Source: a virus | Lineage: Duplodnaviria; Caudoviricetes | IMG/VR virus record: IMGVR_UViG_3300025892_000008 | Length of the DNA: 64,000 bases | Reading direction: 5' to 3' (one strand) | In this document: positions 1-64,000 of the stretch, in pieces | Layout of the letters: every line of letters starts with the position of its first letter | Position numbering within the stretch: position 1 is the stretch's first letter | Translations under genes and position numbers: made by a program | Notes under the pieces: generated by a model | What the model was told of the DNA's origin: nothing | Seen by the model: only the letters and a program-made list of their open reading frames with translations | Database searches by the model: none

Positions 1-374
1 ACACATCTCATTGCTTTTTTGGTTGCGCTGTTAACAACACGTTCAACTGATGTTGGACGTTCTTCGGCAAGTTTTCCTATATCACGGACCTCACCTTGTC
101 CGTTTATCTTATTAAAACGTTTGTCAAGTGCTTTGAATTCTGTTTGCAATACTCTGTTCTTATCTTCAAGTTCTTTGTTAGCAGACAATATAGCAGTAAA
201 ATCTTTTTTCTGTTGTTCAATTACAGACTGTTGTTCAGACACACTGTCTAATAGTTTAGCATTATTTGCTTCACTAGTTGCAAGATCAGACTTTAATGTT
301 TTTACATACAAAAAGCCGCCGCCTGCACCTGCTAACATAATTACAATCATCGCTATTTTAATTGATCCAAACAT
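1..374 (-). CDS. Putative i-spanin/Rz-like membrane-anchored coiled-coil protein (runs off the window edge; missing from the ORF track)
   Basis: Manual translation MFGSIKIAMIVIMLAGAGGGFLYVKTLKSDLATSEANNAKLLDSVSEQQSVIEQQKKDF... shows an N-terminal TM helix then a coiled coil. Its ATG overlaps the ACP stop (TAATG). It lies downstream of the endolysin. Confidence 0.55.
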   Translation of the reverse strand, partial: MFGSIKIAMIVIMLAGAGGGFLYVKTLKSDLATSEANNAKLLDSVSEQQSVIEQQKKDFTAILSANKELEDKNRVLQTEFKALDKRFNKINGQGEVRDIGKLAEERPTSVERVVNSATKKAMRC

Positions 375-589
375 TATGCTTCTACCAGTTTAATAAAGTC
401 GCCAACAGTTTGAACGTTGGCTTCGTCTTCTTCTGAAATTGTTACACCTGTTGCTTTTTGAATAGCAACTGCTAACTCGATAATATCAAATTCATCAGCA
501 CCTAAATCGTCCATTAAATTTGCTTCTGGTACAACTTTAGATTCATCAATACCTAAGTGTTCTGCTACTGCTTTAATTACTTTTTTCAT
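374..589 (-). CDS. Acyl carrier protein homologue with Glu in place of the phosphopantetheine Ser
   Basis: Acidic 71-aa protein with the ACP pattern LGIDESKV.PEANLMDDLGADEFDIIELAVAIQK...ISEEDEANVQTVGD; canonical DLGADSLD reads DLGADEFD. Confidence 0.85.
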   Translation of the reverse strand: MKKVIKAVAEHLGIDESKVVPEANLMDDLGADEFDIIELAVAIQKATGVTISEEDEANVQTVGDFIKLVEA

Positions 590-716
590 CTACTTTTTCC
601 TCTTGGTAACGTGGATATGTACAAACAATTATTTCTATTGGTTTGTTGTCTCCATCCATAAATGTTTCGATTAATCTGCCTTCGTGTGCTCTTCCACAAT
701 TTTGACAGGTAAGCAT
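573..716 (-). CDS. Small CxxC-containing hypothetical protein, 47 aa (missing from the ORF track)
   Basis: MLTCQNCGRAHEGRLIETFMDGDNKPIEIIVCTYPRYQEEKVDEKSN; its ATG overlaps the endolysin stop (TAATG) and it fills the gap to the ACP gene. Confidence 0.6.
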   Translation of the reverse strand: MLTCQNCGRAHEGRLIETFMDGDNKPIEIIVCTYPRYQEEKVDEKSN

Positions 717-1582
717 TAGTCTAACAGTTTTTCCAATGTTGCAGGACCAGCAATGCCATCAGCAACTAAGCCATTTGACATTTGCCATTGCTTCAATGCA
801 CGTTCAGTGCCAGGACCAAAGTCACCGTCAGCGCCAATACCTAATGCTTCTTGCATCATCTTAACACCTTCGCCTTTACATCCTTTACGTAGTACACCGA
901 TATCATCAACATCAATGTGTCCTTCGTCTGTACCTAAATCGTCTGCATCCATACCTAATACTTTAAGTGCGTGTGCATAACGCTTTTGTCTATCTTCTAA
1001 ACCAATGTTACCGCCATTGATCTTTTTAGTCATTTTAACTACATTGTCTGTGTCAGCAATATTGTTAAGTTTAGTTGTGTCCCAGAACCAACAAGCACTT
1101 TCAATTGCACCTGCAGGAGTTGCAACATAATCTGATGCTTCCTCTGCTGTCTTACCAATACTTTCGCCAAACTTTGTATAGTTGTAACGACCAGTAAGTT
1201 GTTTTAATCCACGTCCACGGAATCTCCATCCGTCACCTTCGTTAACATTACCCATCTTGTATTTGCGATATGTGTCATTGTATACACGGTTAGCAATCAT
1301 TTCTGGGTTACGAGCATACTCTGCTGCATCTGCTTTTGGAGCATTACCAAAGTAACGACCAAACACTGCACGTAATGCCTTTTCACTGTAGTTTAAATTT
1401 TCTTCTAATTTTTTAAAGCCTGCACTTTCGTGAGCGCACTGACTTAGGAAGTGTGCTACTCTACGTTCTGTTGTGATACCATACTTAGGTAATAGTTCAC
1501 ATAGCGCATCATACCAGTTATCAGGATTATCAGAAATAATCTCTCCTAGGTGCGCTTTAGTAAATTCAAATTCAAAACTCAT
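716..1582 (-). CDS. Endolysin: glycoside hydrolase family 19 domain plus C-terminal peptidoglycan-binding domain
   Basis: GH19 motifs AHFLSQCAHESAGF and FRGRGLKQLTGRYNY; C-terminal PG_binding_1-like LRKG..G.GVK.MQEALG...DGDFGPGT...LVADGIAGPATL. Confidence 0.92.
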   Translation of the reverse strand: MSFEFEFTKAHLGEIISDNPDNWYDALCELLPKYGITTERRVAHFLSQCAHESAGFKKLEENLNYSEKALRAVFGRYFGNAPKADAAEYARNPEMIANRVYNDTYRKYKMGNVNEGDGWRFRGRGLKQLTGRYNYTKFGESIGKTAEEASDYVATPAGAIESACWFWDTTKLNNIADTDNVVKMTKKINGGNIGLEDRQKRYAHALKVLGMDADDLGTDEGHIDVDDIGVLRKGCKGEGVKMMQEALGIGADGDFGPGTERALKQWQMSNGLVADGIAGPATLEKLLD

Positions 1583-2352
1583 TTTGTATCCTTTAATTTT
1601 AGAACCATTGTTTTTGATTCATTAGTAAACAAAAATTTGTCGCCGTATTTTTGTATGTTATAGTCTCCCATAACTTTAGTTAACCAGAAAATTTCTGCTG
1701 TAGCATTATCATCTACTTGAATATCTTCCATACCTTCAATTAGTTTATCATCACCTTCTTGAACAAGTTCAAACTCAACTTTGATATCAAATGGTTTAAT
1801 TATTGTTATTTTGTTATTTTCTAAAACTAAATCATCCATTAGTGTCTTAGTAAAGAAACTTTTAACTTCGTCAGTTCTAAATTTAGTCATAACTTGTTCG
1901 TACATTTTCTTACTTGACGGAATCTTTCTCAAATTTTCTGTAGTAACAGACATTTTATCTTTATTTTTATAATACTTATATTCCCAATCTAAAATATTTG
2001 TTAACTTGCTTATACCAAAAACCATTTCCATAATGTTTTCTGCTAGTTTGTTATTTCTTTCTACTTCAACAAAAATAGAATATTCTCCATCTTTGTTTTC
2101 TCCTGCACTAACATCTGCATCTAGTACAAAAGGATATCCTTTCTCAATAAACTCCATAAAGTCTTTTGCAGGATTTCTATCTTTTGCTTGGAAAGTTACA
2201 ACACAAACATCTGGGTCTTCACCCATTTTTGATTTATGTGTATCTACTTCCATCATAGGATAAAACATATCCTCTAAATCGTGTTTTCTCAAACCTTCTT
2301 CTAAAACTTTATTATTGTGCTTCATCTGGTGTTCCTTGTGCAGTTTGGTCAA
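1579..2352 (-). CDS. Phage hypothetical protein (start may be 2325)
   Basis: Long ORF coupled to the endolysin; no recognisable motif. Confidence 0.7.
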   Translation of the reverse strand: MTKLHKEHQMKHNNKVLEEGLRKHDLEDMFYPMMEVDTHKSKMGEDPDVCVVTFQAKDRNPAKDFMEFIEKGYPFVLDADVSAGENKDGEYSIFVEVERNNKLAENIMEMVFGISKLTNILDWEYKYYKNKDKMSVTTENLRKIPSSKKMYEQVMTKFRTDEVKSFFTKTLMDDLVLENNKITIIKPFDIKVEFELVQEGDDKLIEGMEDIQVDDNATAEIFWLTKVMGDYNIQKYGDKFLFTNESKTMVLKLKDTK

Positions 2353-2833
2353 CTGGTTCTGGATTTTGTGCTTGTACTGAATTTGATAAAATGTCTTGTA
2401 CTTTATTCTTATCTAAATTACTATAACCCCTGTCAACATTTTTCATAAGTGTTTTAGGCATTTTAATTTTTACCAACCATACTTGATTGTAATCAACTTT
2501 ACCTTTTCTTGTGCCTGGACGTATATCATCTGGTGTTTTAATTCTTCTTACATTAGCCATAGCAGTTTCAGCATAAGAAACTTTACAACCATACTCCATT
2601 AATCTCTTACCGCCTGCAGGCTCTGGCATCTTATCATTAGGCCACATAAATGTACACGTAATATAATACCTGTCTTCTTTAGGACCTTCTGCTAATTCAC
2701 CATCGATCCAGTTGTCGAATACGTAAAGGTCAAGTTCATCAACAACACGCTCAAAGTCCTTTAATAGGTTTAAACTGTTGTTAGAACCGTAAATTTGTTC
2801 TATATTTGATATAATGTCTTTAATGCTGGCCAT
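2312..2833 (-). CDS. Phage hypothetical protein
   Basis: Start moved to MASIKD (2833) because GGAG lies at 2840-2843 and TAAATA at 2849-2854. Confidence 0.7.
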   Translation of the reverse strand: MASIKDIISNIEQIYGSNNSLNLLKDFERVVDELDLYVFDNWIDGELAEGPKEDRYYITCTFMWPNDKMPEPAGGKRLMEYGCKVSYAETAMANVRRIKTPDDIRPGTRKGKVDYNQVWLVKIKMPKTLMKNVDRGYSNLDKNKVQDILSNSVQAQNPEPVDQTAQGTPDEAQ

Positions 2834-2907
2834 GTTAGTCTCCACAAGTATTTATCGTTTTCTAAATGTTATACTATTATTTTCTTTTTACGAACTTAAA
2901 TAATAGT

Positions 2908-2991
2908 ATGTTCGATAACGGACTTTTGACAATCTATACATACCCACACTCTGTTGTTGAGCATATTTCACTAACGGAGGAAAACCCCTAA
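2908..2991 (+). CDS. Candidate leaderless 27-aa upstream ORF before phoH
   Basis: TAAATA(2897-2902)-N5-ATG; MFDNGLLTIYTYPHSVVEHISLTEENP; stops 1 nt before the phoH ATG. Confidence 0.3.
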   Translation: MFDNGLLTIYTYPHSVVEHISLTEENP

Positions 2992-2992
2992 T

Positions 2993-3712
2993 ATGAAAAG
3001 AAAAAACAAAGCCCACGCGGCACATAACTCAGCGTACAACAACATAGTTAACATAAACTCGCATAAATCACAGCGAAAACAAGTAGTTCCTAAGAACTTA
3101 AATCAAAAATTTTACCTACAAAAATTAGACAGCAAGGATAAGCATATAGTATTTGCTATAGGCCCTGCAGGCACGGGTAAAACAATGATTGCAGTCCAAT
3201 GGGCAATTAATGAATTTCGCGATAAATTATGTGATAAAATTGTAATAACTAGACCTGCAGTTTCAGTAGACGAAAGTCACGGTTTTTTGCCTGGAGATCT
3301 AAATGAAAAGATGGCACCGTGGACTCGACCTATTTTTGACGTTTTTTCAGAAAACTTTTGTCAAGCAGAAGTAGAAAGACAAATAAGAGAGGGAGTAGTT
3401 GAAATTGCTCCATTAGCATATATGAGAGGCAGAACATTTAAAAACTCCGTAATTATTGCGGATGAAATGCAAAACGCAACACCTAGTCAGATGAAGATGC
3501 TGTTAACTAGGTTAGGGGAAGGATCCAAGATGATTGTAACCGGAGACTTACATCAGGCAGACAGGCCTAGTAACAACGGTTTATTAGAGTTCCTTGAGTT
3601 GTATAACAACTTTAGTAATCATCAATATCTTGATATCTGTGAATTTACAAGAGCAGATGTAGAAAGACACGAAGCAGTAAAAGAAATTTTAAGTATATAC
3701 GGCGACAACTAA
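2993..3712 (+). CDS. phoH: PhoH-family ATPase
   Basis: Walker A GPAGTGKT, ITRPAV, GFLPGDLNEKMAPW, PLAYMRGRTF, IADEMQN, TRLGEGSKMIVTGD. Confidence 0.96.
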   Translation: MKRKNKAHAAHNSAYNNIVNINSHKSQRKQVVPKNLNQKFYLQKLDSKDKHIVFAIGPAGTGKTMIAVQWAINEFRDKLCDKIVITRPAVSVDESHGFLPGDLNEKMAPWTRPIFDVFSENFCQAEVERQIREGVVEIAPLAYMRGRTFKNSVIIADEMQNATPSQMKMLLTRLGEGSKMIVTGDLHQADRPSNNGLLEFLELYNNFSNHQYLDICEFTRADVERHEAVKEILSIYGDN

Positions 3713-3742
3713 GAGTTAACTTTTCTTGTAAGACTGGTAGAT

Positions 3743-4093
3743 CTAATCTATCAGTTTTGCAGGAATTGCCTTAAACAATTTTGTCTTGTTTTCTTTGTAG
3801 TTCTCTTTTGCGAAGTCTACATAGTTTTCCATAGGCGGCTGTTCATCTGCGATGTTAGGCCAGTTACCGTCTGTGCTAAAATAAAGATTGTGCTTGTACC
3901 ACGGATCATTTTCATCGTCTGTTTGATAAATTGCTTCTTCAGGACATTCAGGAATACATACACCGCAATCAATACACTCTTCCGGATTAATCACAAGCAT
4001 GTTTTCACCCTCGTAGAAACAATCTACAGGGCAAACACTTACACAAGTTGTGTGCTTACAATTTATACATTTATCATCTACTAAGTGTGCCAT
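3743..4093 (-). CDS. fdxA: Dicluster (7Fe-type) ferredoxin
   Basis: [21 protein letters not shown] and [17 protein letters not shown] match the FdxA pattern. Confidence 0.9.
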
Positions 4094-4094
4094 A

Positions 4095-4340
4095 TTATAT
4101 TAACCAGTTCCATATTGCTCGTAACCCTAATAACAAGTACATTCCTTCCATTAATGCTCTAGGAATATCTTTATCTTTAATACCAAAGTAAATCCACATT
4201 GTACAACTTACACAGGCAACTGCCCAGCCTATCCATTGTGTTTCTGTATTAGCATTTGAAAGAATAAAAGCAGCAATAATTGCTAGTATAAAGCCTATCC
4301 ATCTAGGCCCATCGATGTTGTGATAGTATCTAATTTTCAT
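4095..4340 (-). CDS. Small membrane protein (about 3 TM helices)
   Basis: 81 aa with hydrophobic, Trp-rich segments. Confidence 0.65.
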
Positions 4341-5251
4341 AATCTTCCTAACTTAATTAATACTGCTGCTAGATTAATTTCCGGATCAGCAACTAATGTA
4401 TGATCTACTAATCCTTGTTTAATTACTAGTACCGCAGTGTCTTGTTTTGCTTCATCACCAAAGATTGAAATGTTATCATATAGCCAACGATATACTTCTT
4501 CCATTTCTTCAGCACGTAGTTTGCCACAAAGTAATTGTCTTGCTTCACTAATCTTGCCAGCCTTAAATAGTTCAACCATATCAAACTTCCAGTCTGCTTC
4601 ACCTTCATCACCTTTACTAGGAGCATGCAGTTTAGCATCTGTAACGTTTTGTTGCACCATGTTAATACATTTACGTAAGTCTGGATACGTAGCCTTTACA
4701 TAAAGATCTAATGTTTCTAAATCAATATCAACTTGTTCTTCAACTAGTATTGTTGCAACACGAGCAGTAAACTCTGTTTGATCAATACGCTCCATATGAT
4801 AGCCTTGACACCTACTGTGAATAGCAGGAATAATTCTATTAGGATAATTGCAAGTTAAAATAAATCTTGATGTCATATGATACTCTTCCATAACACCACG
4901 CAATGCTGCCTGTGCGTTCGGCGACAAGTAATCAGCCTCATCTAATAATACAACCTTAAATGGACCAAATGGAATCATTTGCACAAAGTTTGTAATCTTA
5001 TTTCTTACTTCATCTACACTGTTTGTTCTACTAGCATTAATTTCTAGTACATCAAACTCTTCAATTCCAAGTTCATTTATAAGAATCTTTGCCATAGTAG
5101 TTTTACCGATACCGGCTGCACCACTAAACAATAAATGAGGAATACTTTTTTCTTTTACCCAAAGTTTTGCTTGTTTGCGTTGATGTTCATCTCTAAAAAC
5201 ATAACCATCTAAATTCTTAGGACGATATTTTTCTACCCATAGTTCTTTCAT
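4337..5251 (-). CDS. Sliding-clamp loader AAA+ subunit (T4 gp44/RFC family)
   Basis: LWVEKYRP, GAAGIGKTT, LEINASRTNSVD, VLLDEAD, FILTCNY, SRC. Confidence 0.93.
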   Translation of the reverse strand: MKELWVEKYRPKNLDGYVFRDEHQRKQAKLWVKEKSIPHLLFSGAAGIGKTTMAKILINELGIEEFDVLEINASRTNSVDEVRNKITNFVQMIPFGPFKVVLLDEADYLSPNAQAALRGVMEEYHMTSRFILTCNYPNRIIPAIHSRCQGYHMERIDQTEFTARVATILVEEQVDIDLETLDLYVKATYPDLRKCINMVQQNVTDAKLHAPSKGDEGEADWKFDMVELFKAGKISEARQLLCGKLRAEEMEEVYRWLYDNISIFGDEAKQDTAVLVIKQGLVDHTLVADPEINLAAVLIKLGRL

Positions 5252-5655
5252 TTTGCCTCACTTATACGTTTTCTTAATCCACTTGTACTAAATGAATGTT
5301 GTCTACTATTATAGTGTATTTTTATACCTTTGTCAACACATATTTGTTTGCCTGTAAAATCTTTGGTTTTATATTCTTCACCAATAAAACGGACATTAAT
5401 ATTATATGTTAACAAGATATCAACAAGATCCTGTTCAGTAGCATAGGGAATAATTTCATCTATGTACTTACAGCCCTCTAGTTGTACGTATCTTTCAAAC
5501 ACACTTTGTATTGGTTGATTTTTTTCTGGTCTATCTATAGTAGGATCAGTTTGTAGTCCAACTATCATAAAGTCGCAATTGGCTCGTGCTTCTTTTAACA
5601 TAGCAACGTGTCCACTGTGGAATAGGTCAAACGATGATGCTGTAAATCCTATCAT
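5248..5655 (-). CDS. Cytidylyltransferase (TagD/glycerol-3-phosphate CT-like)
   Basis: FTASSFDLFHSGH (HxGH), YIDEIIPY, C-terminal SFSTSGLRKRI. Confidence 0.85.
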   Translation of the reverse strand: MIGFTASSFDLFHSGHVAMLKEARANCDFMIVGLQTDPTIDRPEKNQPIQSVFERYVQLEGCKYIDEIIPYATEQDLVDILLTYNINVRFIGEEYKTKDFTGKQICVDKGIKIHYNSRQHSFSTSGLRKRISEAK

Positions 5656-5834
5656 GCGCCTGTTCCTCCTGGTGGCACTAGGTCAGGTGTAATACAATGT
5701 AGTGCTACGTATCCTGGATACAGATTGTTTGCTGTAGCAATACCTTGCTCACAGTTTGCGAACTCGCCTACCTTAACAATGTCCCACGGCTGATACGCCA
5801 TAGTCATCCAAATATATACTACAAATATTTTCAT
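5652..5834 (-). CDS. Small hypothetical protein with hydrophobic N-terminus
   Basis: 60-aa ORF with ATGA overlaps on both sides within the operon. Confidence 0.55.
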   Translation of the reverse strand: MKIFVVYIWMTMAYQPWDIVKVGEFANCEQGIATANNLYPGYVALHCITPDLVPPGGTGA

Positions 5835-6157
5835 ACTGTCCTGCCTCCGTCAAATACGCACACAAAATATAGTTCTTCGTTGCCTGCGTGTACACGATGA
5901 AAGACACCATCTTCAATTAGCACAGTGTCGCCTGCTTCTACATTGTGAGTAACACTATCAAGTTCCATTGTACCAGTACCTTCTAAAAACATATACACTT
6001 CTTCTTGTCCTGCGTGTTTATGTCCTGATGTACTTTTGTTTGGATTAAGCCTAGTACTACTTACAACTAGATTCTTCAACAAGGTATTATCCTTAACGAT
6101 ATAACGATCGTCGGACTTTACAACTATACCTTCTATGTTAGAGTGTTTAAACTTCAC
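5831..6157 (-). CDS. Cupin-domain protein
   Basis: H.H..QEEVY.FLEG.G motif 1 and GD.VLIEDGVFHRV motif 2. Confidence 0.85.
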   Translation of the reverse strand: MKFKHSNIEGIVVKSDDRYIVKDNTLLKNLVVSSTRLNPNKSTSGHKHAGQEEVYMFLEGTGTMELDSVTHNVEAGDTVLIEDGVFHRVHAGNEELYFVCVFDGGRTV

Positions 6158-6160
6158 AAT

Positions 6161-6574
6161 CTAAAGATCACCTTCTTTTCTGTTTTCAGAATAATGTACA
6201 TCAAACTCACCGCCTGGATATCTTGCTTTAAGTTTGTTTACATTTTCTTCTATGACTTCATTAGGATCCAACCCAAGAGCCCGGCAACTACTAATCCAAT
6301 ACCACATAATATCGCCAAGTTCTCGTTTGCAATGAAATACAGTTTCATCGTCCAAAGGTTTACCTTGGAAGATACATTTTTTAACAATTTCACTAAACTC
6401 TCCTCCTTCTGATGCAATACCAATTGCACCTGTTAATAATAAAGATGTTTTTACATTAGGATTATTTGCTTCAATATCCTTTGCTCTATAGAACATCTCT
6501 GATAGTTGATCACTTTCTTTACTTGTTACTTCTTGTACAAAGTCTTTGTACTTGTTTAAATCTACTTGTGTCAA
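6161..6574 (-). CDS. mazG: MazG-like nucleotide pyrophosphohydrolase
   Basis: GIASEGGEFSEIVKK...KRELGDIMWY...NVNKLKARYP; TTG start with SD. Confidence 0.9.
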   Translation of the reverse strand: MTQVDLNKYKDFVQEVTSKESDQLSEMFYRAKDIEANNPNVKTSLLLTGAIGIASEGGEFSEIVKKCIFQGKPLDDETVFHCKRELGDIMWYWISSCRALGLDPNEVIEENVNKLKARYPGGEFDVHYSENRKEGDL

Positions 6575-6599
6575 GATTCTCTCCTCTATTCTAATTTAT

Positions 6600-6628
6600 A
6601 TTATATACTATCTGTTTACTCTTGTCAA
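6600..6628 (-). promoter_or_regulatory. Consensus sigma70 (early) promoter for the mazG-clamp loader-ferredoxin operon
   Basis: TTGACA(6628-6623)-17 nt-TATAAT(6605-6600) on the minus strand. Confidence 0.85.
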
Positions 6629-6678
6629 GAGTTATACTAAATATTTTTATAACATTCGTTATCAAAAAGGAGAACCCC

Positions 6679-6867
6679 ATGATTACAAATCTTAATGTAA
6701 ACCTAGAAGTAGGCCAAGAAATACTTGTTGGAAAGAACAACGACAAGGCAAAGATTACTAAAATTGAATTTCATCCAAAATCAGGGGAAGTGTCTATAAA
6801 CACCACTAAGGGGCCTAGGAAGGCTTTGACTTTTAGATTGTGTCCGGAAAAAGTATATAGTTGTTAA
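6679..6867 (+). CDS. Small hypothetical protein (62 aa)
   Basis: AAGGAG SD before ATG 6679; TAAATA upstream at 6638-6643. Confidence 0.65.
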   Translation: MITNLNVNLEVGQEILVGKNNDKAKITKIEFHPKSGEVSINTTKGPRKALTFRLCPEKVYSC

Positions 6868-7260
6868 TTATTCGGCGCCAAACATACCGGCGTCAAATGT
6901 TGCTTTAGATCCGTCTGAATACTCTTGACCGAAGTACGCAAGGTCCTTGGGCTCTTCATCTTGCCATGCAAGTATTGAGTCCAACTCAATTTTTTGAATC
7001 TCTACTTCTTCGCCGTGTTCGTCTGTAACTTTAAGTTTACGTGTCCAACGACCGTGTGCGATTAAAATCCAATCGCCTACATCATACGGATCTTTATTTT
7101 CGTGTCCTTTAGAATATACTTGTGCCCAACGAGGTTTTACACCATGTGCCTTAGCGTCATCGGATCCAATAATGATTCCGCCTGCTGTCGTTGTTTCACC
7201 AAAGTGCATTTTATGCACTAATACATCACTACGGATAGCAGTAATTTTACCTTTGATCAT
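6868..7260 (-). CDS. groES: GroES-family co-chaperonin
   Basis: TTAGGIIIGSDD mobile loop, V.VGDWILI.HGRWT pattern. Confidence 0.85.
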   Translation of the reverse strand: MIKGKITAIRSDVLVHKMHFGETTTAGGIIIGSDDAKAHGVKPRWAQVYSKGHENKDPYDVGDWILIAHGRWTRKLKVTDEHGEEVEIQKIELDSILAWQDEEPKDLAYFGQEYSDGSKATFDAGMFGAE

Positions 7261-7274
7261 GTGCTATAGCCTTT

Positions 7275-7502
7275 CTATGATTTTTTAGATCTATCTACAA
7301 CTTCTTCTTGAATTGCTCTAGGGTTTTTATCATAGTAATCTTTTAGAATTGCTTCTCTTGTTCTTACTACTTTTCCGCCCTTACCAATTTCATCACCGCG
7401 AGCATTTACTTTCATATTACCAACTGCTGGTAATGTTTCATTTTTAAGATTAAGTTTTTCCATATCAATCTCTTTGCCGCGCATACTTTTAATTGTTGCC
7501 AT
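7275..7502 (-). CDS. Phage hypothetical protein
   Basis: 75-aa basic ORF with SD; no motif recognised. Confidence 0.65.
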   Translation of the reverse strand: MATIKSMRGKEIDMEKLNLKNETLPAVGNMKVNARGDEIGKGGKVVRTREAILKDYYDKNPRAIQEEVVDRSKKS

Positions 7503-7512
7503 TTTAGTCTCC

Positions 7513-7968
7513 TTATTTAAAGAATTCGTTTAGTGGTATATTGTATTTAATCGGATCAATCTTATGGACCCCTAATATGTGAAGAACAAGACTTGAAACA
7601 CTTGATCCTCTACCTACACCCCATACGATATCATTTTTTCTTAGTGTGTCTATTATATATTTTACCTGTTTTAGTAACATCGTAAGATTTCTATCTTCGA
7701 ATTCTTTCAGTTCAATCTTAGCTCTTTCTATATATTCGTCTGTTTTACACTGCATAATAACGAATTTTTCAATATCCATATCTTTATAACTGTCTGGCAT
7801 AAACCAATTATTTGTATTTAATTTAGATTTTGGCTTTGGATAGTCTAGGAATTCTGTTTCTATTCTTTCTAGATACAGACTAGCATCATCAATAACACAG
7901 TGTTCCAGTATTTCTGGCCCGTGTTTTTTAATACCTTGTATTACTTCTTTTATATTATTAGTCGACAT
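7513..7968 (-). CDS. dnaE: Stand-alone fragment of DNA polymerase III alpha (ends just before the catalytic PDxDxD)
   Basis: ERAKIEL..F......LL...KYIIDTLRKNDIVWGVGRGSSVSSLVLHILGVHKIDPIKYNIPLNEFFK aligns to DnaE GPGRGS.AGSLVAYAL.IT..DP....LLFERF. Confidence 0.8.
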   Translation of the reverse strand: MSTNNIKEVIQGIKKHGPEILEHCVIDDASLYLERIETEFLDYPKPKSKLNTNNWFMPDSYKDMDIEKFVIMQCKTDEYIERAKIELKEFEDRNLTMLLKQVKYIIDTLRKNDIVWGVGRGSSVSSLVLHILGVHKIDPIKYNIPLNEFFK

Positions 7969-8194
7969 TTATAAGTTGATCCAAATCCTTATCTTCATCA
8001 TTTGTTTTTACAGGTTGCATTGCTCTTCTGCGTAATTCATCTCTATATATTGTAACAAATGTTTGGAGTTGTGTCAACAGTTGTCCGTTGCCTAAACGTG
8101 CGGCTTGGGTATATTTTTTGCCCAATTCGGATATTTTCTGTGTTAATTCAGTTTCAGTAAGTTGTTTTGGGTCTTCTTGGAATGGGTGAAACAT
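7958..8194 (-). CDS. Hypothetical helical protein
   Basis: 78-aa ORF coupled to both neighbours. Confidence 0.6.
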   Translation of the reverse strand: MFHPFQEDPKQLTETELTQKISELGKKYTQAARLGNGQLLTQLQTFVTIYRDELRRRAMQPVKTNDEDKDLDQLINVD

Positions 8195-8805
8195 TATGCA
8201 AATGCGCCGATATATCTCATGTATATTACCGCAGTGCTGTGTCTAAATACTTCAACGATAATTGGATCAGTTGCTGAAGTTAATGTAAGTACTGGCGATC
8301 CGCTTGCATACCCTGGGAAATCTTTGCTTTTAATAATTGTACCACCTGAAGTTAAAAAGTTAACAGTTCTTGATGAACCATCACTATATAGTTCAAGTGT
8401 TACTTTGCCCATACCGATCGGAGTGGCTTCTCCTGTATATACAGGATCTCCTGGAAAATTTAAGAAGTCTATGGAAATATTGCCACCTACTCTATAAATT
8501 TGGTAGTCGCCATTTTTGTAATCAATAGTAGTAGGTGAAGCATCAACTGCTCCTCCGTCAAATTTACCAATTCTATTATTAATTAAAACAGCATTTGAGA
8601 TATTGTTTAATTCAAAATCGTTTGCTTCATCCTTATACGCAGCATTTGTAAGGACATCTGTAAGTTCATCTTTAGCATTTCTAAGACTTGTTTTAATTGT
8701 GTCTGAATTATCTCTAAAAACTTGTGTATCATTATCCTGCCCAGCAACTGGGAAGTTTTCATTTATACTTAGATAGTTTATTAAACTGTTGTTCGATCTT
8801 GCCAC
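8194..8805 (-). CDS. Probable virion structural protein
   Basis: GTG start with SD; TAAATA at 8833-8838; follows the baseplate gene. Confidence 0.55.
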   Translation of the reverse strand: MARSNNSLINYLSINENFPVAGQDNDTQVFRDNSDTIKTSLRNAKDELTDVLTNAAYKDEANDFELNNISNAVLINNRIGKFDGGAVDASPTTIDYKNGDYQIYRVGGNISIDFLNFPGDPVYTGEATPIGMGKVTLELYSDGSSRTVNFLTSGGTIIKSKDFPGYASGSPVLTLTSATDPIIVEVFRHSTAVIYMRYIGAFA

Positions 8806-8850
8806 GTTATTATCTCCGTTGTATTCAGTATGTATTTATCATATTACAAA

Positions 8851-11385
8851 CTAGCTCGGAATATTTTTCTGAGCAAAGGGTTTATCTTCAGTAGATTTAT
8901 GTGCTAAATTAGCATGATTTGTAATTTTATCTTGCGGAAACTGTATATAAGTATCCTGTATTTCTCCGTTTAGTATATCAATAATGTATCTATCAGCAGT
9001 AAAATCTATGGTTTTAAAGTCAAATGCACTTGATTTAATTCTACTTATTACTGTATCTGCTCTGTTAGGTTTAGTATAACAAATAACAAGTGCTTTTGTG
9101 AAACCAAGTTCATACGTACTTGTTTGCTGTATACTTCTCATCCATAAAGGTAAAAATTCTCTATCTCTTTCTCCTATAGCAGATAATCTTTTTCTCATAT
9201 TTTTGACTGAATTAGGAAATACTCGTTGCAAATCTGCATCACTCGCATATGGAATATCACTATCTATAGTAATATTGTCATAACTTACAAGAACTTTGCT
9301 ATTGCTGTTATTTGGTAAATTAATTTCATCTGATATACTTTTACCATTTTTTTCGTAATCATCAACTAGATCAACATATACTACTTCATATAGTACTTTT
9401 TGTGTAATTGGGTCTTTGGCTTGGGCTTTCTTTATTGCTCCAAACGTAAATCTTTTATTATAATGGTTTCTACTTAATGCTTGTACTACTGTTGTAGCAG
9501 CAGTGCTTTCTATACCTGCAAAAATTAAACTTTTAATTTCAGTCTGGACACCAAAATTAGTATCACCGTATCTATATATATCGTTAGAAGGAAAAATAGT
9601 TGCGTCAGTTATAAAGTTAAACCATGAAAGTCTTTTATTTTTATTTTGAAACGCTTTAACAAAAATATTAGCAAAAGACTTTTGACTGTCTGCAACAACC
9701 TTTACTGTAAATTTTCTTGTATCTTTTGCCAACCCAGATGAATCAGATGCTTGTACACTAAATGTATATAATTTATCATATGTGGTACCGATACCATCAA
9801 AGGTAGTATTGTACGTAATAGTTCCTGTTGAATCAACTGCACTACTATCTCTATCAAAAAATCTAGTCAACCCTTCTTGATCACTATCTGAAAACTGTGT
9901 TACTTTGCCTGTAATGTTTCCATTGGATAAGAAAACTAATCCTGGAGGTAACTCACCTGATGTAATACTATAACTAACTCTTCCACCATACAAAAGACTT
10001 GTTGCTTCTACTGCTAATTTACTAGGCTGATTGGGTTTAATAATTCCTAAGTCTGTACCTGTAATCCATTCGATAGAACTTTCTATTTCACCTATTAAAT
10101 CTACAGTGAAAGTTTTATCTGATGTTCCTACACCTAATTCCCAATAAGAACTATTTGCTTCATCTGGTAATTGGTTAATGTTAGATTCTTTACATACATA
10201 AACAAAACCGTTATATCTAACTGCTTCGTTTGCTTCATAGAATCTTATCGAACTCCAGTCACCTACAAGCGTGTAATCTTGTTGTGCTATACTTGCAGGA
10301 AAATTAACTGCTTTCATAGTAAATTGATAAGTTGTAGTTACAGCAGCCTGGTATGGAACTTTGCCTGCTAGTTCACCTGTAGTTGTATCTATAGTAAGTC
10401 CTGGCGGCAATGTACTAGGAGTTCCATCAGGATTATTGTCTACTATAAAATAACTGATTACTCCAGACAGTGTTGGTGGATCGTATACATCAAGGAATAA
10501 TGTTATGTAATTATTTGCTCTATATCTACCAAGATATGAATCTGTAATCCATAACGGAACTCTATCACTTGTTGTATCTGCTTGAAATAGATTAGTATCA
10601 ACTTGTACTAATGTATTATCTGCTTTTAAAAATTCTTCTGATACTACATATATTTTAAATATTCTGTTTACAGCATTCAATCCATCTGTAATTGCAATAC
10701 CGAATGTATAAATCCTACTTAATTTTTTAGGAACAATTCCTTGCTCACCGTAGTCGTAATATTGATTATCATAAAAGAATGAATCAAAACCTAAACTATT
10801 ATTCTTTGCAATGTCTAGAGGTGCTGTATCGAATGAAGCAGTATCGTATGCTCCAGTAATTGATGTAGCATAGTCTATTGCAGGTATTGGCTGTGTAAAG
10901 CCACTTATACGTCCTGTCTTAGAAATTTTTAATCCATAAGGTAATATTCCGCTATTAGGTACCAAATAATATTCTAAGTTCTCACCTGCTACAGCATCAT
11001 TATCCGTTGCTTCTAATTGGAAGTCTACCTGGGCATCATCCATAATAAAATAAGCCTGACCAGGTCCTACGTTTAAAAATCCTTCTTTGGTAATCCATTC
11101 AGGAATATCTGCACCAGTTACGCTTATTTTAAATGTTCTATCTTTTTCTTTATCGTTATCGTCTGCACGAATAACAAATCTGTATTCTGTAAATTTTGTT
11201 ACTTCAGCAGGTGACCCTTTTATAACATTTCCTGATATTATCATACCACGAGGAAGTTCACCTGCGATTACAGAATATTGAATTGGATTGCTAGTATCTG
11301 TTGTTGCTTCTATAGAGACTGAGGTAATAATTCTTTCTTCAAGTGTTCCTAGGTCTCCTGCTGGCGTTGTCCATGTCACTGCCAT
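8851..11385 (-). CDS. Baseplate wedge-like protein with repeated Ig-like domains
   Basis: Repeated Y.(V/I)..GELP.G(L/M)......G.(I/L).G units ending in FT(V/I) strands (He_PIG-like); lies in the tail gene block. Confidence 0.65.
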   Translation of the reverse strand: MAVTWTTPAGDLGTLEERIITSVSIEATTDTSNPIQYSVIAGELPRGMIISGNVIKGSPAEVTKFTEYRFVIRADDNDKEKDRTFKISVTGADIPEWITKEGFLNVGPGQAYFIMDDAQVDFQLEATDNDAVAGENLEYYLVPNSGILPYGLKISKTGRISGFTQPIPAIDYATSITGAYDTASFDTAPLDIAKNNSLGFDSFFYDNQYYDYGEQGIVPKKLSRIYTFGIAITDGLNAVNRIFKIYVVSEEFLKADNTLVQVDTNLFQADTTSDRVPLWITDSYLGRYRANNYITLFLDVYDPPTLSGVISYFIVDNNPDGTPSTLPPGLTIDTTTGELAGKVPYQAAVTTTYQFTMKAVNFPASIAQQDYTLVGDWSSIRFYEANEAVRYNGFVYVCKESNINQLPDEANSSYWELGVGTSDKTFTVDLIGEIESSIEWITGTDLGIIKPNQPSKLAVEATSLLYGGRVSYSITSGELPPGLVFLSNGNITGKVTQFSDSDQEGLTRFFDRDSSAVDSTGTITYNTTFDGIGTTYDKLYTFSVQASDSSGLAKDTRKFTVKVVADSQKSFANIFVKAFQNKNKRLSWFNFITDATIFPSNDIYRYGDTNFGVQTEIKSLIFAGIESTAATTVVQALSRNHYNKRFTFGAIKKAQAKDPITQKVLYEVVYVDLVDDYEKNGKSISDEINLPNNSNSKVLVSYDNITIDSDIPYASDADLQRVFPNSVKNMRKRLSAIGERDREFLPLWMRSIQQTSTYELGFTKALVICYTKPNRADTVISRIKSSAFDFKTIDFTADRYIIDILNGEIQDTYIQFPQDKITNHANLAHKSTEDKPFAQKNIPS

Positions 11386-11399
11386 TTGTGGTTATCCTC

Positions 11400-11975
11400 C
11401 TAGGTTAGATCGCCACAGTCGAGGTCGATATCTGATGTAAATGTTAGTGTTCCAAAATCTATATTTGCTGTCTGCATTGCTAACTGTATTGCGTTTTGAT
11501 ATACTCCATTGATTGAACCAAAATCATAAGTTTGCAAATATTCAGTTACAGGAATTACTGTTTTAAAATTGACAGAACTTCCAGACGTCGTTACTTCTAT
11601 ATCTTTTAAACCGGTTTCTGAACCTGGTGCTGCTATTCCTTGTAGTGTGATTTGTTCGTGAGTTGACGCTAACATGCTACCGCTATCAGTGTCAAATCTT
11701 ATAAACGCATCTTCCTGTGTAGTGTTAACAGTAAGAAAATCTGCAGATTCTTCAATTAATATTTTAGTTCCACTTACAAGAGATTTAAATTGTAAATCGT
11801 TATTTAATTTCTGTTTAAATACACCTGCACCTAACCCACTGTTTGACGCTGTTATAGTAAGCCCTGTATTAAGTTCAGAAAAGTTAGCATTTACCTTTAG
11901 AAACGCTGTTCTTAGATCATCACCTAATCCGTCGTTTACTAAATTTCCTACATTAATTGTTTGTATTGTTGCCAT
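11400..11975 (-). CDS. Tail/baseplate-associated protein with T4 gp9/gp10-like N-terminal motif
   Basis: INVGNLVNDGLGDDLRTAFLKVNANF. Confidence 0.65.
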   Translation of the reverse strand: MATIQTINVGNLVNDGLGDDLRTAFLKVNANFSELNTGLTITASNSGLGAGVFKQKLNNDLQFKSLVSGTKILIEESADFLTVNTTQEDAFIRFDTDSGSMLASTHEQITLQGIAAPGSETGLKDIEVTTSGSSVNFKTVIPVTEYLQTYDFGSINGVYQNAIQLAMQTANIDFGTLTFTSDIDLDCGDLT

Positions 11976-11996
11976 TTTTCTTTCCTATATGTATAT

Positions 11997-12251
11997 TTAG
12001 TGGAGATCCGCCCACCCTGCTGTGCTATCATTATTAGCATCTGCAGCATAACCTTGAAACTTTCCTGATGTTGTATTATAAACCATCATACCAAAAACTG
12101 GTGTAAGAGCATCTATCTCAGTCTGTGTAAGTTGCGGTGGACCAATATATACTTCATCAAAGTTTTGATTGATTTTGTTAAAGGCAGTACGTAGATTATC
12201 GCCTGTTCTATCGTTTGCACTAGAGCCAATGTTTACTGTAAGTTTTGCCAT
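11997..12251 (-). CDS. Miniature tail-associated protein (N-terminal anchor motif joined directly to a C-terminal fibre motif)
   Basis: VNIGSSANDRTGDNLRTAFNKINQNF followed by LTQTEIDAL....GMMVYNTT...W..LH. Confidence 0.6.
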   Translation of the reverse strand: MAKLTVNIGSSANDRTGDNLRTAFNKINQNFDEVYIGPPQLTQTEIDALTPVFGMMVYNTTSGKFQGYAADANNDSTAGWADLH

Positions 12252-12261
12252 TTATCCGCTC

Positions 12262-14556
12262 CTATACCCAACCGCCGATTGCAATTTTGCCCCAGCCCGT
12301 ACTCTTGCGGACATAGACATAACTGTCATCAACTCTAATTTCACCTATAGGTGCTACTTCTGTTTCTGAAGCCGGAGCCGCTGCACCTGGTGCAATAGTT
12401 CCTAACACTGTTCCTGATTCATTAATAACTACAGATGAGTCATCACTAAACACACTTCCGATAAGTTCACCTACGTGTGTTCCTCTAAGAACTCCATCTA
12501 CACCATCAACTAATTGTGTACTATTATCTGCAAATACTGAACCTGTTATATCACCTGTAAAGTTAAATTCAGGATTCGCTGTATGTGTTATCTCTCCTGA
12601 CGAAGCATCGTACATCAACATAGTTGTACCAACTGCACTTCTAATTGGTTTAACTACAAATGTATCTGCTCCAGCCTCAGTTAAAATATTGCCAGTTGCG
12701 TTAATTACAATTGAGTTTGCTGCTTGGTTTGAATAGCCTGCTTGATAACCAATTGCTATTGCACTTGCACCTTGAGTTGTATAACCGGCGCTGTTTCCAA
12801 GTGCTGTTGCTTGAGTGCCTTGAGTAAAACTTCCTGCGCCGTACCCAACTGCCACTGCGTTGTCACCTTGATTGTCATAACCTGCTGTTTTACCAAGTGC
12901 TACTGCTGAATCGCCTTGATTGTCATAACCTGCTGCGGTGCCAAGTGCTACTGCTGAATCGCTTTGATATCTGCTACCTGCCCGCTTACCAATTGCTACT
13001 GATTCTGCGCCTTGAACTACTTCGCCTGCTTCAGATCCAACTGCTACTGCATCATCACCTTGCGTACTTTTACCTGCTTCTTTACCAATTGCTATTGCTT
13101 CTATGCCTTGAGTAGTTCGACCTGCACTACTACCAAGTGCAACTGACCCAGCGGCTTGTGCGTTATTACCTGCTTGATTACCTATTGCTACTGAACTATT
13201 TTCTTGATCTGTTTGACCTGCTAGATATCCAAGTGCAATAGTTGGATTAGTTGTTCTTAAATTATATGTTTCTACTGGGCCAATGATCTTAGCATCTACA
13301 GCATCTACTAGCACTGTTGAATCATCAGCAAACACACTACCTGTAATATCTGATTGTCCACTAAACGCAATGTTTAATGTTTGTGTTCCACTGTTTCCAG
13401 TAAGAACAATACCGTTTCCTTCTTCTACAACTAATGTACCTGCTATACTAGGAGCAGCCAAGAATGTTCCTTTTACATCTACAGTTCTATATGCATTACC
13501 AGCCGGAGAAGCATTTGTAATTGTTACAATACCAGTTGCTGCATCAGTAAATACCGTTAAAGCAGCACTACCAGGTTGTATTTCTAGTACACCTGCGTTT
13601 GTTATTTTTACATTATCTCCAGTGCTATTATCAATATTAATACCAGCGCCTGCTGCTCTACCACTAGGTAATGCTGTTGTGCTTTGTATACTTCGAACAC
13701 CAGTGTTAGTTACTGTAACATTTCCTGTTGCAGAGCTAATACCTAAACCTAGTCCTGCTGTTAATTGTGTAACACCTGTGTTTGTAATTGTAATACTTTC
13801 AGCAGCACTATCCACTGCCATTGAAATTGCAGTTCCACTTATTAAATTTAATGTATCAACAAAGTCATCTGCTACTACTTGGTTTCCACTATCAACTTGT
13901 ACACTTTTGAAAAATGTTTGATCTGGATTAATTATTAATGAACCGTTTACAGTTGAACCTAACGGTAAATCAATTATACCTCCAGGCTTACCTTTTATTT
14001 GTGCTGAACCTAACCAAACACCATTAAATGCATTTGCATCATTGTCAGAATGTTCACCTGTATATAAAGACTTCCACGGTTTAGTAACACTACCTAAGTT
14101 AAATGTTGCAACACTATTAGGTGAAACATTCGTATTTAAATTTTCGAAATCCAAAGAATTGTATTCTGAAAATGCTTGGAAAATTCCACCACCTGAAGCA
14201 TATGCATCATATGTTGTGCCGTTTACTGATGTAGTTAAATTTTCGTCAGTATATAAATGAAAGGAAAATAAATCTATTAATTTTGCAAAAAAGTTTTGAT
14301 TATCTAATTGACTTATACCAGTGCTTGTTATGAATAATTTTTGACCATCGACTAACTCATGTTTGCTTGTAGCAACAACTCTAACAGGATTACTTTCTGA
14401 AGTTCCTGATTCAACATGGGCTATATCCTGATCACCTCCTCTCGAAAGTGTTGCGCCTATGATAGTAAAGTTTTCATTTACTTTTTCAAATGCTTCTTTT
14501 ACTCTGCTCCACACAATTGGTGGATTACCTGGATTAATATTACTATTGTATGCCAT
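12262..14556 (-). CDS. Tail fibre/adhesin with YadA-head-like repeat region
   Basis: N-terminal EAFEKVNENF anchor; three GSVF(A/S)D.S motifs; eleven 16-aa (A/S)(V/I)A(L/I/V)G..AG...Q repeats. Confidence 0.75.
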   Translation of the reverse strand: MAYNSNINPGNPPIVWSRVKEAFEKVNENFTIIGATLSRGGDQDIAHVESGTSESNPVRVVATSKHELVDGQKLFITSTGISQLDNQNFFAKLIDLFSFHLYTDENLTTSVNGTTYDAYASGGGIFQAFSEYNSLDFENLNTNVSPNSVATFNLGSVTKPWKSLYTGEHSDNDANAFNGVWLGSAQIKGKPGGIIDLPLGSTVNGSLIINPDQTFFKSVQVDSGNQVVADDFVDTLNLISGTAISMAVDSAAESITITNTGVTQLTAGLGLGISSATGNVTVTNTGVRSIQSTTALPSGRAAGAGINIDNSTGDNVKITNAGVLEIQPGSAALTVFTDAATGIVTITNASPAGNAYRTVDVKGTFLAAPSIAGTLVVEEGNGIVLTGNSGTQTLNIAFSGQSDITGSVFADDSTVLVDAVDAKIIGPVETYNLRTTNPTIALGYLAGQTDQENSSVAIGNQAGNNAQAAGSVALGSSAGRTTQGIEAIAIGKEAGKSTQGDDAVAVGSEAGEVVQGAESVAIGKRAGSRYQSDSAVALGTAAGYDNQGDSAVALGKTAGYDNQGDNAVAVGYGAGSFTQGTQATALGNSAGYTTQGASAIAIGYQAGYSNQAANSIVINATGNILTEAGADTFVVKPIRSAVGTTMLMYDASSGEITHTANPEFNFTGDITGSVFADNSTQLVDGVDGVLRGTHVGELIGSVFSDDSSVVINESGTVLGTIAPGAAAPASETEVAPIGEIRVDDSYVYVRKSTGWGKIAIGGWV
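12721..13248 (-). repeat. 11 tandem 48-bp (16-aa) coding repeats
   Basis: 11 x 48 = 528 bp; units DSAVALGTAAGYDNQG and DSAVALGKTAGYDNQG are nearly identical in DNA (tactgctgaatcgc at 12901 and 12949). Confidence 0.9.
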
Positions 14557-17500
14557 TATGATCTACCCACCGCTATTTCAATTGTTCCTATATGATCACT
14601 ATCGTAATCCTCAATTGCTTTACCAACAATTGTTCCTACTTTAGGATCTTCACTTACTGTTGCTACACCATGTATTCCTGCTGTAACTAATATATCACCT
14701 TTCTTAATTTTTCCTACAACTTTGCAAGGTACTCTACCAACAAGTGCTACTAGGTTTTTATGTCCTGGGCATGCTGTATACATAACATATGCTGCTGTAT
14801 TTGATACAACACCTGCTATTCTCTTATCTGTGCCTGTGTTCGAAGTTGTAACTTCCTTGTCACCACCAAATACTAACACTGTTCCGACTTCGTATTCCTT
14901 GTCACCTTCGTAGTATTCTGCAACGTCTGCTGAGTATGTTGCTTCAAGTCTAGATTCATTAGGTGAACTTCCTGTAAGACTCCATCTACCTGTAATTGTA
15001 CCAGCAGTAGTATTGCCGCCTGTTGTTAAACTGCTTACTTGAATGCTTGATGCAATAATAGGAGCATTTGCTAAACCATTTTGAGTTCTAAATGTGTGGT
15101 TATCATTATCATAAAAGTTTGATTTGTCTGATGCAAGTGTGCCGTCTTGTAAGAAAATTCCGCCGCCACCTCCGCCGCCAGTGCCGCCAAACGTATGCAA
15201 TCTAATAAATCCACCTGACCCAGATGTTCCAGAATCAACTGCTTCAAAGCCGTCAATGTTATACTGTGCTACGTCAATTATTCTACCACCGAAGTCACCG
15301 TTACTATCTCTAATTATAAGTTTGCCTGCTTCGACTGTACTACTATCACCTGCTGCATAGTCAATAATACCGTAATCACTATCAGAAGTTCCTGAACTTG
15401 CATTTGTTCTAGCAAGTAAACCTACACTACCAAACTGTGATTTCTTAACAGAACCACCTGCATCTACAATTGTTGTAAATGGAATATCTGCAACGTCACC
15501 AGGTGTTAGTGCATCATTACCTAACACACTCTGTGCAGCAACTTGTGCTAGTGCTGACTTAGGTGTACCGTTGTCTTTTAGTTGTACCCAACCGTCAGTT
15601 ACAGTAAATTCTGTACTACTGAAACTTGCTAAACCACTGCGTGCTTGTTTGACTGCTGCTGTTCCTGTTGGTGCATTTACATCAGTACCTGCTAATTGCA
15701 TTAATAATTTACTTTGAGCAATGTCAGCAGTTGCATTAACGTCTGCATCTAAAATTACATTAGGATTAAGTTGCGCATCAATTGAGTTTGCTGTTGAATC
15801 AATATCTAAACTTATATCACCTACAACTGTAACGTTTACAGCATCTCTATCATTACCTGTAAACACAAGTAATTGGTTTGCTGCTAAATCTGTAAATGTA
15901 AAGTTTTGTAGGTTATCAAAAGTAAAACTTCTCAAGTTCATTGCATCTTGAGGGTTAACTGGATTGGCAATATTTACAATTTTGTTTTGATTAAGATCCA
16001 TGTTGGCTTTCATAGCCTGTTGACCACTTAGGTCCATAAATCCACCAGTAACACTAGGTATTAAATTAGCATCAATAACCTTAGCACCACTGTGCGAGAT
16101 ACCTAATCTTCTTTCAATGTAAAGTCTTGCAGCATTCTCTGTAGGAACAGTATCAACTGCGTTATCTGAGAATGAACTATCTGTTGAGAATTCCGAAACT
16201 GGAACACCTCGTTTGAATCCAATACCGTCCAAGTTACTCAAAGCAATCGCTGCTGAGAATGTCACACGTCCTGTTCCTTGGTCAACTTTAAAGAAAGGTC
16301 CTACGTTAAAGTTACCAAACTGGTCAGTGGTTACATAGAACACACGTCCCACAGTACGTTCTTGTGTTTCATTATCTGCGTTTAATGCATTAACTGCTGG
16401 ACCATAAATTTCGTTTGGATAGTTTGTATCTGCATACGAACCACTACCAATTTCAAGTAAGTCATGTCCAGTTACACGAGTTAATGAAATTCTAATAGTT
16501 AAGTTACCATAACTGTTTAAACTCCTAGTTGGAACTGCACTTCGTATTGTGTAAGATCCTTCAAATTCTATTATACTATCTTCTAGTGGTCTATTAAGAG
16601 TTATTCTAGCATAGTTATCGTTAAGATCGTCTTCTGATTCATACTGGCTAACAATATATTCTTCACCTTTGAATACAAATCTTGAATTAGCAACCCGCGC
16701 TCGCTCTTGAGGAGCAACCGGAACAACACTAATCGTTGAATCACCTGCTCTACCTAATACTTTTGCAAAAGTCTGTGTTCCACTTTGTGTACCTGAAGTA
16801 TCAACTTCTACTGAACTTGCAAGTGCAGGTGGTGTAGTTGTTACAGTAAATTGTACAGAACTAGCACCTAAACTATCTTTATTGTTATTGGATACAAAAT
16901 AGTGTAGACTTTCGTTTAAACCAGTTGGTAATGATCCTGTTGTTTTTAATCTAATTACATCACCAACTGCAAATCCATGCGGTGATGCAGTTGTGAATAC
17001 TGCTGGTGCTGCAACACTAATACTAGTAAGCCCTGTAAATGCTCCAGGAACCACAGGATTTGCACCAGTTGTGCCAACACTTTCACTAGGTTGATATACA
17101 GTTAAATCAATGTAATCATAGTTTTCTCTAAGCGTAGTCTTTGTAATACCATCTGCTATTGCAGTTATATCTCCAGAACCAGCACCTGTTACTTCTAGTG
17201 CAGCACTAGTTTTACTTGTACCAATTTCAAAAGTTGTAGATGTTAAATTTGTTTCTAGTACAAAATATGTAATACCAGCAGTAATTCCTGTTGGTAATGT
17301 TCCAGTCGAAGCAAATGTTAGTCTATAGTCTGCTAACTGTTTGTGAGCAATAACATTTACTAAACTTAATCCTGATCCATTAGTTAAGCCTCCAAGTAAT
17401 GTACCGCCTAATGACGTAGTAAGTTGTATTGTATTATAAGTAGGAACATCAAATACATAATAAGTTGTTGATGCTGTTAATCCGTTTGCTGTAGTCTTAG

Positions 17501-20500
17501 GAACAAATGTATCACCACGTCTTAATCCGTGGTTTCTATCTGTAGTAAGCGTATTATTACTTGCAATATCAGTTACAGTAATAGTAAATGTTAGTACTGT
17601 AGGGTTTGCTACAGTAAATTCTACATCAAAAGCACCTCTACCTGCTGTGCTATCATTAAAATCTTCAAATTGTAATACACGATAAACATCGGTTGGCGAT
17701 TCAGCAAAACGTAAACCTGTTGATGGTCTTGTAGCAACGTCAGCAAGTTCACCTGTTAAAACAATTTGAGAATTACTTCTAAGTGACAACTTCGTTCCAT
17801 CTGAAATAGCAGCAAACAATCCATCAAAGTTTCCTGTTGTATCACTTGTTAAATTAAGTTTTGCAACACCTGTTGGTAAGTCTGTAGTTGAAACTGATGT
17901 AACAGGATATCTAAAAATTAAATTACCATGGTCGACTTCAAGTTCTGAATTGTTAAGAGGAGTATAATCATAATTGTTAACATATACAACTAACCCACCC
18001 GTTACGTTTTGGAAAGAAGCACTTGGGAAATAACAATCAACTCTCTGTGCAACATCATAATACAATGTTGTAGGAGTTGGAACTTCAAGTGGGTCTGAAC
18101 CATCTGCAACCAATGCATAGATACCATGTGCAGAAGAACCACCAATACTTCTAATCTGCGCACCATTAAGTGACATGTAAGAAGCATAACAGTAATATGT
18201 AAACATAGATACTGCTTCTGTTAAACCACCGTTAGTAGCCAACAAGCCGTAACCCATATCTGAAATCTGTGTAAAGTCATTCGATAACATTGATCTGTTA
18301 CCAGGCATCAATATTTCATATTTTCTCTGATAACTGTGTGTTCCGCTGCCTGCACTAGTTGTTGCAATTTGGACACTGCCTAAAAATTGAGAAGTTATTC
18401 TAAATGTGTTACCTGTTAGTCCTGTTTCAGAAACATAATATTCTTTGCCGGCTACTATTCCTGTTGGCAATGTTCCTGTTGTACTAAAGACAATTGTAGC
18501 GCCTGCTTGTAACCCGTGATCTGTTTTAGTAAACACAGCAGGATCTGCTTGTGTAATACTTGTTAATGTTTGTGCACCGGGTGTTAAACTAAAAGGTGTA
18601 GTTTCATCAAGTACAAGTGTTGCAGTACTTCCGCTCGCACCATATACATAATCTCTAACATAGTTTACTTTGAAAATATCATCGCCAACAATAAATGATG
18701 CTGGTAGTTCTGGGAATCTATCTAGTCCTGCTACATTAATACGTGTTGTGCTTGTGCTACTAGCGTGTAAAAATTGTAAGTTACCAGCAAACCCGTCAAC
18801 AAACATACCGCCTGCAAATGTTTGTGCGTTAATAGATTTACTAAATGAAGCACATTCCTGTGCATAAGGTGACTTAGCAAGTATCTGTCCTGTTGGATCA
18901 AGTGTCATAGCAAAACCGCCATGTCCTTGCATTGTCATCGCTCTAAGTATTACAGCATCGTTACATAAGAATACGTCAAGTTTATCATTATCTTTAGGAT
19001 AGTTTACACTTCCTGATCCATCAATTACATCTTCTAGTGCATCAAATAACTCTTCTAGTACACCTTCTGTACCAGTTTCTTTAACAAATGCTGCATCAGT
19101 AATTTGAAGGAACCCTGTATTATAAACTGTTGTAATAGGATCATTAGCAATAATTTTATCTAGTATAGTTTCTAAATATGTAAGTGATGCAAGTGTTTCA
19201 GAAAGTTGAGTTGTAATTGCAAGTCTTCCACTTGCATTTTGATAATATTTTAAACCTGCTGATATAGTTCTATTGTATTCACCATACTTCAAATCAAATA
19301 TCATTGCATCTAGTATCAGTCCAACATCTCGTTTACATAATGCTTCACTATAAGTGAATGAAGATGTATAAGGTGCTATGTTATTTGTGATTTGATAGTT
19401 AATCCAAGCAGCAATTTCTTCTTGCAAAAATGTTCTATTTAATTTTATAAGTGCTGCTGATGCTTTGTAGCCGCCGCCGTTGTTTATTCTAGGATATACA
19501 GGTTGTGTAGTATCTTCTAGGTAATGGTATCCATATAAATCGCTTGCAGTTGTAAGTCCATCAATGGTTGTATCTCTTCTAAATCTTTGGAAAGCCCAAG
19601 GAGAACTAGAAGTTCCTGCTCTTGGCTTTATGATACAACGTCTAAATTCATTACCTACAATAGCAACGTTCTGCGGAACTTTAATAGGATAGTTTTCCTC
19701 GTACACTCCGCTTTCAAGTAAGATAGTAATTTGTGTTTGGTTACTAATATCACCATATGATAGTTCTTCACCAATTTGGAAATTACCAAACTTAATATCA
19801 ACATCAAATATTTCATTTCCACTACTATCTAATGCACCTTCATGTGCAAGTATCTGTGCTTGTGCACCAGATGTTAAACCTTTAATAAACAAGCCTTCTC
19901 TAATATCTCTTGTTCTAAATGCAACTTCAGTGTCTGTTAAAACATCACCAGTATAATCAGTGCGCTGTCCTTCAGTCTTTAAAAGGAATCTAGGCAAATC
20001 AGCCGCAACAGTTGGAATGCTAGTAAATCCGCTTCCACTATCAGTAACTTCGATAGCAGTAATAACACCACCAACTACGGTTGCTTCACCAAACGCACCT
20101 ACGCCGCCTCCGCCAGTAATACGTACTGAAACTAAACTGTGTCCTGATCCACCATTACTAATTGTAACGTTGTTTACTTTGTAAGTAACATTAAATGTTG
20201 CACCCGAACCAAATGCACTATCTGAAGTAGTTGTAACTCCAGTAGAACCTGGCAATGCAGTATAGTTACCTGAACTAAGTTGTTTAAATGTTACAACACC
20301 GCCTGGTGAAGATGCAGTTGTTAAAACTTCATATTTTGCAGCGCCACCTGTTCCGCCAGCAAGAGTAATAATGTCTCCTGCTTGGTAGTTTGTTCCTACA
20401 GCATTTAATGTAATAGTATCAACACTTAGTCTTGGTGATCCAACAAACCCTGTACCTGATGTAGGTGATGTACCAATAGTTGCTAGTTCAACTGATTTTG

Positions 20501-21311
20501 TTCCGTTAGCATAAGTTAATTTCTTTTCGTATGGACCAATATCGTCGTTAGATTCAAGTAAAATTTCTTCTGCTTTTTTACATGCTGCTTCAAGTGTTCT
20601 GTAGGCATAAGCAAGTGCTCTACCTTGTAAGGCATCTGAAACTCCTGTTCTAACATCAGAACCTGATGTTGCAACATATAAGTTTACACTCGATCCAAAA
20701 GATGATCCGTCAACATATGATTTAGTCGCAGCAATTAATCCATCGTATCTAGCATCGTCATCCGGTTCAGGAGAACGTGAAAGAATCAACGGCCCACTCA
20801 TAGTTCCAAAAGAAATATTTGTTGCGCCTGTAGCAGGATCTATTGCGTCAACACCAGCCTTTGAAATCTTTGAATCAACGTAGCCTTTGTTTGCTGCTTC
20901 ATCATCTGAAACAGGAGTAGCCATATCTTTAATACGGTATGTGTTACCACCTGAAGCAACAGATAAGTTACCACCAAGTTGTGGTGACGTATCACCTGAT
21001 ATTTCAGAAAACTCTGTGCTTACAATAATTTGGTTACTATTACTAGTAGTATCAACTGCTACACCAGTTCCGCCTGTAATCTGTTTAAATTGTAGTCCGT
21101 CTGTAGTATTATTAACAGAAACAACTGCTGCTTCTTGCCCAACGAAATTGGATGGTGTATCATCAAGTCCTAAGAAAGTTAATTTTTCTCCTAAACCTAA
21201 TGAACTGTATAATTCTCTAAAGTTATCGTTTACTTTACTAAACGAATCGCGGATACTATCGCCAGTTCCGTCGTTACCTACTACACCGGTATCTATTACT
21301 TTTCTTGCCAT
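14556..21311 (-). CDS. Very large tail fibre/spike-like structural protein (2251 aa) with C-terminal autoproteolytic chaperone-like domain
   Basis: N-terminal GNDGTGDSIRDSFSKVNDNF; four HG(L/F)..G......TG.LPTG......Y(Y/F)V repeats; C-terminal ADVAEYY...GTVLVFGG...VALVGRVPCKVVG...GD.LV...GTIVGKA (peptidase G2/IMC-like). Confidence 0.75.
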   Translation of the reverse strand: MARKVIDTGVVGNDGTGDSIRDSFSKVNDNFRELYSSLGLGEKLTFLGLDDTPSNFVGQEAAVVSVNNTTDGLQFKQITGGTGVAVDTTSNSNQIIVSTEFSEISGDTSPQLGGNLSVASGGNTYRIKDMATPVSDDEAANKGYVDSKISKAGVDAIDPATGATNISFGTMSGPLILSRSPEPDDDARYDGLIAATKSYVDGSSFGSSVNLYVATSGSDVRTGVSDALQGRALAYAYRTLEAACKKAEEILLESNDDIGPYEKKLTYANGTKSVELATIGTSPTSGTGFVGSPRLSVDTITLNAVGTNYQAGDIITLAGGTGGAAKYEVLTTASSPGGVVTFKQLSSGNYTALPGSTGVTTTSDSAFGSGATFNVTYKVNNVTISNGGSGHSLVSVRITGGGGVGAFGEATVVGGVITAIEVTDSGSGFTSIPTVAADLPRFLLKTEGQRTDYTGDVLTDTEVAFRTRDIREGLFIKGLTSGAQAQILAHEGALDSSGNEIFDVDIKFGNFQIGEELSYGDISNQTQITILLESGVYEENYPIKVPQNVAIVGNEFRRCIIKPRAGTSSSPWAFQRFRRDTTIDGLTTASDLYGYHYLEDTTQPVYPRINNGGGYKASAALIKLNRTFLQEEIAAWINYQITNNIAPYTSSFTYSEALCKRDVGLILDAMIFDLKYGEYNRTISAGLKYYQNASGRLAITTQLSETLASLTYLETILDKIIANDPITTVYNTGFLQITDAAFVKETGTEGVLEELFDALEDVIDGSGSVNYPKDNDKLDVFLCNDAVILRAMTMQGHGGFAMTLDPTGQILAKSPYAQECASFSKSINAQTFAGGMFVDGFAGNLQFLHASSTSTTRINVAGLDRFPELPASFIVGDDIFKVNYVRDYVYGASGSTATLVLDETTPFSLTPGAQTLTSITQADPAVFTKTDHGLQAGATIVFSTTGTLPTGIVAGKEYYVSETGLTGNTFRITSQFLGSVQIATTSAGSGTHSYQRKYEILMPGNRSMLSNDFTQISDMGYGLLATNGGLTEAVSMFTYYCYASYMSLNGAQIRSIGGSSAHGIYALVADGSDPLEVPTPTTLYYDVAQRVDCYFPSASFQNVTGGLVVYVNNYDYTPLNNSELEVDHGNLIFRYPVTSVSTTDLPTGVAKLNLTSDTTGNFDGLFAAISDGTKLSLRSNSQIVLTGELADVATRPSTGLRFAESPTDVYRVLQFEDFNDSTAGRGAFDVEFTVANPTVLTFTITVTDIASNNTLTTDRNHGLRRGDTFVPKTTANGLTASTTYYVFDVPTYNTIQLTTSLGGTLLGGLTNGSGLSLVNVIAHKQLADYRLTFASTGTLPTGITAGITYFVLETNLTSTTFEIGTSKTSAALEVTGAGSGDITAIADGITKTTLRENYDYIDLTVYQPSESVGTTGANPVVPGAFTGLTSISVAAPAVFTTASPHGFAVGDVIRLKTTGSLPTGLNESLHYFVSNNNKDSLGASSVQFTVTTTPPALASSVEVDTSGTQSGTQTFAKVLGRAGDSTISVVPVAPQERARVANSRFVFKGEEYIVSQYESEDDLNDNYARITLNRPLEDSIIEFEGSYTIRSAVPTRSLNSYGNLTIRISLTRVTGHDLLEIGSGSYADTNYPNEIYGPAVNALNADNETQERTVGRVFYVTTDQFGNFNVGPFFKVDQGTGRVTFSAAIALSNLDGIGFKRGVPVSEFSTDSSFSDNAVDTVPTENAARLYIERRLGISHSGAKVIDANLIPSVTGGFMDLSGQQAMKANMDLNQNKIVNIANPVNPQDAMNLRSFTFDNLQNFTFTDLAANQLLVFTGNDRDAVNVTVVGDISLDIDSTANSIDAQLNPNVILDADVNATADIAQSKLLMQLAGTDVNAPTGTAAVKQARSGLASFSSTEFTVTDGWVQLKDNGTPKSALAQVAAQSVLGNDALTPGDVADIPFTTIVDAGGSVKKSQFGSVGLLARTNASSGTSDSDYGIIDYAAGDSSTVEAGKLIIRDSNGDFGGRIIDVAQYNIDGFEAVDSGTSGSGGFIRLHTFGGTGGGGGGGIFLQDGTLASDKSNFYDNDNHTFRTQNGLANAPIIASSIQVSSLTTGGNTTAGTITGRWSLTGSSPNESRLEATYSADVAEYYEGDKEYEVGTVLVFGGDKEVTTSNTGTDKRIAGVVSNTAAYVMYTACPGHKNLVALVGRVPCKVVGKIKKGDILVTAGIHGVATVSEDPKVGTIVGKAIEDYDSDHIGTIEIAVGRS

Positions 21312-21342
21312 CTTATCCCCTAGAAGTCCTTTGTTTCAATAA

Positions 21343-21394
21343 TATTTATCAATTTATTCTGTAAGCCTAATGTAAAATAGTAAATATAACTATG
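21343..21394. promoter_or_regulatory. Back-to-back TAAATA phage promoters for the large fibre gene (-) and a Zn-finger-like gene (+)
   Basis: TATTTA at 21343-21348; TAAATA at 21381-21386 followed by N5-ATG at 21392. Confidence 0.65.
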
Positions 21395-21679
21395 TTTATA
21401 GGCACCAAAAAAGTTATAACAGAACACAAAAGGAAGAGCAAGTTAGGTAGAGAACACGTTTATAACCGTATTAAAACTATCGTTGAACTCCGATGTGATA
21501 ACTGTGACAGTGTATTTACCAGGGATTTAAAAAAGATAAGCAAAGCCCGGCTAAGCAATAATTACTTTCACGTTTGTGGAGATTGTGATGCCAAGCGTTT
21601 TGCACAACGCAAAGGCGTAGAGCAAAAACAAATGTGGGATATGCCTGCTGATGCAAACATTGTAATTGGGAATAACTAA
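21392..21679 (+). CDS. Small basic protein with two CxxC pairs (Zn-binding)
   Basis: RCDNC...VCGDC; TAAATA-N5-ATG start. Confidence 0.7.
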   Translation: MFIGTKKVITEHKRKSKLGREHVYNRIKTIVELRCDNCDSVFTRDLKKISKARLSNNYFHVCGDCDAKRFAQRKGVEQKQMWDMPADANIVIGNN

Positions 21680-22002
21680 AACCCTACGCTTTCGCCGCAG
21701 CCACAACTTGATGTTGAGTTAGGATTTTTAATTGTGAGATGGGAACCGAACACTTCTTCAACATAATCTATTTCAGTACCTATAAGATATAGTAAACTTG
21801 AACTATCAATAGCAAATTCACCACTTGGAAGTTTTATAATTTCGTCATCTAATTCTTTAGAATCACTCATCTGCCAATCGTATGAAAATCCGGCACAGCC
21901 ACCGCCCTTCATTTGAAGTCGGACAATAGGCTTGCCGGTCTTTTCAATTAAGCCTTCCATATGCTTAATTGCAGAATCTGTGATGTTAACTGCGTCTGGC
22001 AT
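21676..22002 (-). CDS. iscA: HesB/IscA-family Fe-S cluster carrier
   Basis: ITDSA, GGGCAGFSY, GTEIDYVEE.FGS...I.NPN..SSCGCGESV. Confidence 0.93.
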   Translation of the reverse strand: MPDAVNITDSAIKHMEGLIEKTGKPIVRLQMKGGGCAGFSYDWQMSDSKELDDEIIKLPSGEFAIDSSSLLYLIGTEIDYVEEVFGSHLTIKNPNSTSSCGCGESVGF

Positions 22003-22006
22003 CTAA

Positions 22007-22180
22007 CTATTCACTTTTCCAAATAGTCCAAGCACCATATGCAATAGCAGCATATGCTAATAAGCCGGCTAAAGGTTTTGCAATTAATACTATAATACCA
22101 AATGCAATTAAGACTGCTCCATCCCAAGATGTTCTTTCTTGAAATGATTTGCTTACCCAACTTTTAAATGTATCTAACAT
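22007..22180 (-). CDS. Small two-TM membrane protein, 57 aa (missing from the ORF track)
   Basis: MLDTFKSWVSKSFQERTSWDGAVLIAFGIIVLIAKPLAGLLAYAAIAYGAWTIWKSE; SD upstream. Confidence 0.75.
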   Translation of the reverse strand: MLDTFKSWVSKSFQERTSWDGAVLIAFGIIVLIAKPLAGLLAYAAIAYGAWTIWKSE

Positions 22181-22197
22181 GTTATTGTTTCCTTATT

Positions 22198-22419
22198 TTA
22201 TTTTTTAGGTTTAACTATTTTCCATAGTTGATCAACTAGTTTAGTTTTAGTTAATCTACGGTCTAACTCAACATCATAAGCACGACCTAGTTCTTCTAGT
22301 TGTACTTTTGACATCTTTGTTAGTTCCGATTTCTTTCCGATTACTTGCTTTTTTAACACTAGAACTTCTTCTTTAGTGTCTACAGCAGGTACGAAAATCT
22401 TTTTAAGCCACTTTAGCAT
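22198..22419 (-). CDS. Small basic protein, possible Rho-N/HeH-like nucleic-acid-binding domain
   Basis: ELTKMSKVQLEELGRAYDVELDRRLTKTKLVDQL pattern. Confidence 0.5.
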   Translation of the reverse strand: MLKWLKKIFVPAVDTKEEVLVLKKQVIGKKSELTKMSKVQLEELGRAYDVELDRRLTKTKLVDQLWKIVKPKK

Positions 22420-22422
22420 AAA

Positions 22423-22980
22423 TTATTCTCCTTGTATTCTATCGTTCACGATTGGCCAGTTTATGATACGCCAAATGTTCTCAAGATATTTGTCTTTAGT
22501 TGAGTCGAGCAAATAAGAGTGTTCCCACATATCAACAAGAAAAGCAATCTGTGTTCCTTTCTTGAAATCTTGATTAGCAATTAATCCTAACTTGCCTTTG
22601 ACATCCATATAACACCATCCACTGCCCTGAAGGCTCTTGGCTTTTTCTATGAATTCATTTTTAAATTTTTCGTAAGATCCAAACTTAGTGTTAATAAGTT
22701 CTTCAGATGCTCCTAAGGGCTTATTCCCTGAACTTGGTGATTGTAACATAGGCCAAAACAAATTATGTAAATGAGCACCACCAAAGTTAAAAGTGTCATC
22801 ACCTTCTTTGTTGTTGTATCGATCTACATATCCTTTAGACAACTTAGCATAGTGTAAATCTATACTTTCTTTGCTCATCACAGGTTCTAATGCATCACGC
22901 GAATACGGTAATGGATTTAAAACCAATGTAGGACGTTGCTTTTCAGCCTCTATTATGATATCTTTAAGTTCTTTTAGCAT
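22423..22980 (-). CDS. sod: Fe/Mn superoxide dismutase
   Basis: LPYSRDALEP, LHY (His ligand), GGAHLHNLFW, GSGW, DMWEHSY. Confidence 0.92.
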   Translation of the reverse strand: MLKELKDIIIEAEKQRPTLVLNPLPYSRDALEPVMSKESIDLHYAKLSKGYVDRYNNKEGDDTFNFGGAHLHNLFWPMLQSPSSGNKPLGASEELINTKFGSYEKFKNEFIEKAKSLQGSGWCYMDVKGKLGLIANQDFKKGTQIAFLVDMWEHSYLLDSTKDKYLENIWRIINWPIVNDRIQGE

Positions 22981-22994
22981 CTAACATATTTATG

Positions 22995-24035
22995 CTAGAC
23001 TTCCTCGAAGAGAACAGAATGCTGGTGTAATGCAATACTTGCCAAATTCTTAGCCTTGCTTTCTACCATAATGTCTGCAGAGTCGTTAAACTGTAGAGCC
23101 CAGTCATTAACAGCATGATTCCACATCATATCGCTATGAGCTCGTAGTTTTTGTTTCTTAAAGCCTTGTTCAAGTAGTTCGTTCATGTTAGGTAATACGT
23201 TAGGATCATGTCCTACAAGTAAGTCTTCACGTGAAACACTGTAATGAATAACAGGACGTACACCACGCCAACTGTCAACTATGCGTAGAAATCTATCGTC
23301 GGTTGGTTGAATGTATTCACCACTAGCGACCCAGTGATGGTGTATGTCAAGAACGAGGGCAAGGTCGTTTGCAAGTTCGAGGCTTGCATCAATACCCCAC
23401 GACATTTCGTCGTTCTCGATCGTAATAATATTTCGCGCCTCTTGAGATAATCTTGGGAGAGCTCGTTGGATACCGGCTGGACCTTGCCTACCGGATATGT
23501 GTACATTGCACTTCGCATCTTGGAAGGACTTGCCGTATCCCATCCAGCGGAAGACATCGGTGTGATATTCAAATTCTTCTATGCTCCTTTCTACAATATT
23601 AGGATTATCTGACGCAAGTACAGTGAACTGACCAGGATGCATAGACACCCTAACATCAAGTTCACGAGCTTTTGCGCCGACGTTAGCGAAGTTGGTCTCG
23701 CAATATTTTCGTACATCAGGCTTGCGCCAGAAGTAAGACCAATCAGACTGAGTATAAACAGGCAGGACGTCACTTCCCAACCTAACCATTCGTAATTCAT
23801 TTGGTAGTCCTCCTACATAACAAATAAGATTCATATACGATTGTATGTTATGGACCATAATATCCCACAATCGTTCTTCTGCAACTTCTTTAGTCTGTCT
23901 GTTTAGCCACGCAACAGTTGTTGAACGTGTATTAAAGGGACGCTGTATCTCCTCAAGAAGTTTTTTCTTCTGAGTTTGATCAGTGTACATGTATTTGCAG
24001 GCAAAGCCTATGCGTTTATATTGAGAATTCGTCAC
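22995..24035 (-). CDS. uvsE: UV damage repair endonuclease
   Basis: RIGFACKY, RLGSD, RVSMHPGQF.VL.S, NVHISG, ITIENDE, VLDIHHHW, HYS, RAHSD, DIMVESKAK. Confidence 0.93.
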   Translation of the reverse strand: MTNSQYKRIGFACKYMYTDQTQKKKLLEEIQRPFNTRSTTVAWLNRQTKEVAEERLWDIMVHNIQSYMNLICYVGGLPNELRMVRLGSDVLPVYTQSDWSYFWRKPDVRKYCETNFANVGAKARELDVRVSMHPGQFTVLASDNPNIVERSIEEFEYHTDVFRWMGYGKSFQDAKCNVHISGRQGPAGIQRALPRLSQEARNIITIENDEMSWGIDASLELANDLALVLDIHHHWVASGEYIQPTDDRFLRIVDSWRGVRPVIHYSVSREDLLVGHDPNVLPNMNELLEQGFKKQKLRAHSDMMWNHAVNDWALQFNDSADIMVESKAKNLASIALHQHSVLFEEV

Positions 24036-24735
24036 GTAATATTTTCCAAGTTTCTTTATAATCTTTTACATTATAGCAGAAACCTAAGTCGTTGTCAATG
24101 ATTTCTTTTTTCAAAGGATAATCATTTCCTTCAGGATGCATATCGTCACCGAAGAAATGCAAAATATCATTTGGATTAAAATCTTTTAGTATTTGGCCTT
24201 TATCACAGCCTTTTGGAAATATATCAATACCTGTTTCACCACCTACTTTGGCATCTATATCTGGGAATAAAGTACAAAATGCTTTTGCTATTGTGTTTCT
24301 TTCATTTATTTTTTCATCATGACCAACATATAACTTACGCTCTCCTAGTGTAGCATTTCTACCTACAACGCTAAAGTTACACATGCCTGGACGATGTTCA
24401 AAGTGTAATCCTGTTCTTAGTACAAATTCACTTTCTTTCATACACTGCGTTAGGAATTTTTCTGCTAGTTCTGGAAGTTTCCAAGAACTTGTGTGAATAT
24501 TTTTCTTGCCTTGATAGACATCACATCCACTGCAATTATATACACGTTCAGCCATACCATACAGCGTGTCGCCTACTTGTTCAACTGTTTTATCTCTATC
24601 ACTACCTGTAACAAAGTAAACGTAATTAGTTTTACAAAAATGTAAAAAGAACTTTGCAAACTCTTTGTCTATTTGTTTCCTACTAGGGGTAAGTGTCCCG
24701 TCAACATCAAATATAAATCTATTACTCACTGTCAT
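24016..24735 (-). CDS. HAD-IIB phosphomannomutase-like sugar phosphomutase/phosphatase
   Basis: FIFDVDGTLTPSR, VTGSD, EHRPGM.NFSVVGRNA, VGGETGIDIFP.G.DK, FFGD...P.GNDY; ATGA overlap at 24732-24735. Confidence 0.8.
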   Translation of the reverse strand: MTVSNRFIFDVDGTLTPSRKQIDKEFAKFFLHFCKTNYVYFVTGSDRDKTVEQVGDTLYGMAERVYNCSGCDVYQGKKNIHTSSWKLPELAEKFLTQCMKESEFVLRTGLHFEHRPGMCNFSVVGRNATLGERKLYVGHDEKINERNTIAKAFCTLFPDIDAKVGGETGIDIFPKGCDKGQILKDFNPNDILHFFGDDMHPEGNDYPLKKEIIDNDLGFCYNVKDYKETWKILRDEFSI

Positions 24736-25550
24736 ACCCAATTCTCCACAACAAATTTATCTTGTACAATACCAGGGTTTGGATCCCCATGAAATACTGC
24801 TATACAGCATTCTAGTGGTATTTCTACATCATCTTTCTGTTCTACAAATTGTCTAACTCCATTTATCACTTGTAACTCATTTCTATTTCTAATTTCCCAT
24901 TTGTAACTTTGTATCCAATGCTCTGGCCAAAACCTAATAATAGGTTTAGCACACTTCCACGTCCAATCTTGGTCACCATGTAACCTCATTGCAACTTGTG
25001 GGTTTTGTTTAAATTTTGTATAGATATACGCTTGGCTTCCATGAATCCAACTCATAACACTACTGTTTAGGTATTTCCAATCTCTATGAAATTTTCTGTT
25101 AAAGTCTCTTATTCCCATAAAGACATTGCCTTGTAAGTTTAGCAGTTTATCTATGTTATCACAAATTACAACATCTAGATCCATATATAATATTCTACCG
25201 GACACTGGTAAATCAGCATCAAACATATGTACTTTGTGCCACCATCCTTTTGCATATCCTTCATTTGGTCGGACAATAAGTGAAACTCCTTTTATAGGAG
25301 TAGGATCATCTGTAAGGCAATACAATTTATAAGGAACAGTAGTATGTCTATCAATCATATTTCTTAGTTTTTCTACATAAGAAATAGAATACTTGTTACC
25401 AAAGCGTACACATAGTATATTAGAAATTGAAGGCTGTAAGTCTCCTCCTGTTCTTTTAAGATCTCGCGATTGTTCTTTTTCAAATTTTCTACGTAATTTA
25501 TATGCTTTACGCTGTTCTTTTGTGTATTGTGATTTGTCTAGTTTTGCCAT
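24732..25550 (-). CDS. GT-A fold glycosyltransferase (GT8-like)
   Basis: GWWHKVHMF, ILYMDLDVVI (DxD), NSSVM, GDQDW, AVFHGDPNP. Confidence 0.8.
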   Translation of the reverse strand: MAKLDKSQYTKEQRKAYKLRRKFEKEQSRDLKRTGGDLQPSISNILCVRFGNKYSISYVEKLRNMIDRHTTVPYKLYCLTDDPTPIKGVSLIVRPNEGYAKGWWHKVHMFDADLPVSGRILYMDLDVVICDNIDKLLNLQGNVFMGIRDFNRKFHRDWKYLNSSVMSWIHGSQAYIYTKFKQNPQVAMRLHGDQDWTWKCAKPIIRFWPEHWIQSYKWEIRNRNELQVINGVRQFVEQKDDVEIPLECCIAVFHGDPNPGIVQDKFVVENWV

Positions 25551-26209
25551 CTATCAATATCCTCTGGAGTGTTTATTTCTACTCCATTAAAATCAGCATG
25601 TAGGCATCCTATATCCCAACCTGCTTTAAGCCAGCGTAATTGCTCTAACTTCTCAACTTGTTCTTCTTGTTCAACATCGTATGAACTATAAAATTCTAAT
25701 ACACTACGACTATATCCGTATATACCTAAATGCCAGTCACCATAACCTGTAATACCTCTACCGAACCATAATGCCTTATCGCCTGTTCGGATCATCTTAA
25801 CACTGTTAGGATCGTCTTGCATTTCTTTGGGCATGTCTGTCCACAATGTAGTTATTTGATAATGCTGTAAATGCCAAACACATTTCTCAATCATGTCAAC
25901 TGTTACGTCGGGCATATCACCTTGCACATTTATGAATTGATCATACTGTGCAAAGAAGTCGTTTTTAATAGCACCAGCACATCGTTCTGTACCGTTTGCA
26001 TAATCAATTTGTTCTATCCAACACTTATCAGGACCAAACAAATTAAAAATACGCATATCGTCAGTAAGCACATATGTTGGTATATTAGACGCTGTACAAG
26101 CGTCATACACTCGCTTTATCATAGGAACACCATTAAGCATAGCAAGTGGTTTACCAGGGAAGCGTGTACTAGCGTATCTAGCCGGTATAAGAATAGCGGT
26201 GGATTTCAT
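25538..26209 (-). CDS. kdsB: CMP-Kdo synthetase (3-deoxy-manno-octulosonate cytidylyltransferase)
   Basis: ILIPARYASTRFPGKPLA, GTERC, INVQGDMP, HLGIYGY, EKLEQLRWL. Confidence 0.92.
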   Translation of the reverse strand: MKSTAILIPARYASTRFPGKPLAMLNGVPMIKRVYDACTASNIPTYVLTDDMRIFNLFGPDKCWIEQIDYANGTERCAGAIKNDFFAQYDQFINVQGDMPDVTVDMIEKCVWHLQHYQITTLWTDMPKEMQDDPNSVKMIRTGDKALWFGRGITGYGDWHLGIYGYSRSVLEFYSSYDVEQEEQVEKLEQLRWLKAGWDIGCLHADFNGVEINTPEDIDRWQN

Positions 26210-26966
26210 CTACTACCTTTTTAAAGTCTTTTAAATGTAATGCGTTTGGACCATCACTAGGTGCATTATCTGGATCATGATGAACTTCTAAAAAGAAGTT
26301 TGTTATACCCATTGCAGATGCAGCACGAGCCAAGCCAGGCACATACTCACGATTACCGCCACTGCTAGTGCCCATACCTCCGGGTTTTTGAACCGAGTGC
26401 GTAATGTCATAAACAATGGGAACGTTATAATTAGACAGCATAAACTGAAGGCCAGTGAAATCAGTGACCAAAGTATTATATCCAAAACTTGTTCCCCTTT
26501 CTGTAATCCAAACTTCTTTAGCACCTTCCGTTTTAGATAAAATGTTTTCAATGTCCCAAGGTGCAAGGAACTGTCCTTTTTTAATGTTTACAATCTTGTT
26601 TGTTTTACAGGCTGCACGTACTAAGTCAGTTTGTCTACACAAGAATGCAGGTATCTGTAACACATCGATTATATCATCATAGTACGCACCAATTTTTAGA
26701 ATCTCATTGATGTTATGTACATCTGTAATAATTTTTAGACTAGGTATAATCTGCTTAAGACTTTTAAAGTCTTGCATAGTGTCCGCTAATCCCCGGCCTC
26801 TAATGCCGTGAATACTCGACCTATTCGCCTTATCGTAACTTGCTTTAAAAATGTATTCGATACCGTGTTTATCACAAACACGTTTACATTCTTTTGCAAT
26901 AGCGAGACTTTGTTCTTTTGTTTCGTGTTGACAAGGTCCTGCAATTATTCTAATATTATGCTTCAT
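26178..26966 (-). CDS. kdsA: Kdo-8-phosphate synthase
   Basis: IAGPC, FKASYDKANRSS, QIPAFLCRQTDL, KKGQFLAP, TERGTSFGY, DITHSVQ, SDGPN; start taken at MKHNI. Confidence 0.95.
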   Translation of the reverse strand: MKHNIRIIAGPCQHETKEQSLAIAKECKRVCDKHGIEYIFKASYDKANRSSIHGIRGRGLADTMQDFKSLKQIIPSLKIITDVHNINEILKIGAYYDDIIDVLQIPAFLCRQTDLVRAACKTNKIVNIKKGQFLAPWDIENILSKTEGAKEVWITERGTSFGYNTLVTDFTGLQFMLSNYNVPIVYDITHSVQKPGGMGTSSGGNREYVPGLARAASAMGITNFFLEVHHDPDNAPSDGPNALHLKDFKKVVDEIHRYSYTG

Positions 26967-27405
26967 AGATTGCACTATTTGCTCCGTGTTCTGCACACTC
27001 TACTCTTACGCAGTAGCAACGGTTGTCACTCATTTCACGTACTAGTTTGTCTGCAAAGTTAAAAGCGTGTTCTGCAAATTTTTCTGCACCAACACCATCC
27101 ATTACAACAATTTCTGCTAGGTCAAGTTCTTGTAGTTCCATAAACTTGTCCATGTGTGGATCGTTTTTATCAATTGCTGTTTTGTGATCAAAGTGATCTT
27201 CTAGCCATTTCTTCAAAGGCTTTAGTCCACCAAAGTCAACTGCCCAGTTTTTGTTGTCTAATTCATTACAACCAAATGTAAATGTAAATGCTAAACTATA
27301 ACCGTGTAGCAAATGACAGTGTGAATGATCTGCGTTAGGCTGTCTGAATACTGCCGAAAGACCAATGTTGTGTCCGTAATGTTTTGTACTTAAATGTTTT
27401 CCCAT
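26956..27405 (-). CDS. queD: 6-carboxy-5,6,7,8-tetrahydropterin synthase (PTPS family)
   Basis: HSHCHLLHGY, VDFGGLK..K.WLED.FDH, GAEKFAE, VECAEHGANSAIY. Confidence 0.9.
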   Translation of the reverse strand: MGKHLSTKHYGHNIGLSAVFRQPNADHSHCHLLHGYSLAFTFTFGCNELDNKNWAVDFGGLKPLKKWLEDHFDHKTAIDKNDPHMDKFMELQELDLAEIVVMDGVGAEKFAEHAFNFADKLVREMSDNRCYCVRVECAEHGANSAIYEA

Positions 27406-27430
27406 AATGTTCTCCTACTATAATGTTTTA

Positions 27431-27468
27431 TGGGCGGCAGAATTAGAAGGGATGACGCCAAGTCCTTT
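27431..27468 (-). ncRNA. Candidate riboswitch-like pseudoknot in the queD 5' UTR
   Basis: RNA AAAGGACUUGGCGUCAUCCCUUCUAAUUCUGCCGCCCA: AAGG/CCUU stem, loop GGCG pairs with downstream CGCC; GC-rich patch between the promoter and the SD. Confidence 0.45.
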
Positions 27469-27484
27469 GTTAAACATACTAGTA

Positions 27485-27513
27485 ATTATACGTTCTATTT
27501 AGGCAAGAGTCAA
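27485..27513 (-). promoter_or_regulatory. sigma70 promoter for the queD-kdsA-kdsB-GT-PMM-uvsE operon
   Basis: TTGACT(27513-27508)-17 nt-TATAAT(27490-27485); a TAAATA also lies in the spacer. Confidence 0.8.
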
Positions 27514-28106
27514 GAACTTGAATGTAAAAACTTTACCGAAACGTTATTTCGATTCCACGTTTTTGGTAATTCCCAACTAGGATCGTTGTAAATTACAAAC
27601 TGCTTGTCAGGAAAATATTCAAAAACTTTTGCAATTTGATATTGCCAAAATGAATAATCAATAGGTTTTGATTTTTTAGAAGAATAATTGTTTGTACCTT
27701 TGTAGATATTATTGACTGTATTAGATTGACTAGGATATAGGTCAAACCCTAATAAAACAATTTCTTGTACTGGTAAATTTGCAGCCACAAGAACTGCATA
27801 AGGACCACTACCCCAATGTATAGGAGTATCTGCTTTTGTTTTACCTTTGTATGGTAGTTGAGGTACAAGATTTACTCTTGGATCTTCTTTTGAATAAAAA
27901 TTAATATAGTCCTGCCTAACATAAATTTTTGTATTTTTTGTGTTATCACTATCCAAAGATTCATCAACCATCCTTCTGTCGCAACATACAAGATGATCAA
28001 CATGTGTATCTCTGTGTAGAGCATTGCAACCGACTATTAGTCGTTCACCAAAACTCGAGAGATCTATTCCTTGTCTACTTTCGCCATTTCCTATTACTAG
28101 TGCCAT
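27510..28106 (-). CDS. GT42/Maf(DUF115)-like putative CMP-sugar-dependent glycosyltransferase
   Basis: N-terminal LVIGNGESRQGIDL...IVGCNAL resembles the GNGPS...RCN pattern of CstII/Maf proteins; IVLLGFD; TAAATA-N6-ATG start. Confidence 0.55.
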   Translation of the reverse strand: MALVIGNGESRQGIDLSSFGERLIVGCNALHRDTHVDHLVCCDRRMVDESLDSDNTKNTKIYVRQDYINFYSKEDPRVNLVPQLPYKGKTKADTPIHWGSGPYAVLVAANLPVQEIVLLGFDLYPSQSNTVNNIYKGTNNYSSKKSKPIDYSFWQYQIAKVFEYFPDKQFVIYNDPSWELPKTWNRNNVSVKFLHSSS

Positions 28107-28127
28107 GGCAGTTATTTAAATGGGTGT

Positions 28128-28961
28128 TTAGGTGATAGGTCCGAATGTGGTCCATAGACCAGGACCGCCTGCTTTAACACATACCCAACCTATAAATCTT
28201 CCTGATGTTGGATTGGTGTTCCACACAATGTCACCTTGATTGAATTGTCCGCCTGTTGGAGCAGCATTTCCTGATAAATGCTTCTTATTGTCAAACTTAA
28301 TAGCACCTCTTACGTGTAAGTCTACATCGCTATCTGGATTATTAACTCCAATAGCAAGTTTACCTTTGACTGAAACCTTTACTGGTGATGCATTTGGATT
28401 ACCTAATTCAATATCACCGCCTGCTTTAATTGCTACTCTGGTAGTACTATCTGTTTTTAATTCTAAATCGTGACTAGCAAATGTACCAACAAAACCTTTT
28501 ACAAAGTCTTCTGTACCAACCATTACTTCAATGCCGTCTTCTGCAACACTTAAAGCAGCATTTGGTTCTTCTGTTCCAATACCTAGTCTATCACTGTTAG
28601 CATCAAATATCAAATAGTTATTGATAGACATTCCGCCATCAACGATAAGTCCTTTTAGTTTTCCAACTTCTTTTAAATTACTTTTTGTAACATTATTACC
28701 TAATGTATCGTTACTTAGAACAACTTGATCGTCAATCTTTACATGTTTACCTTTAGCAATATTAATGTTTTCTGATGAGAATAAGTTATCATCTTGAAAG
28801 ACAAATTGTTTTGTGTAGTCTTTGCCAGTCCATAGCAATCCTTTTCCTGCTATCGGATCTTTAAATTTAATATGCTGCACACTATCTAGATTAGGTTCGT
28901 CCTGTGCTAGATCAGCCAGCGCCGCCGCTAATGCATCTAGTTTTTCTTGTTCAGTTGCCAT
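28128..28961 (-). CDS. Probable virion fibre/appendage protein
   Basis: RLGIGTEEPNAAL and LAIGVNNPDSDVDLHVRG fibre-type segments; C-terminal GDIVWN..P......GWVC...G.PG.W..FG. Confidence 0.55.
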   Translation of the reverse strand: MATEQEKLDALAAALADLAQDEPNLDSVQHIKFKDPIAGKGLLWTGKDYTKQFVFQDDNLFSSENINIAKGKHVKIDDQVVLSNDTLGNNVTKSNLKEVGKLKGLIVDGGMSINNYLIFDANSDRLGIGTEEPNAALSVAEDGIEVMVGTEDFVKGFVGTFASHDLELKTDSTTRVAIKAGGDIELGNPNASPVKVSVKGKLAIGVNNPDSDVDLHVRGAIKFDNKKHLSGNAAPTGGQFNQGDIVWNTNPTSGRFIGWVCVKAGGPGLWTTFGPIT

Positions 28962-29005
28962 TATTGTTGTCCTGTTTTACCATAGGTATTCGTGTTGTTG
29001 CTCAT
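28961..29005 (-). CDS. Candidate leaderless 14-aa upstream ORF coupled to the next gene
   Basis: TAAATA-N4-ATG; MSNNTNTYGKTGQQ; its stop overlaps the downstream start (TAATG at 28963-28959). Confidence 0.3.
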   Translation of the reverse strand: MSNNTNTYGKTGQQ

Positions 29006-29033
29006 ACTGTATTTATATAAAACAATAACAATG

Positions 29034-30323
29034 CTAATAAACGGCTATTAATAATGTTTCGGGATTAAGTCTACCATTCATCTTAATAGGAGTAGTAGTG
29101 ATTTTTTCCATCCAATTCTCAAATTTCTTACGAGTATTCAAGTCCTTAACTTCTTTTAGTTGTTCTAGAGGCTTTCTAAGCGTGTAAGAAACGCTGGTTT
29201 TGTCATTAAATCTTTGTAAAGTCTGTCCTTTGAGATGCAATCCGCTACCATCTCTCCCAGTGCCTAACGGATCTTCTACAGATGTGTAATATATACCTAG
29301 TTTACGTGTTTTTGAATTAAACACAACCAAGCAGTTTGCACCTATAAATTTGTGTGGTTGAACACTACTGATAGCATATTTGTCATCTGAAATTTTGTAT
29401 TTCAGTTTTTCTACTACTTTTTCAGGTGATTTAGCATGAACTTTGCGAGGCTTTCTATTTGCTTTAGACTCAGCAATAATAGCATCACATGCACCTTGCA
29501 CTGCTAGATAAAACTGATACATCTTCTTAATCTCTGATTTACTAAAAATACTGTATCCTTCTTTTAATTGGGTAGCATAGTCTTTTTCTTGTTCAGTCAT
29601 GTTTTTTGTGCTAGGAGGATTTAGTATTTCTTCATATTCTTTGATTAAAGGCTCGTAAAAGCTCTTTATCATTCTAGCATGCGGCTGCTTACAGTCTAGT
29701 CGACGTAGTTTTGTTGCCGGTTTAATCGCCTTAAAATCACTTATCTTACCTTCAATAAAGTCATCATGTGCCTCTTCTATAAACTCTGACATAAGATTTG
29801 CTGCCTGTCTAAGCCTTTCTTGTATACTAGGCACGTATTTTACTTTACCTACATTTTCTTTCTTTTCTTGTTCTTCTTTTTGCTTTTCAATCTTTTCTTC
29901 GTCCTGAGCTTCCCCTAAAGCAACAGCAATTCTACTTCTAATAAATTCTGTGACAGGTTTAAGTTCTCCACTAGTACCTGGTAGACTGTCCCAATAATCT
30001 GCTGCTGGTTTGTAAATGTCGGGCATGCCTTTATTAAGCATTCTACATGTAATAGCAGCAGTACCGCTTATTGTATAATCATTTACAGTTTTTGCTTTTT
30101 TTATTTCGTCTTTTGTGTAATCATTGGCTCCCATCCATTTCCAAACATCACCCATTAGATCGGAAGTCTTGTAATTATTGTAATACCATTGATGTGAGCC
30201 TTGGCGCTTGCGGTGAAACTCTTCCCCTGTAAGTTTGTCGTAATCATCCCATGACGGCTCTTGAAGTTTTGCCGCATTTCTAAAACGTTGCGCCGCTTTT
30301 GCTATTTTCTTTCTTCCAGCCAT
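29034..30323 (-). CDS. Phage hypothetical protein (429 aa), probably early-expressed
   Basis: Long ORF with SD and its own consensus sigma70 promoter. Confidence 0.75.
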   Translation of the reverse strand: MAGRKKIAKAAQRFRNAAKLQEPSWDDYDKLTGEEFHRKRQGSHQWYYNNYKTSDLMGDVWKWMGANDYTKDEIKKAKTVNDYTISGTAAITCRMLNKGMPDIYKPAADYWDSLPGTSGELKPVTEFIRSRIAVALGEAQDEEKIEKQKEEQEKKENVGKVKYVPSIQERLRQAANLMSEFIEEAHDDFIEGKISDFKAIKPATKLRRLDCKQPHARMIKSFYEPLIKEYEEILNPPSTKNMTEQEKDYATQLKEGYSIFSKSEIKKMYQFYLAVQGACDAIIAESKANRKPRKVHAKSPEKVVEKLKYKISDDKYAISSVQPHKFIGANCLVVFNSKTRKLGIYYTSVEDPLGTGRDGSGLHLKGQTLQRFNDKTSVSYTLRKPLEQLKEVKDLNTRKKFENWMEKITTTPIKMNGRLNPETLLIAVY

Positions 30324-30352
30324 GTCCTGTTTGCTCCTTCAACAAAAAATAA

Positions 30353-30381
30353 AGTATATGATGATATATATCATTTGTCAA
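30353..30381 (-). promoter_or_regulatory. sigma70 promoter with a 14-bp palindrome in the spacer
   Basis: TTGACA-17 nt-TATACT; ATGATATATATCAT at 30361-30374. Confidence 0.8.
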
Positions 30382-30416
30382 GAAAAAAGTTACGAAAAAG
30401 AATTAATATGATTAAT

Positions 30417-31073
30417 TTAGACTAAATCATGTGCTAACGGAAATATATCTGCTATAACTTTTGCACAAGCATGTGCAATGTCCATATGCTCTTTTTGTGT
30501 TCCGTTTGCACCACGTAGTTCAATGTAATGGATCCAACTACGTAAACTACCATTCATATATAATGTAGTTTTTGTAATACCTTCAGGCAGTACTTTTCGT
30601 GCTTGTTCTTTAGCAATACCTTTTTTAATTGCCCAATCATATTCTTTCTTGGCCCAATGCGCAACACGCATTTGTGCATGTAGCCAATCAAGTTGTAGTT
30701 TTTCATCGGCAACATCAATACTATTTTGTCTGTTCTTTAGATCTTGTAATCGTGCTTCACTGTATTCGAACATATCGCCTTGGTCTTCAGGATTAGCATA
30801 ACGCTGACTAAACTCTTGGAAGGCAAAACTTCTATGTCTTACAATTTGGTGTGCAATATCACGTGTAGTTTGAATTTCTAAACAAGCACTTACCATTTCT
30901 AAAGGTGACCAATGTGCGTGTTTGATTAGATATTTAATTAGTTTTTCACTAGTTTCCATATTCATCTGATTACTAGGATTGCTTACTCTAGCACAATAAG
31001 CAATTAGCTCTTGGCAGTCTTCAAGTCCTAGTTCATCAGGTGCTTTACTATATGAAATTAATTTAACTTGCAT
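30417..31073 (-). CDS. thyX: Flavin-dependent thymidylate synthase
   Basis: AYCARVS, HWSPLE, IAHQIVRHRSFAFQEFSQRY, KEQAR.VLP, GSLRSWIHYIELR...TQKEH. Confidence 0.96.
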   Translation of the reverse strand: MQVKLISYSKAPDELGLEDCQELIAYCARVSNPSNQMNMETSEKLIKYLIKHAHWSPLEMVSACLEIQTTRDIAHQIVRHRSFAFQEFSQRYANPEDQGDMFEYSEARLQDLKNRQNSIDVADEKLQLDWLHAQMRVAHWAKKEYDWAIKKGIAKEQARKVLPEGITKTTLYMNGSLRSWIHYIELRGANGTQKEHMDIAHACAKVIADIFPLAHDLV

Positions 31074-31074
31074 G

Positions 31075-31428
31075 TTATTGGTCCTCTTCTATCTCGCAAA
31101 GTTTTTCTAAATGTTTATAATGTTCGTATGCTTTTTGTAATGCTTCGAACTTTTCTAGTTTCTCAGGGTCTGGTACTAAAATGTTTAACCTATTCTCAAT
31201 TGCTTCTAATCGTTTGCGCATTGCACCTCCGACTTCATGATCCATGCTAGTATCCCCGAAGGTTATAGTTGGCTTATTGTATGACCATTCTGATCCTGTA
31301 TCGTTTGTATCTGATATGCTTATGCTGTAGGCAATATCTTCTGATGGAAGAATGCCACCGACGGTGCTGCCTGCACCGCCAGTGTATGTAGTATCAGACG
31401 AAAGAGTAAAATCTAAATCGTCGTCCAT
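31075..31428 (-). CDS. Phage hypothetical protein
   Basis: Acidic S/T-rich N-terminus and a C-terminal coiled coil. Confidence 0.65.
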   Translation of the reverse strand: MDDDLDFTLSSDTTYTGGAGSTVGGILPSEDIAYSISISDTNDTGSEWSYNKPTITFGDTSMDHEVGGAMRKRLEAIENRLNILVPDPEKLEKFEALQKAYEHYKHLEKLCEIEEDQ

Positions 31429-31430
31429 TA

Positions 31431-31625
31431 CTAACTCCCTTGCTTTTCTGCTTTACGGGCATTTTTAGTGTCAGTAATTTCTTTACGTCTTTCTTTGATT
31501 GCTTTTGTTAGTACCTGTAATGCTTTTCTAGCTCTTGTACCTGCTGCTCCATTACCTGCTTCGAATTTCTCATCTTCAGCAAGGAAATCTTCCATTGCTG
31601 TTTTGATTGCTTCTGTTTGTGACAT
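31431..31625 (-). CDS. Histone H1-like (Hc1-family) small nucleoid protein
   Basis: KFE.GN.AAGTRARKALQ.L.K..KERRKEI pattern. Confidence 0.75.
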   Translation of the reverse strand: MSQTEAIKTAMEDFLAEDEKFEAGNGAAGTRARKALQVLTKAIKERRKEITDTKNARKAEKQGS

Positions 31626-31669
31626 TTTCTGTTCTCCATTATTAATGTCATGTATTTAAACATAACACA

Positions 31670-31698
31670 ATTATATAAGTCTTTAATAGGACTGTCAA
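31670..31698 (-). promoter_or_regulatory. Consensus sigma70 promoter for the Hc1-hypothetical-thyX operon
   Basis: TTGACA(31698-31693)-17 nt-TATAAT(31675-31670). Confidence 0.85.
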
Positions 31699-31725
31699 CC
31701 ACAAAGGTGGTTAAATACGTATATA

Positions 31726-32787
31726 ATGACTCAGCAAATTTCCAAAGTAACCACAGTACATCTTGAACTCACGGACAAGTGCCAGGCTCAATGCCCTATG
31801 TGTGCTAGGAATTATCATGGTGGTCCAACAAGACCCTTTATCAAGAATGGCGATATGAGCATTGATGATTTTAAAAAATGGTTTCCGAAATCATTCCTTG
31901 GACAATTACAAAATTTTTATAGTTGTGGCAACTACGGTGATCCGGCATTTGCACGTGATTGTTTGGAAATCTATTCCTATGTAAGAGAATGCAATCCTAA
32001 TACTAGATTGGCACTACACACAAATGGCGGAATGCGCAACCCGGAATGGTGGGCTAAATTAGCCAAGGTGATAGGAACAGTATCATATAGCACGGTTGTG
32101 TTTGCTGTAGACGGATTCAAAGGCAAACATGAACTTTATAGAAGAAACACGAACTTTGATAAAGTTATAGAAAATATGAAAGCGTATATAGATGCTGGAG
32201 GCGAAGCAAGAGTTGATAGTTTAGTATTCAAACATAATGAGGATGAAACCGAAGAACTAAAAAGTTATCTTCTTGCCCTCGGAGTGAAGGAAGTTAATTT
32301 TATAAGCACTACTAGATTTTACGAAATGAAAAAATTTGAAGTGCTTGATCAAAATTTAAATACTGAATATTACCTGGAACCAGCACAAAAGAAAGAATTT
32401 ATAAAACACCCAAACGCAGAGCTTGTTAAATTACTTGATGAGAATTACAGAAAGGATGTGTTTAGATCAGCAAAAATATCACCTAGGTGTGTAAACGAAG
32501 ACGCAATATATGTTGACCCGTACGGAAACATAAATCCGTGCTGTTATATTGGTAGCGACTATCTGGAAGAACCTATTGAGGAAACACTGCCGATTCACAC
32601 TCTTAGAAATCAGAGCGTGTTGAATACAAGGGCAGTATTAGATGATATCGGACATTACACATGTCAGTCAGGCATACTAGGATCAGATGGATATCTTTTT
32701 ACAGGGTTGGACAAGTATTGGCATGGTGAAGACAAATGCATGACCTGTGTTAAGGCATGTTCAAATGCAATAGTGGAGCGCAAATGA
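31726..32787 (+). CDS. Radical SAM protein 1 with C-terminal SPASM/Twitch-like cysteines
   Basis: CQAQCPMC; CGNYGDP; C-terminal C...YVDPYG..NPCC...C..AC. Confidence 0.9.
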   Translation: MTQQISKVTTVHLELTDKCQAQCPMCARNYHGGPTRPFIKNGDMSIDDFKKWFPKSFLGQLQNFYSCGNYGDPAFARDCLEIYSYVRECNPNTRLALHTNGGMRNPEWWAKLAKVIGTVSYSTVVFAVDGFKGKHELYRRNTNFDKVIENMKAYIDAGGEARVDSLVFKHNEDETEELKSYLLALGVKEVNFISTTRFYEMKKFEVLDQNLNTEYYLEPAQKKEFIKHPNAELVKLLDENYRKDVFRSAKISPRCVNEDAIYVDPYGNINPCCYIGSDYLEEPIEETLPIHTLRNQSVLNTRAVLDDIGHYTCQSGILGSDGYLFTGLDKYWHGEDKCMTCVKACSNAIVERK

Positions 32788-33770
32788 GTTTTACTCTAAT
32801 ACCCTTTGACAATATAGTTAAGTTTGGTCAGTCCACTATGATTGAACGTCCTTTGTTTAATGTTAGTTGGATACTGGGTAGATTTTGTAATTACAAGTGT
32901 TCCTATTGTTGGCCATATGCCAATACCGATACACCTGATCATCAAGACTTTGAAGTATACACAAACGCAATTGATGAAATAAAACGCCAAGCGAGAGAAA
33001 ACGGATTTACTGAATTTCATTTTAGTTTTAGTGGTGGAGAACCAACAGCATATAAAAAGTTTGGTGATCTAGTTGAGTACTATGCTAACGACAATGAGGC
33101 TAAGTATCAAAGCATACACCTTACAACGAATTTAAGTCCGGGTGAAAAATGGTGGGCAAGATTTATAAACAACACCAGCCACTTGACACGTCGTAGTATC
33201 ACTGCAAGTTATCATGCAGAGTTTGCAAATGAACAAGACTTTGGAGATAGATGTTTACAACTCATAGAAGGAGGAGTATTTGTTACAATTAATCAAGTTA
33301 TGGTTCCTGAATACTTTGAAGAATATTATGAACGTTGCAGTAGATTCGCAGACAAAGGAATTAACGTCACTCTTAAACCGCAGTCCGATCCTACCGCGTC
33401 TAGAATAGTAGACGGTTATACTGATGAACAAATTGACAAGTTACAAACAGGCTTTCCACAGAATTGGAATGGCGAGCAAATTATGCAAATGTATCTAGAA
33501 GATGCTAAAGGTAATGATTACGGATTGGATCAAGCAGAAAGAATGAATGCATTTAACTTTAATAAGTTTAAAGATTGGACATGCGCAGCAGGCTATCAAA
33601 GTTGCGTTATAAGAGGGGTGGAAGTTAAAAGAGCATATAGTTGTGCGGAAGAGCCTTTAGGCACGCTTACAGAGGGTTTTACGCTGTTTAAAGCACCATC
33701 TAAATGCATTACTAGCACTTGTGTAAGCAGTGCAGACAGTAAAATACCAAAATGGAAAGAACATGAATAA
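32784..33770 (+). CDS. Radical SAM protein 2
   Basis: CNYKCSYC, SFSGGEPT, C-terminal CAAGY...C...C...C; ATGA overlap with the previous gene. Confidence 0.9.
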   Translation: MSFTLIPFDNIVKFGQSTMIERPLFNVSWILGRFCNYKCSYCWPYANTDTPDHQDFEVYTNAIDEIKRQARENGFTEFHFSFSGGEPTAYKKFGDLVEYYANDNEAKYQSIHLTTNLSPGEKWWARFINNTSHLTRRSITASYHAEFANEQDFGDRCLQLIEGGVFVTINQVMVPEYFEEYYERCSRFADKGINVTLKPQSDPTASRIVDGYTDEQIDKLQTGFPQNWNGEQIMQMYLEDAKGNDYGLDQAERMNAFNFNKFKDWTCAAGYQSCVIRGVEVKRAYSCAEEPLGTLTEGFTLFKAPSKCITSTCVSSADSKIPKWKEHE

Positions 33771-34500
33771 GTTTGGAATATTAGGATATGGATATGTTGG
33801 CAAGGCAACGCACAAAGGTCTGCTAAAGGATGCCAAGGCAATTGTGTATGATACAATGTTTGATGTTGACAAGAGCATTATATACGCTGCCGACACGGTG
33901 TTTATCTGTATTCCTACTAATACGGAGCAGGACATTGACATCATAATTGATGAAATAACTTACCTACAACTAAAAAACCCCAAGGTATCTATTATCATTA
34001 GAAGCACACTACCACTAGGGTCTTGCGAAAGGATACAGAAAGCAGTTGGACCTATAATATACATTCCAGAATTCCTAAGAGAAAGATACTGGGACACAGA
34101 CTGCTTAAAGCGACCTCTGGTTGTGGGACACGATAAGTTAAAACTCCCCACTTGGTTATTGGATGAAGAAATACACGAGTGTACTACAAAGGAAGCAGAA
34201 CTTGTGAAAATGTTTTCTAACAATTTTGCAGTAATGAGAATAGCCTTTGCAAACGTGTTCTATGATCTCTCAGAAAGTGTGGGTGCAGATTACGATAACG
34301 TATTAAGTATGTGGAAACAGGTTCAGCAGAATCAGTCATACATGGAAGTTCCGGGACATGACGGAACGAGAGGCTTTGGCGGCAAGTGCTTGCCTAAGGA
34401 CCTAGACTTTCTAATCGAAACACTAGAAAAGCATAACATTAAACAGGAATGGTTTAAACACATAAGGGAACTGAATAAGTCATGGACAAAAAAGTCTTAG
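33763..34500 (+). CDS. UDP-glucose/GDP-mannose 6-dehydrogenase family, short form without the C-terminal domain
   Basis: GILGYGYVG, FICIPT, IRST, PEFLRE, AELVK.FSN.F, GFGGKCLPKD. Confidence 0.85.
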   Translation: MNKFGILGYGYVGKATHKGLLKDAKAIVYDTMFDVDKSIIYAADTVFICIPTNTEQDIDIIIDEITYLQLKNPKVSIIIRSTLPLGSCERIQKAVGPIIYIPEFLRERYWDTDCLKRPLVVGHDKLKLPTWLLDEEIHECTTKEAELVKMFSNNFAVMRIAFANVFYDLSESVGADYDNVLSMWKQVQQNQSYMEVPGHDGTRGFGGKCLPKDLDFLIETLEKHNIKQEWFKHIRELNKSWTKKS

Positions 34501-35357
34501 TAACAGGTGCCGCAGGATTGATAGGCAGGGAGTTGTGCAAACAACTCAAGGACAAGTTCTATGTGATTGGTGTTGACAACAATTTTAGATACGAAAATTA
34601 TAAGCCCGACTGCAACGAATTTATCAGCGAAAGCATATCGTCTTATCTAAGCAACACTAATAACGATTTTGATTATGTGTTTCACATGGGGAACATTAAT
34701 GGTACTAAGTATTTTTACGAAATACCCAACAGACTTGCAGAAAACAACGTAATTTGTGATTTTGCTGTTTTCGATTTTGTAAAAGAAAATCCTGATTGTA
34801 AATTAATATATGCGAGCAGCAGCGAAGTGGTAGCAGGCTCGGAAGAATTTCCAACACCTGAACTAACAGACATTACCATAAAGGATATACACAATCCAAG
34901 ATGGAGTTACCGATTGCCAAAGATACTAGGCGAAAACTTTTTGATGAATAGTGATCTAAATTTTCTTATAATAAGATTCTTTAACGCATTTGGTGCTGAT
35001 ACAGGCAGTGGACATTTTGTAAGAGATATACTGGACAAGATTGAGAGTGGAGATCATACCTTGATAGGAGCAGATGAAACACGTTCATTCTGTCGTGTGG
35101 AAGATTCTGTTGATGCAATAGTAAACATTTTTAAACTGGCAGGGCAACAGGTAGTTAACATTGGAAGCGATGAAGAAATAACGGTATTAGAAGCAGCAAA
35201 TATAATTGCAGCACATAAGAACAAAAGTATCGAATGGAACTGTGTTGCTGGTAAGCAAGGTAGCGTTAAGAGACGAAAGCCTGATCTTACTCTTTTAAGA
35301 AAATACTATCCTAAATTTAATCCTACAAAGTTTGCTGACGCAATACAAGATTTATAG
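34482..35357 (+). CDS. NAD-dependent nucleotide-sugar epimerase/dehydratase
   Basis: VLVTGAAGLIG, YASSSEV, RWSYRLPK (YxxxK), IIRFFN, TRSFC.V.D. Confidence 0.88.
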   Translation: MDKKVLVTGAAGLIGRELCKQLKDKFYVIGVDNNFRYENYKPDCNEFISESISSYLSNTNNDFDYVFHMGNINGTKYFYEIPNRLAENNVICDFAVFDFVKENPDCKLIYASSSEVVAGSEEFPTPELTDITIKDIHNPRWSYRLPKILGENFLMNSDLNFLIIRFFNAFGADTGSGHFVRDILDKIESGDHTLIGADETRSFCRVEDSVDAIVNIFKLAGQQVVNIGSDEEITVLEAANIIAAHKNKSIEWNCVAGKQGSVKRRKPDLTLLRKYYPKFNPTKFADAIQDL

Positions 35358-36212
35358 TTGTAGTATTTTAATTTTTTTAATTTTTGATTTTTCAGGAAGT
35401 GTAATTTTATTTTCCCATTTACACAAACGACATTGCTCTTGAGGTTCTAATCTTGTCTTTATCCAAGTTTCAAATTCTTCTGCACTACACCCAAGATCTT
35501 GTTTTGCAATGTCAGCAAACGGATCTTCTATTTGAAATTTTCTTGATAACTGAGGAAGTATTGCCTGTTGATGACAGCGATAAAATCTACCATCTACTAG
35601 ATACATACATTGTATAGCAGGACACTTAGAATGTTGATCATCTTTATCTCTAAGTTTATCCCAACTTAATTTATTACCTTTCTTCACAACAGCAGGGTTT
35701 TCGTAAAACTGCCATGCTTCTGTAATTTCACCTCTTTCAATTCCGTCAACAACAAGTTTATAATGCCACTCACCATCTTCGTGTCTAGTATCTTGGAATC
35801 GCTCGCAGGACACATCTGTCCACCTTTTGTTGACCCATGACATAACTGTGTCGAGGTCTTCTTTAGAATGAGCTGATATTTCTATTTTCCAATCACGCTC
35901 TATCCATTCAGGATACAATTCGTCAAATTTGTCTAAATCTCTTCCATTAGTGACTACCCACTTTTTAGCATTAGGCCACATGCTTTCCAAGTATGCCATC
36001 CATTCTCCTAGTGCAGGATTAGATGTAGGTTCTCCGCCTATAATAAAAACTTCTTCGAAGTCAACTTTATTCTGTAGGCCTTTTAATTTTTCCTTAGATG
36101 TATCTGGCTTAAAATGATTGCCCCAATTAAGATGATTAAACGTACAACAACTGTCACACGCCAAGGTACAGGTGTGAGTAATATAAACACTTAATTCAGG
36201 AAGAAGCAACAT
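35352..36212 (-). CDS. Radical SAM protein 3
   Basis: CTLACDSC, IIGGEP, VTNG, C-terminal C...C....YRC...CRLC; start set by TAAATA-N5-ATG. Confidence 0.88.
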   Translation of the reverse strand: MLLLPELSVYITHTCTLACDSCCTFNHLNWGNHFKPDTSKEKLKGLQNKVDFEEVFIIGGEPTSNPALGEWMAYLESMWPNAKKWVVTNGRDLDKFDELYPEWIERDWKIEISAHSKEDLDTVMSWVNKRWTDVSCERFQDTRHEDGEWHYKLVVDGIERGEITEAWQFYENPAVVKKGNKLSWDKLRDKDDQHSKCPAIQCMYLVDGRFYRCHQQAILPQLSRKFQIEDPFADIAKQDLGCSAEEFETWIKTRLEPQEQCRLCKWENKITLPEKSKIKKIKILQL

Positions 36213-36242
36213 ACTTCTATTTATAGCATATATATACATATG
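36210..36242. promoter_or_regulatory. Divergent phage promoters (TAAATA-N5-ATG on -, TATATA-N5-ATG on +)
   Basis: TATTTA at 36218-36223; TATATA at 36229-36234. Confidence 0.55.
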
Positions 36243-36842
36243 AAAGTAGAACTTGAAGATGTAGCATTTTGGATGGATGCAATTCGCAATAGCGATGATA
36301 GATACCGCACGCTGGAAAGTTTTTGGAAAGGCCAAATCAACAGTAAAGTTTGGTTAGTAGAAGCATTAGAAGAACTAAACATTAATAGTCCTCAAACAAT
36401 TGCTATACATGGAGGCTGGAATGGTTTATTGGCAAGTTTACTTTTCAACAGCAACTTAAATATACAACATATTACAAGTGTAGACATTGATCCTAAATGT
36501 AAAGAAACAGCAATAACAGTAAACAAGCGTCAGGAAATGCAAGGACGTTTCACAGCAGAAACAGCAGACATGTGTACTTACACAGAATTTGCAGATATTG
36601 TAATCAATACAAGTTGTGAACATATTACGCAGGAGCAGTACAACGAATGGCTTGAACGACAACAAAACTCGCTTATTGTATTACAAAGCAATAACTATTT
36701 TGAATTACAAGAGCATGTTAGATGTGCTAACGATTTAAATGAATTTATAAGTCAAAGTAATATAAAACCGTTTTTTAAAGGAACACTTGAAACACCTAAA
36801 TATACAAGATATATGATAATAGGGAAAAAACAAATTGGCTGA
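36240..36842 (+). CDS. Class I SAM-dependent methyltransferase-like protein
   Basis: IAIHGGWNG motif I, ITSVDIDP motif II, TADMC, IVINTSCEH. Confidence 0.75.
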   Translation: MKVELEDVAFWMDAIRNSDDRYRTLESFWKGQINSKVWLVEALEELNINSPQTIAIHGGWNGLLASLLFNSNLNIQHITSVDIDPKCKETAITVNKRQEMQGRFTAETADMCTYTEFADIVINTSCEHITQEQYNEWLERQQNSLIVLQSNNYFELQEHVRCANDLNEFISQSNIKPFFKGTLETPKYTRYMIIGKKQIG

Positions 36843-38217
36843 ACTAGACAAATATAAAAAAGCAATAGCAGATGCTGCTGGTACAGAAACATTTTGTGTC
36901 TTACCATGGATACATTTCGCTACAAGGCCCAACGGTGATATGCGTCTGTGCTGTTCAGCAAACGCCAGCGGCGCAGGTGAGGACCATGAAGTAGGTTTGG
37001 TAAAAATGGAAAACGGCAAGCCTGCAAACTTTGGTAGGGAAACACCGATGGAAGCATGGAATAACGATTACATGAAAAGTGTAAGGACGACTATGCTTGA
37101 TGGCAAAATACCTGCAAGTTGTAGAAAATGCTTTGAGGAAGAGTCTAAAGGAGTTGCAAGTAAACGTGTTTGGGAAAGTTATACTTGGATGGAAGATGGT
37201 GTTGATATACCTGAACTTATAAGACAAACAAAAGAAGATGGCACAGTTCCTGAAAATTTAAAATATCTAGACTTACGTTTAGGACATACATGTAATATTA
37301 AATGTGTCATGTGTTCACCACACGATAGTAGCAAGTGGGTTGCCGATCATAAAAAATTAATTCCAGTTTTACAAGATCCTGAAGTTAAAAGACAAATGCA
37401 ATGGGATAGAAAAGAGTTCAATAACAAATGGCATGAGAAAGATACATTCTGGGAAGAAATGAATGCACAGATCCCTAACTTAAAACAGGTATACTTTGCA
37501 GGTGGCGAGCCGTTAATGATTAGAGAACACAAAAAATTTATTGAAGAAATTATTAGACAAGGATATCAAGACAAAATACTGTTACGTTATAACAGTAACG
37601 GATTGCTAGTTGATGAAGATTTAATAGAATTATGGAGCAAGTTTAAGAAGGTCAAGTTTGCAGTGAGCATGGATGCTAGTCATGGACGTGATGAATATAT
37701 ACGTTATCCTACAAACTTTGAAACTGTAGAAAAAACTTTGCATATGCTTGATAACACACCTGACAACATACAAACAAGTTTAGCAACAGCAATACAGATA
37801 TTCAACATAAAACACTTGCCTGATTTTATGAAGTGGAAACTTGAAAGCGGATTTAAAAAACTAAATGCAGGAACAGTTCCAGGCGGCATACAAATGGGCG
37901 GTGGCCTAGTTAATATGCACCTGTTGTATATTCCAACATTCCTTAGTATACAAATACTACCTGAAGAAGATAAGCAAGAAGTTAAAGAACGCTTCATGGA
38001 CTTTAAAGATTGGCTATGGAATAACTATAGACAAGATGACGAATATTGGAAACATAATCCATATGGGTGGAAACGTTGGGAAGCAGTTCTTAATCACATG
38101 AATGCACAAGACAACAGTCACCTATTACCAGGCTTTAAAGAATATACAAACAAACTTGATGCTATACGTGGACTGTCAGCAGCCAAAGTATTTCCAGAGT
38201 TAGCACACTTACTGTGA
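36835..38217 (+). CDS. Radical SAM protein 4 with N-terminal Twitch/SPASM-like domain
   Basis: FCVLPW...NGDMRLCC...CRKC; CNIKCVMC; YFAGGEP. Confidence 0.92.
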   Translation: MAELDKYKKAIADAAGTETFCVLPWIHFATRPNGDMRLCCSANASGAGEDHEVGLVKMENGKPANFGRETPMEAWNNDYMKSVRTTMLDGKIPASCRKCFEEESKGVASKRVWESYTWMEDGVDIPELIRQTKEDGTVPENLKYLDLRLGHTCNIKCVMCSPHDSSKWVADHKKLIPVLQDPEVKRQMQWDRKEFNNKWHEKDTFWEEMNAQIPNLKQVYFAGGEPLMIREHKKFIEEIIRQGYQDKILLRYNSNGLLVDEDLIELWSKFKKVKFAVSMDASHGRDEYIRYPTNFETVEKTLHMLDNTPDNIQTSLATAIQIFNIKHLPDFMKWKLESGFKKLNAGTVPGGIQMGGGLVNMHLLYIPTFLSIQILPEEDKQEVKERFMDFKDWLWNNYRQDDEYWKHNPYGWKRWEAVLNHMNAQDNSHLLPGFKEYTNKLDAIRGLSAAKVFPELAHLL

Positions 38218-39179
38218 TTAAACAAGTAATAAATTCGCAAAATCCTAAAACACTTCGTATTGAATATATGATTGGCAATACTTGTAATCACAAGTGTTGG
38301 TATTGTTTTAAAGGCTCAAATGAAGGTGAGTTTAGATGGACTGACAATTTTGATGCTACTACTAAAAACTTTTTCCATCTATTAGATCATTATAAAAAAT
38401 ACGGCAAAGAAAGATTTGAAATACACATTGTAGGCGGTGAACCTACACTATGGCCTGAATTAGGTAAGTTTACAAAACTTCTTAAAGAAAATTATAATTC
38501 TTGGATTAGTATTAGTACTAATGGTTCTCGTACATCAAGGTGGTGGGAACAGTACGGAAAATATTTTGATGATGTAATGATTAGTGTACATCATGAATAT
38601 GCTGATATAGAACATTTAAAGAAAATATCTGATATAGTTTATAAGCAAGGACCTGTTGTAAATGCAATGGTATTAATGGATCCGTTTGCTTGGGATAAGT
38701 GTATAGATATAGTAAAGCAATTACGTACAAGTGAATATAGATGGTTTATAAATGCAATGGAAATTATGCACACAACTATTGATTATACAACTGAACAATT
38801 AAAATATATAAGCAAACCAATAAAGAGATATCCTAATCCTTTATGGATATTAAAAAAATTAAAAAACTTAAAACGTAATCCTAAAGTTGTGTTGGATAAC
38901 GGCAAAACAAAAACTGTAAATAGAAATTGGATCGGATTAAACAAGCAAACTAATTTCAAAGGTTGGTTATGTAACATTGGTGTAGATAATCTTTATATTG
39001 ATAAAGACGGTAGAGTTACAGGTGCGTGTAGAACAGTACTATTTGAAAATTATAACATTAATGATGTAGATTTTATAGAAAAATTTAATCCAGTAATCAA
39101 ACCTAAGATATGTGATATGGATTTTTGCGGATGTCAACCTGAACAGTTGTTAGATAAGGTTAAAGTAGTTCCTTTGTAA
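38214..39179 (+). CDS. Radical SAM protein 5
   Basis: CNHKCWYC, IVGGEPT, STNG, C-terminal CNIG...GAC...C...CGC. Confidence 0.9.
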   Translation: MIKQVINSQNPKTLRIEYMIGNTCNHKCWYCFKGSNEGEFRWTDNFDATTKNFFHLLDHYKKYGKERFEIHIVGGEPTLWPELGKFTKLLKENYNSWISISTNGSRTSRWWEQYGKYFDDVMISVHHEYADIEHLKKISDIVYKQGPVVNAMVLMDPFAWDKCIDIVKQLRTSEYRWFINAMEIMHTTIDYTTEQLKYISKPIKRYPNPLWILKKLKNLKRNPKVVLDNGKTKTVNRNWIGLNKQTNFKGWLCNIGVDNLYIDKDGRVTGACRTVLFENYNINDVDFIEKFNPVIKPKICDMDFCGCQPEQLLDKVKVVPL

Positions 39180-40074
39180 GAGGGATGTCAGCGGCACAAG
39201 TACACCACTTACGAGTACAAGTTATCCAATCTTCCGGTTGTTCAAAACTACCGTCATAAATGTTACCTATACTTCCGCCAACTCTACAAGTAGCACGATG
39301 AACTTCACCGTCCCAATTAATCATTAGGCTTTCTATACCTGCACTACACTTCCAACCTTCAAATTGATTTAGATGTTGTTTAATAACATCGTTGGCATGC
39401 ATTTCTTCTTTATCGTCAATGATGACATTAGGCTTTGCTGTTGATGTTTGATTAAGTATCCATTCTAAATCTTTGCCTTCATATTTTAAATCATTAAACA
39501 CGTCATGGTCACCTTCTGTCCATCGTATTCGTCTTACAACATAAGGAATACTGTGTCCGTCAAACATTGTAGCACACTCTTTTACTCTATCCATAAATTT
39601 ATGATGTGCCATTAAGTTAACTTGAAATGGCTTTTTTGTATATGCACCTTCATTTATCTGAGAAAACATTAACACAGTTTCTGCACATCTTCTCCAATGT
39701 TCATTATCTTCTACATGCAAACTAAACACAATATGATTTACATTAAGGTCACTGTAGTACTGTGCTGTCCGTGTTCCGTTAGTAGTTACATTGATCCAAT
39801 CAACACGCTGACTTGCATGATCAACTAGTTCTGTAAACTGTGGGTGTACACACGGTTCACCGCCTGTAAAACTTACACGAATTGATTTATCAATTTCAGC
39901 AAGTGCATCAACTGCATCTATTAATACTTTAATATGTGTGTGTGGGCTAGTGTTATCGTGTATTTCTGCTGGACAATAACTACAATCAAAGTTACAACGT
40001 TTGCCAAGGTTCCATTCAACATGTATACTATTTTGATGTGGCCATTTGCTTATTACTTTATACATAAGGAGCAA
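39160..40074 (-). CDS. Radical SAM protein 6
   Basis: CNFDCSYC, SFTGGEP, TTNG, C-terminal CSAG...ATC...C...CTC. Confidence 0.9.
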   Translation of the reverse strand: MLLMYKVISKWPHQNSIHVEWNLGKRCNFDCSYCPAEIHDNTSPHTHIKVLIDAVDALAEIDKSIRVSFTGGEPCVHPQFTELVDHASQRVDWINVTTNGTRTAQYYSDLNVNHIVFSLHVEDNEHWRRCAETVLMFSQINEGAYTKKPFQVNLMAHHKFMDRVKECATMFDGHSIPYVVRRIRWTEGDHDVFNDLKYEGKDLEWILNQTSTAKPNVIIDDKEEMHANDVIKQHLNQFEGWKCSAGIESLMINWDGEVHRATCRVGGSIGNIYDGSFEQPEDWITCTRKWCTCAADIPLTKELL

Positions 40075-41326
40075 ACTCAGGGTTGGCTGTGAGAAAGTCT
40101 TGCCCCCTAGTTTTATCTAGATTATGGTTGAATGCTATACAGTCTTGCCAATGTGTGTCGTGCATACATTTAGCCTGTAAAAAATTAATGTTGTCTTGTA
40201 TTTGTTGTAGAGTAACTTTTTTAAGCAATTCATTTTCTTTTATAGCATCATAATTTAAAACTTTGGTTTTCATTGCTTCTAAGTCTTTTATTACTTTTTC
40301 TTTTAGTTCTGGCGGCACTACTTGAGCTGACAAAGACATAGGATAGTTTACTCTGTGTGAGTAAAATACAATACCCATATCGTTTAAGAAATAATCAATA
40401 ACATCACAAATCTGCATAATGTTATTTGCTTGAACTGTGAAAGCACCTACTACTCTACTTACATTAGGAAAACTTTTAAAAATTTTTACATTTTCTTCTA
40501 CTTCACTAAACTTACCATTGCCTCTAATATATTCATATGTGTCATGCAAACCATCTATGCTTACATTTACTGCAACACTTTTAAACTTAGGCCAGTAGTC
40601 ATGAATAGTACGTCCACCTTTAATACCTAATGTTGTGCCGTTAGTAGCATACTTAATTTCTATATTTTCTCCATACTCTGCTAGTCTATCTAAAATTTTA
40701 TAGTGGTATGGATCCATCAATGGTTCTCCACCTGCAAATTCTACACGTCTAAAGAAAGGCAATAGTTTTTCAAAACTACTCCACCAGTTGTCTGAGTTAT
40801 CAAACGGACCTATATACTTTCCAGGTGTATCGACTAGTTTTTCAACTGTAGGAATAAGATAGTTGTTTTCTTTTTTATAAAATTCAGTAACTTGATTCCA
40901 ATCTTTCCATTGTGTGCTATCTAACGGATTGCACATACGACACTTTAAATTACAAAGATTGTTAAGTTTTATTTCCATAGTAGGAAGTTCAAATGGCATT
41001 GTGTAATCTTCGTTCAAAGCATCTAAAGCATCAGGGTATAAGTTTACCCTTGCTTCAGGTATTACTCCTGCTATATGACGCTGTCGTAAGCTCTCTACAC
41101 CCTGATCTTCAAGATCAAAGCACGGCTTACAAACATCTGGTCGCTCGTCATTCATTACCTGGCGCCTGACTTCTTTCATCTTGTCGCCATTCCACACTTC
41201 TTCTACTGTTTCATTTTGTATCCAACCAATTGGTTGACTACGACAGCATACTTTGATAGCACCGTCTTCTCTTGTTGCCAAGCCTGTAAAGGGGTGCATA
41301 CAAAATGTTTTACTTTTGCATGGCAT
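40058..41326 (-). CDS. Radical SAM protein 7 with N-terminal Twitch/SPASM-like domain
   Basis: FCMHPF...DGAIKVCC...CKPC; CNLKCRMC; EFAGGEP. Confidence 0.92.
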   Translation of the reverse strand: MPCKSKTFCMHPFTGLATREDGAIKVCCRSQPIGWIQNETVEEVWNGDKMKEVRRQVMNDERPDVCKPCFDLEDQGVESLRQRHIAGVIPEARVNLYPDALDALNEDYTMPFELPTMEIKLNNLCNLKCRMCNPLDSTQWKDWNQVTEFYKKENNYLIPTVEKLVDTPGKYIGPFDNSDNWWSSFEKLLPFFRRVEFAGGEPLMDPYHYKILDRLAEYGENIEIKYATNGTTLGIKGGRTIHDYWPKFKSVAVNVSIDGLHDTYEYIRGNGKFSEVEENVKIFKSFPNVSRVVGAFTVQANNIMQICDVIDYFLNDMGIVFYSHRVNYPMSLSAQVVPPELKEKVIKDLEAMKTKVLNYDAIKENELLKKVTLQQIQDNINFLQAKCMHDTHWQDCIAFNHNLDKTRGQDFLTANPEFAPYV

Positions 41327-41996
41327 TCATTACTCCCCATTGTCTTTCTTGACACCAGAAACATTTACCGCAGGTTGGAACTACCTGTCCTGGTGTGTAC
41401 GTTGTATAATCCAATCCTTCAAATTCTCCCTCACAACTCCTTGTGATATCAAATAGGCTTTCTATTCCGTGTTGGTGATATTGCCCCACTATCCAATCCT
41501 TTGCTGTCTGTGCAAATGGATGGAACACATCTATGCCCATGTGCTTCATGTGTGTGGGCAGAACGCCCTCATCTCTTTCCGGCAATGCACCCTCAAAGCT
41601 CACATCAGGATTTTTAGTAACTGCTGAATACCAAGCATCCAACTTGTAATTATGTATTATAAACTCATTGTGTGATCTGAGTATGATTCTATTGCCCGAT
41701 TTAGTCTTGCCGTATTCGTCAGTGATGTATGTAGTATTCGGCTCTTCCATTTCCGGCGGTATGAATCCCTCGTGCCTCACAAACTTGTTTTTTGGAAAGT
41801 TGTCAACTAGCCAATGGTATACGTCCAGACTATTCTGTCTCTGCCACGGACGATTCTTCCAGCATCTTACCTGTGTGACAACGTGTATTTCAGCATCGGT
41901 CTGCGTGCAGATTAGATAGGCTAATAGGGCACTATCTGCACCACCACTTAGGCTTATGCCAATCCTTTTCCATTTTGAATTTATACAAAGGTCCAT
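41310..41996 (-). CDS. QueC-like PP-loop ATPase (adenine nucleotide alpha-hydrolase family)
   Basis: ISLSGGADSALL PP-loop; ITRSCE and CGKCFWCQER Zn-site pattern; start set by TAAATA-N5-ATG. Confidence 0.7.
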   Translation of the reverse strand: MDLCINSKWKRIGISLSGGADSALLAYLICTQTDAEIHVVTQVRCWKNRPWQRQNSLDVYHWLVDNFPKNKFVRHEGFIPPEMEEPNTTYITDEYGKTKSGNRIILRSHNEFIIHNYKLDAWYSAVTKNPDVSFEGALPERDEGVLPTHMKHMGIDVFHPFAQTAKDWIVGQYHQHGIESLFDITRSCEGEFEGLDYTTYTPGQVVPTCGKCFWCQERQWGVMNAMQK

Positions 41997-42053
41997 GTAG
42001 ATATTTACCAGTAAATATGTGCAGTTAATTATTTCATGGTAAATATTAGTATG
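41994..42053. promoter_or_regulatory. Divergent TAAATA-N5-ATG promoters
   Basis: TATTTA at 42002-42007 for ATG 41996 (-); TAAATA at 42040-42045 for ATG 42051 (+). Confidence 0.7.
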
Positions 42054-42704
42054 CTTGAAAAAACGCAATATTTTGCTGACATAGAAAAACACTCCTTTGA
42101 TGGGTTCAGTGATAAGACAATTCTGAATCAACCCACGGGAGATTTTTTCTACGACCCTTGGATCATCAAGGACGAATACAAGGGAACCATGTGGGAAGAA
42201 ATACTATCCACTCTGCCCGAACAGCATGGCGAAGCAAGGATTATAGTGATGGAGCCAGGAACCACCTACATGGCACATTCCGACATAGATGATAGATGGC
42301 ACCTTAATCTACAGGGCAAAGAGAGTTATCTCATAGACTTGGATAACCTTGACATGCATGCACTTAGCCGCGACGGATGTTGGTATATCATGGATGCTGG
42401 CAAGAAACACGTTGCATCGAACTTTGGACCCGTGGATAGAATACAATTAGTAGTTAGGCAGTTGCTGAACCCAACAACGGAAAAGAATCTAGTGGAAGTT
42501 AGTATTAAGCCATCGGCGGAAAAATTTGATTATCGCTTTCAGTTTGACAAGCATGTGAGTCCATGGCTCAATCGTATTAACAAGCAGGGACTAATGAAGG
42601 ACTTTGCTCCTGACGGGAGCAGTGTTAGTTTTAAGATTGTAGAGTCAGCACTAGAAGATTTAAAGTTAACTAGCGACTTCGAAATCACTACTTCTAGAGT
42701 GTAA
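42051..42704 (+). CDS. Fe(II)/2OG oxygenase 1 (Asp/Asn beta-hydroxylase-like)
   Basis: ARIIVMEPG..Y.AHSD...HL...DAGKKHVASN....RIQLVV. Confidence 0.78.
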   Translation: MLEKTQYFADIEKHSFDGFSDKTILNQPTGDFFYDPWIIKDEYKGTMWEEILSTLPEQHGEARIIVMEPGTTYMAHSDIDDRWHLNLQGKESYLIDLDNLDMHALSRDGCWYIMDAGKKHVASNFGPVDRIQLVVRQLLNPTTEKNLVEVSIKPSAEKFDYRFQFDKHVSPWLNRINKQGLMKDFAPDGSSVSFKIVESALEDLKLTSDFEITTSRV

Positions 42705-43313
42705 TACAAGCAACACCACATCTTCTCCTGTGTTGTTATACATCTTGTGTTTGAATTGTGCATTAAAACAAAAAGCATCATAATCCATTAGATCAAAACT
42801 CTCATTGTCGACGTGTATAATGCAGCCCTTGCTATCAGGTTTGCTCAACGGAATGATTATGTTTGTCCTTCCAGTTTCGGATTTTTCAGGACTGGTTGTT
42901 TGATCATAGTGTTCGAATATGAACGTGTTCGCACTGCAATGATGGAATGCACCATATGTCAGGGGAAGTTTCGTTATATGATTTATAATGCTAGAATACT
43001 TTTCCTTAATGCTGCCATCTATATCTTCATTAAGTGATTGATCGTAAAACTTTAAGAAATACCAGTCAAACTCTTTGTCGTAGTCTTTAATAGGATTGAC
43101 TTCGGTTTCGCCGTTTTCGTAATAGGTAATTTTATCATCCTTACCGTGAACGTGATAGCAGATATCCGATTTATCGTTTTTTATTTTGACTCTTTGGACA
43201 ACGTCTTTACCTATATCAACTTCTTTTAAAAAGTTTTTTACGATATCTTTTAGATCCAGTATTTCTCTTTTGTAGGTATAATCCTCAAAGGATCGTGTCT
43301 TGTTTACCATCAT
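42666..43313 (-). CDS. Fe(II)/2OG oxygenase 2 (Asp/Asn beta-hydroxylase-like)
   Basis: IFEHYD...NIIIPL...FNAQFKHKMYN....VVLLV; TAAATA-N5-ATG start. Confidence 0.72.
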   Translation of the reverse strand: MMVNKTRSFEDYTYKREILDLKDIVKNFLKEVDIGKDVVQRVKIKNDKSDICYHVHGKDDKITYYENGETEVNPIKDYDKEFDWYFLKFYDQSLNEDIDGSIKEKYSSIINHITKLPLTYGAFHHCSANTFIFEHYDQTTSPEKSETGRTNIIIPLSKPDSKGCIIHVDNESFDLMDYDAFCFNAQFKHKMYNNTGEDVVLLVLHSRSSDFEVAS

Positions 43314-43321
43314 GCTCATAT

Positions 43322-43666
43322 TTATGATCCTTCTACCTTAACAAAAATATATTGATCATCTTCCTCAATTATTGTTCCTGATCTTCCTGCTTCGTTAAAA
43401 ATATCTTTGCCTATTTCTTCAAAATATTCATAAGCATTTCTGTGGAAATAATTTAGAGTGCAGGTATCAGACACTCTTAAAAAATACCAAGCAAAGTCCT
43501 TACAAGCATACGATTTATGACACACAAACAATTTTCCACCTTCATTATGCCATAATAGTCTGTCTTGAACTTTAATGATAAACGCAGTGTCAGGAGGACT
43601 GTTTACATCATTTGCCCTTGTCATTACGTCTTGCCTGAATTCTTTAATAGTAGCACTTTTTAGCAT
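43322..43666 (-). CDS. Hypothetical protein (114 aa)
   Basis: TAAATA(43677-43672)-N5-ATG start at MLKSAT. Confidence 0.55.
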   Translation of the reverse strand: MLKSATIKEFRQDVMTRANDVNSPPDTAFIIKVQDRLLWHNEGGKLFVCHKSYACKDFAWYFLRVSDTCTLNYFHRNAYEYFEEIGKDIFNEAGRSGTIIEEDDQYIFVKVEGS

Positions 43667-43695
43667 AAGTATATTTATTATATGGAGTATTGGCA

Positions 43696-44607
43696 GTGAA
43701 AATATTAATGACAGGATCATCGGGATTCATAGGTTCTCATCTATCTGAAAGGCTAAAGAATCACGAAGTGCATCACTTGAAAAGTGATTTGCTAGATCAT
43801 CAATCAGTTGCTGGTGAAGTATTATCAGTAAAACCTGATATTATTGTTCATCTTGCTGCACGTACAGAAGTAGAACAAAGTTTTTACGAGCAGATTACAT
43901 TTAGTGAAATTAATTATGTTGGAACAGTTAACTTAATTGAAACAGCAGCCAAGGTAAAAAATTTAAGAAACTTTGTATTTGCAAGTACAATGGAAGTATA
44001 CGGTTGGCAACCTATTTCAGATGAAATTGAAGAACACGGTACACCAAAGCAATCTATAGCATTTGATGAGTACACTGTTCCTAATCCTAATGCTCCGTAT
44101 GCAGTTGCAAAGTATGGTTGTGAAAAGTATTTAGAATATGCACATCGCTGTTATAACTTTCCTTTTACAGCTCTAAGGCAAACAAACTGCTATGGTAGAA
44201 AAGACAATCAGTTTTTTGTAACTGAACAAATTATTAATCAAATGTTAACTAATCCAGATGAGTGCAACTTAGGTTATGCTGAGCCTTATCGTAATTTTAT
44301 TTTTGTTGACGATATGCTAGATGCCTGGGAAACAGTAATTAACAATCCTGACAAATGTAATGACGGAAGTATCTTTACAATTGGTCCAGATAATCCTATC
44401 AAGATTAGAGACTATGCAGAACTAATTGCTAAAAAGTTAGACTGGAAAGGAACTATTAATTGGGATACAAAACTATTTCGTGCAGGAGAGATTTACTGGC
44501 TTAACTCCAACAATACACTAATTAAGAAAAAACTAGGGTGGGAACCAAAAGTTACACTAGACGATGGACTTGATAAAACTATCAAGATATGGAAGGCTAA
44601 AGTATGA
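43696..44607 (+). CDS. NAD-dependent nucleotide-sugar epimerase/dehydratase (dTDP-glucose 4,6-dehydratase-like)
   Basis: TGSSGFIGSHL, VHLAA, FASTMEVYG, PYAVAKYG, LRQTN.YG; GTG start 8 nt after GGAG. Confidence 0.88.
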   Translation: MKILMTGSSGFIGSHLSERLKNHEVHHLKSDLLDHQSVAGEVLSVKPDIIVHLAARTEVEQSFYEQITFSEINYVGTVNLIETAAKVKNLRNFVFASTMEVYGWQPISDEIEEHGTPKQSIAFDEYTVPNPNAPYAVAKYGCEKYLEYAHRCYNFPFTALRQTNCYGRKDNQFFVTEQIINQMLTNPDECNLGYAEPYRNFIFVDDMLDAWETVINNPDKCNDGSIFTIGPDNPIKIRDYAELIAKKLDWKGTINWDTKLFRAGEIYWLNSNNTLIKKKLGWEPKVTLDDGLDKTIKIWKAKV

Positions 44608-45281
44608 AGTGGAATTCATATTTAAAACTTGACAGCATAGGTAGTCCTTGTATGGCACAGCAAACCTACGAGCCATTAGTAAGTGAGGATGGTAAGACAT
44701 TTTGCAAAAACTATTCATTTCCGAACGAATACCAATATAGAGATATCAAGGACCGCCCTCTATACACAAAGGAAGTTGTTGATTGGTTTTTCCAAAATGA
44801 ACTAGCATTCATAGAATATTTCAAGAGTAAGCCTTACGCTCCTGAAATTAAGGACATCGATTATGCCAATCAAAAAATATATCTAAAGTGGTATAGTGAA
44901 AGTTGCAACCAAGTAATGTATAGCGGCCGCGATTGGCCACAAGCACAATGGCGCAAACAGATTAGAGACATAATTATCGATCAGTATGATGAGGGTGTTT
45001 ATAAGTTAACTATGTATCCACACTGCCACTACATTGATGATAATGATAACATGCGGGCAATTGATTGGTATGGATGTGTTCCGGTTGACGAGCCATTCAT
45101 TGAAGAAAAATACATGCAGGGAATTATACACGAGACCGCACAATTTAGATTAGACGAAACCGGCAAACCTATTGAAGATAAACTAAACTTAGAAATAATG
45201 TTCCAACGCAGCCTAAGCACACATGTATTATGGGGAGATCAAGACATGAGTTATATCTACAAGGAATTATTTAATGCCTAA
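44604..45281 (+). CDS. Protein-kinase-like fold protein with degenerate catalytic loop (paralog A)
   Basis: TFCKNY (beta3 Lys), NEL (alphaC Glu), GVYKLTMYPHCHYID in place of HRDLKPEN, RAIDWYG in place of DFG. Confidence 0.55.
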   Translation: MKWNSYLKLDSIGSPCMAQQTYEPLVSEDGKTFCKNYSFPNEYQYRDIKDRPLYTKEVVDWFFQNELAFIEYFKSKPYAPEIKDIDYANQKIYLKWYSESCNQVMYSGRDWPQAQWRKQIRDIIIDQYDEGVYKLTMYPHCHYIDDNDNMRAIDWYGCVPVDEPFIEEKYMQGIIHETAQFRLDETGKPIEDKLNLEIMFQRSLSTHVLWGDQDMSYIYKELFNA

Positions 45282-45846
45282 ATATTTTGGAACTACAAAT
45301 AATATTATAGACTGGGATTCTATTGTAGACGTCTGTAAAAAATGTACAACAGGAGATGTTAATACTCCGGTTGCTGTAATTGATAGAAGCGAAACAGAAG
45401 CCGAAGGCACACTGTTAGAAAGTTATAGAGATATAATGAATACTTGGCTTGAAGCAGGTTATAAACTAGAAGAAATAAAATGGGTTGACTATTATCCTGG
45501 AGAACATTTTGATATTGATATACAAAACAAATTTGCAAAAATAGTAGATGCACAACCTTTAAGAGTGTTTGTAAGTGATGTTGCTCCAGGAAACAATGTA
45601 CCTTACCATTGGGACGTAGAAGATAAAGAAGAAGAATGGTTAGCACAAGGTGAACTTAAACGTTGGGTATGTTTTATAGACAAACCGCGTTGGGGTAATG
45701 TATTAGTATTAGAAGAACAAGCATATCATAATATAGCTCAAGGCGAAATATGGGAATGGGATAATTATCGTAGTCACCATGCAGGAACTAGTATGGGCGT
45801 ACATCACCAGTACTTGTTTCATTTTTTAGGAAGGCCAAACAAATGA
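45274..45846 (+). CDS. Fe(II)/2OG oxygenase 3
   Basis: VPYHWD...SHHAGT (HxD...H). Confidence 0.75.
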   Translation: MPKYFGTTNNIIDWDSIVDVCKKCTTGDVNTPVAVIDRSETEAEGTLLESYRDIMNTWLEAGYKLEEIKWVDYYPGEHFDIDIQNKFAKIVDAQPLRVFVSDVAPGNNVPYHWDVEDKEEEWLAQGELKRWVCFIDKPRWGNVLVLEEQAYHNIAQGEIWEWDNYRSHHAGTSMGVHHQYLFHFLGRPNK

Positions 45847-46370
45847 AAAATTTAGGAGTATGTGATACTATTGACTGGGATAGTGTAATAGAACAATGTG
45901 CAAGTGTTGATCCAGAGTTTGTAGGGCCAAGCCACAAACGTGGAGATACTATTCCTGGACTAGATCCTATATTAGATATGTGGGTGGAAGCAGGATATAA
46001 AACTGTACATGAAGGCGGCACAGCAGGATGGGATATGTTTATTCCGGGAAAGCAGTTTGATGAAAGTGTAGTTGATGAATGGAATACATACTATGGATTA
46101 GAATGTAATAATGTTTGGATCAGTAGAGTATGGCCTGGACGATTTGCTCCTATACACTGGGACGTACATGATGACGAAGTTAATTTACCTGACTGTCCAA
46201 GATATCATTGTCACATAGGAAAACCACAATGGGGACATATTTTTATTGCAGATGAAGAATTATTTTATAACCAGCCACAGGGCACAACTTGGCAATGGAC
46301 TGATAGAAAGATATGGCATGCAGGAACAAACTGTGGAACACAACCTAAATATATATGGAATGCATGGTAA
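45843..46370 (+). CDS. Fe(II)/2OG oxygenase 4 (tandem paralog of oxygenase 3)
   Basis: APIHWD...IWHAGTN...KY; shares IDWDS, PG..FD and KP.WG with the previous gene. Confidence 0.75.
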   Translation: MKNLGVCDTIDWDSVIEQCASVDPEFVGPSHKRGDTIPGLDPILDMWVEAGYKTVHEGGTAGWDMFIPGKQFDESVVDEWNTYYGLECNNVWISRVWPGRFAPIHWDVHDDEVNLPDCPRYHCHIGKPQWGHIFIADEELFYNQPQGTTWQWTDRKIWHAGTNCGTQPKYIWNAW

Positions 46371-47401
46371 TGGAAACAGGAATAGTTACTTGGTTTAATG
46401 ACGCAAAAGGTTTTGGATTTGTAAAAACTGATAGGGGCGATGACATCATCTGCGAAAAATGGCATATGATAACCGAACCAAGAACACTAAAAGAAAGACA
46501 GAAAGTTTCCTTTAACAGATTCCCTTACAAGGGCAAGGAACATGCAGGCGAAATATCAGTACTAGAAGATGATGCAGTTCCAGCACCAGTATTAAATATG
46601 TCACAGGGCAGAGTATACTGCGAGGAACCACTGATAGTAGTATTTGATAATGCTGTTCCGGAAGATGTGTGTGATGAAATAATGTCTAAGCACATTGCTG
46701 ATGGAATGAATCCAGATAGCGGCAAGCAGAGTCGACAGGAAAGTTATACACAAGTTACTGAAGAAGTAGAACAGCGTGGCATTAGTTTAGGAATGGATCC
46801 ACATCACTATAACATCATTGCAAACGCAATTGTGGAGAATTGTGGATTTCCACACTCGCATATTGAAGCAATTGATATCTATAATTATGATAAAGGTAGA
46901 TACTTGGATCTGCATCACGACTATCCTTACTTTCCGGACAAGATTAACTATTACTCTCATGGAAGAAATGATAGGGTAGGCACAGGAATACTATACCTTA
47001 ATGATGATTATGAGGGCGGCAGCACATACTTTCCAAAACTGGATATTGATGTGAAGCCAAAGAAAGGTAGCATGCTATACTTCAAGCAGTGCTATAATGA
47101 AGCCGTTAACTGGAGTACCATACACGAAAGCAAGGTAATTACTAACGGAACGAAATGGATAGCCAGTTGCTTTTTTAGTGAAAGAGAAAGGATTGGCTTT
47201 ACAGACAGGGAGAATTTTGTGCCGGAGAAAAATCCAACATTTGATGAACCATTCTATGTTAAGAAGTTTATGGCTATACAGAGAGATAACGTTCGCCTAT
47301 ATCGCAAACTCAAGAATCTAGAAGAAAGCGAATTAAAAAAAGCAATTGAGGAAACACTAGGCAAGGACTTTTTTGATAAACTAGACGATCTACTAAAATG
47401 A
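46370..47401 (+). CDS. Cold-shock domain fused to a prolyl-4-hydroxylase-like Fe(II)/2OG oxygenase (5)
   Basis: TGIVTWFNDAKGFGFV (CSD RNP1); LHHD...ILYLNDDYEGGSTYFPKL...PKKGSMLYF...IHES..I..GTKW; TAATG coupling. Confidence 0.85.
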   Translation: METGIVTWFNDAKGFGFVKTDRGDDIICEKWHMITEPRTLKERQKVSFNRFPYKGKEHAGEISVLEDDAVPAPVLNMSQGRVYCEEPLIVVFDNAVPEDVCDEIMSKHIADGMNPDSGKQSRQESYTQVTEEVEQRGISLGMDPHHYNIIANAIVENCGFPHSHIEAIDIYNYDKGRYLDLHHDYPYFPDKINYYSHGRNDRVGTGILYLNDDYEGGSTYFPKLDIDVKPKKGSMLYFKQCYNEAVNWSTIHESKVITNGTKWIASCFFSERERIGFTDRENFVPEKNPTFDEPFYVKKFMAIQRDNVRLYRKLKNLEESELKKAIEETLGKDFFDKLDDLLK

Positions 47402-47847
47402 AATTTTATATATTAGGCAGCAACAGAGGATTAGGATTACATCTACGCAACGAGTTTGATTGTGTTAGTTTTGATCGGCCTTATAATCTTGCCAAGGACA
47501 TAGACACCATAGTTGAAAAGATTGAATCAGACAGTGTTGTCATACTAAACGCACACGCAGAAGGTAAGCAGATAAAATATGTGGAAGCACTAAAGGATAG
47601 ATGTAGGTTAGTTGTGTGCGGAAGCATAGCATCACAGAAGAAAGATTTTAGCATGCCAATATACAGCCAACAGAAACAGAAGTTAGAAGAGTATGTATTG
47701 GAACAATCCCTACACAGCAAAATGCCAATGCTGTATCTTAGGTTGACTAGCAGTAGTTATAGGAACTATAATTTAATTACTAACACTATTAGATTCTGGT
47801 TAGACAATCCAGACTTTACATTTGCAGGATATAACATAAATGATTAA
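47398..47847 (+). CDS. Truncated short-chain dehydrogenase/Rossmann-fold protein
   Basis: YILGSNRGLG, VILNAH, VVCGS.AS, YSQQK (YxxxK). Confidence 0.6.
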   Translation: MKFYILGSNRGLGLHLRNEFDCVSFDRPYNLAKDIDTIVEKIESDSVVILNAHAEGKQIKYVEALKDRCRLVVCGSIASQKKDFSMPIYSQQKQKLEEYVLEQSLHSKMPMLYLRLTSSSYRNYNLITNTIRFWLDNPDFTFAGYNIND

Positions 47848-48418
47848 TCAGTATAAAGAATTTACATCATGGGTAGATGTTGACAAGTGGAATGGCATTT
47901 GTAGTGAGATCTATAATGCAAAGATTCTCAACGAATCTAGTAACAGAATGACCAAAGAAAAATGGATTCTTGCTGCGTTAAAATTAAGCAATCACAAGGA
48001 TAATATTGACTGGGTTGATTGTTATGATTATGATGTGGTATTCCAAGAATGGAATTTAGGAAAAGTTGAAATTAAGACCGGTAATCATCCCATGTTTAGC
48101 AAGGTGCAGTGCAAACCAAAAGACATTGTTAAACTTAAATTAAAAAATATTTACGAAAGTTCCTATGATAGAGAAACGTTGGATAAGGACTTTGATCACT
48201 TGATGATTGTTAATCTTGCACCTGTGTTCTGTGTAGCGTTCTGTGATTATGCGACTGCAAATAAACATTTGGTTCAGTTAAAAGACGGATTTCTAACAAA
48301 GATACCTATGGATGAACTAACAATAGTGTATAAAGAATCTAATAAATTTACACAGAGTAAGATCAATTTTGATCCAAAAAGTGTTATAATAGGACAGTTG
48401 GAAGAAGCAGGTTACTAG
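47840..48418 (+). CDS. Hypothetical protein, possible PD-(D/E)xK nuclease fold
   Basis: YDYDVVF......VEIKT matches the D...(D/E)xK signature. Confidence 0.45.
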   Translation: MINQYKEFTSWVDVDKWNGICSEIYNAKILNESSNRMTKEKWILAALKLSNHKDNIDWVDCYDYDVVFQEWNLGKVEIKTGNHPMFSKVQCKPKDIVKLKLKNIYESSYDRETLDKDFDHLMIVNLAPVFCVAFCDYATANKHLVQLKDGFLTKIPMDELTIVYKESNKFTQSKINFDPKSVIIGQLEEAGY

Positions 48419-48419
48419 C

Positions 48420-49022
48420 ATGAGTGAAAACAAAATTATTATAACAGGACATACTAAAGGTATTGGTAAAGCAATATTTGATAAATTTACAGAAGTAAGT
48501 TGCCACAAAATTATAGGTATGAGTCGTAGCAATGGCTACGACATAGAAAAAGACTTTGATAAAATAGTTGAAGAGGCAACTGGTGCAGACTTTTTTGTTA
48601 ATAATGCATATAGAGACGGACAGCAGTTAAAACTGTTTCACGCACTAAAAGACAAAGTGAACATGATGGTTGTTATGGGCAGTGTAAGTAGACACTATCC
48701 TGAACTTATTCCTACAGACTATGTACATGATAAACAAGCACTTGCAGAAGCATGCAGGCTAGAAAGTATTAATCCAAACGGCATTCCTATACTGCACCTA
48801 GATCTTAGTTTTATAGAAGGCACTGAAATACAAGGCGACGATACTACAGCGTTCTTAAGCGATTACAACACACCATTAAATGATATTGTTGATACAATTA
48901 TGTTTTGGGCGCAGAAACCTACTATAAGGCAAATTGAATTTAGGTGGAAACTAACTGAACACGTTAGAAAAGAATTAGAACGTATTAATCCTAACTTAGA
49001 CCCATCTAGGGTACAATTCTAA
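48420..49022 (+). CDS. Short-chain dehydrogenase/reductase
   Basis: IIITGHTKGIG, GMSRSNGYDI, FVNNA, VVMGS, YVHDK (YxxxK). Confidence 0.78.
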   Translation: MSENKIIITGHTKGIGKAIFDKFTEVSCHKIIGMSRSNGYDIEKDFDKIVEEATGADFFVNNAYRDGQQLKLFHALKDKVNMMVVMGSVSRHYPELIPTDYVHDKQALAEACRLESINPNGIPILHLDLSFIEGTEIQGDDTTAFLSDYNTPLNDIVDTIMFWAQKPTIRQIEFRWKLTEHVRKELERINPNLDPSRVQF

Positions 49023-49556
49023 ATTAGCATAAAATTTATCAGGGTGTATCTCCCATACAGTTTGATCTGTATGCCTATAATGCACTTCTTTAATTTTACT
49101 TACTACACCTACCTTAGCAAGTGTAGGAAAATATATTGAGTGTACTAGTCTTTGGCTTCCTTCTTTACTTTTGTTTGAAGTTGCATACACTCTGCCTTTA
49201 CCTTTTGTCCACTCTAAACATGCAGGAAGTAAAAACTGATCAGTAAGATTTTGATGTTCAGCACAAAGTCTATGTGCTTTTACTAATCCGTTGTGCGGTC
49301 TTGCATCACCAAACGTACATACCCTTGTAAGTATTCTATAAGAGTTAGGACCCATAACATCATCAAATGAATGTGCGGCAACACTTCCTATAGCAGTATC
49401 GTTTTCGTATAGTATCCATACATTCCATTCACGCTCATTACGAAAACAGTCAATCATTACTTTCTGACTAGCGTTGTTTACAAAACCTCTGCCTTCAGCC
49501 TTAGCATAAAACTCAGACAAGTCTAAGTTTTCATTCCATTCAACTAACTTATGCAT
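48996..49556 (-). CDS. GNAT-like acyltransferase (tentative)
   Basis: WILYENDTAIGSVA...YRILTRVC...FLLPACLEW pattern; start at MHKLVE. Confidence 0.45.
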   Translation of the reverse strand: MHKLVEWNENLDLSEFYAKAEGRGFVNNASQKVMIDCFRNEREWNVWILYENDTAIGSVAAHSFDDVMGPNSYRILTRVCTFGDARPHNGLVKAHRLCAEHQNLTDQFLLPACLEWTKGKGRVYATSNKSKEGSQRLVHSIYFPTLAKVGVVSKIKEVHYRHTDQTVWEIHPDKFYANLELYPRWV

Positions 49557-50241
49557 AGATTGCTTTTGCCTTTTCCATAACTTCATCAGGGAAGTTTGTT
49601 TTAAAACTATCAAATGCTAGTAATTGTATTTGAACATGGTCTGTAGGAGTATTAACATCGATACCTGCCTCTGTCATTTTAGGCAACAAGTCTGCTTGTC
49701 TATCTTCACTGATGTGACTCATTACACTTTTTAAACTTATTGGTAAATCTGTGTCTTTATAGCAGAAAAAATAGTTAATACTTTTTAGTGTTCCGTCTAC
49801 AACAAAATAACTGCTAGGGTGCATACTGTATTTGTACAACCCCAGGTCCTTGTGTGCTTGAATAATATCAAGCATTTGCTCTTCCCAATTATCAACAACA
49901 CTGTAATCTTTACCTTGACAGCCTGCAAGTTCCCACATGTCAGGTCCGTCAATTTTTAAAAACAACTTTCTGTTAACAAAGTCAATGTCTTGTATTTCTG
50001 GCACATGCTGTGGGTACTTCATTTCCATTTGTTGTATAAAGTTAATCTCACGTAACCATTTCGATTCCATTAGTTCAGAATCCACTACTTGATTATGCCC
50101 GCCATGATATTGTTCATCATTATAGTACCATTGGCAAAATGTCTTTTTATCCTTACTAATCAAACTAGTATATATTAGATTATTTCGGCATTGACCTTTA
50201 CCAGGAACTGTGTTATAATAGTATTCAAAGTTGTTACTCAT
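49549..50241 (-). CDS. Protein-kinase-like fold protein with degenerate active site (paralog B)
   Basis: Similar to 44604-45281 (TFC, PEI.DID..N.K..LK, YK..M.P); GLYKYSMHPSSY and INYF replace HRD..N and DFG. Confidence 0.5.
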   Translation of the reverse strand: MSNNFEYYYNTVPGKGQCRNNLIYTSLISKDKKTFCQWYYNDEQYHGGHNQVVDSELMESKWLREINFIQQMEMKYPQHVPEIQDIDFVNRKLFLKIDGPDMWELAGCQGKDYSVVDNWEEQMLDIIQAHKDLGLYKYSMHPSSYFVVDGTLKSINYFFCYKDTDLPISLKSVMSHISEDRQADLLPKMTEAGIDVNTPTDHVQIQLLAFDSFKTNFPDEVMEKAKAIYA

Positions 50242-50270
50242 AGCACTATTTAACGGTAAATATCTACATG
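50239..50270. promoter_or_regulatory. Divergent TAAATA-N5-ATG promoters in a 26-bp gap
   Basis: TATTTA at 50247-50252; TAAATA at 50257-50262. Confidence 0.72.
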
Positions 50271-51083
50271 ATTAGAGGAATTGGCGGAAAGCCTTACATT
50301 AACTTAGATTCACACCTAGACATTTCGTCTTTCAAAGATCTGCATCCTGAGATTGCTAGAGGTTTTGCATTAGCAAGAGATTATGCAAAAGAAGGTACTT
50401 GGATGGCCCCTGGCTTTGAATGGAAGGATAGCAGTTATATTCTTAATTGGAAACCAATTTACAAAGCATGGAACGAGTATCAAGCATTAGATGATAATGA
50501 TCCTATTAAAATTGAAGGTAACAAAATATTACCTACAGACTTTAGCGATTACAAACAGCGTAATATATTCACACGCTATTTAAAAGCAACAATGGGTGCT
50601 AATGATCCATACATTTACTACTTCCTTTGGAATGAAGGTGACTGGAATGAACGTAACGCTGAAAGACAAAAGACAGAAGAAGCAAGTTATTTTCCAGGTG
50701 TAGTTGAGTGGGTAGAAAATTTACAAACACAAGGTATTATTGATCGGATAGGTAGAGTTATTTTCTTTCACTGCGATCATAATGGCAGAGCATTTGAACA
50801 TAGAGACCTAGATGCAGATAACGGAGTACATGATGATAAGCAATATAGTCCGCACAATAATGAATTCATACATATACGCTATCGCACAAAGAGAGGATTT
50901 TATATTTGGGATCCAGAGAGCGAGAACAAACATTACTTAAACTGTAACGCTGCTTTTTGGAATGACCAAGACTGGCACGGTGGCGAAAACAGTGTAGAAG
51001 TTGAATACGGTTTACGCATTGACTGCAAATTTACAAACGACTTTAGAAAGAGGCTAGGGATTGATCATCTCAAAACATATTAG
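50268..51083 (+). CDS. Fe(II)/2OG oxygenase-like protein 6
   Basis: GRVIFF...FEHRD...FWNDQDWHGG....Y.LRID (HxD...H...R). Confidence 0.65.
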   Translation: MIRGIGGKPYINLDSHLDISSFKDLHPEIARGFALARDYAKEGTWMAPGFEWKDSSYILNWKPIYKAWNEYQALDDNDPIKIEGNKILPTDFSDYKQRNIFTRYLKATMGANDPYIYYFLWNEGDWNERNAERQKTEEASYFPGVVEWVENLQTQGIIDRIGRVIFFHCDHNGRAFEHRDLDADNGVHDDKQYSPHNNEFIHIRYRTKRGFYIWDPESENKHYLNCNAAFWNDQDWHGGENSVEVEYGLRIDCKFTNDFRKRLGIDHLKTY

Positions 51084-51087
51084 AAAC

Positions 51088-51588
51088 ATGGAGTGGATAG
51101 GTAACTTTAATAAGGACCTGAGTAAAGACCTTAACGACCTTGTGATGATTACAGAAGGACAAGCTCGTCCTGGTGACTGGAAACCTGTAAACGAAGTTGA
51201 AAAAGCACTTTGGGAAAAAGGAAAATCCGCACTAGATTTTAGTAAGACAATGTGGTATGTATACGAACAACAAGACCTACAAGTAGATTTAAAATTTCCT
51301 TGGACAGAAGGTAAATGCCATTGGTGGATTACTAAACTGCTACCTGGGCAAATGATGCCTATGCATACGGATCCACATACTCACGATGACCAAAACTGTA
51401 AACGTTACTGGGTACCTTTACAAGATTATGTTCCTGGGCACGTTTTTATATACAATAATGTAATGGTATCAGATTACAAAAGAGGTGATGTGTTTCAATA
51501 CTCACATTCGCAAGACGAACACGGTGCTGCTAACCTTTCTTTTGTTCCAAGAATAGTATTGCAAGTGACTGAATATCCATGCCATTAA
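51088..51588 (+). CDS. Fe(II)/2OG oxygenase 7
   Basis: LLPGQMMPMHTD...DEHGAAN....RIVLQV. Confidence 0.78.
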   Translation: MEWIGNFNKDLSKDLNDLVMITEGQARPGDWKPVNEVEKALWEKGKSALDFSKTMWYVYEQQDLQVDLKFPWTEGKCHWWITKLLPGQMMPMHTDPHTHDDQNCKRYWVPLQDYVPGHVFIYNNVMVSDYKRGDVFQYSHSQDEHGAANLSFVPRIVLQVTEYPCH

Positions 51589-52211
51589 CAATAGGATTTT
51601 ATGGTGATAGTTTCTGCTGCGAAACATCTAACCCACACAGCATTGCAAAAGGTTATGATACCTATATTGAAAAACTAAAAACACACCACGATGCAAAAAT
51701 TACCAACCTAGGGTATGGCGGAAGCTCAGTGTGGGACGTTATATTAAAACAGTTTGATGAAAGTGATGTACCTGATATTTGTATTTTTTGCTGGACAGAC
51801 TATAATAGGTTGTATGATACTAAACTTAGAAACATTACAAAAGGCAGCATTGAAAACAAACAATGGAAGGATTATTCTTTTAAAGATTTATTCTTTCATA
51901 AAAAAATTAATGCAGCAGCAGAATATTTTAAATATTTACACGACTACGAAAAAGCAGGAGTTGAACAAAAAGCAGCACTGCAATACTTTGACCTAAATGT
52001 ATTAAGCAAAGTAAAAAGTAAAATAATCCATATGTGGAGTTTTAAAAAAACATATAATTGGAAGCATGGAGTTGAAATAGAAACTCCTTTATATAATTTT
52101 GTTAATAAAGATGCAAACGGATTTGAAACATGGGCAGCGAACCATATAGGCGGCGATAAAAATAATCAAGATATTTTTGAGTTAATTAATGCCCAGCATC
52201 GGCTTTCATAG
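51579..52211 (+). CDS. SGNH/GDSL-hydrolase-like protein
   Basis: GFYGDSF block I, NLGYGGSS block II, C-terminal ANH. Confidence 0.7.
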   Translation: MPLTIGFYGDSFCCETSNPHSIAKGYDTYIEKLKTHHDAKITNLGYGGSSVWDVILKQFDESDVPDICIFCWTDYNRLYDTKLRNITKGSIENKQWKDYSFKDLFFHKKINAAAEYFKYLHDYEKAGVEQKAALQYFDLNVLSKVKSKIIHMWSFKKTYNWKHGVEIETPLYNFVNKDANGFETWAANHIGGDKNNQDIFELINAQHRLS

Positions 52212-53280
52212 TAAAGTTAATTTTCACATCAGAAACCGCATCAAGTTTATTAAGTAATTTGTTTTGTGCTGTTAGCCTTTGTTCTAAACTATACTTTGCT
52301 GCTGTACCTTCATAACAGAATATGTTAGATAAGTTGACTAATGTTTTTAGGTTAACCTCTAAGTAGTTTATAAGGTTCTGTTCTTCAAGTAAATTAGTAT
52401 ACACAAACAAATAATCTATGCCGTCCTTACGTGGGCATGTTTCTTTCCAGTGGTCTAGTGCTTTTTTATTATAGTCATAAAATACTACACGCCCTTTATC
52501 TATTAAGTCTAAGTACAATGTCCCACTAGCAGGTAGCACAACTTGTTCATACTTTTCTGTAATACCAGTTGTCCATTCTGTGTTGTCAGTATGTACGAAT
52601 TCTTCCTCGCAGTATTTTAATTTGTGATCAATGTGTTCTTTCTGTTTTAAAAAGTCCTCTGTGCTTTCAGGATAGTAATGTCGTTTGTTATTACGAATAC
52701 TATCGTCAAATACAACAACAGGCAAGTTCCATTCAAATGCTACTTTTAACAGATTCCAACCATGACATCTATTAGCATACGTAACTTGTTTGTATCCTTT
52801 TGCTACAGTTATAGGTGTATAGTCGTCGTGTATGTTGTTTATGCTGCGTTTAGGTTCTAGTTGGGTATGTACTATGTCTTTTTCTAAAGCGCCTACTGTA
52901 GGGCGTTTAAATGCGTTATAGGTATCCATATTAATTACATAACATTGATGATGCAGTTCATAATAAGCATCGTGCATAGTACGATCTAATACATGTCCTG
53001 CTAGAAAAAAATCTTGTTCTACTAGTTTATCTAGTGCTTCAAAGAATGCAAAGCCGTTAATAAATTCTGTGCCAGGACTCATTACTACTGCATGTTTATA
53101 ACCTTTTAGATTTTGTAATAGTTGATCTTCGTCTTTACCTATGTTTACTGTGTAGCCTTTAGTACGCAAATTGGATATTGTAAAGTCAACAATATTTCTA
53201 ATAGTCTGTTTAATGCTATCGTTTTCATATGTATCTATATCATCTACGATACAAAATGCTAGTTTCTTATTCAAGTCCAT
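52186..53280 (-). CDS. Hypothetical protein; possible GT-like N-terminus and Rossmann-like C-terminus
   Basis: TAAATA-N6-ATG start; VVLPASG..YL and VFYDYN resemble SAM-binding motifs (weak). Confidence 0.45.
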   Translation of the reverse strand: MDLNKKLAFCIVDDIDTYENDSIKQTIRNIVDFTISNLRTKGYTVNIGKDEDQLLQNLKGYKHAVVMSPGTEFINGFAFFEALDKLVEQDFFLAGHVLDRTMHDAYYELHHQCYVINMDTYNAFKRPTVGALEKDIVHTQLEPKRSINNIHDDYTPITVAKGYKQVTYANRCHGWNLLKVAFEWNLPVVVFDDSIRNNKRHYYPESTEDFLKQKEHIDHKLKYCEEEFVHTDNTEWTTGITEKYEQVVLPASGTLYLDLIDKGRVVFYDYNKKALDHWKETCPRKDGIDYLFVYTNLLEEQNLINYLEVNLKTLVNLSNIFCYEGTAAKYSLEQRLTAQNKLLNKLDAVSDVKINFTMKADAGH

Positions 53281-53311
53281 GGCAAATATTTATGGCATAA
53301 ATATTGGTATG
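53278..53311. promoter_or_regulatory. Divergent TAAATA promoters (N6 on -, N5 on +)
   Basis: TATTTA at 53287-53292; TAAATA at 53298-53303. Confidence 0.7.
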
Positions 53312-53956
53312 AACATAGAATTGATAGATTTAAAGCAATATAAAGACTTTTCAAAGTTAACACCTTTTATTGAAAGTTTCAAAGATTTTGACATAAATGC
53401 AGCAATAAAGTTTTTGGAAGATAAAAACGTAAAAGACACAGAGGATATGGATGCCGAATACTGGCATCATGCTGTTGGTACTGAAAGCGGAACAACATAC
53501 ACAAGTAATTGGATCATGAAAGAAGAGGATGAAGAATATCTTGATGATCCTGATGACTTCAAAGGTGTATGGAAATACGTAAAATTTTATTCCCCTAAAG
53601 AATTCGTTCCAGATTTTCTACAAGAATATTTTAAAAAACATATTGATGCGTTGGCGTTTGATTATGAGGTTGAACTACATAGCCTTGCAAGTGGAGCAAG
53701 AATAGAGGATCATGTAGATAAGCCAGGAGTTCCTGTAGGCGAGTCGTCTAACAGAAACTTAGTTATTAGTTTGCAATATCCTAAAGGGTTGCCACCTGAT
53801 ACTATAGGTGTTCATGTAGACAATAAAGCATTTACTCCAGAAGCAGCACCAGTGTTTATGTTTGACTCACAGTACCTACACGGTGCATGGAACAACTCAG
53901 ACGAGCCTTGGGTGTTTGCTGTAGTTTATATTCCTAGTGATAAGATAGATTTATAA
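53309..53956 (+). CDS. Fe(II)/2OG oxygenase 8 (Asp/Asn beta-hydroxylase-like)
   Basis: LASGARIEDHVD...FDSQYLHGAWNNSDEPWVF. Confidence 0.78.
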   Translation: MNIELIDLKQYKDFSKLTPFIESFKDFDINAAIKFLEDKNVKDTEDMDAEYWHHAVGTESGTTYTSNWIMKEEDEEYLDDPDDFKGVWKYVKFYSPKEFVPDFLQEYFKKHIDALAFDYEVELHSLASGARIEDHVDKPGVPVGESSNRNLVISLQYPKGLPPDTIGVHVDNKAFTPEAAPVFMFDSQYLHGAWNNSDEPWVFAVVYIPSDKIDL

Positions 53957-54955
53957 TCTATTTTTTGCGTACTTAGGTAGTACGTTTTGTTCATTTTGTT
54001 TTACTTGATTAATATTTTTAGGACACATATTACAAGCATCTATATGTGAGTAGTGTGTATTATAAAAATTGTTTATAGATTCTTGATCATTAAGTGTTAG
54101 ATCTACAGGCTTGTAATTTAAGTAAGGTTGCCAATCTTCATCATCTAATTGATTTGTTTTTGTTAGTACATTTTTAAGTGTGCCTAATGCTCCGCACTTG
54201 TAAACTTTTTTGTTAATTAGCATTGCACAAAAACAACTAGGGCAGCCTTGCCAATATGATGATTCAGGATCTCCTTGATTAAAAGGTTTTAGTTTTCCTA
54301 ACTCATTCCTGTTATGTATTTTTTGAAAACTATGAGCTTCCATATAGTATATGCCACTCTTTCCATTCATCCATGCTGCTTCGTTAGGTGACTCTTCCAT
54401 TGTTATGTCCATGCCTTTACGCTTATTAAATTCTTGCCACGCAGCATTGCCGCCACCTAAATTCATTATAGCAGACCACCAACTATTTGTAGGTTCGACT
54501 TTATCATATCCTACACGGTCTGCAAGATCGTATACATTTTCTAACATTTGATTATGCTTTGCTAAAACGTCCCATGCTGCTACATGACTACAAATTTGCA
54601 TCCATACATTATGTTTTGTAATTAACTCTACAGCAAGATCCATTACCTTTGGTTTGTTTAGTGCAATACCATTAGTAGGAAAGAAAATAACTTTATCTTT
54701 TTCTTTTTCTAAACTTCGAATATGTTCAATAATTGCTATAACTGTATCTGTGTATAAGAAAGGTTCTCCGCCTAACACACTCCAACAATCTACATTAAAC
54801 TGTTGGCTAGCAAGTGTAACACTTTCTAAAATGTTATCAAGTGTAGGATCAAATTCTCCGTGTCGTATGTAGTCACTTCTTGTATCACAGTGAGCACAAG
54901 CAAGTTGGCATTTGTTGCCGTAGAATATATCTAATATTTTAATACTATCGTTCAT
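53951..54955 (-). CDS. Radical SAM protein 8
   Basis: CQLACAHC, VLGGEP, PTNG, C-terminal GCP..C....YKC...CNMCP. Confidence 0.88.
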   Translation of the reverse strand: MNDSIKILDIFYGNKCQLACAHCDTRSDYIRHGEFDPTLDNILESVTLASQQFNVDCWSVLGGEPFLYTDTVIAIIEHIRSLEKEKDKVIFFPTNGIALNKPKVMDLAVELITKHNVWMQICSHVAAWDVLAKHNQMLENVYDLADRVGYDKVEPTNSWWSAIMNLGGGNAAWQEFNKRKGMDITMEESPNEAAWMNGKSGIYYMEAHSFQKIHNRNELGKLKPFNQGDPESSYWQGCPSCFCAMLINKKVYKCGALGTLKNVLTKTNQLDDEDWQPYLNYKPVDLTLNDQESINNFYNTHYSHIDACNMCPKNINQVKQNEQNVLPKYAKNRL

Positions 54956-55610
54956 TCTGTTTTCTATAACTTCTTGCTATAAGTTCAACAAATTCATCTT
55001 TACGTTTACCTGGTATTCCATGTGCTATTAAGTGTATTCTAGGTGTGTTAGAATTGTTAACAAAACTATGCACGTTTCTTATATTAATTATAAAAGCCTT
55101 TCCTTCTTTAAAAGGAACAGTACCATGTCCTTCAAGGGTCATATGACAATCGTCTGGGTGAATAATTGCTATGTTAATAGGTACTCCAAACTCAAGCATA
55201 TCTAAATTTTCTTCACCTGGTAACTTTCCAGGAGCATCACTGTGCGGACTTATTTTGCCGCCAGGTTCAAGTTGCATAAAACGTATTCTTCTATAGCGTT
55301 CATATGGAAACAATTCCCAAAAGCCTTTGATGCTAGGTGTATGCTCACTTATACTAGTCCATTTGTAAGGAACATCTTCTTCTCTTTCATAGCCGTAGTT
55401 TGTCCAAGCACCAGTTTTATCCACATCAATGCCATGTATGCAACTACTGTTCCATCCAGGATGTTCTCCGCCTCTATGATCTACAAATTTTGCAGCGGCA
55501 GTTTCCTTTTTCCATACGTCTAAATTGAACTCTATATCTAATTCAAGCCAACCAAAATTGCTTCTATTCAGTAACCAATCTGCAACTTCGTAGTCATTTT
55601 GTGCTATCAT
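54945..55610 (-). CDS. Fe(II)/2OG oxygenase 9 (Asp/Asn beta-hydroxylase-like)
   Basis: RIRFMQLEPGG.ISPHSD...NVHSFVN....RIHLI. Confidence 0.82.
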   Translation of the reverse strand: MIAQNDYEVADWLLNRSNFGWLELDIEFNLDVWKKETAAAKFVDHRGGEHPGWNSSCIHGIDVDKTGAWTNYGYEREEDVPYKWTSISEHTPSIKGFWELFPYERYRRIRFMQLEPGGKISPHSDAPGKLPGEENLDMLEFGVPINIAIIHPDDCHMTLEGHGTVPFKEGKAFIINIRNVHSFVNNSNTPRIHLIAHGIPGKRKDEFVELIARSYRKQNER

Positions 55611-55652
55611 AAGTATATTTATGTGCGTATATTATAGATAAGTAGTAGTATG
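55608..55652. promoter_or_regulatory. Divergent promoters (TAAATA-N5-ATG on -, TAAGTA-N5-ATG on +)
   Basis: TATTTA at 55616-55621; TAAGTA at 55639-55644. Confidence 0.65.
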
Positions 55653-56504
55653 GTATCAATATCTCACTTAGAATGGCATGTAGCACACGCTTGTAATTTT
55701 ACATGCGAAAACTGCTGTCATTTTTCTAATCATGGACATAGTGTTCCTGTAACATATGAACAAATTGAACAATGGTATGATAGTTGGGCGCATAGAATAG
55801 CACCTAAAACAATAGACATACTAGGAGGCGAGCCATTACTTAACAAACGTATTTGCGATATTGTAGAACTTACACGTAAGAAATGGGATAAGCCTAGTCT
55901 AGAAAGATTAGATATAACAACAAATGGTGTGCTATTGAATAGGTATCCTGATTTACCAAAGGTTCTTGCAGATAATAACTGTGGATTAAAAATATCTAAG
56001 CACGGTACTAATGCTGAATATAATGAACTTTGGAAGGGCATAGAAGCAACTGCACTAGAATGGATTGACCAATACGGAATCAATGTTGACTTTTGGAAGT
56101 CAGATGTTGTTTGGTATAAGATGTATAAAGGATTTGGATCTACAATGGAGCCGTATGAAGATAACGATCCAGAGCAAAGTTGGAACAATTGCATTACAGG
56201 ACAAGACTGTTGGCAAATACATGAGAATAATTTGTACAAGTGTGCTCCATTAGCGTACTTGCCTATGACAGCAAAAACATACAAGTTGTCTAGTAAGTGG
56301 GATCCTTATTTAAAGTACCAAGCACTTACGCCAGATTGTACAGACGAAGAGCTACAAGAATTTTTTAACAGGAAAGCAGAAAGTTTTTGTGCAATGTGTC
56401 CTAAGAACCCTAAAATATTACATAGGAAAAACGATCCTAGATTAAGTAAAAAACATTACGAACAGATACCGTTGGAGGAAGTACATGAAGAACAAATACG
56501 ATAA
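55650..56504 (+). CDS. Radical SAM protein 9
   Basis: CNFTCENC, ILGGEP, TTNG, C-terminal C....C....LYKC...CAMCP. Confidence 0.9.
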   Translation: MVSISHLEWHVAHACNFTCENCCHFSNHGHSVPVTYEQIEQWYDSWAHRIAPKTIDILGGEPLLNKRICDIVELTRKKWDKPSLERLDITTNGVLLNRYPDLPKVLADNNCGLKISKHGTNAEYNELWKGIEATALEWIDQYGINVDFWKSDVVWYKMYKGFGSTMEPYEDNDPEQSWNNCITGQDCWQIHENNLYKCAPLAYLPMTAKTYKLSSKWDPYLKYQALTPDCTDEELQEFFNRKAESFCAMCPKNPKILHRKNDPRLSKKHYEQIPLEEVHEEQIR

Positions 56505-57411
56505 GAAACATTTACCTTTTGGAAATGCATTTGCTATAGCAGATCCATTGGTTACACAATTCTTATCTAATCTTGATATTGACGTAACAAAAGTTACACA
56601 AGACCAAGATGTACTGAAAAAGTTTTTAGATAGATATATTGCGTGGATATCAGAAACAAAAAATAATAATGTTACAGGTTTAGAAAAATATCCATATGCT
56701 TGTTTTGCAAATGGTACGACAGAAGCATTTGAAAAGTTTTATGCAAAACATCATAAACGTAGATTTAGATTTTACAAAGGCGAATATGTATATCATAGAC
56801 TCAATTGTAGAAACAACGGATATGATTGGGAGTGGTTGGATGATGCTCCGCTTGCTGGAAATGATGTTCTAATGATTAGTTTACCTTTTAGTGATACAGG
56901 CAACACACCTAGCAATTTAGATTCTATACTTGACCAGTGTGACAAGTTGAAAATACCTGTGTTACTTGATTGCGCTTATCTTGGTGTATGCAGCGGCATA
57001 GACTTTAATCTTGATAGAAAATGTATTACTGATGTAACATTTAGTCTATCTAAAACACTATACTGCGCTCATGCTAGAATAGGAATGAGATTAACTAAAG
57101 AAGATGATGACGATCCATTGTTTGTTACAAACAAAGCAGGATACATCAATAGAGTGTCTGCATATATAGGATTAAAATTACTAGACAACTTTTCACCAGA
57201 TTACATTTACAACAAGTACAGAGAAAGACAAGAACGTTGTTGTGAAATACTAGATGTAGAACCAAGTAACTGTATTTTATTTGGAATCGGTGACCACCGA
57301 TGGGATGAATATAACAGAGATAGAGAAACAAATAGACTAAGCCTACACAGATATATTTCTAATGATAACCTTGAAGATGAGATAAAAGCAATAGCAGATG
57401 AAAAAAGGTAG
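56485..57411 (+). CDS. PLP-dependent enzyme (fold type I, aminotransferase-like)
   Basis: NGTTEAF, VLLDCAY (pyridine-N Asp), FSLSKT (Schiff-base Lys), RIGMR. Confidence 0.7.
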   Translation: MKNKYDKKHLPFGNAFAIADPLVTQFLSNLDIDVTKVTQDQDVLKKFLDRYIAWISETKNNNVTGLEKYPYACFANGTTEAFEKFYAKHHKRRFRFYKGEYVYHRLNCRNNGYDWEWLDDAPLAGNDVLMISLPFSDTGNTPSNLDSILDQCDKLKIPVLLDCAYLGVCSGIDFNLDRKCITDVTFSLSKTLYCAHARIGMRLTKEDDDDPLFVTNKAGYINRVSAYIGLKLLDNFSPDYIYNKYRERQERCCEILDVEPSNCILFGIGDHRWDEYNRDRETNRLSLHRYISNDNLEDEIKAIADEKR

Positions 57412-58537
57412 AATACTTAATTTCGAAATCCTTTGGGATACTGATGAAGGCCTAGTCTCATTAGCAGAGAAGTATATACCTACGGATATACAAAAGGCTG
57501 CCGATGAAGGGTGTACTCATGTTGTAGGAATAGTTTTAAACGAGGGGATACTACCATTCGATGACAGAAACTTACAGCAATTTTTCTATAATTTACATAA
57601 ACAAACAAATGAGCTCGGTATTGAATTAGTAATACTATCTTCACTAGGAGAACAATTTAAAAATATTACTGTTCCGTTTGAGGTACACTATTTTCCCTAC
57701 CATGCAAGATTTGTTTACAACTGCTATAAGAAGTCAGAACTTCCGTTGTATGATAATAATGACAAGTTTTTGTTTCTCGGTGGTGCAGCAACTAGGTCAA
57801 ACAGAATAGGACTGCTTAGTAAGTTTTATGACGCAGGACTATTAGATAGAGCAGAATGGAGTTTCTTTAAACCAACATATGCTGAGGATGTCAAATGGTG
57901 TAGAGATCATTTAAAAAGATATAGCGATACAGAATACAGCAAGTTTATTGATACAGTTGAAAGAAGCATAGATGATAGGTACGATGAAGTTAAATTATTA
58001 ATTAAAGATGCTCAAGAAACTTACGGAGATTGGCACGATATTGTCAACACAAAGTTTTACAAAAGACCTGGATATCTAACACCTAAGGTATTTGAAGATA
58101 CACACTTTAGTATACTATCAGAAGGTCCTAACTTTTGGTCAGACGACTATGACTTTGTTACAGAGAAAACATGGCGTACAATTATAAACAGGCATCCTTT
58201 TATATTTGCTGGTCCTGTAGAACAGTTTAATTATATAAAGTCCTTAGGCTTCAAAACATTTGAAAACTATCTTCCAATTAAGGATTACGCTTATATTAAA
58301 AATGAAGATGAAAGGCTAGATGCTATTATAGAGAATACAAAATACCTTTTAGATAATCACAGCCAAGGGATTGCTACTGATGTTGAACATAACTATAAGC
58401 AATATATGGAAATAATAAAAGAACAGGATATTCTATTTACTAGTTTAGAAAAAGACATGGCAGTTCCTAGAAGTGAAATAGATTACTATTTAGACAACGA
58501 AGGATTAGATCACCTTATAAGGAAAAAAAATGAATAA
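57398..58537 (+). CDS. Glycosyltransferase-like protein (GT10-type TEK motif), paralog A
   Basis: KFLFLGG...NRIGLL; FSILSEG...FVTEKTWRTIIN.HPFI..G......IKSLGFKTF. Confidence 0.5.
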   Translation: MKKGRILNFEILWDTDEGLVSLAEKYIPTDIQKAADEGCTHVVGIVLNEGILPFDDRNLQQFFYNLHKQTNELGIELVILSSLGEQFKNITVPFEVHYFPYHARFVYNCYKKSELPLYDNNDKFLFLGGAATRSNRIGLLSKFYDAGLLDRAEWSFFKPTYAEDVKWCRDHLKRYSDTEYSKFIDTVERSIDDRYDEVKLLIKDAQETYGDWHDIVNTKFYKRPGYLTPKVFEDTHFSILSEGPNFWSDDYDFVTEKTWRTIINRHPFIFAGPVEQFNYIKSLGFKTFENYLPIKDYAYIKNEDERLDAIIENTKYLLDNHSQGIATDVEHNYKQYMEIIKEQDILFTSLEKDMAVPRSEIDYYLDNEGLDHLIRKKNE

Positions 58538-59699
58538 GGGTAGAGTAATTAACTTTGAATGGATGCGTGATTATAATAAATGGTCAGCAGAAGATTTTAA
58601 CGTGCTTAGAACAAAGTTAATTAGTAAAGAAATTGATCAAGCAGCAGAAGATGGTTGCAATATTATAGTAGGAGTATATCTTCTTGATGGCTTTCTGCAA
58701 CCTAAAGCAAATTTAAAAGACTTTCTTCTCCACATTCATGCTATCAAAGATCATGCAAAAAGCAAAGGTATAGAGCAGATGTATATTGTAAGTGGACAAG
58801 GAGAAACCATAGAAGGATTGCCAGTTCCATTTTTCTTTTTTGATTATAATGTAAGAATGATATACAACAGTTACAAAGACGTGCAGCATCCGTACTATAA
58901 TCCAAACAACAATAAGTTTTTATTTTTAACAGGGATGCCTAATAGAGAAAATAGAATAGGACTTATGAGTAAGTTTTATGATGCAGGTATGTTGGATAAA
59001 GCAGAGTGGACATTCTTTCCTCCTTGGACTGAACTAGATAAAGAATGGTGTAGAAACTGTTTAGCTCATTACACAGACGAACAATATAATAAATTTTTAC
59101 TAGACTGCAAACGTTCTTTTGATGGAAGGTTTGAAACAGCCAAGGACTTTTATGGTTCTTATAATCAAGATACTGATATAGTTTGGCACGATATAGTTGA
59201 TACTGATTGGGTCAAAGCACCTGCACACATTGATACTAGTGTGTTTAATAATACACTGTTTAGTATAGTAAGTGAAGGTCCAAACTACTGGGACGATGAC
59301 AATGCGTTTGCAACAGAAAAGTCTTGGCGTTGCTTTTACCTTAGACATCCATTTATATTTGCAGGACATCCTGATCAGTTCCTATACTTGAAAGACTTAG
59401 GCTACAGAACGTTTGAAGAATACTTGCCTATACCAGACTATTATAAACTACCGAATGAAAATGATAGAAACAACGCAATTGTAGAAAATGCCAAGTATCT
59501 ATTAGAGCATAGAGAACATGACGATGACATACGTTTAGACACTGAAGAAAATTACTTGCAGTTTCTTAAGCATGTTATAACGCAGGATAACTTACTTGCC
59601 AAGTTTAAAGACGAGTTTAATATTCCTAAAGAAGAATTAGATTACTACTTCGAAGGCTTAGGATACACACAACTTATTAGGAGATTACCTAATGACTAA
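58530..59699 (+). CDS. Glycosyltransferase-like protein (GT10-type TEK motif), paralog B
   Basis: KFLFLTG...NRIGLM; FSIVSEG...FATEKSWR.F...HPFI.AG......LKDLGYRTF. Confidence 0.5.
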   Translation: MNKGRVINFEWMRDYNKWSAEDFNVLRTKLISKEIDQAAEDGCNIIVGVYLLDGFLQPKANLKDFLLHIHAIKDHAKSKGIEQMYIVSGQGETIEGLPVPFFFFDYNVRMIYNSYKDVQHPYYNPNNNKFLFLTGMPNRENRIGLMSKFYDAGMLDKAEWTFFPPWTELDKEWCRNCLAHYTDEQYNKFLLDCKRSFDGRFETAKDFYGSYNQDTDIVWHDIVDTDWVKAPAHIDTSVFNNTLFSIVSEGPNYWDDDNAFATEKSWRCFYLRHPFIFAGHPDQFLYLKDLGYRTFEEYLPIPDYYKLPNENDRNNAIVENAKYLLEHREHDDDIRLDTEENYLQFLKHVITQDNLLAKFKDEFNIPKEELDYYFEGLGYTQLIRRLPND

Positions 59700-60597
59700 G
59701 TGTGCAGCATTTTGGAAACATACTAATATACGTGGTGATAACAGAGTATTTCCGTGTTGTAGATACAAAGCACCTGTAACAACATTTAAAGGTAGCCTTG
59801 AAGATGTACTACAATCAGAAGAGTATGTAAAGTTAAGGAACACTGATGTGTCAACTTTATGGGAATGTTCGAAGTGTATGTATGAAGAAAAGAACGGCAA
59901 AGAAAGTTTACGCCAACGCATGAACAAAGAATATGATACTGATACTGTTGGCTTAGAATACTTAGAAATAGGCTTTGATAATATATGTAATCTAACATGT
60001 GATGGCTGTTGGAGCGAGTTTAGTTCAGCATGGGCTAAGAAAGAAACAGGAGTTGCAAAGTATACAAGTGTTGATGAAATAGAAACAGTTCCAGACACTG
60101 TAAAGAAAGTATTGTTTCTCGGTGGTGAGCCTTTAATGACAAAAAGGCATCAACAGTTCCTTGAAAAAATTAATAATCCTAAACAAGTTGAAGTAATATA
60201 TAACACCAACGGAACTTTCCTTTTAAAAGACGATGTTATAGAACTGTTAGAAAAATTTAAAAAGGTACACTTTATATTAAGTATTGATGCTGTTGGTCCG
60301 TTAAATGAAATAGTTCGTAGCGGAAGTAAGTGGCCTGACATACTAAAATTTATAGAACAAATTAAAAAATTAGGTTATGGACTTGAAGTAAACAGTGTGT
60401 TACATTTAAATAATTGGCATGGTATTGTCGATTTAGAAAAGTTTGTTAACGGCATTACTCCTATATGGACCGTAAATGTTTTAACATACCCAAAGCATCT
60501 TGATATTATCAACTATCATGACAAGCAAGAAATAATAGATTTAGTCGAACAAACGAGGATACCAAACAAGAGTTATGTTATCAACCATTTATCATAA
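59692..60597 (+). CDS. Radical SAM protein 10 with N-terminal Twitch/SPASM-like domain
   Basis: KCAAFW...VFPCC...CSKC; CNLTCDGC; FLGGEP; NTNG. Confidence 0.9.
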   Translation: MTKCAAFWKHTNIRGDNRVFPCCRYKAPVTTFKGSLEDVLQSEEYVKLRNTDVSTLWECSKCMYEEKNGKESLRQRMNKEYDTDTVGLEYLEIGFDNICNLTCDGCWSEFSSAWAKKETGVAKYTSVDEIETVPDTVKKVLFLGGEPLMTKRHQQFLEKINNPKQVEVIYNTNGTFLLKDDVIELLEKFKKVHFILSIDAVGPLNEIVRSGSKWPDILKFIEQIKKLGYGLEVNSVLHLNNWHGIVDLEKFVNGITPIWTVNVLTYPKHLDIINYHDKQEIIDLVEQTRIPNKSYVINHLS

Positions 60598-61144
60598 TAT
60601 ACAAAAACAAGCAACAACAGAAGCACAATCTGTTGAAAGGCTAATACCGCATTTTGTTCGTGTAACTGACGTTGACAGTTCTCCAGACCTAACTGACATA
60701 CACCCACGTGACAGAGAAGATATGGATTTGCGTTTTATTACAATTGACGATAGTCTTTTTCCTAATACGCTTAAACTTATTGAACAGGTTCCAGGAATCA
60801 ACAATGCATTAATTATTGGCATAGCACCGCAGTCTCAATTGTACACACATGTAGACACTATTGATTTAGAACCATATGAGGAAATAGACTGGCTAAGTGT
60901 TTACATGGGCATGTTTGTTCCAAGTTTAGATCAGTCTAAGTTAGGAGTAAAAGTTGGTGATAAAATTTTTAATCATAAAAACACAATTATATTTGATACA
61001 CAAATACCTCATAGTGCATGGAATTGGACAGATAATTGGTGGGTATCTGTTAGACTATCAGTTGATAAAACAATGATATCAACTACCGATAAATATACGC
61101 ATATAATAACAAAGGAAAGCAAGCATGAAAGTATCGACCCATAA
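60575..61144 (+). CDS. Fe(II)/2OG oxygenase 10 (Asp/Asn beta-hydroxylase-like)
   Basis: IAPQSQLYTHVD...IFDTQIPHSAWN. Confidence 0.75.
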   Translation: MLSTIYHNIQKQATTEAQSVERLIPHFVRVTDVDSSPDLTDIHPRDREDMDLRFITIDDSLFPNTLKLIEQVPGINNALIIGIAPQSQLYTHVDTIDLEPYEEIDWLSVYMGMFVPSLDQSKLGVKVGDKIFNHKNTIIFDTQIPHSAWNWTDNWWVSVRLSVDKTMISTTDKYTHIITKESKHESIDP

Positions 61145-62177
61145 TCATTGGGATCCGTTAGAAGAAATAGTAGTTGGAATTGCAGACTACGCAAGAGTTC
61201 CTACTGTAGATCGTAGCACAATGAGCATGAGCTACACCAATCACCCAATGGATTTAATCAAGCCTTTAGAAGGCGAGTACCCAAAATGGCTTATTGATGA
61301 AGCCAACGAAGATTTACAAGGGTTGAGCGATGTACTAACCAAAGCAGGTGTAATAGTACATAGACCAAAACCAATTGATCATAGTGTAGAGTTTAGTACT
61401 CCTGAATGGAAAACAACAGGTTGGTACACGTGGTGCCCGAGAGACTTATTGCTACCAATGGACAATCTTGTTATTGAAACTCCGAGTGCTTGCCGAGCAA
61501 GACAATATGAAACTAGAGCATATAGAGAGGTAATGTTTGCAGCATTGGAAGATGGTGTTGAATGGATAGCAGCACCTAAACCTATACTACCTGATGAAGG
61601 ATACCAATTCGATGATATTGAAGGTAAGCCAAGTCTACTAAATTTAGAACCTGTGTTTGATGCACCTAACTGTGTACGCATGGGAAAAGATATATTGTTT
61701 CAAATTAGTAATACTGGAAACCATTGGGGACTTACATGGCTTAAGAATGTTTTGGAGAGAAGGGGATACAGAATACATCCTGCAGAACACATTTACAGTT
61801 ATGGACACTTTGATAGCACAATAGTCCCATTACGTCCTGGATTAGTATTACTAAACAGTTCAAGGGTAACCGCAGAAAACTGTCCTAAAATATTTGAGAA
61901 ATGGGATAAAATTTGGTTTGATGATTGTGTTGCACAAGGAAGTAAAATTCCAGGTGGTGTTGCTCCTTGTAGTCCTTACATTGGAATGAATATTTTAAGT
62001 ATTGATCACAATACTGTTTGTGTAGATGACACACAAGAACCTTTGATGAGAGAATTAGATAAGCACGGTATTACAAGTGTACCTATACGTTTTAGGCACG
62101 CTATGACTCTTAGTGGTGGATTACATTGCGCTACACTTGACCTACGTAGAAAAGGAGAGTTAGAAGATTACACATGA
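61125..62177 (+). CDS. Amidinotransferase (glycine/inosamine-phosphate amidinotransferase, pentein family)
   Basis: HNHWDPLEEIVVG, CPRD, FDA (Asp), HFDST (His), LSGGLHCATLD (Cys) catalytic triad. Confidence 0.9.
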   Translation: MKVSTHNHWDPLEEIVVGIADYARVPTVDRSTMSMSYTNHPMDLIKPLEGEYPKWLIDEANEDLQGLSDVLTKAGVIVHRPKPIDHSVEFSTPEWKTTGWYTWCPRDLLLPMDNLVIETPSACRARQYETRAYREVMFAALEDGVEWIAAPKPILPDEGYQFDDIEGKPSLLNLEPVFDAPNCVRMGKDILFQISNTGNHWGLTWLKNVLERRGYRIHPAEHIYSYGHFDSTIVPLRPGLVLLNSSRVTAENCPKIFEKWDKIWFDDCVAQGSKIPGGVAPCSPYIGMNILSIDHNTVCVDDTQEPLMRELDKHGITSVPIRFRHAMTLSGGLHCATLDLRRKGELEDYT

Positions 62178-62680
62178 TAAAGTTTGAAAAAAATATAGAA
62201 GATTTTTGGTCGCAGGATCTTAAAAACTTTAAGTTTACAGTTTTGTCTCCATTAACACAAGCACAGAGAGATGAATGGTCTCACCCTAATTACACTAATG
62301 AGATAAACTTACTTGAACAAGCATTTGATGATGATCTTCCTGATCACTGGCCTAGGTTCATGTCTGATTTAGAAATAGAACACGGCACAGTTTCGTGGAC
62401 AAATATTGGTGCTGGTAATGTTATACCAACACACACAGATCATTTCTATAAACTAAGGACCAAGTATGGAGTTGAGAAAGATGAGTGTCTGCGATATCTT
62501 ATATTTCTACAGGACTGGGAATTAGGACATATGGTAGAGTTTGAAAATAAAATTCTTAATAGATGGAAAAAAGGAGATGTGTGGAGTTTTGGAATAGATG
62601 ATCCACATTGTGCAGCAAACGCAACACAAACAGATTTTATAACCTGTCAGGTTAACACTTTTAAACGGAAAGAAAAATGA
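62174..62680 (+). CDS. Fe(II)/2OG oxygenase 11
   Basis: GNVIPTHTD...IFLQDW..GH...PHCAAN.....TCQV. Confidence 0.78.
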   Translation: MIKFEKNIEDFWSQDLKNFKFTVLSPLTQAQRDEWSHPNYTNEINLLEQAFDDDLPDHWPRFMSDLEIEHGTVSWTNIGAGNVIPTHTDHFYKLRTKYGVEKDECLRYLIFLQDWELGHMVEFENKILNRWKKGDVWSFGIDDPHCAANATQTDFITCQVNTFKRKEK

Positions 62681-63804
62681 AATTAACACCTACACAAGAG
62701 CATTGGAATAATGCTACACTAAACTATGATCTAGAAAAATTCAACTGGCCTGAATGGGCGTTAAGTGTTGTACAAGAAGTAGCACCACAGGTTAACAAAC
62801 TAGAAACACTACACGAAGTACTATCTCCTAAAGAAATTGTAACTGTTAGTAGGCATGTACAAAATGCATGTAGTCGTAAAGATTTTATGGAACGCTTTGA
62901 TGCTTTTGTTGCTGAATATATTCCGCAGCGTATCGATAATAAAAGATACATGATTCAACGTCAAGGAACGTTACGTGTTGTTATTCCTAATCAAGCAGGT
63001 GTAGGACGAAGACTTGCTTTCCATCAAGGTATTTTTGTAGGGAATGGTAGAGGTTGTAGAACTATATGGACACCGTTTACAGAAGCACATGGTACTAACA
63101 CTATGTGGATGGTAGATGTAGAAAACAGTAGAAGAATTACAAAACAAATTATGTCTGAAAAATGGAGTTTGGAACAGATAGAAGATGAATGTTTAAAACA
63201 TGCTTTTCCTATTACACTAAAGCCAGGGCAAAGCCATTTGTTCTTTCAAGAGATGTTACATGGTAATGTAAACAACGAAGAAGGTTATACACGGGTAAGC
63301 ATGGACATGCGTATCCTTATTGAAGGCGAAGAATACGGTAGAAGACATCCAGGTGGATTTATGCGTTTGCCAGGTGATCACGAAGTTGCTGGAGAATCAG
63401 ACTATACAGGAAAGAGTGCTATAACATATGCAGGCTGGAATAGTAAGTTTTCAAATCAAATTCCGTTACCTATGCAAAGAGCAATCATTGAGCCATACTG
63501 CGTCAAAAACAAAATTGAATATACAAGTTACGAATTTGAAAACGAACACCTAGACTGGATGCCTGGTTTAGAATTTTATATTAATGAACAACCAGATGTT
63601 ATTGTACTATGCAGTATCTATTCAATGACTGATGATGTTGAAAGACGCAAAGAACTTTTTAATCTAGCATTAGAGAAAGGTGTTGAACTACACTTTGCAA
63701 ATGAACTGTGTTCTATAAAGACAGTTAATGATCTTGACAAAATTGAAACTTATCTCAACTTTGCTGTTGCTAAAAAAGATCCTTATGTTTGGGAATTAGT
63801 GTAA
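62677..63804 (+). CDS. Two-domain StrG/PhyH-like Fe(II)/2OG enzyme 12 with HxG motif
   Basis: LAFHQG...TIWTPF...LHGNV.N....TRVSMD.R; separate C-terminal domain of about 130 aa. Confidence 0.7.
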   Translation: MKLTPTQEHWNNATLNYDLEKFNWPEWALSVVQEVAPQVNKLETLHEVLSPKEIVTVSRHVQNACSRKDFMERFDAFVAEYIPQRIDNKRYMIQRQGTLRVVIPNQAGVGRRLAFHQGIFVGNGRGCRTIWTPFTEAHGTNTMWMVDVENSRRITKQIMSEKWSLEQIEDECLKHAFPITLKPGQSHLFFQEMLHGNVNNEEGYTRVSMDMRILIEGEEYGRRHPGGFMRLPGDHEVAGESDYTGKSAITYAGWNSKFSNQIPLPMQRAIIEPYCVKNKIEYTSYEFENEHLDWMPGLEFYINEQPDVIVLCSIYSMTDDVERRKELFNLALEKGVELHFANELCSIKTVNDLDKIETYLNFAVAKKDPYVWELV

Positions 63805-64000
63805 CGCTACCCATACACTGTTAGCATATGCTTCAATCTTAGTAGTATCTGTATTATAAATCATTTGACCGTTAACTGCTGTAAGAGCATCACGTTGTAC
63901 TGTTGTATATGATTTAAGTTGAGCTGGTCCACCAAATATTGCTTCTTGCTTAGAGTTCAGCGTTAGTGCTTGTGTTGCTGTACCTGTTGAGTTAGTAGTA
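63796..64000 (-). CDS. C-terminus of a virion fibre/structural protein (begins outside the window; missing from the ORF track)
   Basis: ...QLKSYTTVQRDALTAVNGQMIYNTDTTKIEAYANSVWVALH*; same motif as the C-terminus of 11997-12251. Confidence 0.7.
   Translation of the reverse strand, partial: TTNSTGTATQALTLNSKQEAIFGGPAQLKSYTTVQRDALTAVNGQMIYNTDTTKIEAYANSVWVALH

What the first reader, a model, noticed from the sequence alone, without database searches (positions are those of the whole stretch)
374..589. Acyl carrier protein that cannot be phosphopantetheinylated (GADSLD to GADEFD)
Seen: a clear ACP sequence whose invariant Ser codon is GAA (Glu) in an otherwise intact, translationally coupled gene. 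Established: that Ser carries the 4'-phosphopantetheine arm, and ACP also binds non-FAS partners such as SpoT, MukB and IscS. Inference: a decoy that keeps the acidic helix II surface and titrates ACP-binding host proteins (lipid synthesis, stringent response or ACP-dependent defence factors).
Basis: partly seen in the sequence, partly recalled or inferred. Interest (0 to 1): 0.7.

Follow-up and report, generated by a model that had tools for sequence, protein, structure and literature searches.

The report
Serine-less acyl carrier protein cassette
A giant ocean phage carries a well-folded copy of the bacterial fatty-acid carrier protein that has lost the serine needed to hold its cofactor; it is kept under selection yet comes and goes as a single-gene insert in the cell-bursting operon, so it most likely acts by binding another protein, whose identity is still unknown.

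Summary
Window 374..589 (-) encodes a 71-aa acyl carrier protein (ACP) homologue. Codon 33 (GAA, 493..491) puts Glu where every carrier ACP has the phosphopantetheine Ser. This is not an error or a private mutation: no family member found has Ser. They carry Glu or Asp through all four acidic codons; one side branch has Pro or Gly. Median dN/dS is 0.24. AlphaFold gives a canonical four-helix ACP (pLDDT 96.8).

New here:
- The gene always lies in the lysis cassette: endolysin, a zinc-ribbon mini-protein, the pseudo-ACP, i-spanin, o-spanin.
- It is accessory. Only 22 of the 80 closest spanin loci have it.
- At least 6 gains or losses are needed on the spanin tree.
- One near-identical pair differs by a clean 215-nt indel bounded by ATAATG.
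- A 268-kb relative has no ACP domain at all.

So it is not a lysis component. It is most likely an unloadable ACP mimic that binds a protein. The decoy idea is only partly supported: the first half of the docking helix is kept, its later acidic patch is lost, and no partner was identified.

The scan has reported this family beside spanins on other DNA (e1-5341407), and serine-less ACPs in several other phage groups.

The parts
374..589 (-). Pseudo-ACP gene: 71 aa, pI 4.2, net charge about -10. Four-helix ACP fold with Glu at the phosphopantetheine position.
491..493 (-). Codon 33, GAA (Glu), aligned to the invariant Ser of the DSL motif. It is the first residue of helix II in the model.
   Evidence: Site codons in relatives: GAA 10, GAG 5, GAC 8, GAT 3.
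372..376 (-). TAATG: the pseudo-ACP stop overlaps the i-spanin start (translational coupling). In relatives the same ATAATG junction bounds the cassette on both sides.
3..374 (-). i-spanin: the first 124 aa, after which the gene runs off the window. N-terminal membrane helix followed by coiled coil. In relatives it is 161 aa and is followed by an overlapping lipobox o-spanin.
   Evidence: phrog_739 at E 5.8e-12
573..716 (-). 47-aa zinc-ribbon-like mini-protein with C4, C7, H11 and C32 invariant. No known family. It is present in many relatives, with or without the pseudo-ACP.
716..1582 (-). Endolysin, 288 aa: GH19-like catalytic domain plus PG_binding_1. The endolysin type varies among near-identical phages.
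1579..2845 (-). Two upstream genes of the same gap-free gene string (257 aa, phrog_13138; 177 aa, phrog_12928; both named 'virion structural protein' by PHROGs). They are conserved upstream of the cassette in all clades.

Best explanation
This is a carrier-dead member of the ACP family, a pseudo-ACP. A group of uncultured marine T4-like giant phages carries it as a single-gene accessory cassette inside the late lysis operon.

Shown:
- It has the ACP fold.
- It has no acceptor serine, and the site is held acidic.
- It is under purifying selection.
- It is translationally coupled to the spanin genes.
- It has been repeatedly and cleanly gained or lost among close relatives, so lysis does not need it.

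Inferred:
- It works purely by protein binding, through the conserved N-terminal half of helix II (D32, E/D33, D35, E38) together with the acidic helix III.
- The carboxylate at position 33 stands in for the phosphodiester of holo-ACP.
- The protein therefore behaves as an unloadable ACP look-alike. It occupies a host protein that recognises ACP without needing the arm, either blocking it or borrowing it late in infection.
- The target is unknown.
For: - Fold and homology: PF00550 at 40.3 bits; PDB ACPs to E 3e-15; AF2 pLDDT 96.8 with helices at 2-12, 33-47, 53-57 and 62-70; Foldseek top hits are all ACPs with TM about 0.9.
- No Ser anywhere in the family: 61 of 61 aligned proteins have E or D, and so do all 38 genes in fetched loci. 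An exhaustive HMMER search adds only branch members with Gly (P0067) or Pro (P0107) before ordinary Ser ACPs begin at about 50% identity.
- Selection: median pairwise dN/dS is 0.24, and all four acidic codons are used at the site.
- Docking face: D28, L29, D32, F34, D35 and E38 are invariant, matching the canonical consensus except for E33 and F34.
- Accessory cassette: 20 of 80 closest i-spanin loci have it upstream, 2 have it downstream and 58 lack it. At least 6 changes are needed on the spanin tree. There is a clean 215-nt indel between ATAATG repeats in flanks that are 93.6% identical. PF00550 is found in 5 of 5 positive records and in 0 of 6 negative ones, including a 267.8-kb contig.
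- Precedents for arm-independent ACP function: apo-AcpP stimulates MukB as well as holo-AcpP does (PMC8602292); serine-less Plasmodium mACP still binds Isd11-Nfs1 (PMC8547962).
Against: - No partner was found, and the host is unknown.
- The later acidic patch of helix II (E. coli E47 and E49) is neutralised and pocket residues are changed. The surface is therefore not a faithful copy of AcpP and may have been retuned to a non-ACP partner.
- One side branch has Pro or Gly at the site, so an acidic residue is not an absolute requirement.
- The constant position in the lysis cassette could instead point to a phage-internal role.
- Nearest Ser-bearing ACPs are only about 50% identical, so it is not a recent copy of a host gene.
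Confidence: 0.5

Rival explanations
1. Phage-internal lysis regulator or adaptor. The pseudo-ACP binds a phage lysis protein (holin or antiholin, endolysin, the zinc-ribbon mini-protein, or a small membrane protein next to the spanins) and tunes the timing or efficiency of lysis.
For: It is found only inside the lysis gene cluster, in three arrangements. These are between the mini-protein and the i-spanin, directly after the 254-263-aa protein and before the i-spanin, and after the o-spanin among small membrane proteins. It is translationally coupled to the i-spanin.
Against: Most close relatives with near-identical spanins lack it. The mini-protein occurs in 41 loci without the pseudo-ACP directly upstream of the i-spanin. 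The endolysin type varies freely beside identical pseudo-ACPs. It has no signal peptide, whereas the spanins' working parts are periplasmic.
Confidence: 0.2
2. Anti-defence decoy. This small, very acidic accessory protein neutralises a host defence or DNA-handling protein, for example an SMC- or MukB-like complex, and not a lipid enzyme.
For: It shows patchy presence and absence among near-identical phages. It is small with pI 4.2. MukB binds apo-ACP (PMC8602292), and phages are known to target MukBEF (title of PMC7617805, listed; I did not read the paper).
Against: It lies in a late operon with the lysis genes, whereas counter-defence genes are usually early. There was no PADLOC match. MukBEF is mainly a gammaproteobacterial system (my own knowledge), and the host is unknown.
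Confidence: 0.15
3. It is still a carrier, through a non-canonical attachment. The load would sit on the Glu/Asp carboxylate (in the manner of the amino-group carrier LysW) or on another Ser, placed there by a phage enzyme.
For: The strict E/D at the site in most members. According to earlier scan notes that I did not check, the genome is rich in tailoring enzymes.
Against: Pro and Gly variants exist. No partner enzyme travels with the cassette, since the indel removes only this gene. F34 and F65 replace smaller pocket residues. No phosphopantetheinyl transferase was found in the records that could be searched.
Confidence: 0.04
4. A decaying relic of a once functional phage ACP, with no present function.
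For: It is dispensable in most relatives.
Against: It is intact in every copy. dN/dS is 0.24 across a dS of up to about 2. Twenty-one columns are at least 90% conserved, and the site is held acidic through synonymous and E/D changes.
Confidence: 0.04

Closest known systems
Bacterial type II fatty-acid-synthase acyl carrier protein AcpP (Pfam PF00550; TIGR00517), especially its apo form
   Same: Length, four-helix fold and acidity. The loop and helix II start DDLGAD-x-x-D..E. Acidic helix III and the TVGD motif before helix IV. From my own knowledge (Keating, Carey and Cronan 1995, not checked here): apo-ACP is itself a potent inhibitor of E. coli growth, through glycerol-3-phosphate acyltransferase.
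   Different: Glu or Asp in place of Ser36, and Phe in place of Leu37. The equivalents of E47 and E49 are neutral, and F50 is Thr. It scores below every NCBIfam ACP cut-off. There are no fab or pls neighbours. It is phage-borne, sits in a lysis operon and is accessory.
Plasmodium falciparum mitochondrial ACP (Falekun et al. 2021, eLife, PMC8547962)
   Same: A naturally serine-less ACP that is retained for a protein-binding role, according to that paper's title and abstract.
   Different: That protein has a defined partner (Isd11-Nfs1). No LYR-type partner is evident here. An IscU-like gene lies nearby in some relatives but does not track the cassette.
Serine-less ACP homologues noted by this scan in other phages (Vi01-like, marine N4-like, jumbo phages; e1-178934, e1-3258369, e1-5408914) and this same family beside spanins (e1-5341407)
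   Same: Ser is replaced, mostly by Glu or Asp; the proteins are conserved; the partner is unknown.
   Different: Those are AI notes that I did not re-test, except for the spanin linkage. Here the gene is additionally shown to be a gain/loss cassette. The cultured-phage ACPs that my search did reach (Vibrio and Erythrobacter phages) keep Ser.
Chromosomal serine-less ACPs of some Clostridia MAGs at the plsX-acp-rnc locus
   Same: The motif DLGADEFD with Glu at the Ser site, in a small ACP (L128, L127).
   Different: These are cellular and sit in the housekeeping acpP position. They are only 36-43% identical. Their function is also unknown.

Membership tests
Acyl carrier protein superfamily (Pfam PF00550 PP-binding) | Sequence match above the Pfam gathering score | tested here: met
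   40.3 bits against a cut-off of 20.8, E 3.8e-10
Acyl carrier protein superfamily (Pfam PF00550 PP-binding) | Four-helix ACP fold | tested here: met
   AF2 pLDDT 96.8. Foldseek to PDB gives ACPs with TM 0.81-0.95 and rmsd about 1 A.
Functional carrier ACP (AcpP equivalog, TIGR00517 / NF002151) | Conserved Ser of the D-S-L motif that receives 4'-phosphopantetheine | tested here: not met
   E33 is aligned to the Ser. No Ser in 61 proteins or 38 locus genes; the residues seen are E, D, P and G.
Functional carrier ACP (AcpP equivalog, TIGR00517 / NF002151) | Score above the curated equivalog cut-off | tested here: not met
   TIGR00517 scores 54.7 against 70.45. The best model, NF002148, scores 66.7 against 71.
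Functional carrier ACP (AcpP equivalog, TIGR00517 / NF002151) | Complete acidic recognition helix II and hydrophobic acyl pocket | tested here: inconclusive
   The equivalents of D35, D38 and E41 are invariant. E47 is Q, E49 is A, F50 is T, L37 is F and A68 is F. Pocket geometry was not measured.
Functional carrier ACP (AcpP equivalog, TIGR00517 / NF002151) | Association with a phosphopantetheinyl transferase or with fab/pls genes | tested here: not met
   Neighbours are lysis, chaperone and replication genes. No PF01648 match in four partial positive contigs or in a 267.8-kb relative. The window's own whole genome is not held.
Functional carrier ACP (AcpP equivalog, TIGR00517 / NF002151) | Modified by AcpS or Sfp and carries acyl groups | not testable with these tools
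   This needs an in vitro labelling assay or intact-mass spectrometry.
Phage lysis cassette component (endolysin / holin / spanin set) | Located within the lysis gene cluster and co-translated with it | tested here: met
   The order is endolysin, mini-protein, pseudo-ACP, i-spanin, o-spanin, with overlapping stops and starts.
Phage lysis cassette component (endolysin / holin / spanin set) | Present wherever the cassette is present (required for lysis) | tested here: not met
   58 of the 80 closest spanin loci lack it, and there is a clean single-gene indel.
Serine-less ACP acting with a LYR-motif partner (Plasmodium mACP type) | A LYR-family or Fe-S assembly partner that co-occurs with it | tested here: inconclusive
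   An IscU-like gene is present near 5 of 20 positive and 4 of 50 negative loci, so there is no clear link. LYR proteins were not searched for.

The most novel reading that the evidence does not exclude
The acidic residue at position 33 imitates the phosphodiester of holo-ACP. This makes an 'always holo-looking but empty' ACP that jams host enzymes which take acyl-ACP for envelope lipids (lipid A and phospholipid acyltransferases) at the moment the lysis genes are expressed. It would be an optional envelope-weakening booster that phage lineages gain and lose as a cassette. More broadly, serine-less ACPs would be a general class of binding-only proteins, with counterparts in phages and in Clostridia.
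Probability: 0.12. Interest if true: 0.75.

Novelty: new variant of a known kind. Interest (0 to 1): 0.55.

Why it matters
ACP is one of the most connected proteins in bacteria, and its functions that do not need the cofactor arm (MukB, and others still debated) are hard to separate from lipid synthesis. This phage protein is a natural ACP stripped of its carrier function yet kept by selection. It also comes with natural near-isogenic phage pairs that differ only by this gene. Together these give a direct handle for finding which ACP-binding host protein a phage benefits from occupying. The finding also corrects the database label 'acyl carrier protein' for this family. My six full-text literature searches did not find a paper that describes serine-less phage ACPs.

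Tried and rejected
- Complex prediction of the pseudo-ACP with the upstream zinc-ribbon mini-protein plus Zn gave no verdict (score 0.00). This is evidence neither for nor against binding.
- Co-occurrence with the nearby IscU-like gene showed no clear link.
- The T4 late-promoter word TATAAATA occurs twice in the window, neither time near the operon. Sigma-70-like sites were no more frequent than in shuffles. Timing is therefore inferred only from operon membership.
- RNA evidence: contigs from RNA libraries of two studies cover the gene without differences. Contigs cannot exclude carried-over DNA and cannot give strand or level.
- Host clue: no family member was found in 185,579 species genomes. 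The contexts of the nearest Ser-bearing ACPs were uninformative.
- Cultured-phage ACPs reached by tblastn (Vibrio and Erythrobacter phages) keep Ser, so they are not this class.
- No ACP-like ORF was found in the last 47 kb of Salmonella phage Vi01. The rest of that genome was not scanned.
- The window's whole genome is not held, and the 267.7-kb ENA contig of a near-identical phage cannot be searched. The absence of a transferase or a second ACP in this very genome is therefore unverified.
- An apparent spanin deletion in L122 is only a run of N in a scaffold.

Full report
**1. The observation**

On the minus strand, 374..589 is an intact 71-aa ORF. It starts at ATG 589..587, with AGAGG 9 nt upstream, and stops at TAA 376..374. 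It matches Pfam PP-binding at 40.3 bits against a cut-off of 20.8. It matches PHROG 5934, 'acyl carrier protein', and solved bacterial ACPs down to E 3.3e-15. In those alignments its DLGADEFD pairs with DLGADSLD. Glu33 (GAA, plus-strand ttc at 491..493) therefore occupies the position of the serine that carries 4'-phosphopantetheine. The stop overlaps the next gene's start (TAATG), and the start overlaps the preceding 47-aa ORF by 17 nt.

**2. Not an error, not a private mutation**

- A word-index search returned 60 homologues at 43-100% identity from JGI, ENA, Tara and Logan assemblies, on contigs up to 272 kb. All 61 aligned sequences have Glu (52) or Asp (9) at the site, and none has Ser.
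- An exhaustive HMMER search of 1.84 billion representatives found only a handful of family clusters. One member has Gly (P0067, 63% identical) and one has Pro (P0107). Ordinary Ser-bearing ACPs begin at about 50% identity.
- The 38 gene copies in the window and fetched loci are all intact and all have E or D.
- Among 26 distinct DNA sequences the site uses GAA 10, GAG 5, GAC 8 and GAT 3. Median pairwise dN/dS is 0.24.
- Contigs assembled from RNA libraries of two studies cover the gene without differences. This confirms the sequence independently but does not prove transcription.

**3. The protein**

- AlphaFold2 with the family alignment gives pLDDT 96.8, with helices at 2-12, 33-47, 53-57 and 62-70. 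E33 is the first residue of helix II, as Ser36 is in E. coli AcpP.
- Foldseek finds only ACPs, with TM about 0.9 and rmsd about 1 A.
- The protein has pI 4.2 and a net charge of about -10.
- I compared the family with 81 Ser-bearing ACPs. D28, L29, G30, A31, D32, D35 and E38 match the canonical consensus; the last three correspond to E. coli D35, D38 and E41.
- The family-specific differences are S to E/D, L37 to F (invariant), M44 to V, E47 to Q, E49 to A, F50 to T and A68 to F.
- So the first half of the docking helix and the acidic helix III are kept. The later acidic patch and several pocket-lining residues are not.
- All NCBIfam ACP models score below their curated cut-offs; TIGR00517 scores 54.7 against 70.45.
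- The protein is a true ACP homologue that fails the defining features of a carrier.

**4. Context**

The gene sits in a gap-free string on the minus strand:
- a 177-aa protein and a 257-aa protein (PHROGs 12928 and 13138, named virion structural);
- an endolysin (GH19-like plus PG_binding_1);
- a 47-aa mini-protein;
- the pseudo-ACP;
- a membrane-anchored coiled-coil protein (phrog_739, Rz-like).

In relatives the last of these is 161 aa. It is followed by an overlapping 120-149-aa protein with a clear lipobox (phrog_812). Together they form an i-spanin/o-spanin pair.

The mini-protein has invariant C4, C7, H11 and C32 and matches no known family.

The wider synteny is clamp loader, ferredoxin, PhoH, the cassette, then DnaJ, peptide deformylase and ClpB. 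It is conserved in two clades at 43-50% pseudo-ACP identity. The second clade has no endolysin or mini-protein at this spot.

In a third small branch, which has Pro or Gly at the site, the pseudo-ACP lies after the o-spanin among small membrane proteins.

**5. The gene is an accessory cassette**

- A search with the i-spanin found 380 relatives in IMG/VR, of which the 80 best (66-100% identical) were kept.
- Only 20 of the 80 have the pseudo-ACP upstream, 2 have it downstream, and 58 have none on either strand.
- 41 loci keep the mini-protein directly coupled to the i-spanin without a pseudo-ACP between them. 19 loci have neither.
- On a spanin DNA tree the trait needs at least 6 changes, and well-supported branches alone force 6. 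Recombination could account for some of these.
- L075 and L096 are 93.6% identical in the flanks and differ by a clean 215-nt indel. The indel runs from one ATAATG (mini-protein stop, pseudo-ACP start) to the next (pseudo-ACP stop, i-spanin start). Two other pairs show 208- and 210-nt indels.
- A PF00550 search finds exactly one match in 5 of 5 positive records. It finds none in 6 negative records, including a 267.8-kb contig.
- Lysis therefore does not require this gene. Lineages that have it keep it under selection.

**6. Mechanism**

The shown facts leave a binding-only role. My best reading, at confidence 0.5, is an unloadable ACP mimic. It would use the conserved D32, E/D33, D35 and E38 face, with the carboxylate at 33 standing in for the phosphodiester of holo-ACP. 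It would occupy a host protein that recognises ACP independently of the arm.

Literature read here limits the candidates:
- MukB is stimulated equally by apo- and holo-AcpP (PMC8602292).
- IscS loses binding with S36T, and also with D35N and D38N (PMC13343975).
- ACP S36T is non-functional for growth (PMC3340395).
- Plasmodium mACP is a precedent for a serine-less ACP kept for protein binding (PMC8547962).
- From my own knowledge: apo-ACP is toxic to E. coli, and membrane-derived oligosaccharide synthesis accepts apo-ACP.

The rivals are a phage-internal lysis regulator (0.2), an anti-defence decoy (0.15), a non-canonical carrier (0.04) and a relic (0.04).

**7. What failed**

- The single complex-prediction job (pseudo-ACP with the mini-protein) gave no verdict.
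- The IscU-like neighbour does not track the cassette.
- No promoter could be assigned.
- No host clue emerged.
- The window's whole genome is not held.

**8. Relation to earlier notes of this scan**

The same family beside spanins was already reported on another genome (e1-5341407). I confirm the spanin linkage but not 'always': most close relatives lack the gene. Serine-less ACPs were also noted in Vi01-like, N4-like and jumbo phages. I did not re-test those.

**9. Verdict**

This is a new variant of a known kind: a serine-less, accessory phage ACP. It is not described in the literature I could search. Interest 0.55.

Noticed in passing
L128:4980-5213 (+); also L127:403-684 and L125:4995-5216: Clostridia and Eubacteriales MAGs carry a small ACP in the housekeeping position (trmFO, plsX, ACP, rnc). 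In it the phosphopantetheine Ser is Glu (DLGADEFD) in L128 and L127, or Ala in L125. This hints at an arm-independent cellular role for ACP in bacteria that may lack fatty-acid synthesis. I did not check for a second, normal ACP in these genomes.
   Followed up: partly
L124:4179-5222 and L133:4179-5132: Verrucomicrobiaceae MAGs encode proteins of about 345 aa with N-terminal membrane helices and a C-terminal ACP-like domain reading DLGADDFD (Asp at the Ser site). The exhaustive search also returned serine-less ACP domains with signal peptides or membrane anchors (P0122, P0176, P0203) and a protein with three such domains (P0071).
   Followed up: no
window 573-716 (-); alignment A2: A 38-65-aa mini-protein with invariant C4, C7, H11 and C32 (probably a zinc knuckle) and a DGD motif. 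It sits between the endolysin and the i-spanin in most relatives, with or without the pseudo-ACP. It has no Pfam, PHROG, NCBIfam or PADLOC match and may be an undescribed lysis-cassette component.
   Followed up: partly
window 716-1582 (-) compared with L007:3365-3877: Phages with 100% identical pseudo-ACP and i-spanin carry different endolysins: a 288-aa GH19-like enzyme with PG_binding_1 here, and a 170-aa GH108 enzyme with PG_binding_3 in L007. Other relatives have 154-, 175- or about 290-aa forms. The endolysin is swapped as a module.
   Followed up: partly
L071:3347-4580 and L083, same coordinates: In the branch with Pro at the site, the pseudo-ACP lies after the o-spanin. It is flanked by three small proteins with predicted membrane helices (92, 133 and 125 aa). 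Similar proteins of 93-99 and about 143 aa follow the spanins in other relatives and could include the missing holin.
   Followed up: no
window 534-568: In all four RNA runs laid, short high-depth contigs with 2-3 mismatches pile up on this 35-nt stretch, which encodes residues 8-19 of the pseudo-ACP. They continue into unlike sequence, so they probably come from other organisms' ACP genes and not from this phage.
   Followed up: no

Follow-up and report, generated by a model that had tools for sequence, protein, structure and literature searches.

The stretch of DNA analysed here (64,000 nt from the virus record IMGVR_UViG_3300025892_000008, in the following called the window) carries on its minus strand a gene for a protein of the PTPS/QueD type. 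It is preceded by a short leader in which a promoter, a candidate pseudoknot aptamer, a Shine-Dalgarno (SD) sequence and a strand complementary to the start codon follow each other (Table 1). The protein scores 34.8 bits with the NCBIfam QueD model, below the cut-off of 89.25 bits, and has HGY where QueD has HGH. Downstream of the gene lie kdsA-like, kdsB-like, glycosyltransferase and phosphomannomutase genes. DNA nearly identical to the window was found in marine metagenomes from about ten studies. In contigs assembled from metatranscriptome runs, the summed depth over queD combines many strain variants.

The -35 box of the promoter overlaps the TGA stop codon (27512-27510) of the upstream ORF (27510-28106). 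Transcription is predicted to start near 27478, about 10 nt before P1, and the leader from this predicted start to the ATG at 27405 measures about 73 nt. An earlier reading, based on the sequence only, had placed a sigma70 promoter and a leader of about 75 nt in front of queD. Both were recovered, the promoter as an 11/12 match, and the GC-rich patch quoted in that reading belongs to the minus strand and lies inside the predicted leader. A comparable promoter is present in 68 of 101 unique homologous leaders, with the end of the -10 box 6-17 nt before P1. No terminator-like site was found in the leader, which points to translational control.

Table 1. Features of the queD-like locus in the window and of its leader RNA.
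Feature	Position	Strand	Remarks
Sigma-70-type promoter	27485..27513	minus	-35 TTGACT 27513-27508, 17-nt spacer, -10 TATAAT 27490-27485; 11/12 match
Whole H-type pseudoknot, aptamer candidate	27433..27467	minus	match of covariance model R1 spans 27428-27470
P1 5' strand, AAGG	27464..27467	minus	pairs with 27450-27447
L1, ACUU	27460..27463	minus	C and first U invariant, second U nearly so
P2 5' strand, GGCGUCA	27453..27459	minus	U27455 opposite C27437, a conserved mismatch; U invariant
L2, UC	27451..27452	minus	C27451 invariant, adjoins the P1 3' strand; corresponds in position to the specificity C of preQ1-I
P1 3' strand, CCUU	27447..27450	minus	covariation
L3, CUAAUUC	27440..27446	minus	final A-Y-U-C conserved; longer and UAAA-containing in relatives
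P2 3' strand, UGCCGCC	27433..27439	minus	covariation
Anti-start-codon strand, CCCAUAA	27428..27434	minus	shares its first two bases with the end of the P2 3' strand
Shine-Dalgarno, AGGAG	27412..27416	minus	16 nt past the pseudoknot
Start-codon strand, UUAUGGG	27401..27407	minus	contains the AUG; 7 perfect pairs with CCCAUAA
Start codon, AUG	27405-27403	minus	first codon of the queD-like ORF
Putatively regulated gene, 149-aa PTPS/QueD-like protein	26956..27405	minus	Pfam PF01242 1.6e-14; phrog_2389 'QueD-like' 9.6e-40

The sequence-only reading had suggested an H-type pseudoknot built from AAGG/CCUU and GGCG/CGCC. Both helices are present and supported by covariation, and the second one is longer than the 4 bp proposed: the GGCG/CGCC pairing exists as part of a P2 of seven positions (GGCGuCA/UGcCGCC) that is broken by a single U.C mismatch. 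Across the relatives L1 comprises 3-12 nt, L2 2 nt and L3 7-14 nt. These lengths are compatible with an H-type pseudoknot, and from them we infer that P1 and P2 can form at once. An A-rich tail had been noted as missing. This applies to the CUAAUUC of the window and its subgroup, for which the short, A-poor L3 is specific, but not to most relatives, which carry a UAAA-containing L3 (U/A-UAAA-Y-A-Y-U-C). In the window's subgroup as well as in the relatives the tail of L3 always ends in A-Y-U-C, and never in a run of A. The minimum free energy of the nested fold of the window sequence is no better than that of shuffled sequences (z = +0.48), a value that has no bearing on the pseudoknot, since nested folding is blind to such structures.

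A protein-anchored search of viral contigs yielded at least 595 relatives of the gene, from which 80 loci were kept. The majority of their leaders carry the same element with compensating changes. When 47 distinct gene-anchored leaders were aligned with MAFFT, 89.4% of the cells were paired, compared to 72.1% in shuffled alignments, and none of 500 shuffles reached the native value (the leaders are related by descent, so that p-values here and below overstate their independence). Double-sided changes were seen in 10 of the 12 pairs, among them 6 of the 7 pairs of P2, and the covariation score was 0.380 versus 0.114 in the controls. Sliding the partner strand by 1-3 columns lowered pairing to 37-60%. 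The comparison of leaders from related phages that had been proposed as a check on the pseudoknot thus came out in its favour, above the shuffle as well as the slide controls.

We then used a covariance model, R1, which contains P2 as structure and leaves P1 out. It scored 56.3 bits at the element, its sole match in the 64-kb window. Among 86 distinct sequences aligned to the model, 91.8% of the cells were paired (68.5% after shuffling) with a covariation score of 0.480 (0.135 after shuffling). Since P1 is absent from R1, the 91.9% pairing of P1 is independent of the alignment method. P1 occurs as AAGG/CCUU, AGAGG/CCUCU, AGUGG/CCACU, GCGG/CCGC and GUAG/CUAC, and P2 as GGCGuCA/UGcCGCC, CACUuCA/UGcAGUG, AUGCuCA/UGcGCAU, GGCAUuCA/UGcAUGCC and others; all P2 variants retain the U.C mismatch and, next to it, the C-G pair. 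Two types of relatives are referred to by their strands, AGAGG/CUCCGCCG and GCGG/UGCAUGCC.

The unbiased gene-anchored set (43 sequences) was used to define the invariant bases. These are the last G of P1, the C and U of L1, the junction-side U and C of P2, the G of the second P2 pair, the C of L2, the first C of the P1 3' strand, and the A, U and C that end L3. The C of L2 is the one with which, according to the sequence-only reading, the loop before the 3' strand of P1 should end. Every invariant base surrounds the junction of P1 and P2. The larger set of 86 sequences gave the same picture of conservation, half of it having been gathered by a pattern that itself fixes several of the 'invariant' bases. 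Taken together, the comparison of homologues, which decides the matter where the window alone does not, confirms that the pseudoknot is real.

A gene-blind pattern scan of viral contigs gave 62 R1 matches among the 80 loci listed. Sixty of them are located directly upstream of a queD/PTPS homologue, whose product shares 34-94% identity with the protein of the window; the remaining two lie at contig ends or before short ORFs. R1 also matches most of the protein-anchored loci and 5/5 viral records, and two near-complete phage contigs of 353 and 356 kb contain exactly one copy of the motif each. The motif is consistently associated with genes of one pathway, as is expected for a riboswitch. On one contig (L078) a second, near-identical copy precedes the neighbouring methyltransferase-like gene, which suggests a shared trans-acting signal.

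The same pattern applied to bacterial and archaeal genomes (596 Gb, sampled) gave no R1 match among the 80 loci listed, and R1 found no match in 302 sampled genomes, 151 of cyanobacteria and 151 of alphaproteobacteria. A blastn search with two variants of the motif against 50,697 isolate phage records had no match, and the locus itself gave one weak coding match only against isolate phages. In four of the closest isolates R1 found no match at the queD locus; there queD abuts its upstream neighbour and no leader lies between the two genes. In these searches, uncultured phage contigs were the only source of the element. Rfam 15 returned only chance matches of snoRNA, miRNA and sRNA-like families, both at the gathering threshold and at E<=10, so that the Infernal/Rfam search suggested earlier assigned the leader to no known family. 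No description of the motif was found in a literature search of incomplete coverage, which is weak evidence of novelty.

The neighbourhood of the homologues places the gene in a pathway. Each of the 353- and 356-kb contigs encodes a FolE homologue and, next to it, a radical-SAM protein of 285-287 aa, whose five best NCBIfam matches are all QueE models, below their cut-offs. No convincing QueC and no TGT/DpdA was found in either of the two near-complete contigs. At other loci QueE-like and FolE-like genes often adjoin the queD-like gene. The closest isolate homologue (54.7%) is that of Synechococcus phage BUCT-ZZ01, where the genes for QueE, a xanthine-guanine phosphoribosyltransferase, QueD and GTP cyclohydrolase I form a cluster, and the closest isolate homologues are annotated as QueD/CPH4 synthase, in phages with queE, queC or folE. 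A tblastn search of the 64 kb of the window detected no QueE-like or FolE-like genes, which has no bearing on the rest of this genome. Based on the queE/folE neighbourhood and the BUCT-ZZ01 cluster, the best reading of the queD-like gene is that of a CPH4 synthase within a 7-deazapurine branch of the phage.

A second helix connects the pseudoknot to translation. The energies calculated for the window are -1.2 kcal/mol for P1 alone, -5.0 kcal/mol for P2 alone, -6.4 kcal/mol for the helix between the anti-start-codon and start-codon strands alone, and -13.8 kcal/mol for the full alternative fold. The alternative fold is energetically ahead, and the pseudoknot would therefore need extra stabilisation to win; such energies suit a switch. 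In the nested fold of the leader with 18 nt of coding sequence, the SD is bound by UUCUgCC, which combines bases of L3 and of the P2 3' strand, and UCCC is the partner of the GGGA just behind the AUG.

RNAalifold gave no consensus for the region from the P2 3' strand to the start codon, because MAFFT had put the anti-AUG strands of the subgroups into different columns. The helix was instead evaluated by anchored duplex energies, with swapped partners as controls. For 73 unique leader classes the native partners had a mean duplex energy of -8.05 kcal/mol, versus -6.32 kcal/mol when partners were exchanged among leaders (Mann-Whitney p = 4e-8) and -4.33 kcal/mol for shuffled strands. For 57 of these classes all three bases of the start codon are paired in the best duplex, to which the P2 3' strand contributes 2 nt or more. 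The overlap with this strand has a median of 4 nt; in the window it is only 2 nt. Covariation is seen in the flanks of the start codon, where the anti-AUG strand and its partner are CCAUUAUUA and UAAUAAUGG in L012, UGCCAUUG and CAAUGGCA in L052, UGUCAUUGUU and AACAAUGGCA in L073, AAGUCAUC and GAUGACUU in L133, and GCCAUAAC and GUUAUGG in L154. The first codons of L133 mimic the 5' strand of P2. Through this covarying helix, which shares bases with the pseudoknot, aptamer and expression platform are mutually exclusive, as in riboswitches.

Calculated without the pseudoknot, the predicted accessibility of the ribosome-binding site (RBS) was 0.31 for the queD leaders, compared to 0.48 for 373 other SD-bearing genes on the same contigs. 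Values below 0.2 were obtained for 32% of the queD leaders versus 6% of the other genes. The effect differs between subgroups. In AGAGG/CUCCGCCG leaders the SD is almost fully paired to bases of L3 and the P2 3' strand (probability of being unpaired 0.01-0.07), and in the model it becomes free once these bases are taken up. In the subgroup of the window the RBS is only slightly less accessible than the background (0.42 free). Shuffled motifs, with 0.30, pair the RBS equally, so that pairing of the SD with L3 and P2 does not go beyond composition in this subgroup. An ON switch does not fully account for another subgroup, whose leaders carry a conserved CAAACUU(G/A)CU block behind P2 and keep the RBS buried mainly within the tail. 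The sequence-only reading had also considered an ON switch, with CUUCUA pairing to UAGGAG as the alternative helix. The direction of the switch is supported, mainly by the covarying anti-start-codon helix, which is a different helix from the one named. Pairing of CUUCUA with UAGGAG is possible and is not favoured by the fold, and the SD that it would involve does not vary.

We consider it probable that the queD leader senses a ligand and switches translation ON by means of a small H-type pseudoknot. In the default fold, CCCAUAA would pair with UUAUGGG and bury the start codon, with UUCUgCC pairing to the SD and UCCC to the GGGA after the AUG. In the other fold, P1 (AAGG/CCUU) and P2 (GGCGuCA/UGcCGCC) would take up the anti-AUG and anti-SD bases and leave the RBS open. 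Since complete formation of P2 excludes that of the AUG-sequestering helix, stabilisation of the pseudoknot, by whatever means, should expose the start codon. As in known aptamers, the conserved bases are single-stranded and located at the helix junction. The CUU of L1, the C before the P1 3' strand, the terminal A-Y-U-C of L3 and, within P2, the U.C and C-G layers may line a pocket for a small molecule, and we infer that a molecule bound there would stabilise the open fold. Judged from sequence comparison, the stabiliser could equally be a small molecule or a protein on the present data.

As far as it can be tested by computation, the interpretation given by the sequence-only reading is supported; its ligand was pure inference, and our own proposal on this point is likewise a guess by analogy. 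The invariant C, by comparison with preQ1-I, and the nature of the controlled gene would suggest a ligand with a guanine-like face. Candidates might be a 7-deazaguanine (preQ0, CDG, preQ1) or a pterin, for example dihydroneopterin triphosphate, the substrate of QueD. An ON switch is unusual for a biosynthetic gene unless its ligand is a precursor or a signal. ON logic would be sensible if the leader responded to dihydroneopterin triphosphate, the product of the phage FolE, or to a signal of the purine or deazapurine type; as ligand, an end product would come as a surprise. Tentatively, and with a confidence just short of even, we put forward the more specific reading of a new class of riboswitches, encountered so far in phage genomes only, with a preQ1-I-like fold and inverted logic, in which a guanine-faced heterocycle turns on translation of QueD. 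This ligand could be a precursor of the pathway (dihydroneopterin triphosphate or another pterin) or a 7-deazaguanine.

Among the alternatives, an operator for a protein deserves most attention, and we regard it as unlikely rather than remote. QueD itself, or another factor of phage or host, would bind the pseudoknot and shift the balance between this structure and sequestration of the AUG. Covariation and the conservation of the junction would suit a protein site just as much, the motif occurs in phages only, and its strict linkage to one gene family suits autoregulation. T4-like phages autoregulate genes through pseudoknots and hairpins in leaders, as in T4 gene 32, gene 43 and RegA-type control. 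However, the QueD proteins diverge to 34-40% identity while the bases of the RNA pocket stay invariant, and L078 has the same element before a different gene. Size, topology and the position of the specificity C mimic a known metabolite aptamer, and folding of the element would free the AUG, the opposite of the repression that is normal for autoregulation.

That the leader holds a constitutive structure without any sensing, either protecting the 5' end of the mRNA or fixing translation at a low level by means of the anti-AUG helix, appears improbable to us. Structures at the 5' terminus stabilise bacterial mRNAs, and the element starts about 0-10 nt from the predicted 5' end in most leaders. 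A stabilising structure, however, would require neither the dozen or so invariant unpaired bases of the junction nor a second, covarying helix at the start codon with which it is mutually exclusive.

Slightly less probable still is an OFF riboswitch, in which the bound pseudoknot, close to the 5' end and 16 nt upstream of the SD, would block standby binding of the 30S subunit or speed up decay of the mRNA, in the manner of end-product repression. Biosynthetic genes are usually controlled in this way, repression is the output of all preQ1 classes described in PMC10622847, and the modelled accessibility of the RBS depends only modestly on the pseudoknot in the subgroup of the window. P2 contains no bases of the SD, however, and its 3' strand shares bases with the covarying helix that buries the AUG, so that formation of P2 should open the start codon. 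In the AGAGG/CUCCGCCG leaders the SD is even freed when the L3 and P2 3' bases are taken up. Chance pairing in a GC-rich patch without conserved function, to which the poor nested fold of the window and a P1 of only 4 bp might point, is refuted by the covariation, the controls and the R1 matches in dozens of divergent contigs, and we give it practically no weight.

If the ON-switch reading is true, this riboswitch class would appear to belong to phages and not to have been borrowed from their hosts, and it would be the first preQ1-I-like fold that activates instead of repressing. It would also provide a natural test of how the pocket of a 35-50-nt pseudoknot can be re-tuned, as binding of another ligand, or an output of the opposite sign, may result from the longer P2, the U.C layer, the CUU loop and the A-Y-U-C tail. 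Large phages of the sea and of fresh water would thereby time or gate a 7-deazapurine pathway for which the near-complete genomes examined have no recognisable QueC or DpdA/TGT. This would point to a regulated FolE-QueD-QueE branch in large aquatic phages, which possibly ends in modification of DNA or of the nucleotide pool, or in anti-restriction. A tiny aptamer with a built-in ON platform would in addition be attractive as a part for sensors.

The proposed mechanism has counterparts among known systems. The adenine riboswitch of Vibrio vulnificus add is a translational ON switch, in which the 3' part of the ligand-free aptamer pairs with the SD and the start codon, and both are released when the ligand stabilises the folded aptamer. 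The regulatory logic is the same as that of the phage motif, but add is bacterial and uses a three-way junction purine aptamer, and ligand class and gene function are different. Translation of phage T4 gene 32 is also controlled by an H-type pseudoknot, located at the 5' end of the mRNA leader. In contrast to the motif described here, it nucleates cooperative binding of gp32 and represses; the two have no sequence features in common, and no Rfam match was obtained. SAM-II and SAM-V are compact aptamers of the classical H-type, and SAM-V is typical of marine bacteria. They differ in binding SAM within a triple helix, in their conserved bases and in acting as OFF switches, and neither had an Rfam match in the window or the homologous loci.

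The nearest known system is preQ1-I (RF00522; types I-III, with examples in B. subtilis queC, T. tengcongensis and E. coli yhhQ), a riboswitch with high affinity for preQ1 and also preQ0. Like preQ1-I, the phage motif is a very small H-type pseudoknot in the leader of a gene of the queuosine/7-deazaguanine pathway, and its two crossing helices, supported by covariation, bear out the preQ1-I-like topology that had been recognised earlier. P1 has 4-5 bp and is closed by a G-C pair, many relatives share AGAGG/CCUCU with the examples from Bacillota, and L3 resembles that of preQ1-I in part, with an A-rich start (UAAA) in most relatives. In preQ1-I the C just before the P1 3' strand determines specificity (PMC10622847); a C at this position is invariant in the phage motif, in the 43 unbiased as well as in all 86 sequences. 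The similarity is apparent when genuine preQ1-I sequences from Bacillota (AGAGG-UUC...C-CCUCU-AUAAAAAAC-UAAGG) are placed beside those of many phage leaders (AGAGG-ACUU...AC-CCUCU-UUAAAUACUC-CGCCGU).

There are differences as well. RF00522 had no match at its gathering threshold (39 bits) in the window, none at E<=10 in 27300-27620, and none at E<=10 at 10 diverse homologous loci, in line with the earlier view that this is not a canonical preQ1-I aptamer; as a positive control it scored 34-56 bits in genomes of Bacillota. R1 in turn reached at most 10 bits on genuine preQ1-I. In preQ1-I the P2 3' strand includes the first bases of the SD or leads into a terminator, so that the ligand represses, whereas in the phage leaders it consists of YGC and variable bases, and the SD follows 6-28 nt further on (16 nt in the window). 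The phage P2 has 7-10 positions with a fixed U.C mismatch compared to 3-4 bp, L1 is (A/U)CUU with 0-8 additional nt, L2 has 2 nt, and L3, be it the U/A-UAAA-Y-A-Y-U-C of most relatives or the CUAAUUC of the window's subgroup, ends in A-Y-U-C and not in a run of A. The platform of the phage motif seems to be wired to free the start codon (ON), while the known preQ1 switches repress. Judged by these features, the motif appears to work like a pseudoknot aptamer of the preQ1-I type while standing outside that family as it is defined.

The pseudoknot family in queD leaders is probably wider than its covariance model R1 captures, since a divergent element at the homologous queD locus L036 scores only 13.5 bits with this model. 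In this variant P1 is formed by AGACG/CGUCU, loop L1 reads UCAA, and P2 differs. In one subgroup (leaders L047, L051, L071, L098, L128, L103 and others) a CAAACUU(G/A)CU block is conserved just 3′ of P2, and is paired with conserved ribosome-binding sites, GGAGACUAGAGAUG or GGAGGCAAGAGAUG. The simple two-state model, in which either the pseudoknot leaves the start codon free or a helix buries it, does not account for this block, which may represent an additional helix or tertiary element. A near-perfect 15-bp hairpin at L051 matched mir-2187 with 33.7 bits (E = 0.027); the family name is certainly fortuitous for what is a strong phage hairpin.

At the queD locus L078 a second copy of pseudoknot and leader, near-identical to the first, is present on the same contig. 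The 236-aa ORF behind it had no family match in Pfam or NCBIfam and was placed among viral class I SAM-methyltransferase-like clusters (ESM Atlas, score 0.97). A gene for a B12-binding radical-SAM protein lies upstream of this ORF.

Features of the window and of the compared loci
Feature	Position	Strand	Remark
Divergent leader element	L036:1674-1711		before queD homologue
Second pseudoknot copy	L078:2132-2179		precedes 236-aa ORF
236-aa ORF	L078:2205-2915		directly upstream of motif-queD unit
15-bp hairpin	L051:1395-1452	-	
2251-aa ORF	window 14556-21311	-	PHROG matches: tail-fibre, baseplate-wedge
Fe/Mn superoxide dismutase-like ORF	window 22423-22980	-	
Predicted sugar/LPS-type cassette	window 22995-26996	-	same strand as queD, downstream
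P0001	window 26956-27405	-	QueD-like protein
ThyX	window 30417-31073	-	
Radical-SAM pair	window 31726-33770	+	
L325	ON615601.1 66514-74957		Synechococcus phage BUCT-ZZ01, closest isolate

The QueD-like protein of the window, P0001, carries C-x3-H-G-Y in place of the C-x3-H-G-H of QueD/PTPS, and no sequence-detectable relative was found in the PDB at E<=0.001. The phage carries a predicted sugar/LPS-type cassette (KDO-8-phosphate synthase-like, CMP-KDO synthetase-like, GT8-like glycosyltransferase, phosphomannomutase-like and UvdE-like genes). The two radical-SAM proteins, of which one gives viperin-like and twitch-domain matches, are encoded side by side, and UDP-glucose dehydrogenase-like and epimerase genes come next. 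The PHROG matches of the 2251-aa ORF, together with the neighbouring tail genes, suggest a T4-like myovirus.

In the closest isolate the cluster is ordered QueE, xanthine-guanine phosphoribosyltransferase, hypothetical protein, QueD and GTP cyclohydrolase I, and is without the leader motif. Considered together with the lack of a recognisable TGT/DpdA in the near-complete motif-bearing contigs (353 and 356 kb), this cluster may hint at a 7-deazapurine route that operates at the nucleotide level rather than via a transglycosylase.

Follow-up and report, generated by a model that had tools for sequence, protein, structure and literature searches.

Radical-SAM cassettes have been described in pelagimyophages, where they occur with glycosyltransferases in the hypervariable host recognition cluster (PMC7029224), and clusters of sugar and tailoring genes have been reported for cyanophages (PMC7824862). 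As precedent for an island such as the one analysed here, the literature mentions only the radical-SAM cassettes of the pelagimyophage host-recognition clusters. The locus lies in a 64,000-nucleotide stretch of DNA (the window) from an abundant, uncultured giant ocean phage, in which 40 ORFs of 132-460 aa fill 99.8% of positions 31726-63804 (Table 1). The sequence evidence supports its description as one coherent, carbohydrate-centred tailoring or modification unit of about 40 intact soluble proteins, mostly enzymes.

Layout and conservation of the island

The original prediction counted 36 genes, a number that the recount raised to 40, and its description of tight packing was borne out, with neighbouring ORFs mostly overlapping by 4-40 nt. 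The ORFs are distributed over both strands (29 on the plus and 11 on the minus strand), with 12 strand switches. Searches of the island with Pfam, PHROGs and NCBIfam returned no structural, replication or membrane protein, in line with the predicted lack of structural and replication genes. Hydrophobic N-termini were seen only in g14 and g29 and vanish when translation is begun at the ATG that follows the late box, so that the island is free of membrane proteins after correction of these starts. The listed g29 ORF begins at 53171, and divergent boxes at 53287-53303 precede its corrected start. For g05, whose listed ORF extends to 36335, translation likely starts at ATG 36212, which a TATAAATA box precedes, and the g11 start probably lies downstream of 42131. 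No family match was found for g14, g21 or g23 in profile searches. Of the 12 operon-first starts, 8 have a TAAATA box in the 45 nt that precede them, against a background of 1.7% (p 4e-12). The box is common to island operon starts and fibre genes, with a GATAAATA box lying 32 nt upstream of the 2251-aa fibre gene. This promoter-like element suggests that the island would be expressed late.

Table 1. Features of the island and its flanks, in order of position.
Feature	Position	Strand	Evidence
Left-flank fibre/spike genes, 844, 191, 84, 764, 2251 aa	8851..21311	-	PHROG tail-fibre and tail-spike matches
Left-flank sugar genes: HAD-IIB/PMM-like, GT8-like, KdsB-like cytidylyltransferase, KdsA, PTPS/QueD	24016..27405	-	Pfam
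g01 radical SAM, 353 aa	31726..32787	+	PF04055 47 bits; CQAQCPMC motif; TAAATA box 14 nt upstream
g02 radical SAM, conserved core gene	32757..33770	+	PF04055 51 bits
g03 short nucleotide-sugar dehydrogenase, 256 aa	33730..34500	+	PF00984 68 bits; GGKC catalytic Cys motif
g04 NAD-dependent sugar epimerase/dehydratase	34482..35357	+	PF01370 92 bits; GAAGLIG and YxxxK motifs
g05 radical SAM	35352..36212	-	PF04055 31 bits; relatives 287 aa
g06 SAM-methyltransferase-like, core gene	36240..36842	+	GGWxG, DID, NTSxEH invariant in 25 homologues
g07 N-terminal-twitch radical SAM	36835..38217	+	NF033640 394 bits (cut-off 170)
g08 radical SAM, core position	38214..39179	+	PF04055 54 bits
g09 radical SAM, core gene	39160..40074	-	PF04055 53 bits; synteny
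g10 N-terminal-twitch radical SAM, core gene	40058..41326	-	NF033640 328 bits
g11 PP-loop ATPase, QueC-like architecture, core gene	41310..42131	-	C-terminal Zn-type Cys cluster
g12 Asp/Arg-hydroxylase-type cupin, core gene	42036..42704	+	PF05118 20.5 bits (cut-off 22.6); TAAATA box 24 nt upstream
g13 Asp/Arg-hydroxylase-type cupin	42666..43319	-	PF05118 31 bits; ATAAATA box at start
g14 small protein, function unassigned	43322..43666	-	Start corrected to ATG 43666 behind ATAAATA box
g15 NDP-sugar 4,6-dehydratase/epimerase type	43690..44607	+	PF16363 140 bits; PF01370 136 bits
g16 protein-kinase-like fold	44604..45281	+	Ser/Thr kinase and Bud32 profile matches, E 0.002-0.16
g17 and g18, paralogous HxD...H oxygenase-like	45274-45846, 45843-46370	+	Motif conservation
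g19 cold-shock domain fused to 2OG-Fe(II) oxygenase	46355..47401	+	PF00313 37 bits; PF13640 42 bits
g20 (SDR-like), g21 (no family), g22 (SDR-like)	47398..49022	+	
g23 (no family), g24 (kinase-like fold)	48996..50241	-	TAAATA box 11 nt before g24
g25 (HRD...H), g26 (HxD...H family), g27 (SGNH-like)	50268..52211	+	TAAATA box 11 nt ahead of g25
g28 GT-A-fold N-domain, Rossmann-like C-domain	52186..53280	-	AF2 model pLDDT 77
g29 Asp/Arg-hydroxylase-type cupin	53309..53956	+	PF05118 27 bits; start corrected to ATG 53309 behind box
g30 (radical SAM), g31 (Asp/Arg-hydroxylase-type cupin)	53951..55610	-	PF04055 38 bits; PF05118 36 bits; ATAAATA box 11 nt ahead of g31
g32 (radical SAM), then g33 (PLP aminotransferase, fold type I)	55650..57411	+	PF04055 43 bits; PF00155 26 bits
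g34 and g35, paralogous GT-B-fold proteins, 44% identical	57398..59699	+	AF2 model pLDDT 70
g36 (short N-terminal-twitch radical SAM), g37 (Asp/Arg-hydroxylase-type cupin)	59692..61144	+	NF033640 189 bits; PF05118 30.5 bits
g38 amidinotransferase/ADI-fold candidate	61125..62177	+	PF02274 E 0.047 at C-terminus; GGLHCATLD motif; GATAAATA box 35 nt upstream
g39 (HxD...H family), g40 (2OG oxygenase fused to LIC12192-type domain)	62174..63804	+	
3' end of convergent tail-fibre-type gene, right boundary	63799..64000	-	Last 67 residues present

Gene identities, intactness, selection, synteny and promoter-box enrichment could be observed directly. When island content was compared among 261 related phage contigs in IMG/VR, an eight-gene core (g02 and g06-g12) was found to be kept, with all else swapped as cassettes. 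Radical SAM genes account for 31% of the 1225 ORFs in 83 related loci and fall into 25 or more clusters when grouped at 40% identity. Purifying selection is indicated by dN/dS values of 0.03-0.2 in all 24 genes for which an estimate was possible. The most conserved core gene is g07 (dN/dS 0.03-0.04), carried by 261 IMG/VR contigs at 85-94% identity and with more than 4000 metagenomic protein matches at E<=1e-5, identity being 75-92% among the 120 matches listed. Most related loci carry g02, with 61-91% identity (dN/dS 0.09-0.15), relatives of g10 are 73-99% identical, and g08 occurs in two divergent allelic forms, same-position relatives being either 93-95% or 36-44% identical.

Radical SAM enzymes and oxygenases

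The predicted number of ten radical SAM genes proved exact (g01, g02, g05, g07, g08, g09, g10, g30, g32 and g36), with every one above the Pfam PF04055 cut-off, the CxxxCxxC motif intact throughout and GGEP present in nine. The metal triads of the HxD...H oxygenase family are also kept, and no loss of catalytic residues was observed in these enzymes. Three of these proteins (g07, g10 and g36) belong to N_Twi_rSAM (NCBIfam NF033640), all above cut-off, a very large family that comprises 8589 clusters of 50% identity at E<1e-30 and in which no characterised member was found. Its cellular relatives sit in sugar clusters on two MAG contigs, which supports a connection to carbohydrates: one contig carries a triple N_Twi fusion among GT1, GT2, DegT and PMT_2 genes (L089), and the other (L094, GC 61%) has a sugar-1-P nucleotidyltransferase at the head of an array of about 11 radical SAM genes, including homologues of g07 (E 1e-50) and g02 (E 2e-13), followed by GDSL-like and Asn-synthase genes. 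None of the island radical SAM proteins scored above cut-off with models of characterised sugar-modifying members, which was counted against a sugar-based reading. The matches to the BlsE, MoaA and viperin models are confined to the common core.

The 12 Fe(II)/2OG-type genes of the original prediction could be reached, several through motifs or sub-cut-off matches, with the strength of evidence differing by gene. Five are PF05118 cupins, of which g13, g29, g31 and g37 score above the cut-off and g12 just below it. The g19 protein is also matched by CspD models, its oxygenase part being 2OG-FeII_Oxy_3. A single family is formed by g17, g18, g26 and g39, in which H112, D114 and H169 are invariant in 28 homologues and weak PDB matches to AtsK and a beta-hydroxylase occur, while g25 is assigned by motif only, through its invariant HRD...H. 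Below cut-off, g40 matches two "sporadic carbohydrate cluster" families as a fusion, the 2OG-Fe(II) oxygenase family TIGR04324 (77 bits, E 1e-21) and TIGR04323 (46 bits), and the atlas assigns it to PhyH and LIC12192 clusters at 0.97-0.98. The presence of ten oxygen-labile radical SAM enzymes beside 12 oxygen-dependent oxygenases in an aerobic host was counted against the favoured interpretation of the island.

Sugar enzymes, flanking genes and other assignments

Pfam and family profiles confirmed the predicted UDP-sugar dehydrogenase (g03) and two epimerases (g04 and g15). The g03 protein reaches 98 bits with TIGR03026, below cut-off, and lacks the C-terminal UDP-binding domain; LegB and dTDP-glucose dehydratase are the best models for g15, both below their cut-offs. 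Two glycosyltransferase-like genes had been expected, and the structure models support three proteins with predicted glycosyltransferase folds (g28, g34 and g35). In structure comparison, g28 came closest to 2p6w, the capsid glycosyltransferase of PBCV-1 (Z 11.0, rmsd 3.6, 168 aa), with many further GT-A chains next at Z 9-10.5, and Foldseek retrieves GT-A and NDP-sugar transferases. For g34 and g35, nearly all of the top 50 VIA matches are GT-B glycosyltransferases (Z 9-12.1, residues 1-357), in agreement with Foldseek, and the atlas lead is GT10.

The left flank appears to encode a CMP-Kdo pathway and a GT8 protein, followed by more fibre genes. Its KdsA, at 339 bits, exceeds the cut-off of 242, the KdsB-like protein stays below its own (164 bits, cut-off 193), and the glycosyltransferase matches phrog_1962. 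On the right, the fibre gene proposed as boundary was confirmed, its C-terminal 67 aa being 81% identical to the C-terminus of a complete 504-aa G/T/A/N-rich fibre-type protein of a relative (L081:15916-17430), which also matches repeats in the 764-aa tail-spike gene of the window.

Profile and structure annotation upheld the tailoring-enzyme content overall, with individual genes faring unevenly. The PLP enzyme (g33) was recovered through a Pfam match (PF00155) and an SLSK lysine motif. The proposed methyltransferase g06 has Rossmann GxGxG/acidic motifs, with Pfam Methyltransf_25 at E 0.038 only and no match to PDB sequences. In the QueC-like g11, SGGADS (PP-loop SGGxDS) and C233...C254/C257/C260 (C...CxxCxxC) are invariant, but PF06508 gives 17 bits against a cut-off of 22, and the best PDB match is ThiI (E 0.011). 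The two kinase-fold proteins, g16 and g24, are paralogous (hhalign 100%) and match protein kinases weakly (best E 0.002); the two SDRs, g20 and g22 (hhalign 100%), are weakly supported, with adh_short at E 0.002 for g22. An N-terminal GDS motif is the one feature that points to an SGNH protein in g27, and a weak ADI match with a C-terminal GGLHC motif is consistent with the amidinotransferase proposed for g38, which also matches phrog_25854 (E 8e-32), a PHROG of unassigned function. A GNAT-like gene was borne out nowhere in the island. The motif-only or sub-threshold assignments (g06, g11, g16/g24, g25, g27 and g38) were counted against a sugar-pathway reading.

Possible product and pathway

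A carbohydrate-centred reading is favoured because of the glycosyltransferase folds, the sugar dehydrogenase and dehydratases, the families matched by g40, the adjacency of g32 and g33, the KdsA flank and the N_Twi clusters. The elaborate modification system of the original prediction is upheld in part, as a coherent tailoring island centred on carbohydrates, with its sugar enzymes and KdsA/KdsB-like/GT8 flank. Against this reading, twitch/SPASM radical SAM enzymes and hydroxylases of the Asp/Asn type are found no less typically in the modification of peptides and proteins. No collagen-like or EGF-like acceptor motif was found in the window proteins, and a 20% Ser/Thr screen was passed by the 2251-aa fibre, one partial ORF and a 191-aa protein of the flank only. 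A hypermodified DNA base is the least supported product, given that g11 fails the QueC cut-off and that late-type boxes, fibre-gene surroundings and a position away from replication genes speak against it. The association with fibre genes could be positional only, because unrelated genes accumulate in the hyperplastic regions of T4-like phages. The location between fibre genes, the shared late-type box and the lack of encoded export machinery favour a virion protein, in the fibres or capsid, as the most likely acceptor.

Most likely, the product of the island is a sugar decoration that is heavily modified and varies between strains, made through hitherto uncharacterised chemistry. An even chance is given to a more specific proposal, a pathway in the cytoplasm, expressed late, in which nucleotide sugars are tailored and the resulting glycan is attached, probably to virion proteins. 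For this pathway we infer substrates, step order, product and acceptor as follows. Nucleotide sugars would be supplied by the flanking KdsA, KdsB-like and HAD genes together with g03, g04 and g15, and would undergo oxidation, dehydration or epimerisation. The radical SAM enzymes (three N-terminal-twitch and seven others) may then functionalise unactivated carbons, followed by hydroxylation by the 12 Fe(II)/2OG oxygenases. Conversion of a hydroxyl to an amine could be carried out by g32 and then g33, in analogy to the pairing of a BtrN-type radical SAM dehydrogenase with a subsequent PLP aminotransferase. The product would be completed by amidination (g38), methylation (g06), phosphorylation (g16 and g24) and possibly amidation (g11), and its transfer would fall to g28 (GT-A) together with g34 and g35 (GT-B). 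Since a conserved core is combined with swapped cassettes, the decoration should differ from strain to strain, in a manner that can be likened to O-antigens.

Gene content and integrity of the island

The interval 31726-63804 is almost entirely coding, with 99.8% of its bases covered, and the tight packing of enzyme genes claimed in the original prediction is borne out, while its count of 36 genes gives way to 40 ORFs (g01 to g40, from left to right) with 12 strand switches among them. Ten radical SAM (rSAM) proteins had been proposed, and exactly ten exceed the Pfam cut-off, scoring 30.7-54.1 bits against PF04055 (cut-off 29.5 bits). The CxxxCxxC motif is kept in all ten and GGEP in nine, being absent from g01. 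The twelve proposed proteins of Fe(II)/2OG type have likewise been reproduced, as five PF05118 cupins, a fusion of a cold-shock domain with a 2OG oxygenase (g19), the g17/g18/g26/g39 family, g25 and g40, with HxD found in all 12 candidates. Four of the cupins exceed the PF05118 cut-off of 22.6 bits (g13, 31.2 bits; g29, 27.1; g31, 36.0; g37, 30.5) and g12 falls slightly under it (20.5). In the g17 family H112, D114 and H169 are invariant (HxD...H), and local hhalign left this family unlinked to the PF05118 cupins; g25 carries H178-R-D180 plus a further invariant His. The last candidate, g40, is a fusion of the "sporadic carbohydrate cluster" families TIGR04324 and TIGR04323, with both scores under the cut-offs (77 bits against 150, and 46 against 55). 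The cold-shock domain of g19 is of the nucleic-acid-binding type and its oxygenase part of the prolyl-hydroxylase type; its homologue in the related phage contig L018, at 198 aa, covers roughly half the length of g19 (46% identity). RNA or DNA is a possible substrate of this one enzyme.

Solid assignments have been obtained for the sugar dehydrogenase g03, the epimerase/dehydratases g04 and g15 and the PLP enzyme g33, all as predicted. At 256 aa, g03 is without the C-terminal UDP-binding domain but keeps the catalytic Cys, and this short form is kept in relatives (244-264 aa). Motifs or sub-threshold matches identify the methyltransferase g06, the SDR-like g20 and g22, the QueC-like g11 (PP-loop), the amidinotransferase-like g38, the SGNH-like g27 and the kinase-fold proteins g16 and g24, and the GNAT-like protein on the same list was verified for no island gene. 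A QueC identity of g11 was rejected: PF06508 gives 17 bits against a cut-off of 22, over profile positions 150-207 only, and no QueC match at E<=0.01 occurs in five related phage fragments, whereas among 14 control genomes there are 12 with a score above the cut-off. The architecture of g11 (PP-loop and Zn-Cys) is nevertheless QueC-like.

Glycosyltransferase-like proteins had been put at two; the fold was found, in three proteins (g28, g34 and g35). The AlphaFold model of g34 is GT-B (Z 9-12.1 over residues 1-357), with nearly all of the top-50 chains being GT-B and a Foldseek probability of 0.9-1.0 to GT-B; g35 is its paralogue (44% identical), and CAZy family GT10 is a lead for g34. In the model of g28, residues 1-217 have a GT-A fold (Z 9-11), which is common to GT-A transferases and sugar nucleotidyltransferases, and of its structural matches the PBCV-1 capsid glycosyltransferase ranks highest (Z 11.0), level with many other GT-A enzymes. 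Profile-versus-sequence searches of the PDB gave nothing usable for g06, g28, g34/35 and g25, and weak matches only for g11 and the g17 family.

The island is without structural or replicative proteins, as had been claimed, and also without membrane proteins, its two hydrophobic N-termini having arisen from ORF calls that are too long. The longest-ORF starts of g05, g14 and g29 lie too far upstream, and probably that of g11 as well; from the ATG behind the upstream TAAATA box, lengths match those of relatives and the apparent N-terminal membrane segments vanish. The fibre gene expected at the right edge is also present, the final 200 nt of the window encoding the C-terminal end of a fibre-type protein whose full 504 aa are present in the related contig L081. 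Loss of catalytic residues, which the original prediction had named as grounds for abandoning it, is removed by the intact motifs. Pairwise dN/dS is 0.03-0.2 against related-contig orthologues (24 genes with a 70-97%-identity orthologue and unsaturated dS), and is lowest for the rSAM g07 (0.03-0.04). The observation is confirmed, and the earlier interpretation as an elaborate modification system is supported in part: the island is real, coherent, intact and of a glycan-tailoring type, clade-wide yet variable in its cassettes. In kind, it is a phage glycan and host-recognition island, and its chemistry is probably new.

The radical SAM core, its cassettes and its cellular relatives

The same order of genes, g02, g06, g07, a g08-type rSAM, g09, g10, g11 and g12, is kept in 83 related loci (1.08 Mb). 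A relative with a 76%-identical g07 orthologue retains at least the g06-g10 run, with an unannotated 225-aa ORF at the position of g11. Outside this core the cassettes vary, with extra rSAMs, sugar enzymes and the g28 transferase relocated into the core. Identities to one relative are mosaic (g10 99%, g09 96% and g07 94%, against 38% for g08 and 42% for g12), indicating recombination between co-circulating lineages. Across the 83 loci, rSAMs with intact motifs make up 379 of 1225 ORFs (31%) and fall into at least 25 clusters at 40% identity, and one 159-kb fragment has 15 rSAM matches and four members of the N_Twi family over the cut-off. The family of membrane di-iron hydroxylases and desaturases, FA_desaturase, is represented by two adjacent genes inside the island of the 76%-g07 relative (contigs L084/L085/L086, 6270-7816), a hint that some cassettes may act on lipids.

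The N_Twi_rSAM family (NCBIfam NF033640) is defined by an N-terminal twitch domain, with a whole-protein cut-off of 170 bits. Three island rSAMs are members (g07, 394 bits; g10, 328; g36, 189), while the other seven score 20-44 bits, are non-members and belong to no named family. A Pfam SPASM match precedes the PF04055 match in g07, g10 and g36, and an N-terminal four-Cys motif (C21, C40, C96, C99) stands ahead of C153/C157/C160, conserved in 20 homologues. A viperin reading of g02 and g08 was rejected, the matches extending over the common N-terminal core only (39-53 bits against a cut-off of 180), and the QueE cut-off is reached by no island rSAM.

The N_Twi family comprises 8589 clusters of 50% identity at E<1e-30, and above the cut-off it is absent from 14 model genomes. 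Many metagenomic members consist of two or three complete twitch and rSAM units fused in tandem (800-1400 aa), and some of these members carry TPR repeats (for example L089 10001-13612 and L094 10001-13321). On the NCBI MAG contig L089, a triple N_Twi fusion lies amid GT1, GT2, DegT aminotransferase and PMT_2 genes. A second MAG contig, L094 (GC 61%, with Crp-family regulators), has a sugar-1-phosphate nucleotidyltransferase heading an array of about 11 rSAMs, behind which come GDSL-like and Asn-synthase genes; g07 (E 1e-50) and g02 (E 2e-13) each have a homologue in this array. A third member from a cellular assembly lies 3 kb from a polysaccharide cluster, and a bacterial scan with a MAG N_Twi protein returned a single weak Firmicutes match. 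It is confirmed that cellular MAGs carry related rSAM arrays in sugar contexts. Full-text literature searches found neither a reaction nor a characterised member for N_Twi_rSAM, and no published description of an rSAM-dominated island.

Genomic surroundings, putative late promoters and source phage

The sugar genes to the left of the island (see the table) show that the theme extends beyond 31726-63804, and the whole block is bracketed by fibre genes. KdsA is well supported there (339 bits against a cut-off of 242), while the KdsB-like cytidylyltransferase is below its cut-off (164 bits against 193). Both are adjoined by a GT8-like transferase and an HAD-IIB/PMM-like protein, which could be the phosphatase of a CMP-Kdo pathway; no KdsD was found in the window. 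In the related contig L088, the ORF at the position equivalent to 31431-31625 has Pfam Hc1 (histone H1-like nucleoprotein), and the order ThyX, Hc1, rSAM array is common to this contig and the window. It might be speculated that the superoxide dismutase protects the ten O2-labile Fe-S enzymes of the island. The 2251-aa fibre is one of only three window proteins that pass a 20% Ser/Thr screen. Judged by its sequence alone, the C-terminal stretch resembles the chaperone domain, capable of self-cleavage, that endosialidase-type fibres have.

Features of the island and its left flank, in window positions
Feature	Position	Strand	Remarks
Large fibre and spike genes	8.8-21.3 kb		left, beyond the dismutase
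2251-aa fibre protein	14556-21311	-	phrog_22593 (function unknown) at residues 2122-2245
Fe/Mn superoxide dismutase	22423-22980	-	Sod_Fe_C E 6.5e-20, Sod_Fe_N E 4.9e-12; about 9 kb from the island
Endonuclease	22995-24035	-	phrog_8420, E 1.6e-78; beyond the Kdo genes
PTPS/QueD-type gene	26956-27405	-	left flank, among Kdo and glycosyltransferase genes
ThyX and two fibre-like genes, with the 64-aa histone-like ORF of the next row			directly left of the island
64-aa Hc1-type ORF, unlisted	31431-31625	-	between the neighbour of ThyX and g01
g03, sugar dehydrogenase	33730-34500	+	short form
g05	35352-36335		longest-ORF call
g11, PP-loop protein	41310-42131		longest-ORF call
g14	43322-43720		longest-ORF call
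g19, cold-shock and 2OG oxygenase fusion	46355-47401	+	
g29, PF05118 cupin	53171-53956		longest-ORF call
TAAATA boxes	36218, 43319, 43672, 53287/53297, 55616, 61089, others		
Palindromic box pair	53287-53303		would serve the divergent g28 and g29

TAAATA occurs at most 45 nt upstream of 8 of the 12 operon-first starts, as against a background of 1.7% at random positions (p 4e-12). Its distance to the ATG is mostly 11-14 nt, and of 29 internal gene starts only 2 have it. It also stands ahead of the 2251-aa fibre gene and of a fibre-like gene, while the octamer TATAAATA in full is under-represented in the window (2 observed against 9.9 expected). T4-type late transcription units have a TATAAATA-type box a short way ahead of the genes and a gp55-type sigma factor, which here lies outside the window. 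Going by the resemblance to T4-type late promoters, late transcription of the island alongside the fibres is probable. The 11-14 nt spacing leaves no room for a Shine-Dalgarno site, and leaderless or very short-leader late mRNAs are suggested. Two libraries labelled metatranscriptomic contain a whole 20-kb stretch (window 31000-50999) at flat depth, with contigs reaching 67-71 kb; this pattern speaks for DNA carry-over, and the two are unfit as evidence of transcription. An oligo-dT library gave only small low-depth patches at 90-95% identity.

The source is an uncultured marine jumbo myophage. The window has a GC content of 34-40%, dense coding and genes for a T4-type clamp loader, an endolysin, baseplate and tail-fibre proteins and ThyX, with no tRNA genes or Rfam families. 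Megablast of both window halves against 50,697 phage records found no near-identity, and the nearest cultured relatives are detectable at the protein level only: the clamp loader shares 54% identity with its counterparts in the Pseudomonas PA5oct group and 43-47% with those in Atu_ph07 and RsoM2USA. In the Ralstonia phage RsoM2USA, the rSAM neighbourhood is annotated entirely as hypothetical proteins. A genome of about 360 kb is estimated because related 159-kb IMG/VR fragments are rated 44% complete. The phage is cosmopolitan, with near-identical DNA in marine metagenomes from at least nine studies, and it reaches a k-mer depth of about 20x in several public marine samples. The conserved g07 is carried at 85-94% identity by 261 IMG/VR contigs and is matched by more than 4000 metagenomic proteins at E<=1e-5, the best 120 listed being 75-92% identical.

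Proposed pathway, alternatives and known systems

The transferases, the sugar-nucleotide enzymes, g40, the Kdo genes and the MAG contexts agree in pointing to nucleotide sugars as the substrates. In the proposed pathway, g03, g04 and g15 would oxidise, dehydrate or epimerise sugar nucleotides, and the rSAMs would abstract H at unactivated carbons, which could lead to dehydrogenation, epimerisation, deoxygenation or C-C/C-methyl chemistry. The g32-g33 pair would convert an alcohol through a ketone to an amine, following BtrN/BtrS logic, and g38 could amidinate this amine. The 12 dioxygenases would hydroxylate, g06 would methylate, g16 and g24 would phosphorylate and g11 would adenylate a carboxylate for activation, with the products being transferred by g28, g34 and g35. 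A virion protein is favoured as the acceptor by the soluble enzymes, the absence of export genes and the position and promoter type in common with the fibres; the main alternative acceptor would be host lipid A-core or O-chain precursors. A tentative and rather doubtful extension is that this clade of abundant ocean phages has radiated N_Twi rSAMs and their partners, with at least 25 sub-families in the sampled loci, into a combinatorial, cassette-swapping pathway of new radical chemistry on nucleotide sugars, producing a hypermodified sugar coat on the fibres that acts as a "serotype" system. Such a coat would consist of amino-, guanidino-, methyl- or hydroxy-sugars and would diversify like bacterial O-antigens, in aerobic cells.

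It is also conceivable, if unlikely, that the island remodels the host envelope, with modified sugars (of Kdo type and others) being added in the cytoplasm to lipid A-core or O-chain precursors and exported by the host, thus blocking superinfection or the adsorption of released progeny. GT8 enzymes include LPS-core transferases, and the lipid A hydroxylase LpxO is a PF05118 protein. This would fit the KdsA, KdsB-like and GT8 genes adjoining the island, its PF05118 cupins, the two FA_desaturase-family genes in the island of a relative, and the matches of g16 and g24 to Bud32-type kinases, which can be placed in one fold group with LPS kinases. The same explanation, host-surface modification, has been published for the glycosyltransferases of the pelagimyophage host recognition cluster (HRC; PMC7029224). 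On the other hand, the island has no lipid-carrier transferase, flippase, polymerase or membrane protein of any kind, its place is between fibre genes, and late-type boxes suit virion assembly better than an early surface conversion. Modification of proteins or peptides is a quite improbable account, in which the rSAMs with their auxiliary twitch clusters, the Asp/Asn-hydroxylase-type cupins and the kinases would cross-link, epimerise, hydroxylate and phosphorylate virion proteins or a ribosomal peptide, the sugar enzymes adding only a final glycosylation. The below-cut-off NCBIfam matches of the rSAMs are mostly RiPP maturases (PapB, YhhB/XyeB, sactisynthases), PF05118 is best known from protein beta-hydroxylases, and the structural neighbours of g28 include the glycosyltransferase domain of the collagen lysyl hydroxylase LH3 and mimivirus R699. 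Against this, no non-overlapping small ORF (20-90 aa) of the island is conserved in relatives, a Pfam search of the island gave no RRE/PqqD, leader-peptidase or transporter domain, window proteins are without EGF-type or collagen-type target motifs, and the cellular relatives of the rSAM array stand under a sugar nucleotidyltransferase and amid glycosyltransferases. Inside the island, neither a RiPP precursor peptide nor an RRE/PqqD recognition domain beside an rSAM was found, nor was an exporter or a protease.

The island could lack a single pathway altogether, being a hyperplastic dump of independent auxiliary enzymes, or it could make a diffusible aminoglycoside-like small molecule; both are very unlikely. 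Mosaic identities, swapped cassettes, the 12 strand switches and the many short operons with a box of their own are what a dump would show, while the eight-gene core, whose genes and their order are the same in over 80 loci and of which the 76%-identity relative has at least the g06-g10 run, the chemical complementarity of the enzyme classes and the joint occurrence of the same rSAM types in cellular arrays speak for a pathway. A mix of rSAM, aminotransferase, glycosyltransferase and amidinotransferase such as that of the island resembles aminocyclitol antibiotic clusters. For a small molecule there is also a precedent, a cyanophage with kdsA/kdsB, an AHBA-synthase-type aminotransferase, an amidinotransferase and an rSAM that have been read as "antibiotic synthesis genes" (PMC12801897), but no exporter or resistance gene accompanies the enzymes here. 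The least probable of the alternatives is DNA hypermodification, where the PP-loop enzyme, rSAMs, transferases and aminotransferase would build a hypermodified base, such as a 7-deazaguanine with decorations or a pyrimidine bearing a sugar, and so shield the phage DNA from restriction. The QueC-like architecture of g11, the PTPS/QueD gene in the left flank, the adjoining ThyX and the presence of the T4 alpha- and beta-glucosyltransferases among the GT-B neighbours of g34 can be cited for it. These two are, however, among dozens of GT-B chains scoring equally, g11 stays below the QueC cut-off with no QueC match in the five related fragments, and no rSAM reaches that of QueE. The late-type boxes, the fibre neighbours and the distance from the polymerase block also disagree with such a role, and cassette variability would be unusual in a pathway that must fit the phage's own polymerase and packaging.

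If the reading as late tailoring of virion glycans is true, rSAMs are major tailoring catalysts for viral glycans, and virion glycosylation, known from mycobacteriophages and giant eukaryotic viruses, would also be a trait of phages in the ocean. Host recognition, grazing, aggregation and virion stability at sea would be affected if fibres or capsids had a variable coat of sugars. The N_Twi family has thousands of metagenomic sub-families and no characterised member was found; an intact, compact 40-gene operon set provides a defined context for finding its substrates, a context that includes a predicted aminotransferase, amidinotransferase, methyltransferase, kinases and glycosyltransferases. 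A puzzle is posed by ten oxygen-labile Fe-S enzymes beside twelve oxygen-dependent dioxygenases in an aerobic host, with a phage superoxide dismutase nearby.

Several known systems resemble the island in part. With NF033640, a family that is a sequence definition only, g07, g10 and g36 share the N-terminal four-Cys domain followed by CxxxCxxC, and g40 joins in one protein the two domains of TIGR04323 and TIGR04324, of which it is a distant relative scoring under the curated cut-offs. In butirosin and streptomycin biosynthesis (BtrN/BtrS, StrB1), a twitch rSAM oxidises a secondary alcohol, a PLP aminotransferase converts the product to an amine and an amidinotransferase can form a guanidine. 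The operon containing g32-g33, g36 and g38 has the same enzyme classes plus two glycosyltransferases. Unlike BtrN, whose twitch domain is C-terminal, the twitch enzymes of the island have theirs at the N-terminus; no significant membership of the BtrN or StrB1 families was obtained and a 2-deoxy-scyllo-inosose synthase was not found.

Viral glycosylation offers a second group of parallels. With PBCV-1 A64R and the fibril glycosylation of mimivirus, structural proteins are glycosylated in the cytoplasm by soluble transferases and sugar pathways that the virus encodes, as is proposed for the island. A64R is the best match of g28 (2p6w), and mimivirus R699 is also among its matches, a likeness at the level of the fold. 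Capsid and tail glycans have been described in mycobacteriophages (Freeman et al., 2023, as cited in PMC12619734). These virion-glycosylation systems are, unlike the island, without rSAM arrays. Cyanophage clusters (P-SSM2, S-SSM6a) are similar in having paralogous NAD-dependent epimerase/dehydratases, several glycosyltransferases, 2OGFeDO and cupin hydroxylases and methylases, and in varying between related phages, but their size is 8-15 genes and rSAMs are not their centrepiece; the role proposed for them is to diversify O-antigens or to make a secondary metabolite (Iyer et al., 2021, PMC7824862).

Among published descriptions, that of the HRC in pelagimyophages and cyanomyophages comes closest (Zaragoza-Solas et al., 2020, PMC7029224). 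Like the island, the HRC is a hypervariable region of T4-like marine myophages in which tail fibres are mixed with glycosyltransferases and LPS-type sugar genes, and the HRCs of close relatives differ by added rSAM cassettes, to which the paper assigns no function (PMC7029224). Content of this type is present here, with cassettes that vary between relatives, fibres on both sides and glycosyltransferases. The HRC is defined as lying between VrlC and gp14, whereas the likeness here is one of content and variability, in a window with a clamp loader, fibres, ThyX and Hc1. Unlike the HRC, the present island belongs to a jumbo phage of about 360 kb whose clamp loader is nearest to the PA5oct group, and it is dominated by 10 rSAMs and 12 oxygenases, with a conserved eight-gene rSAM core.
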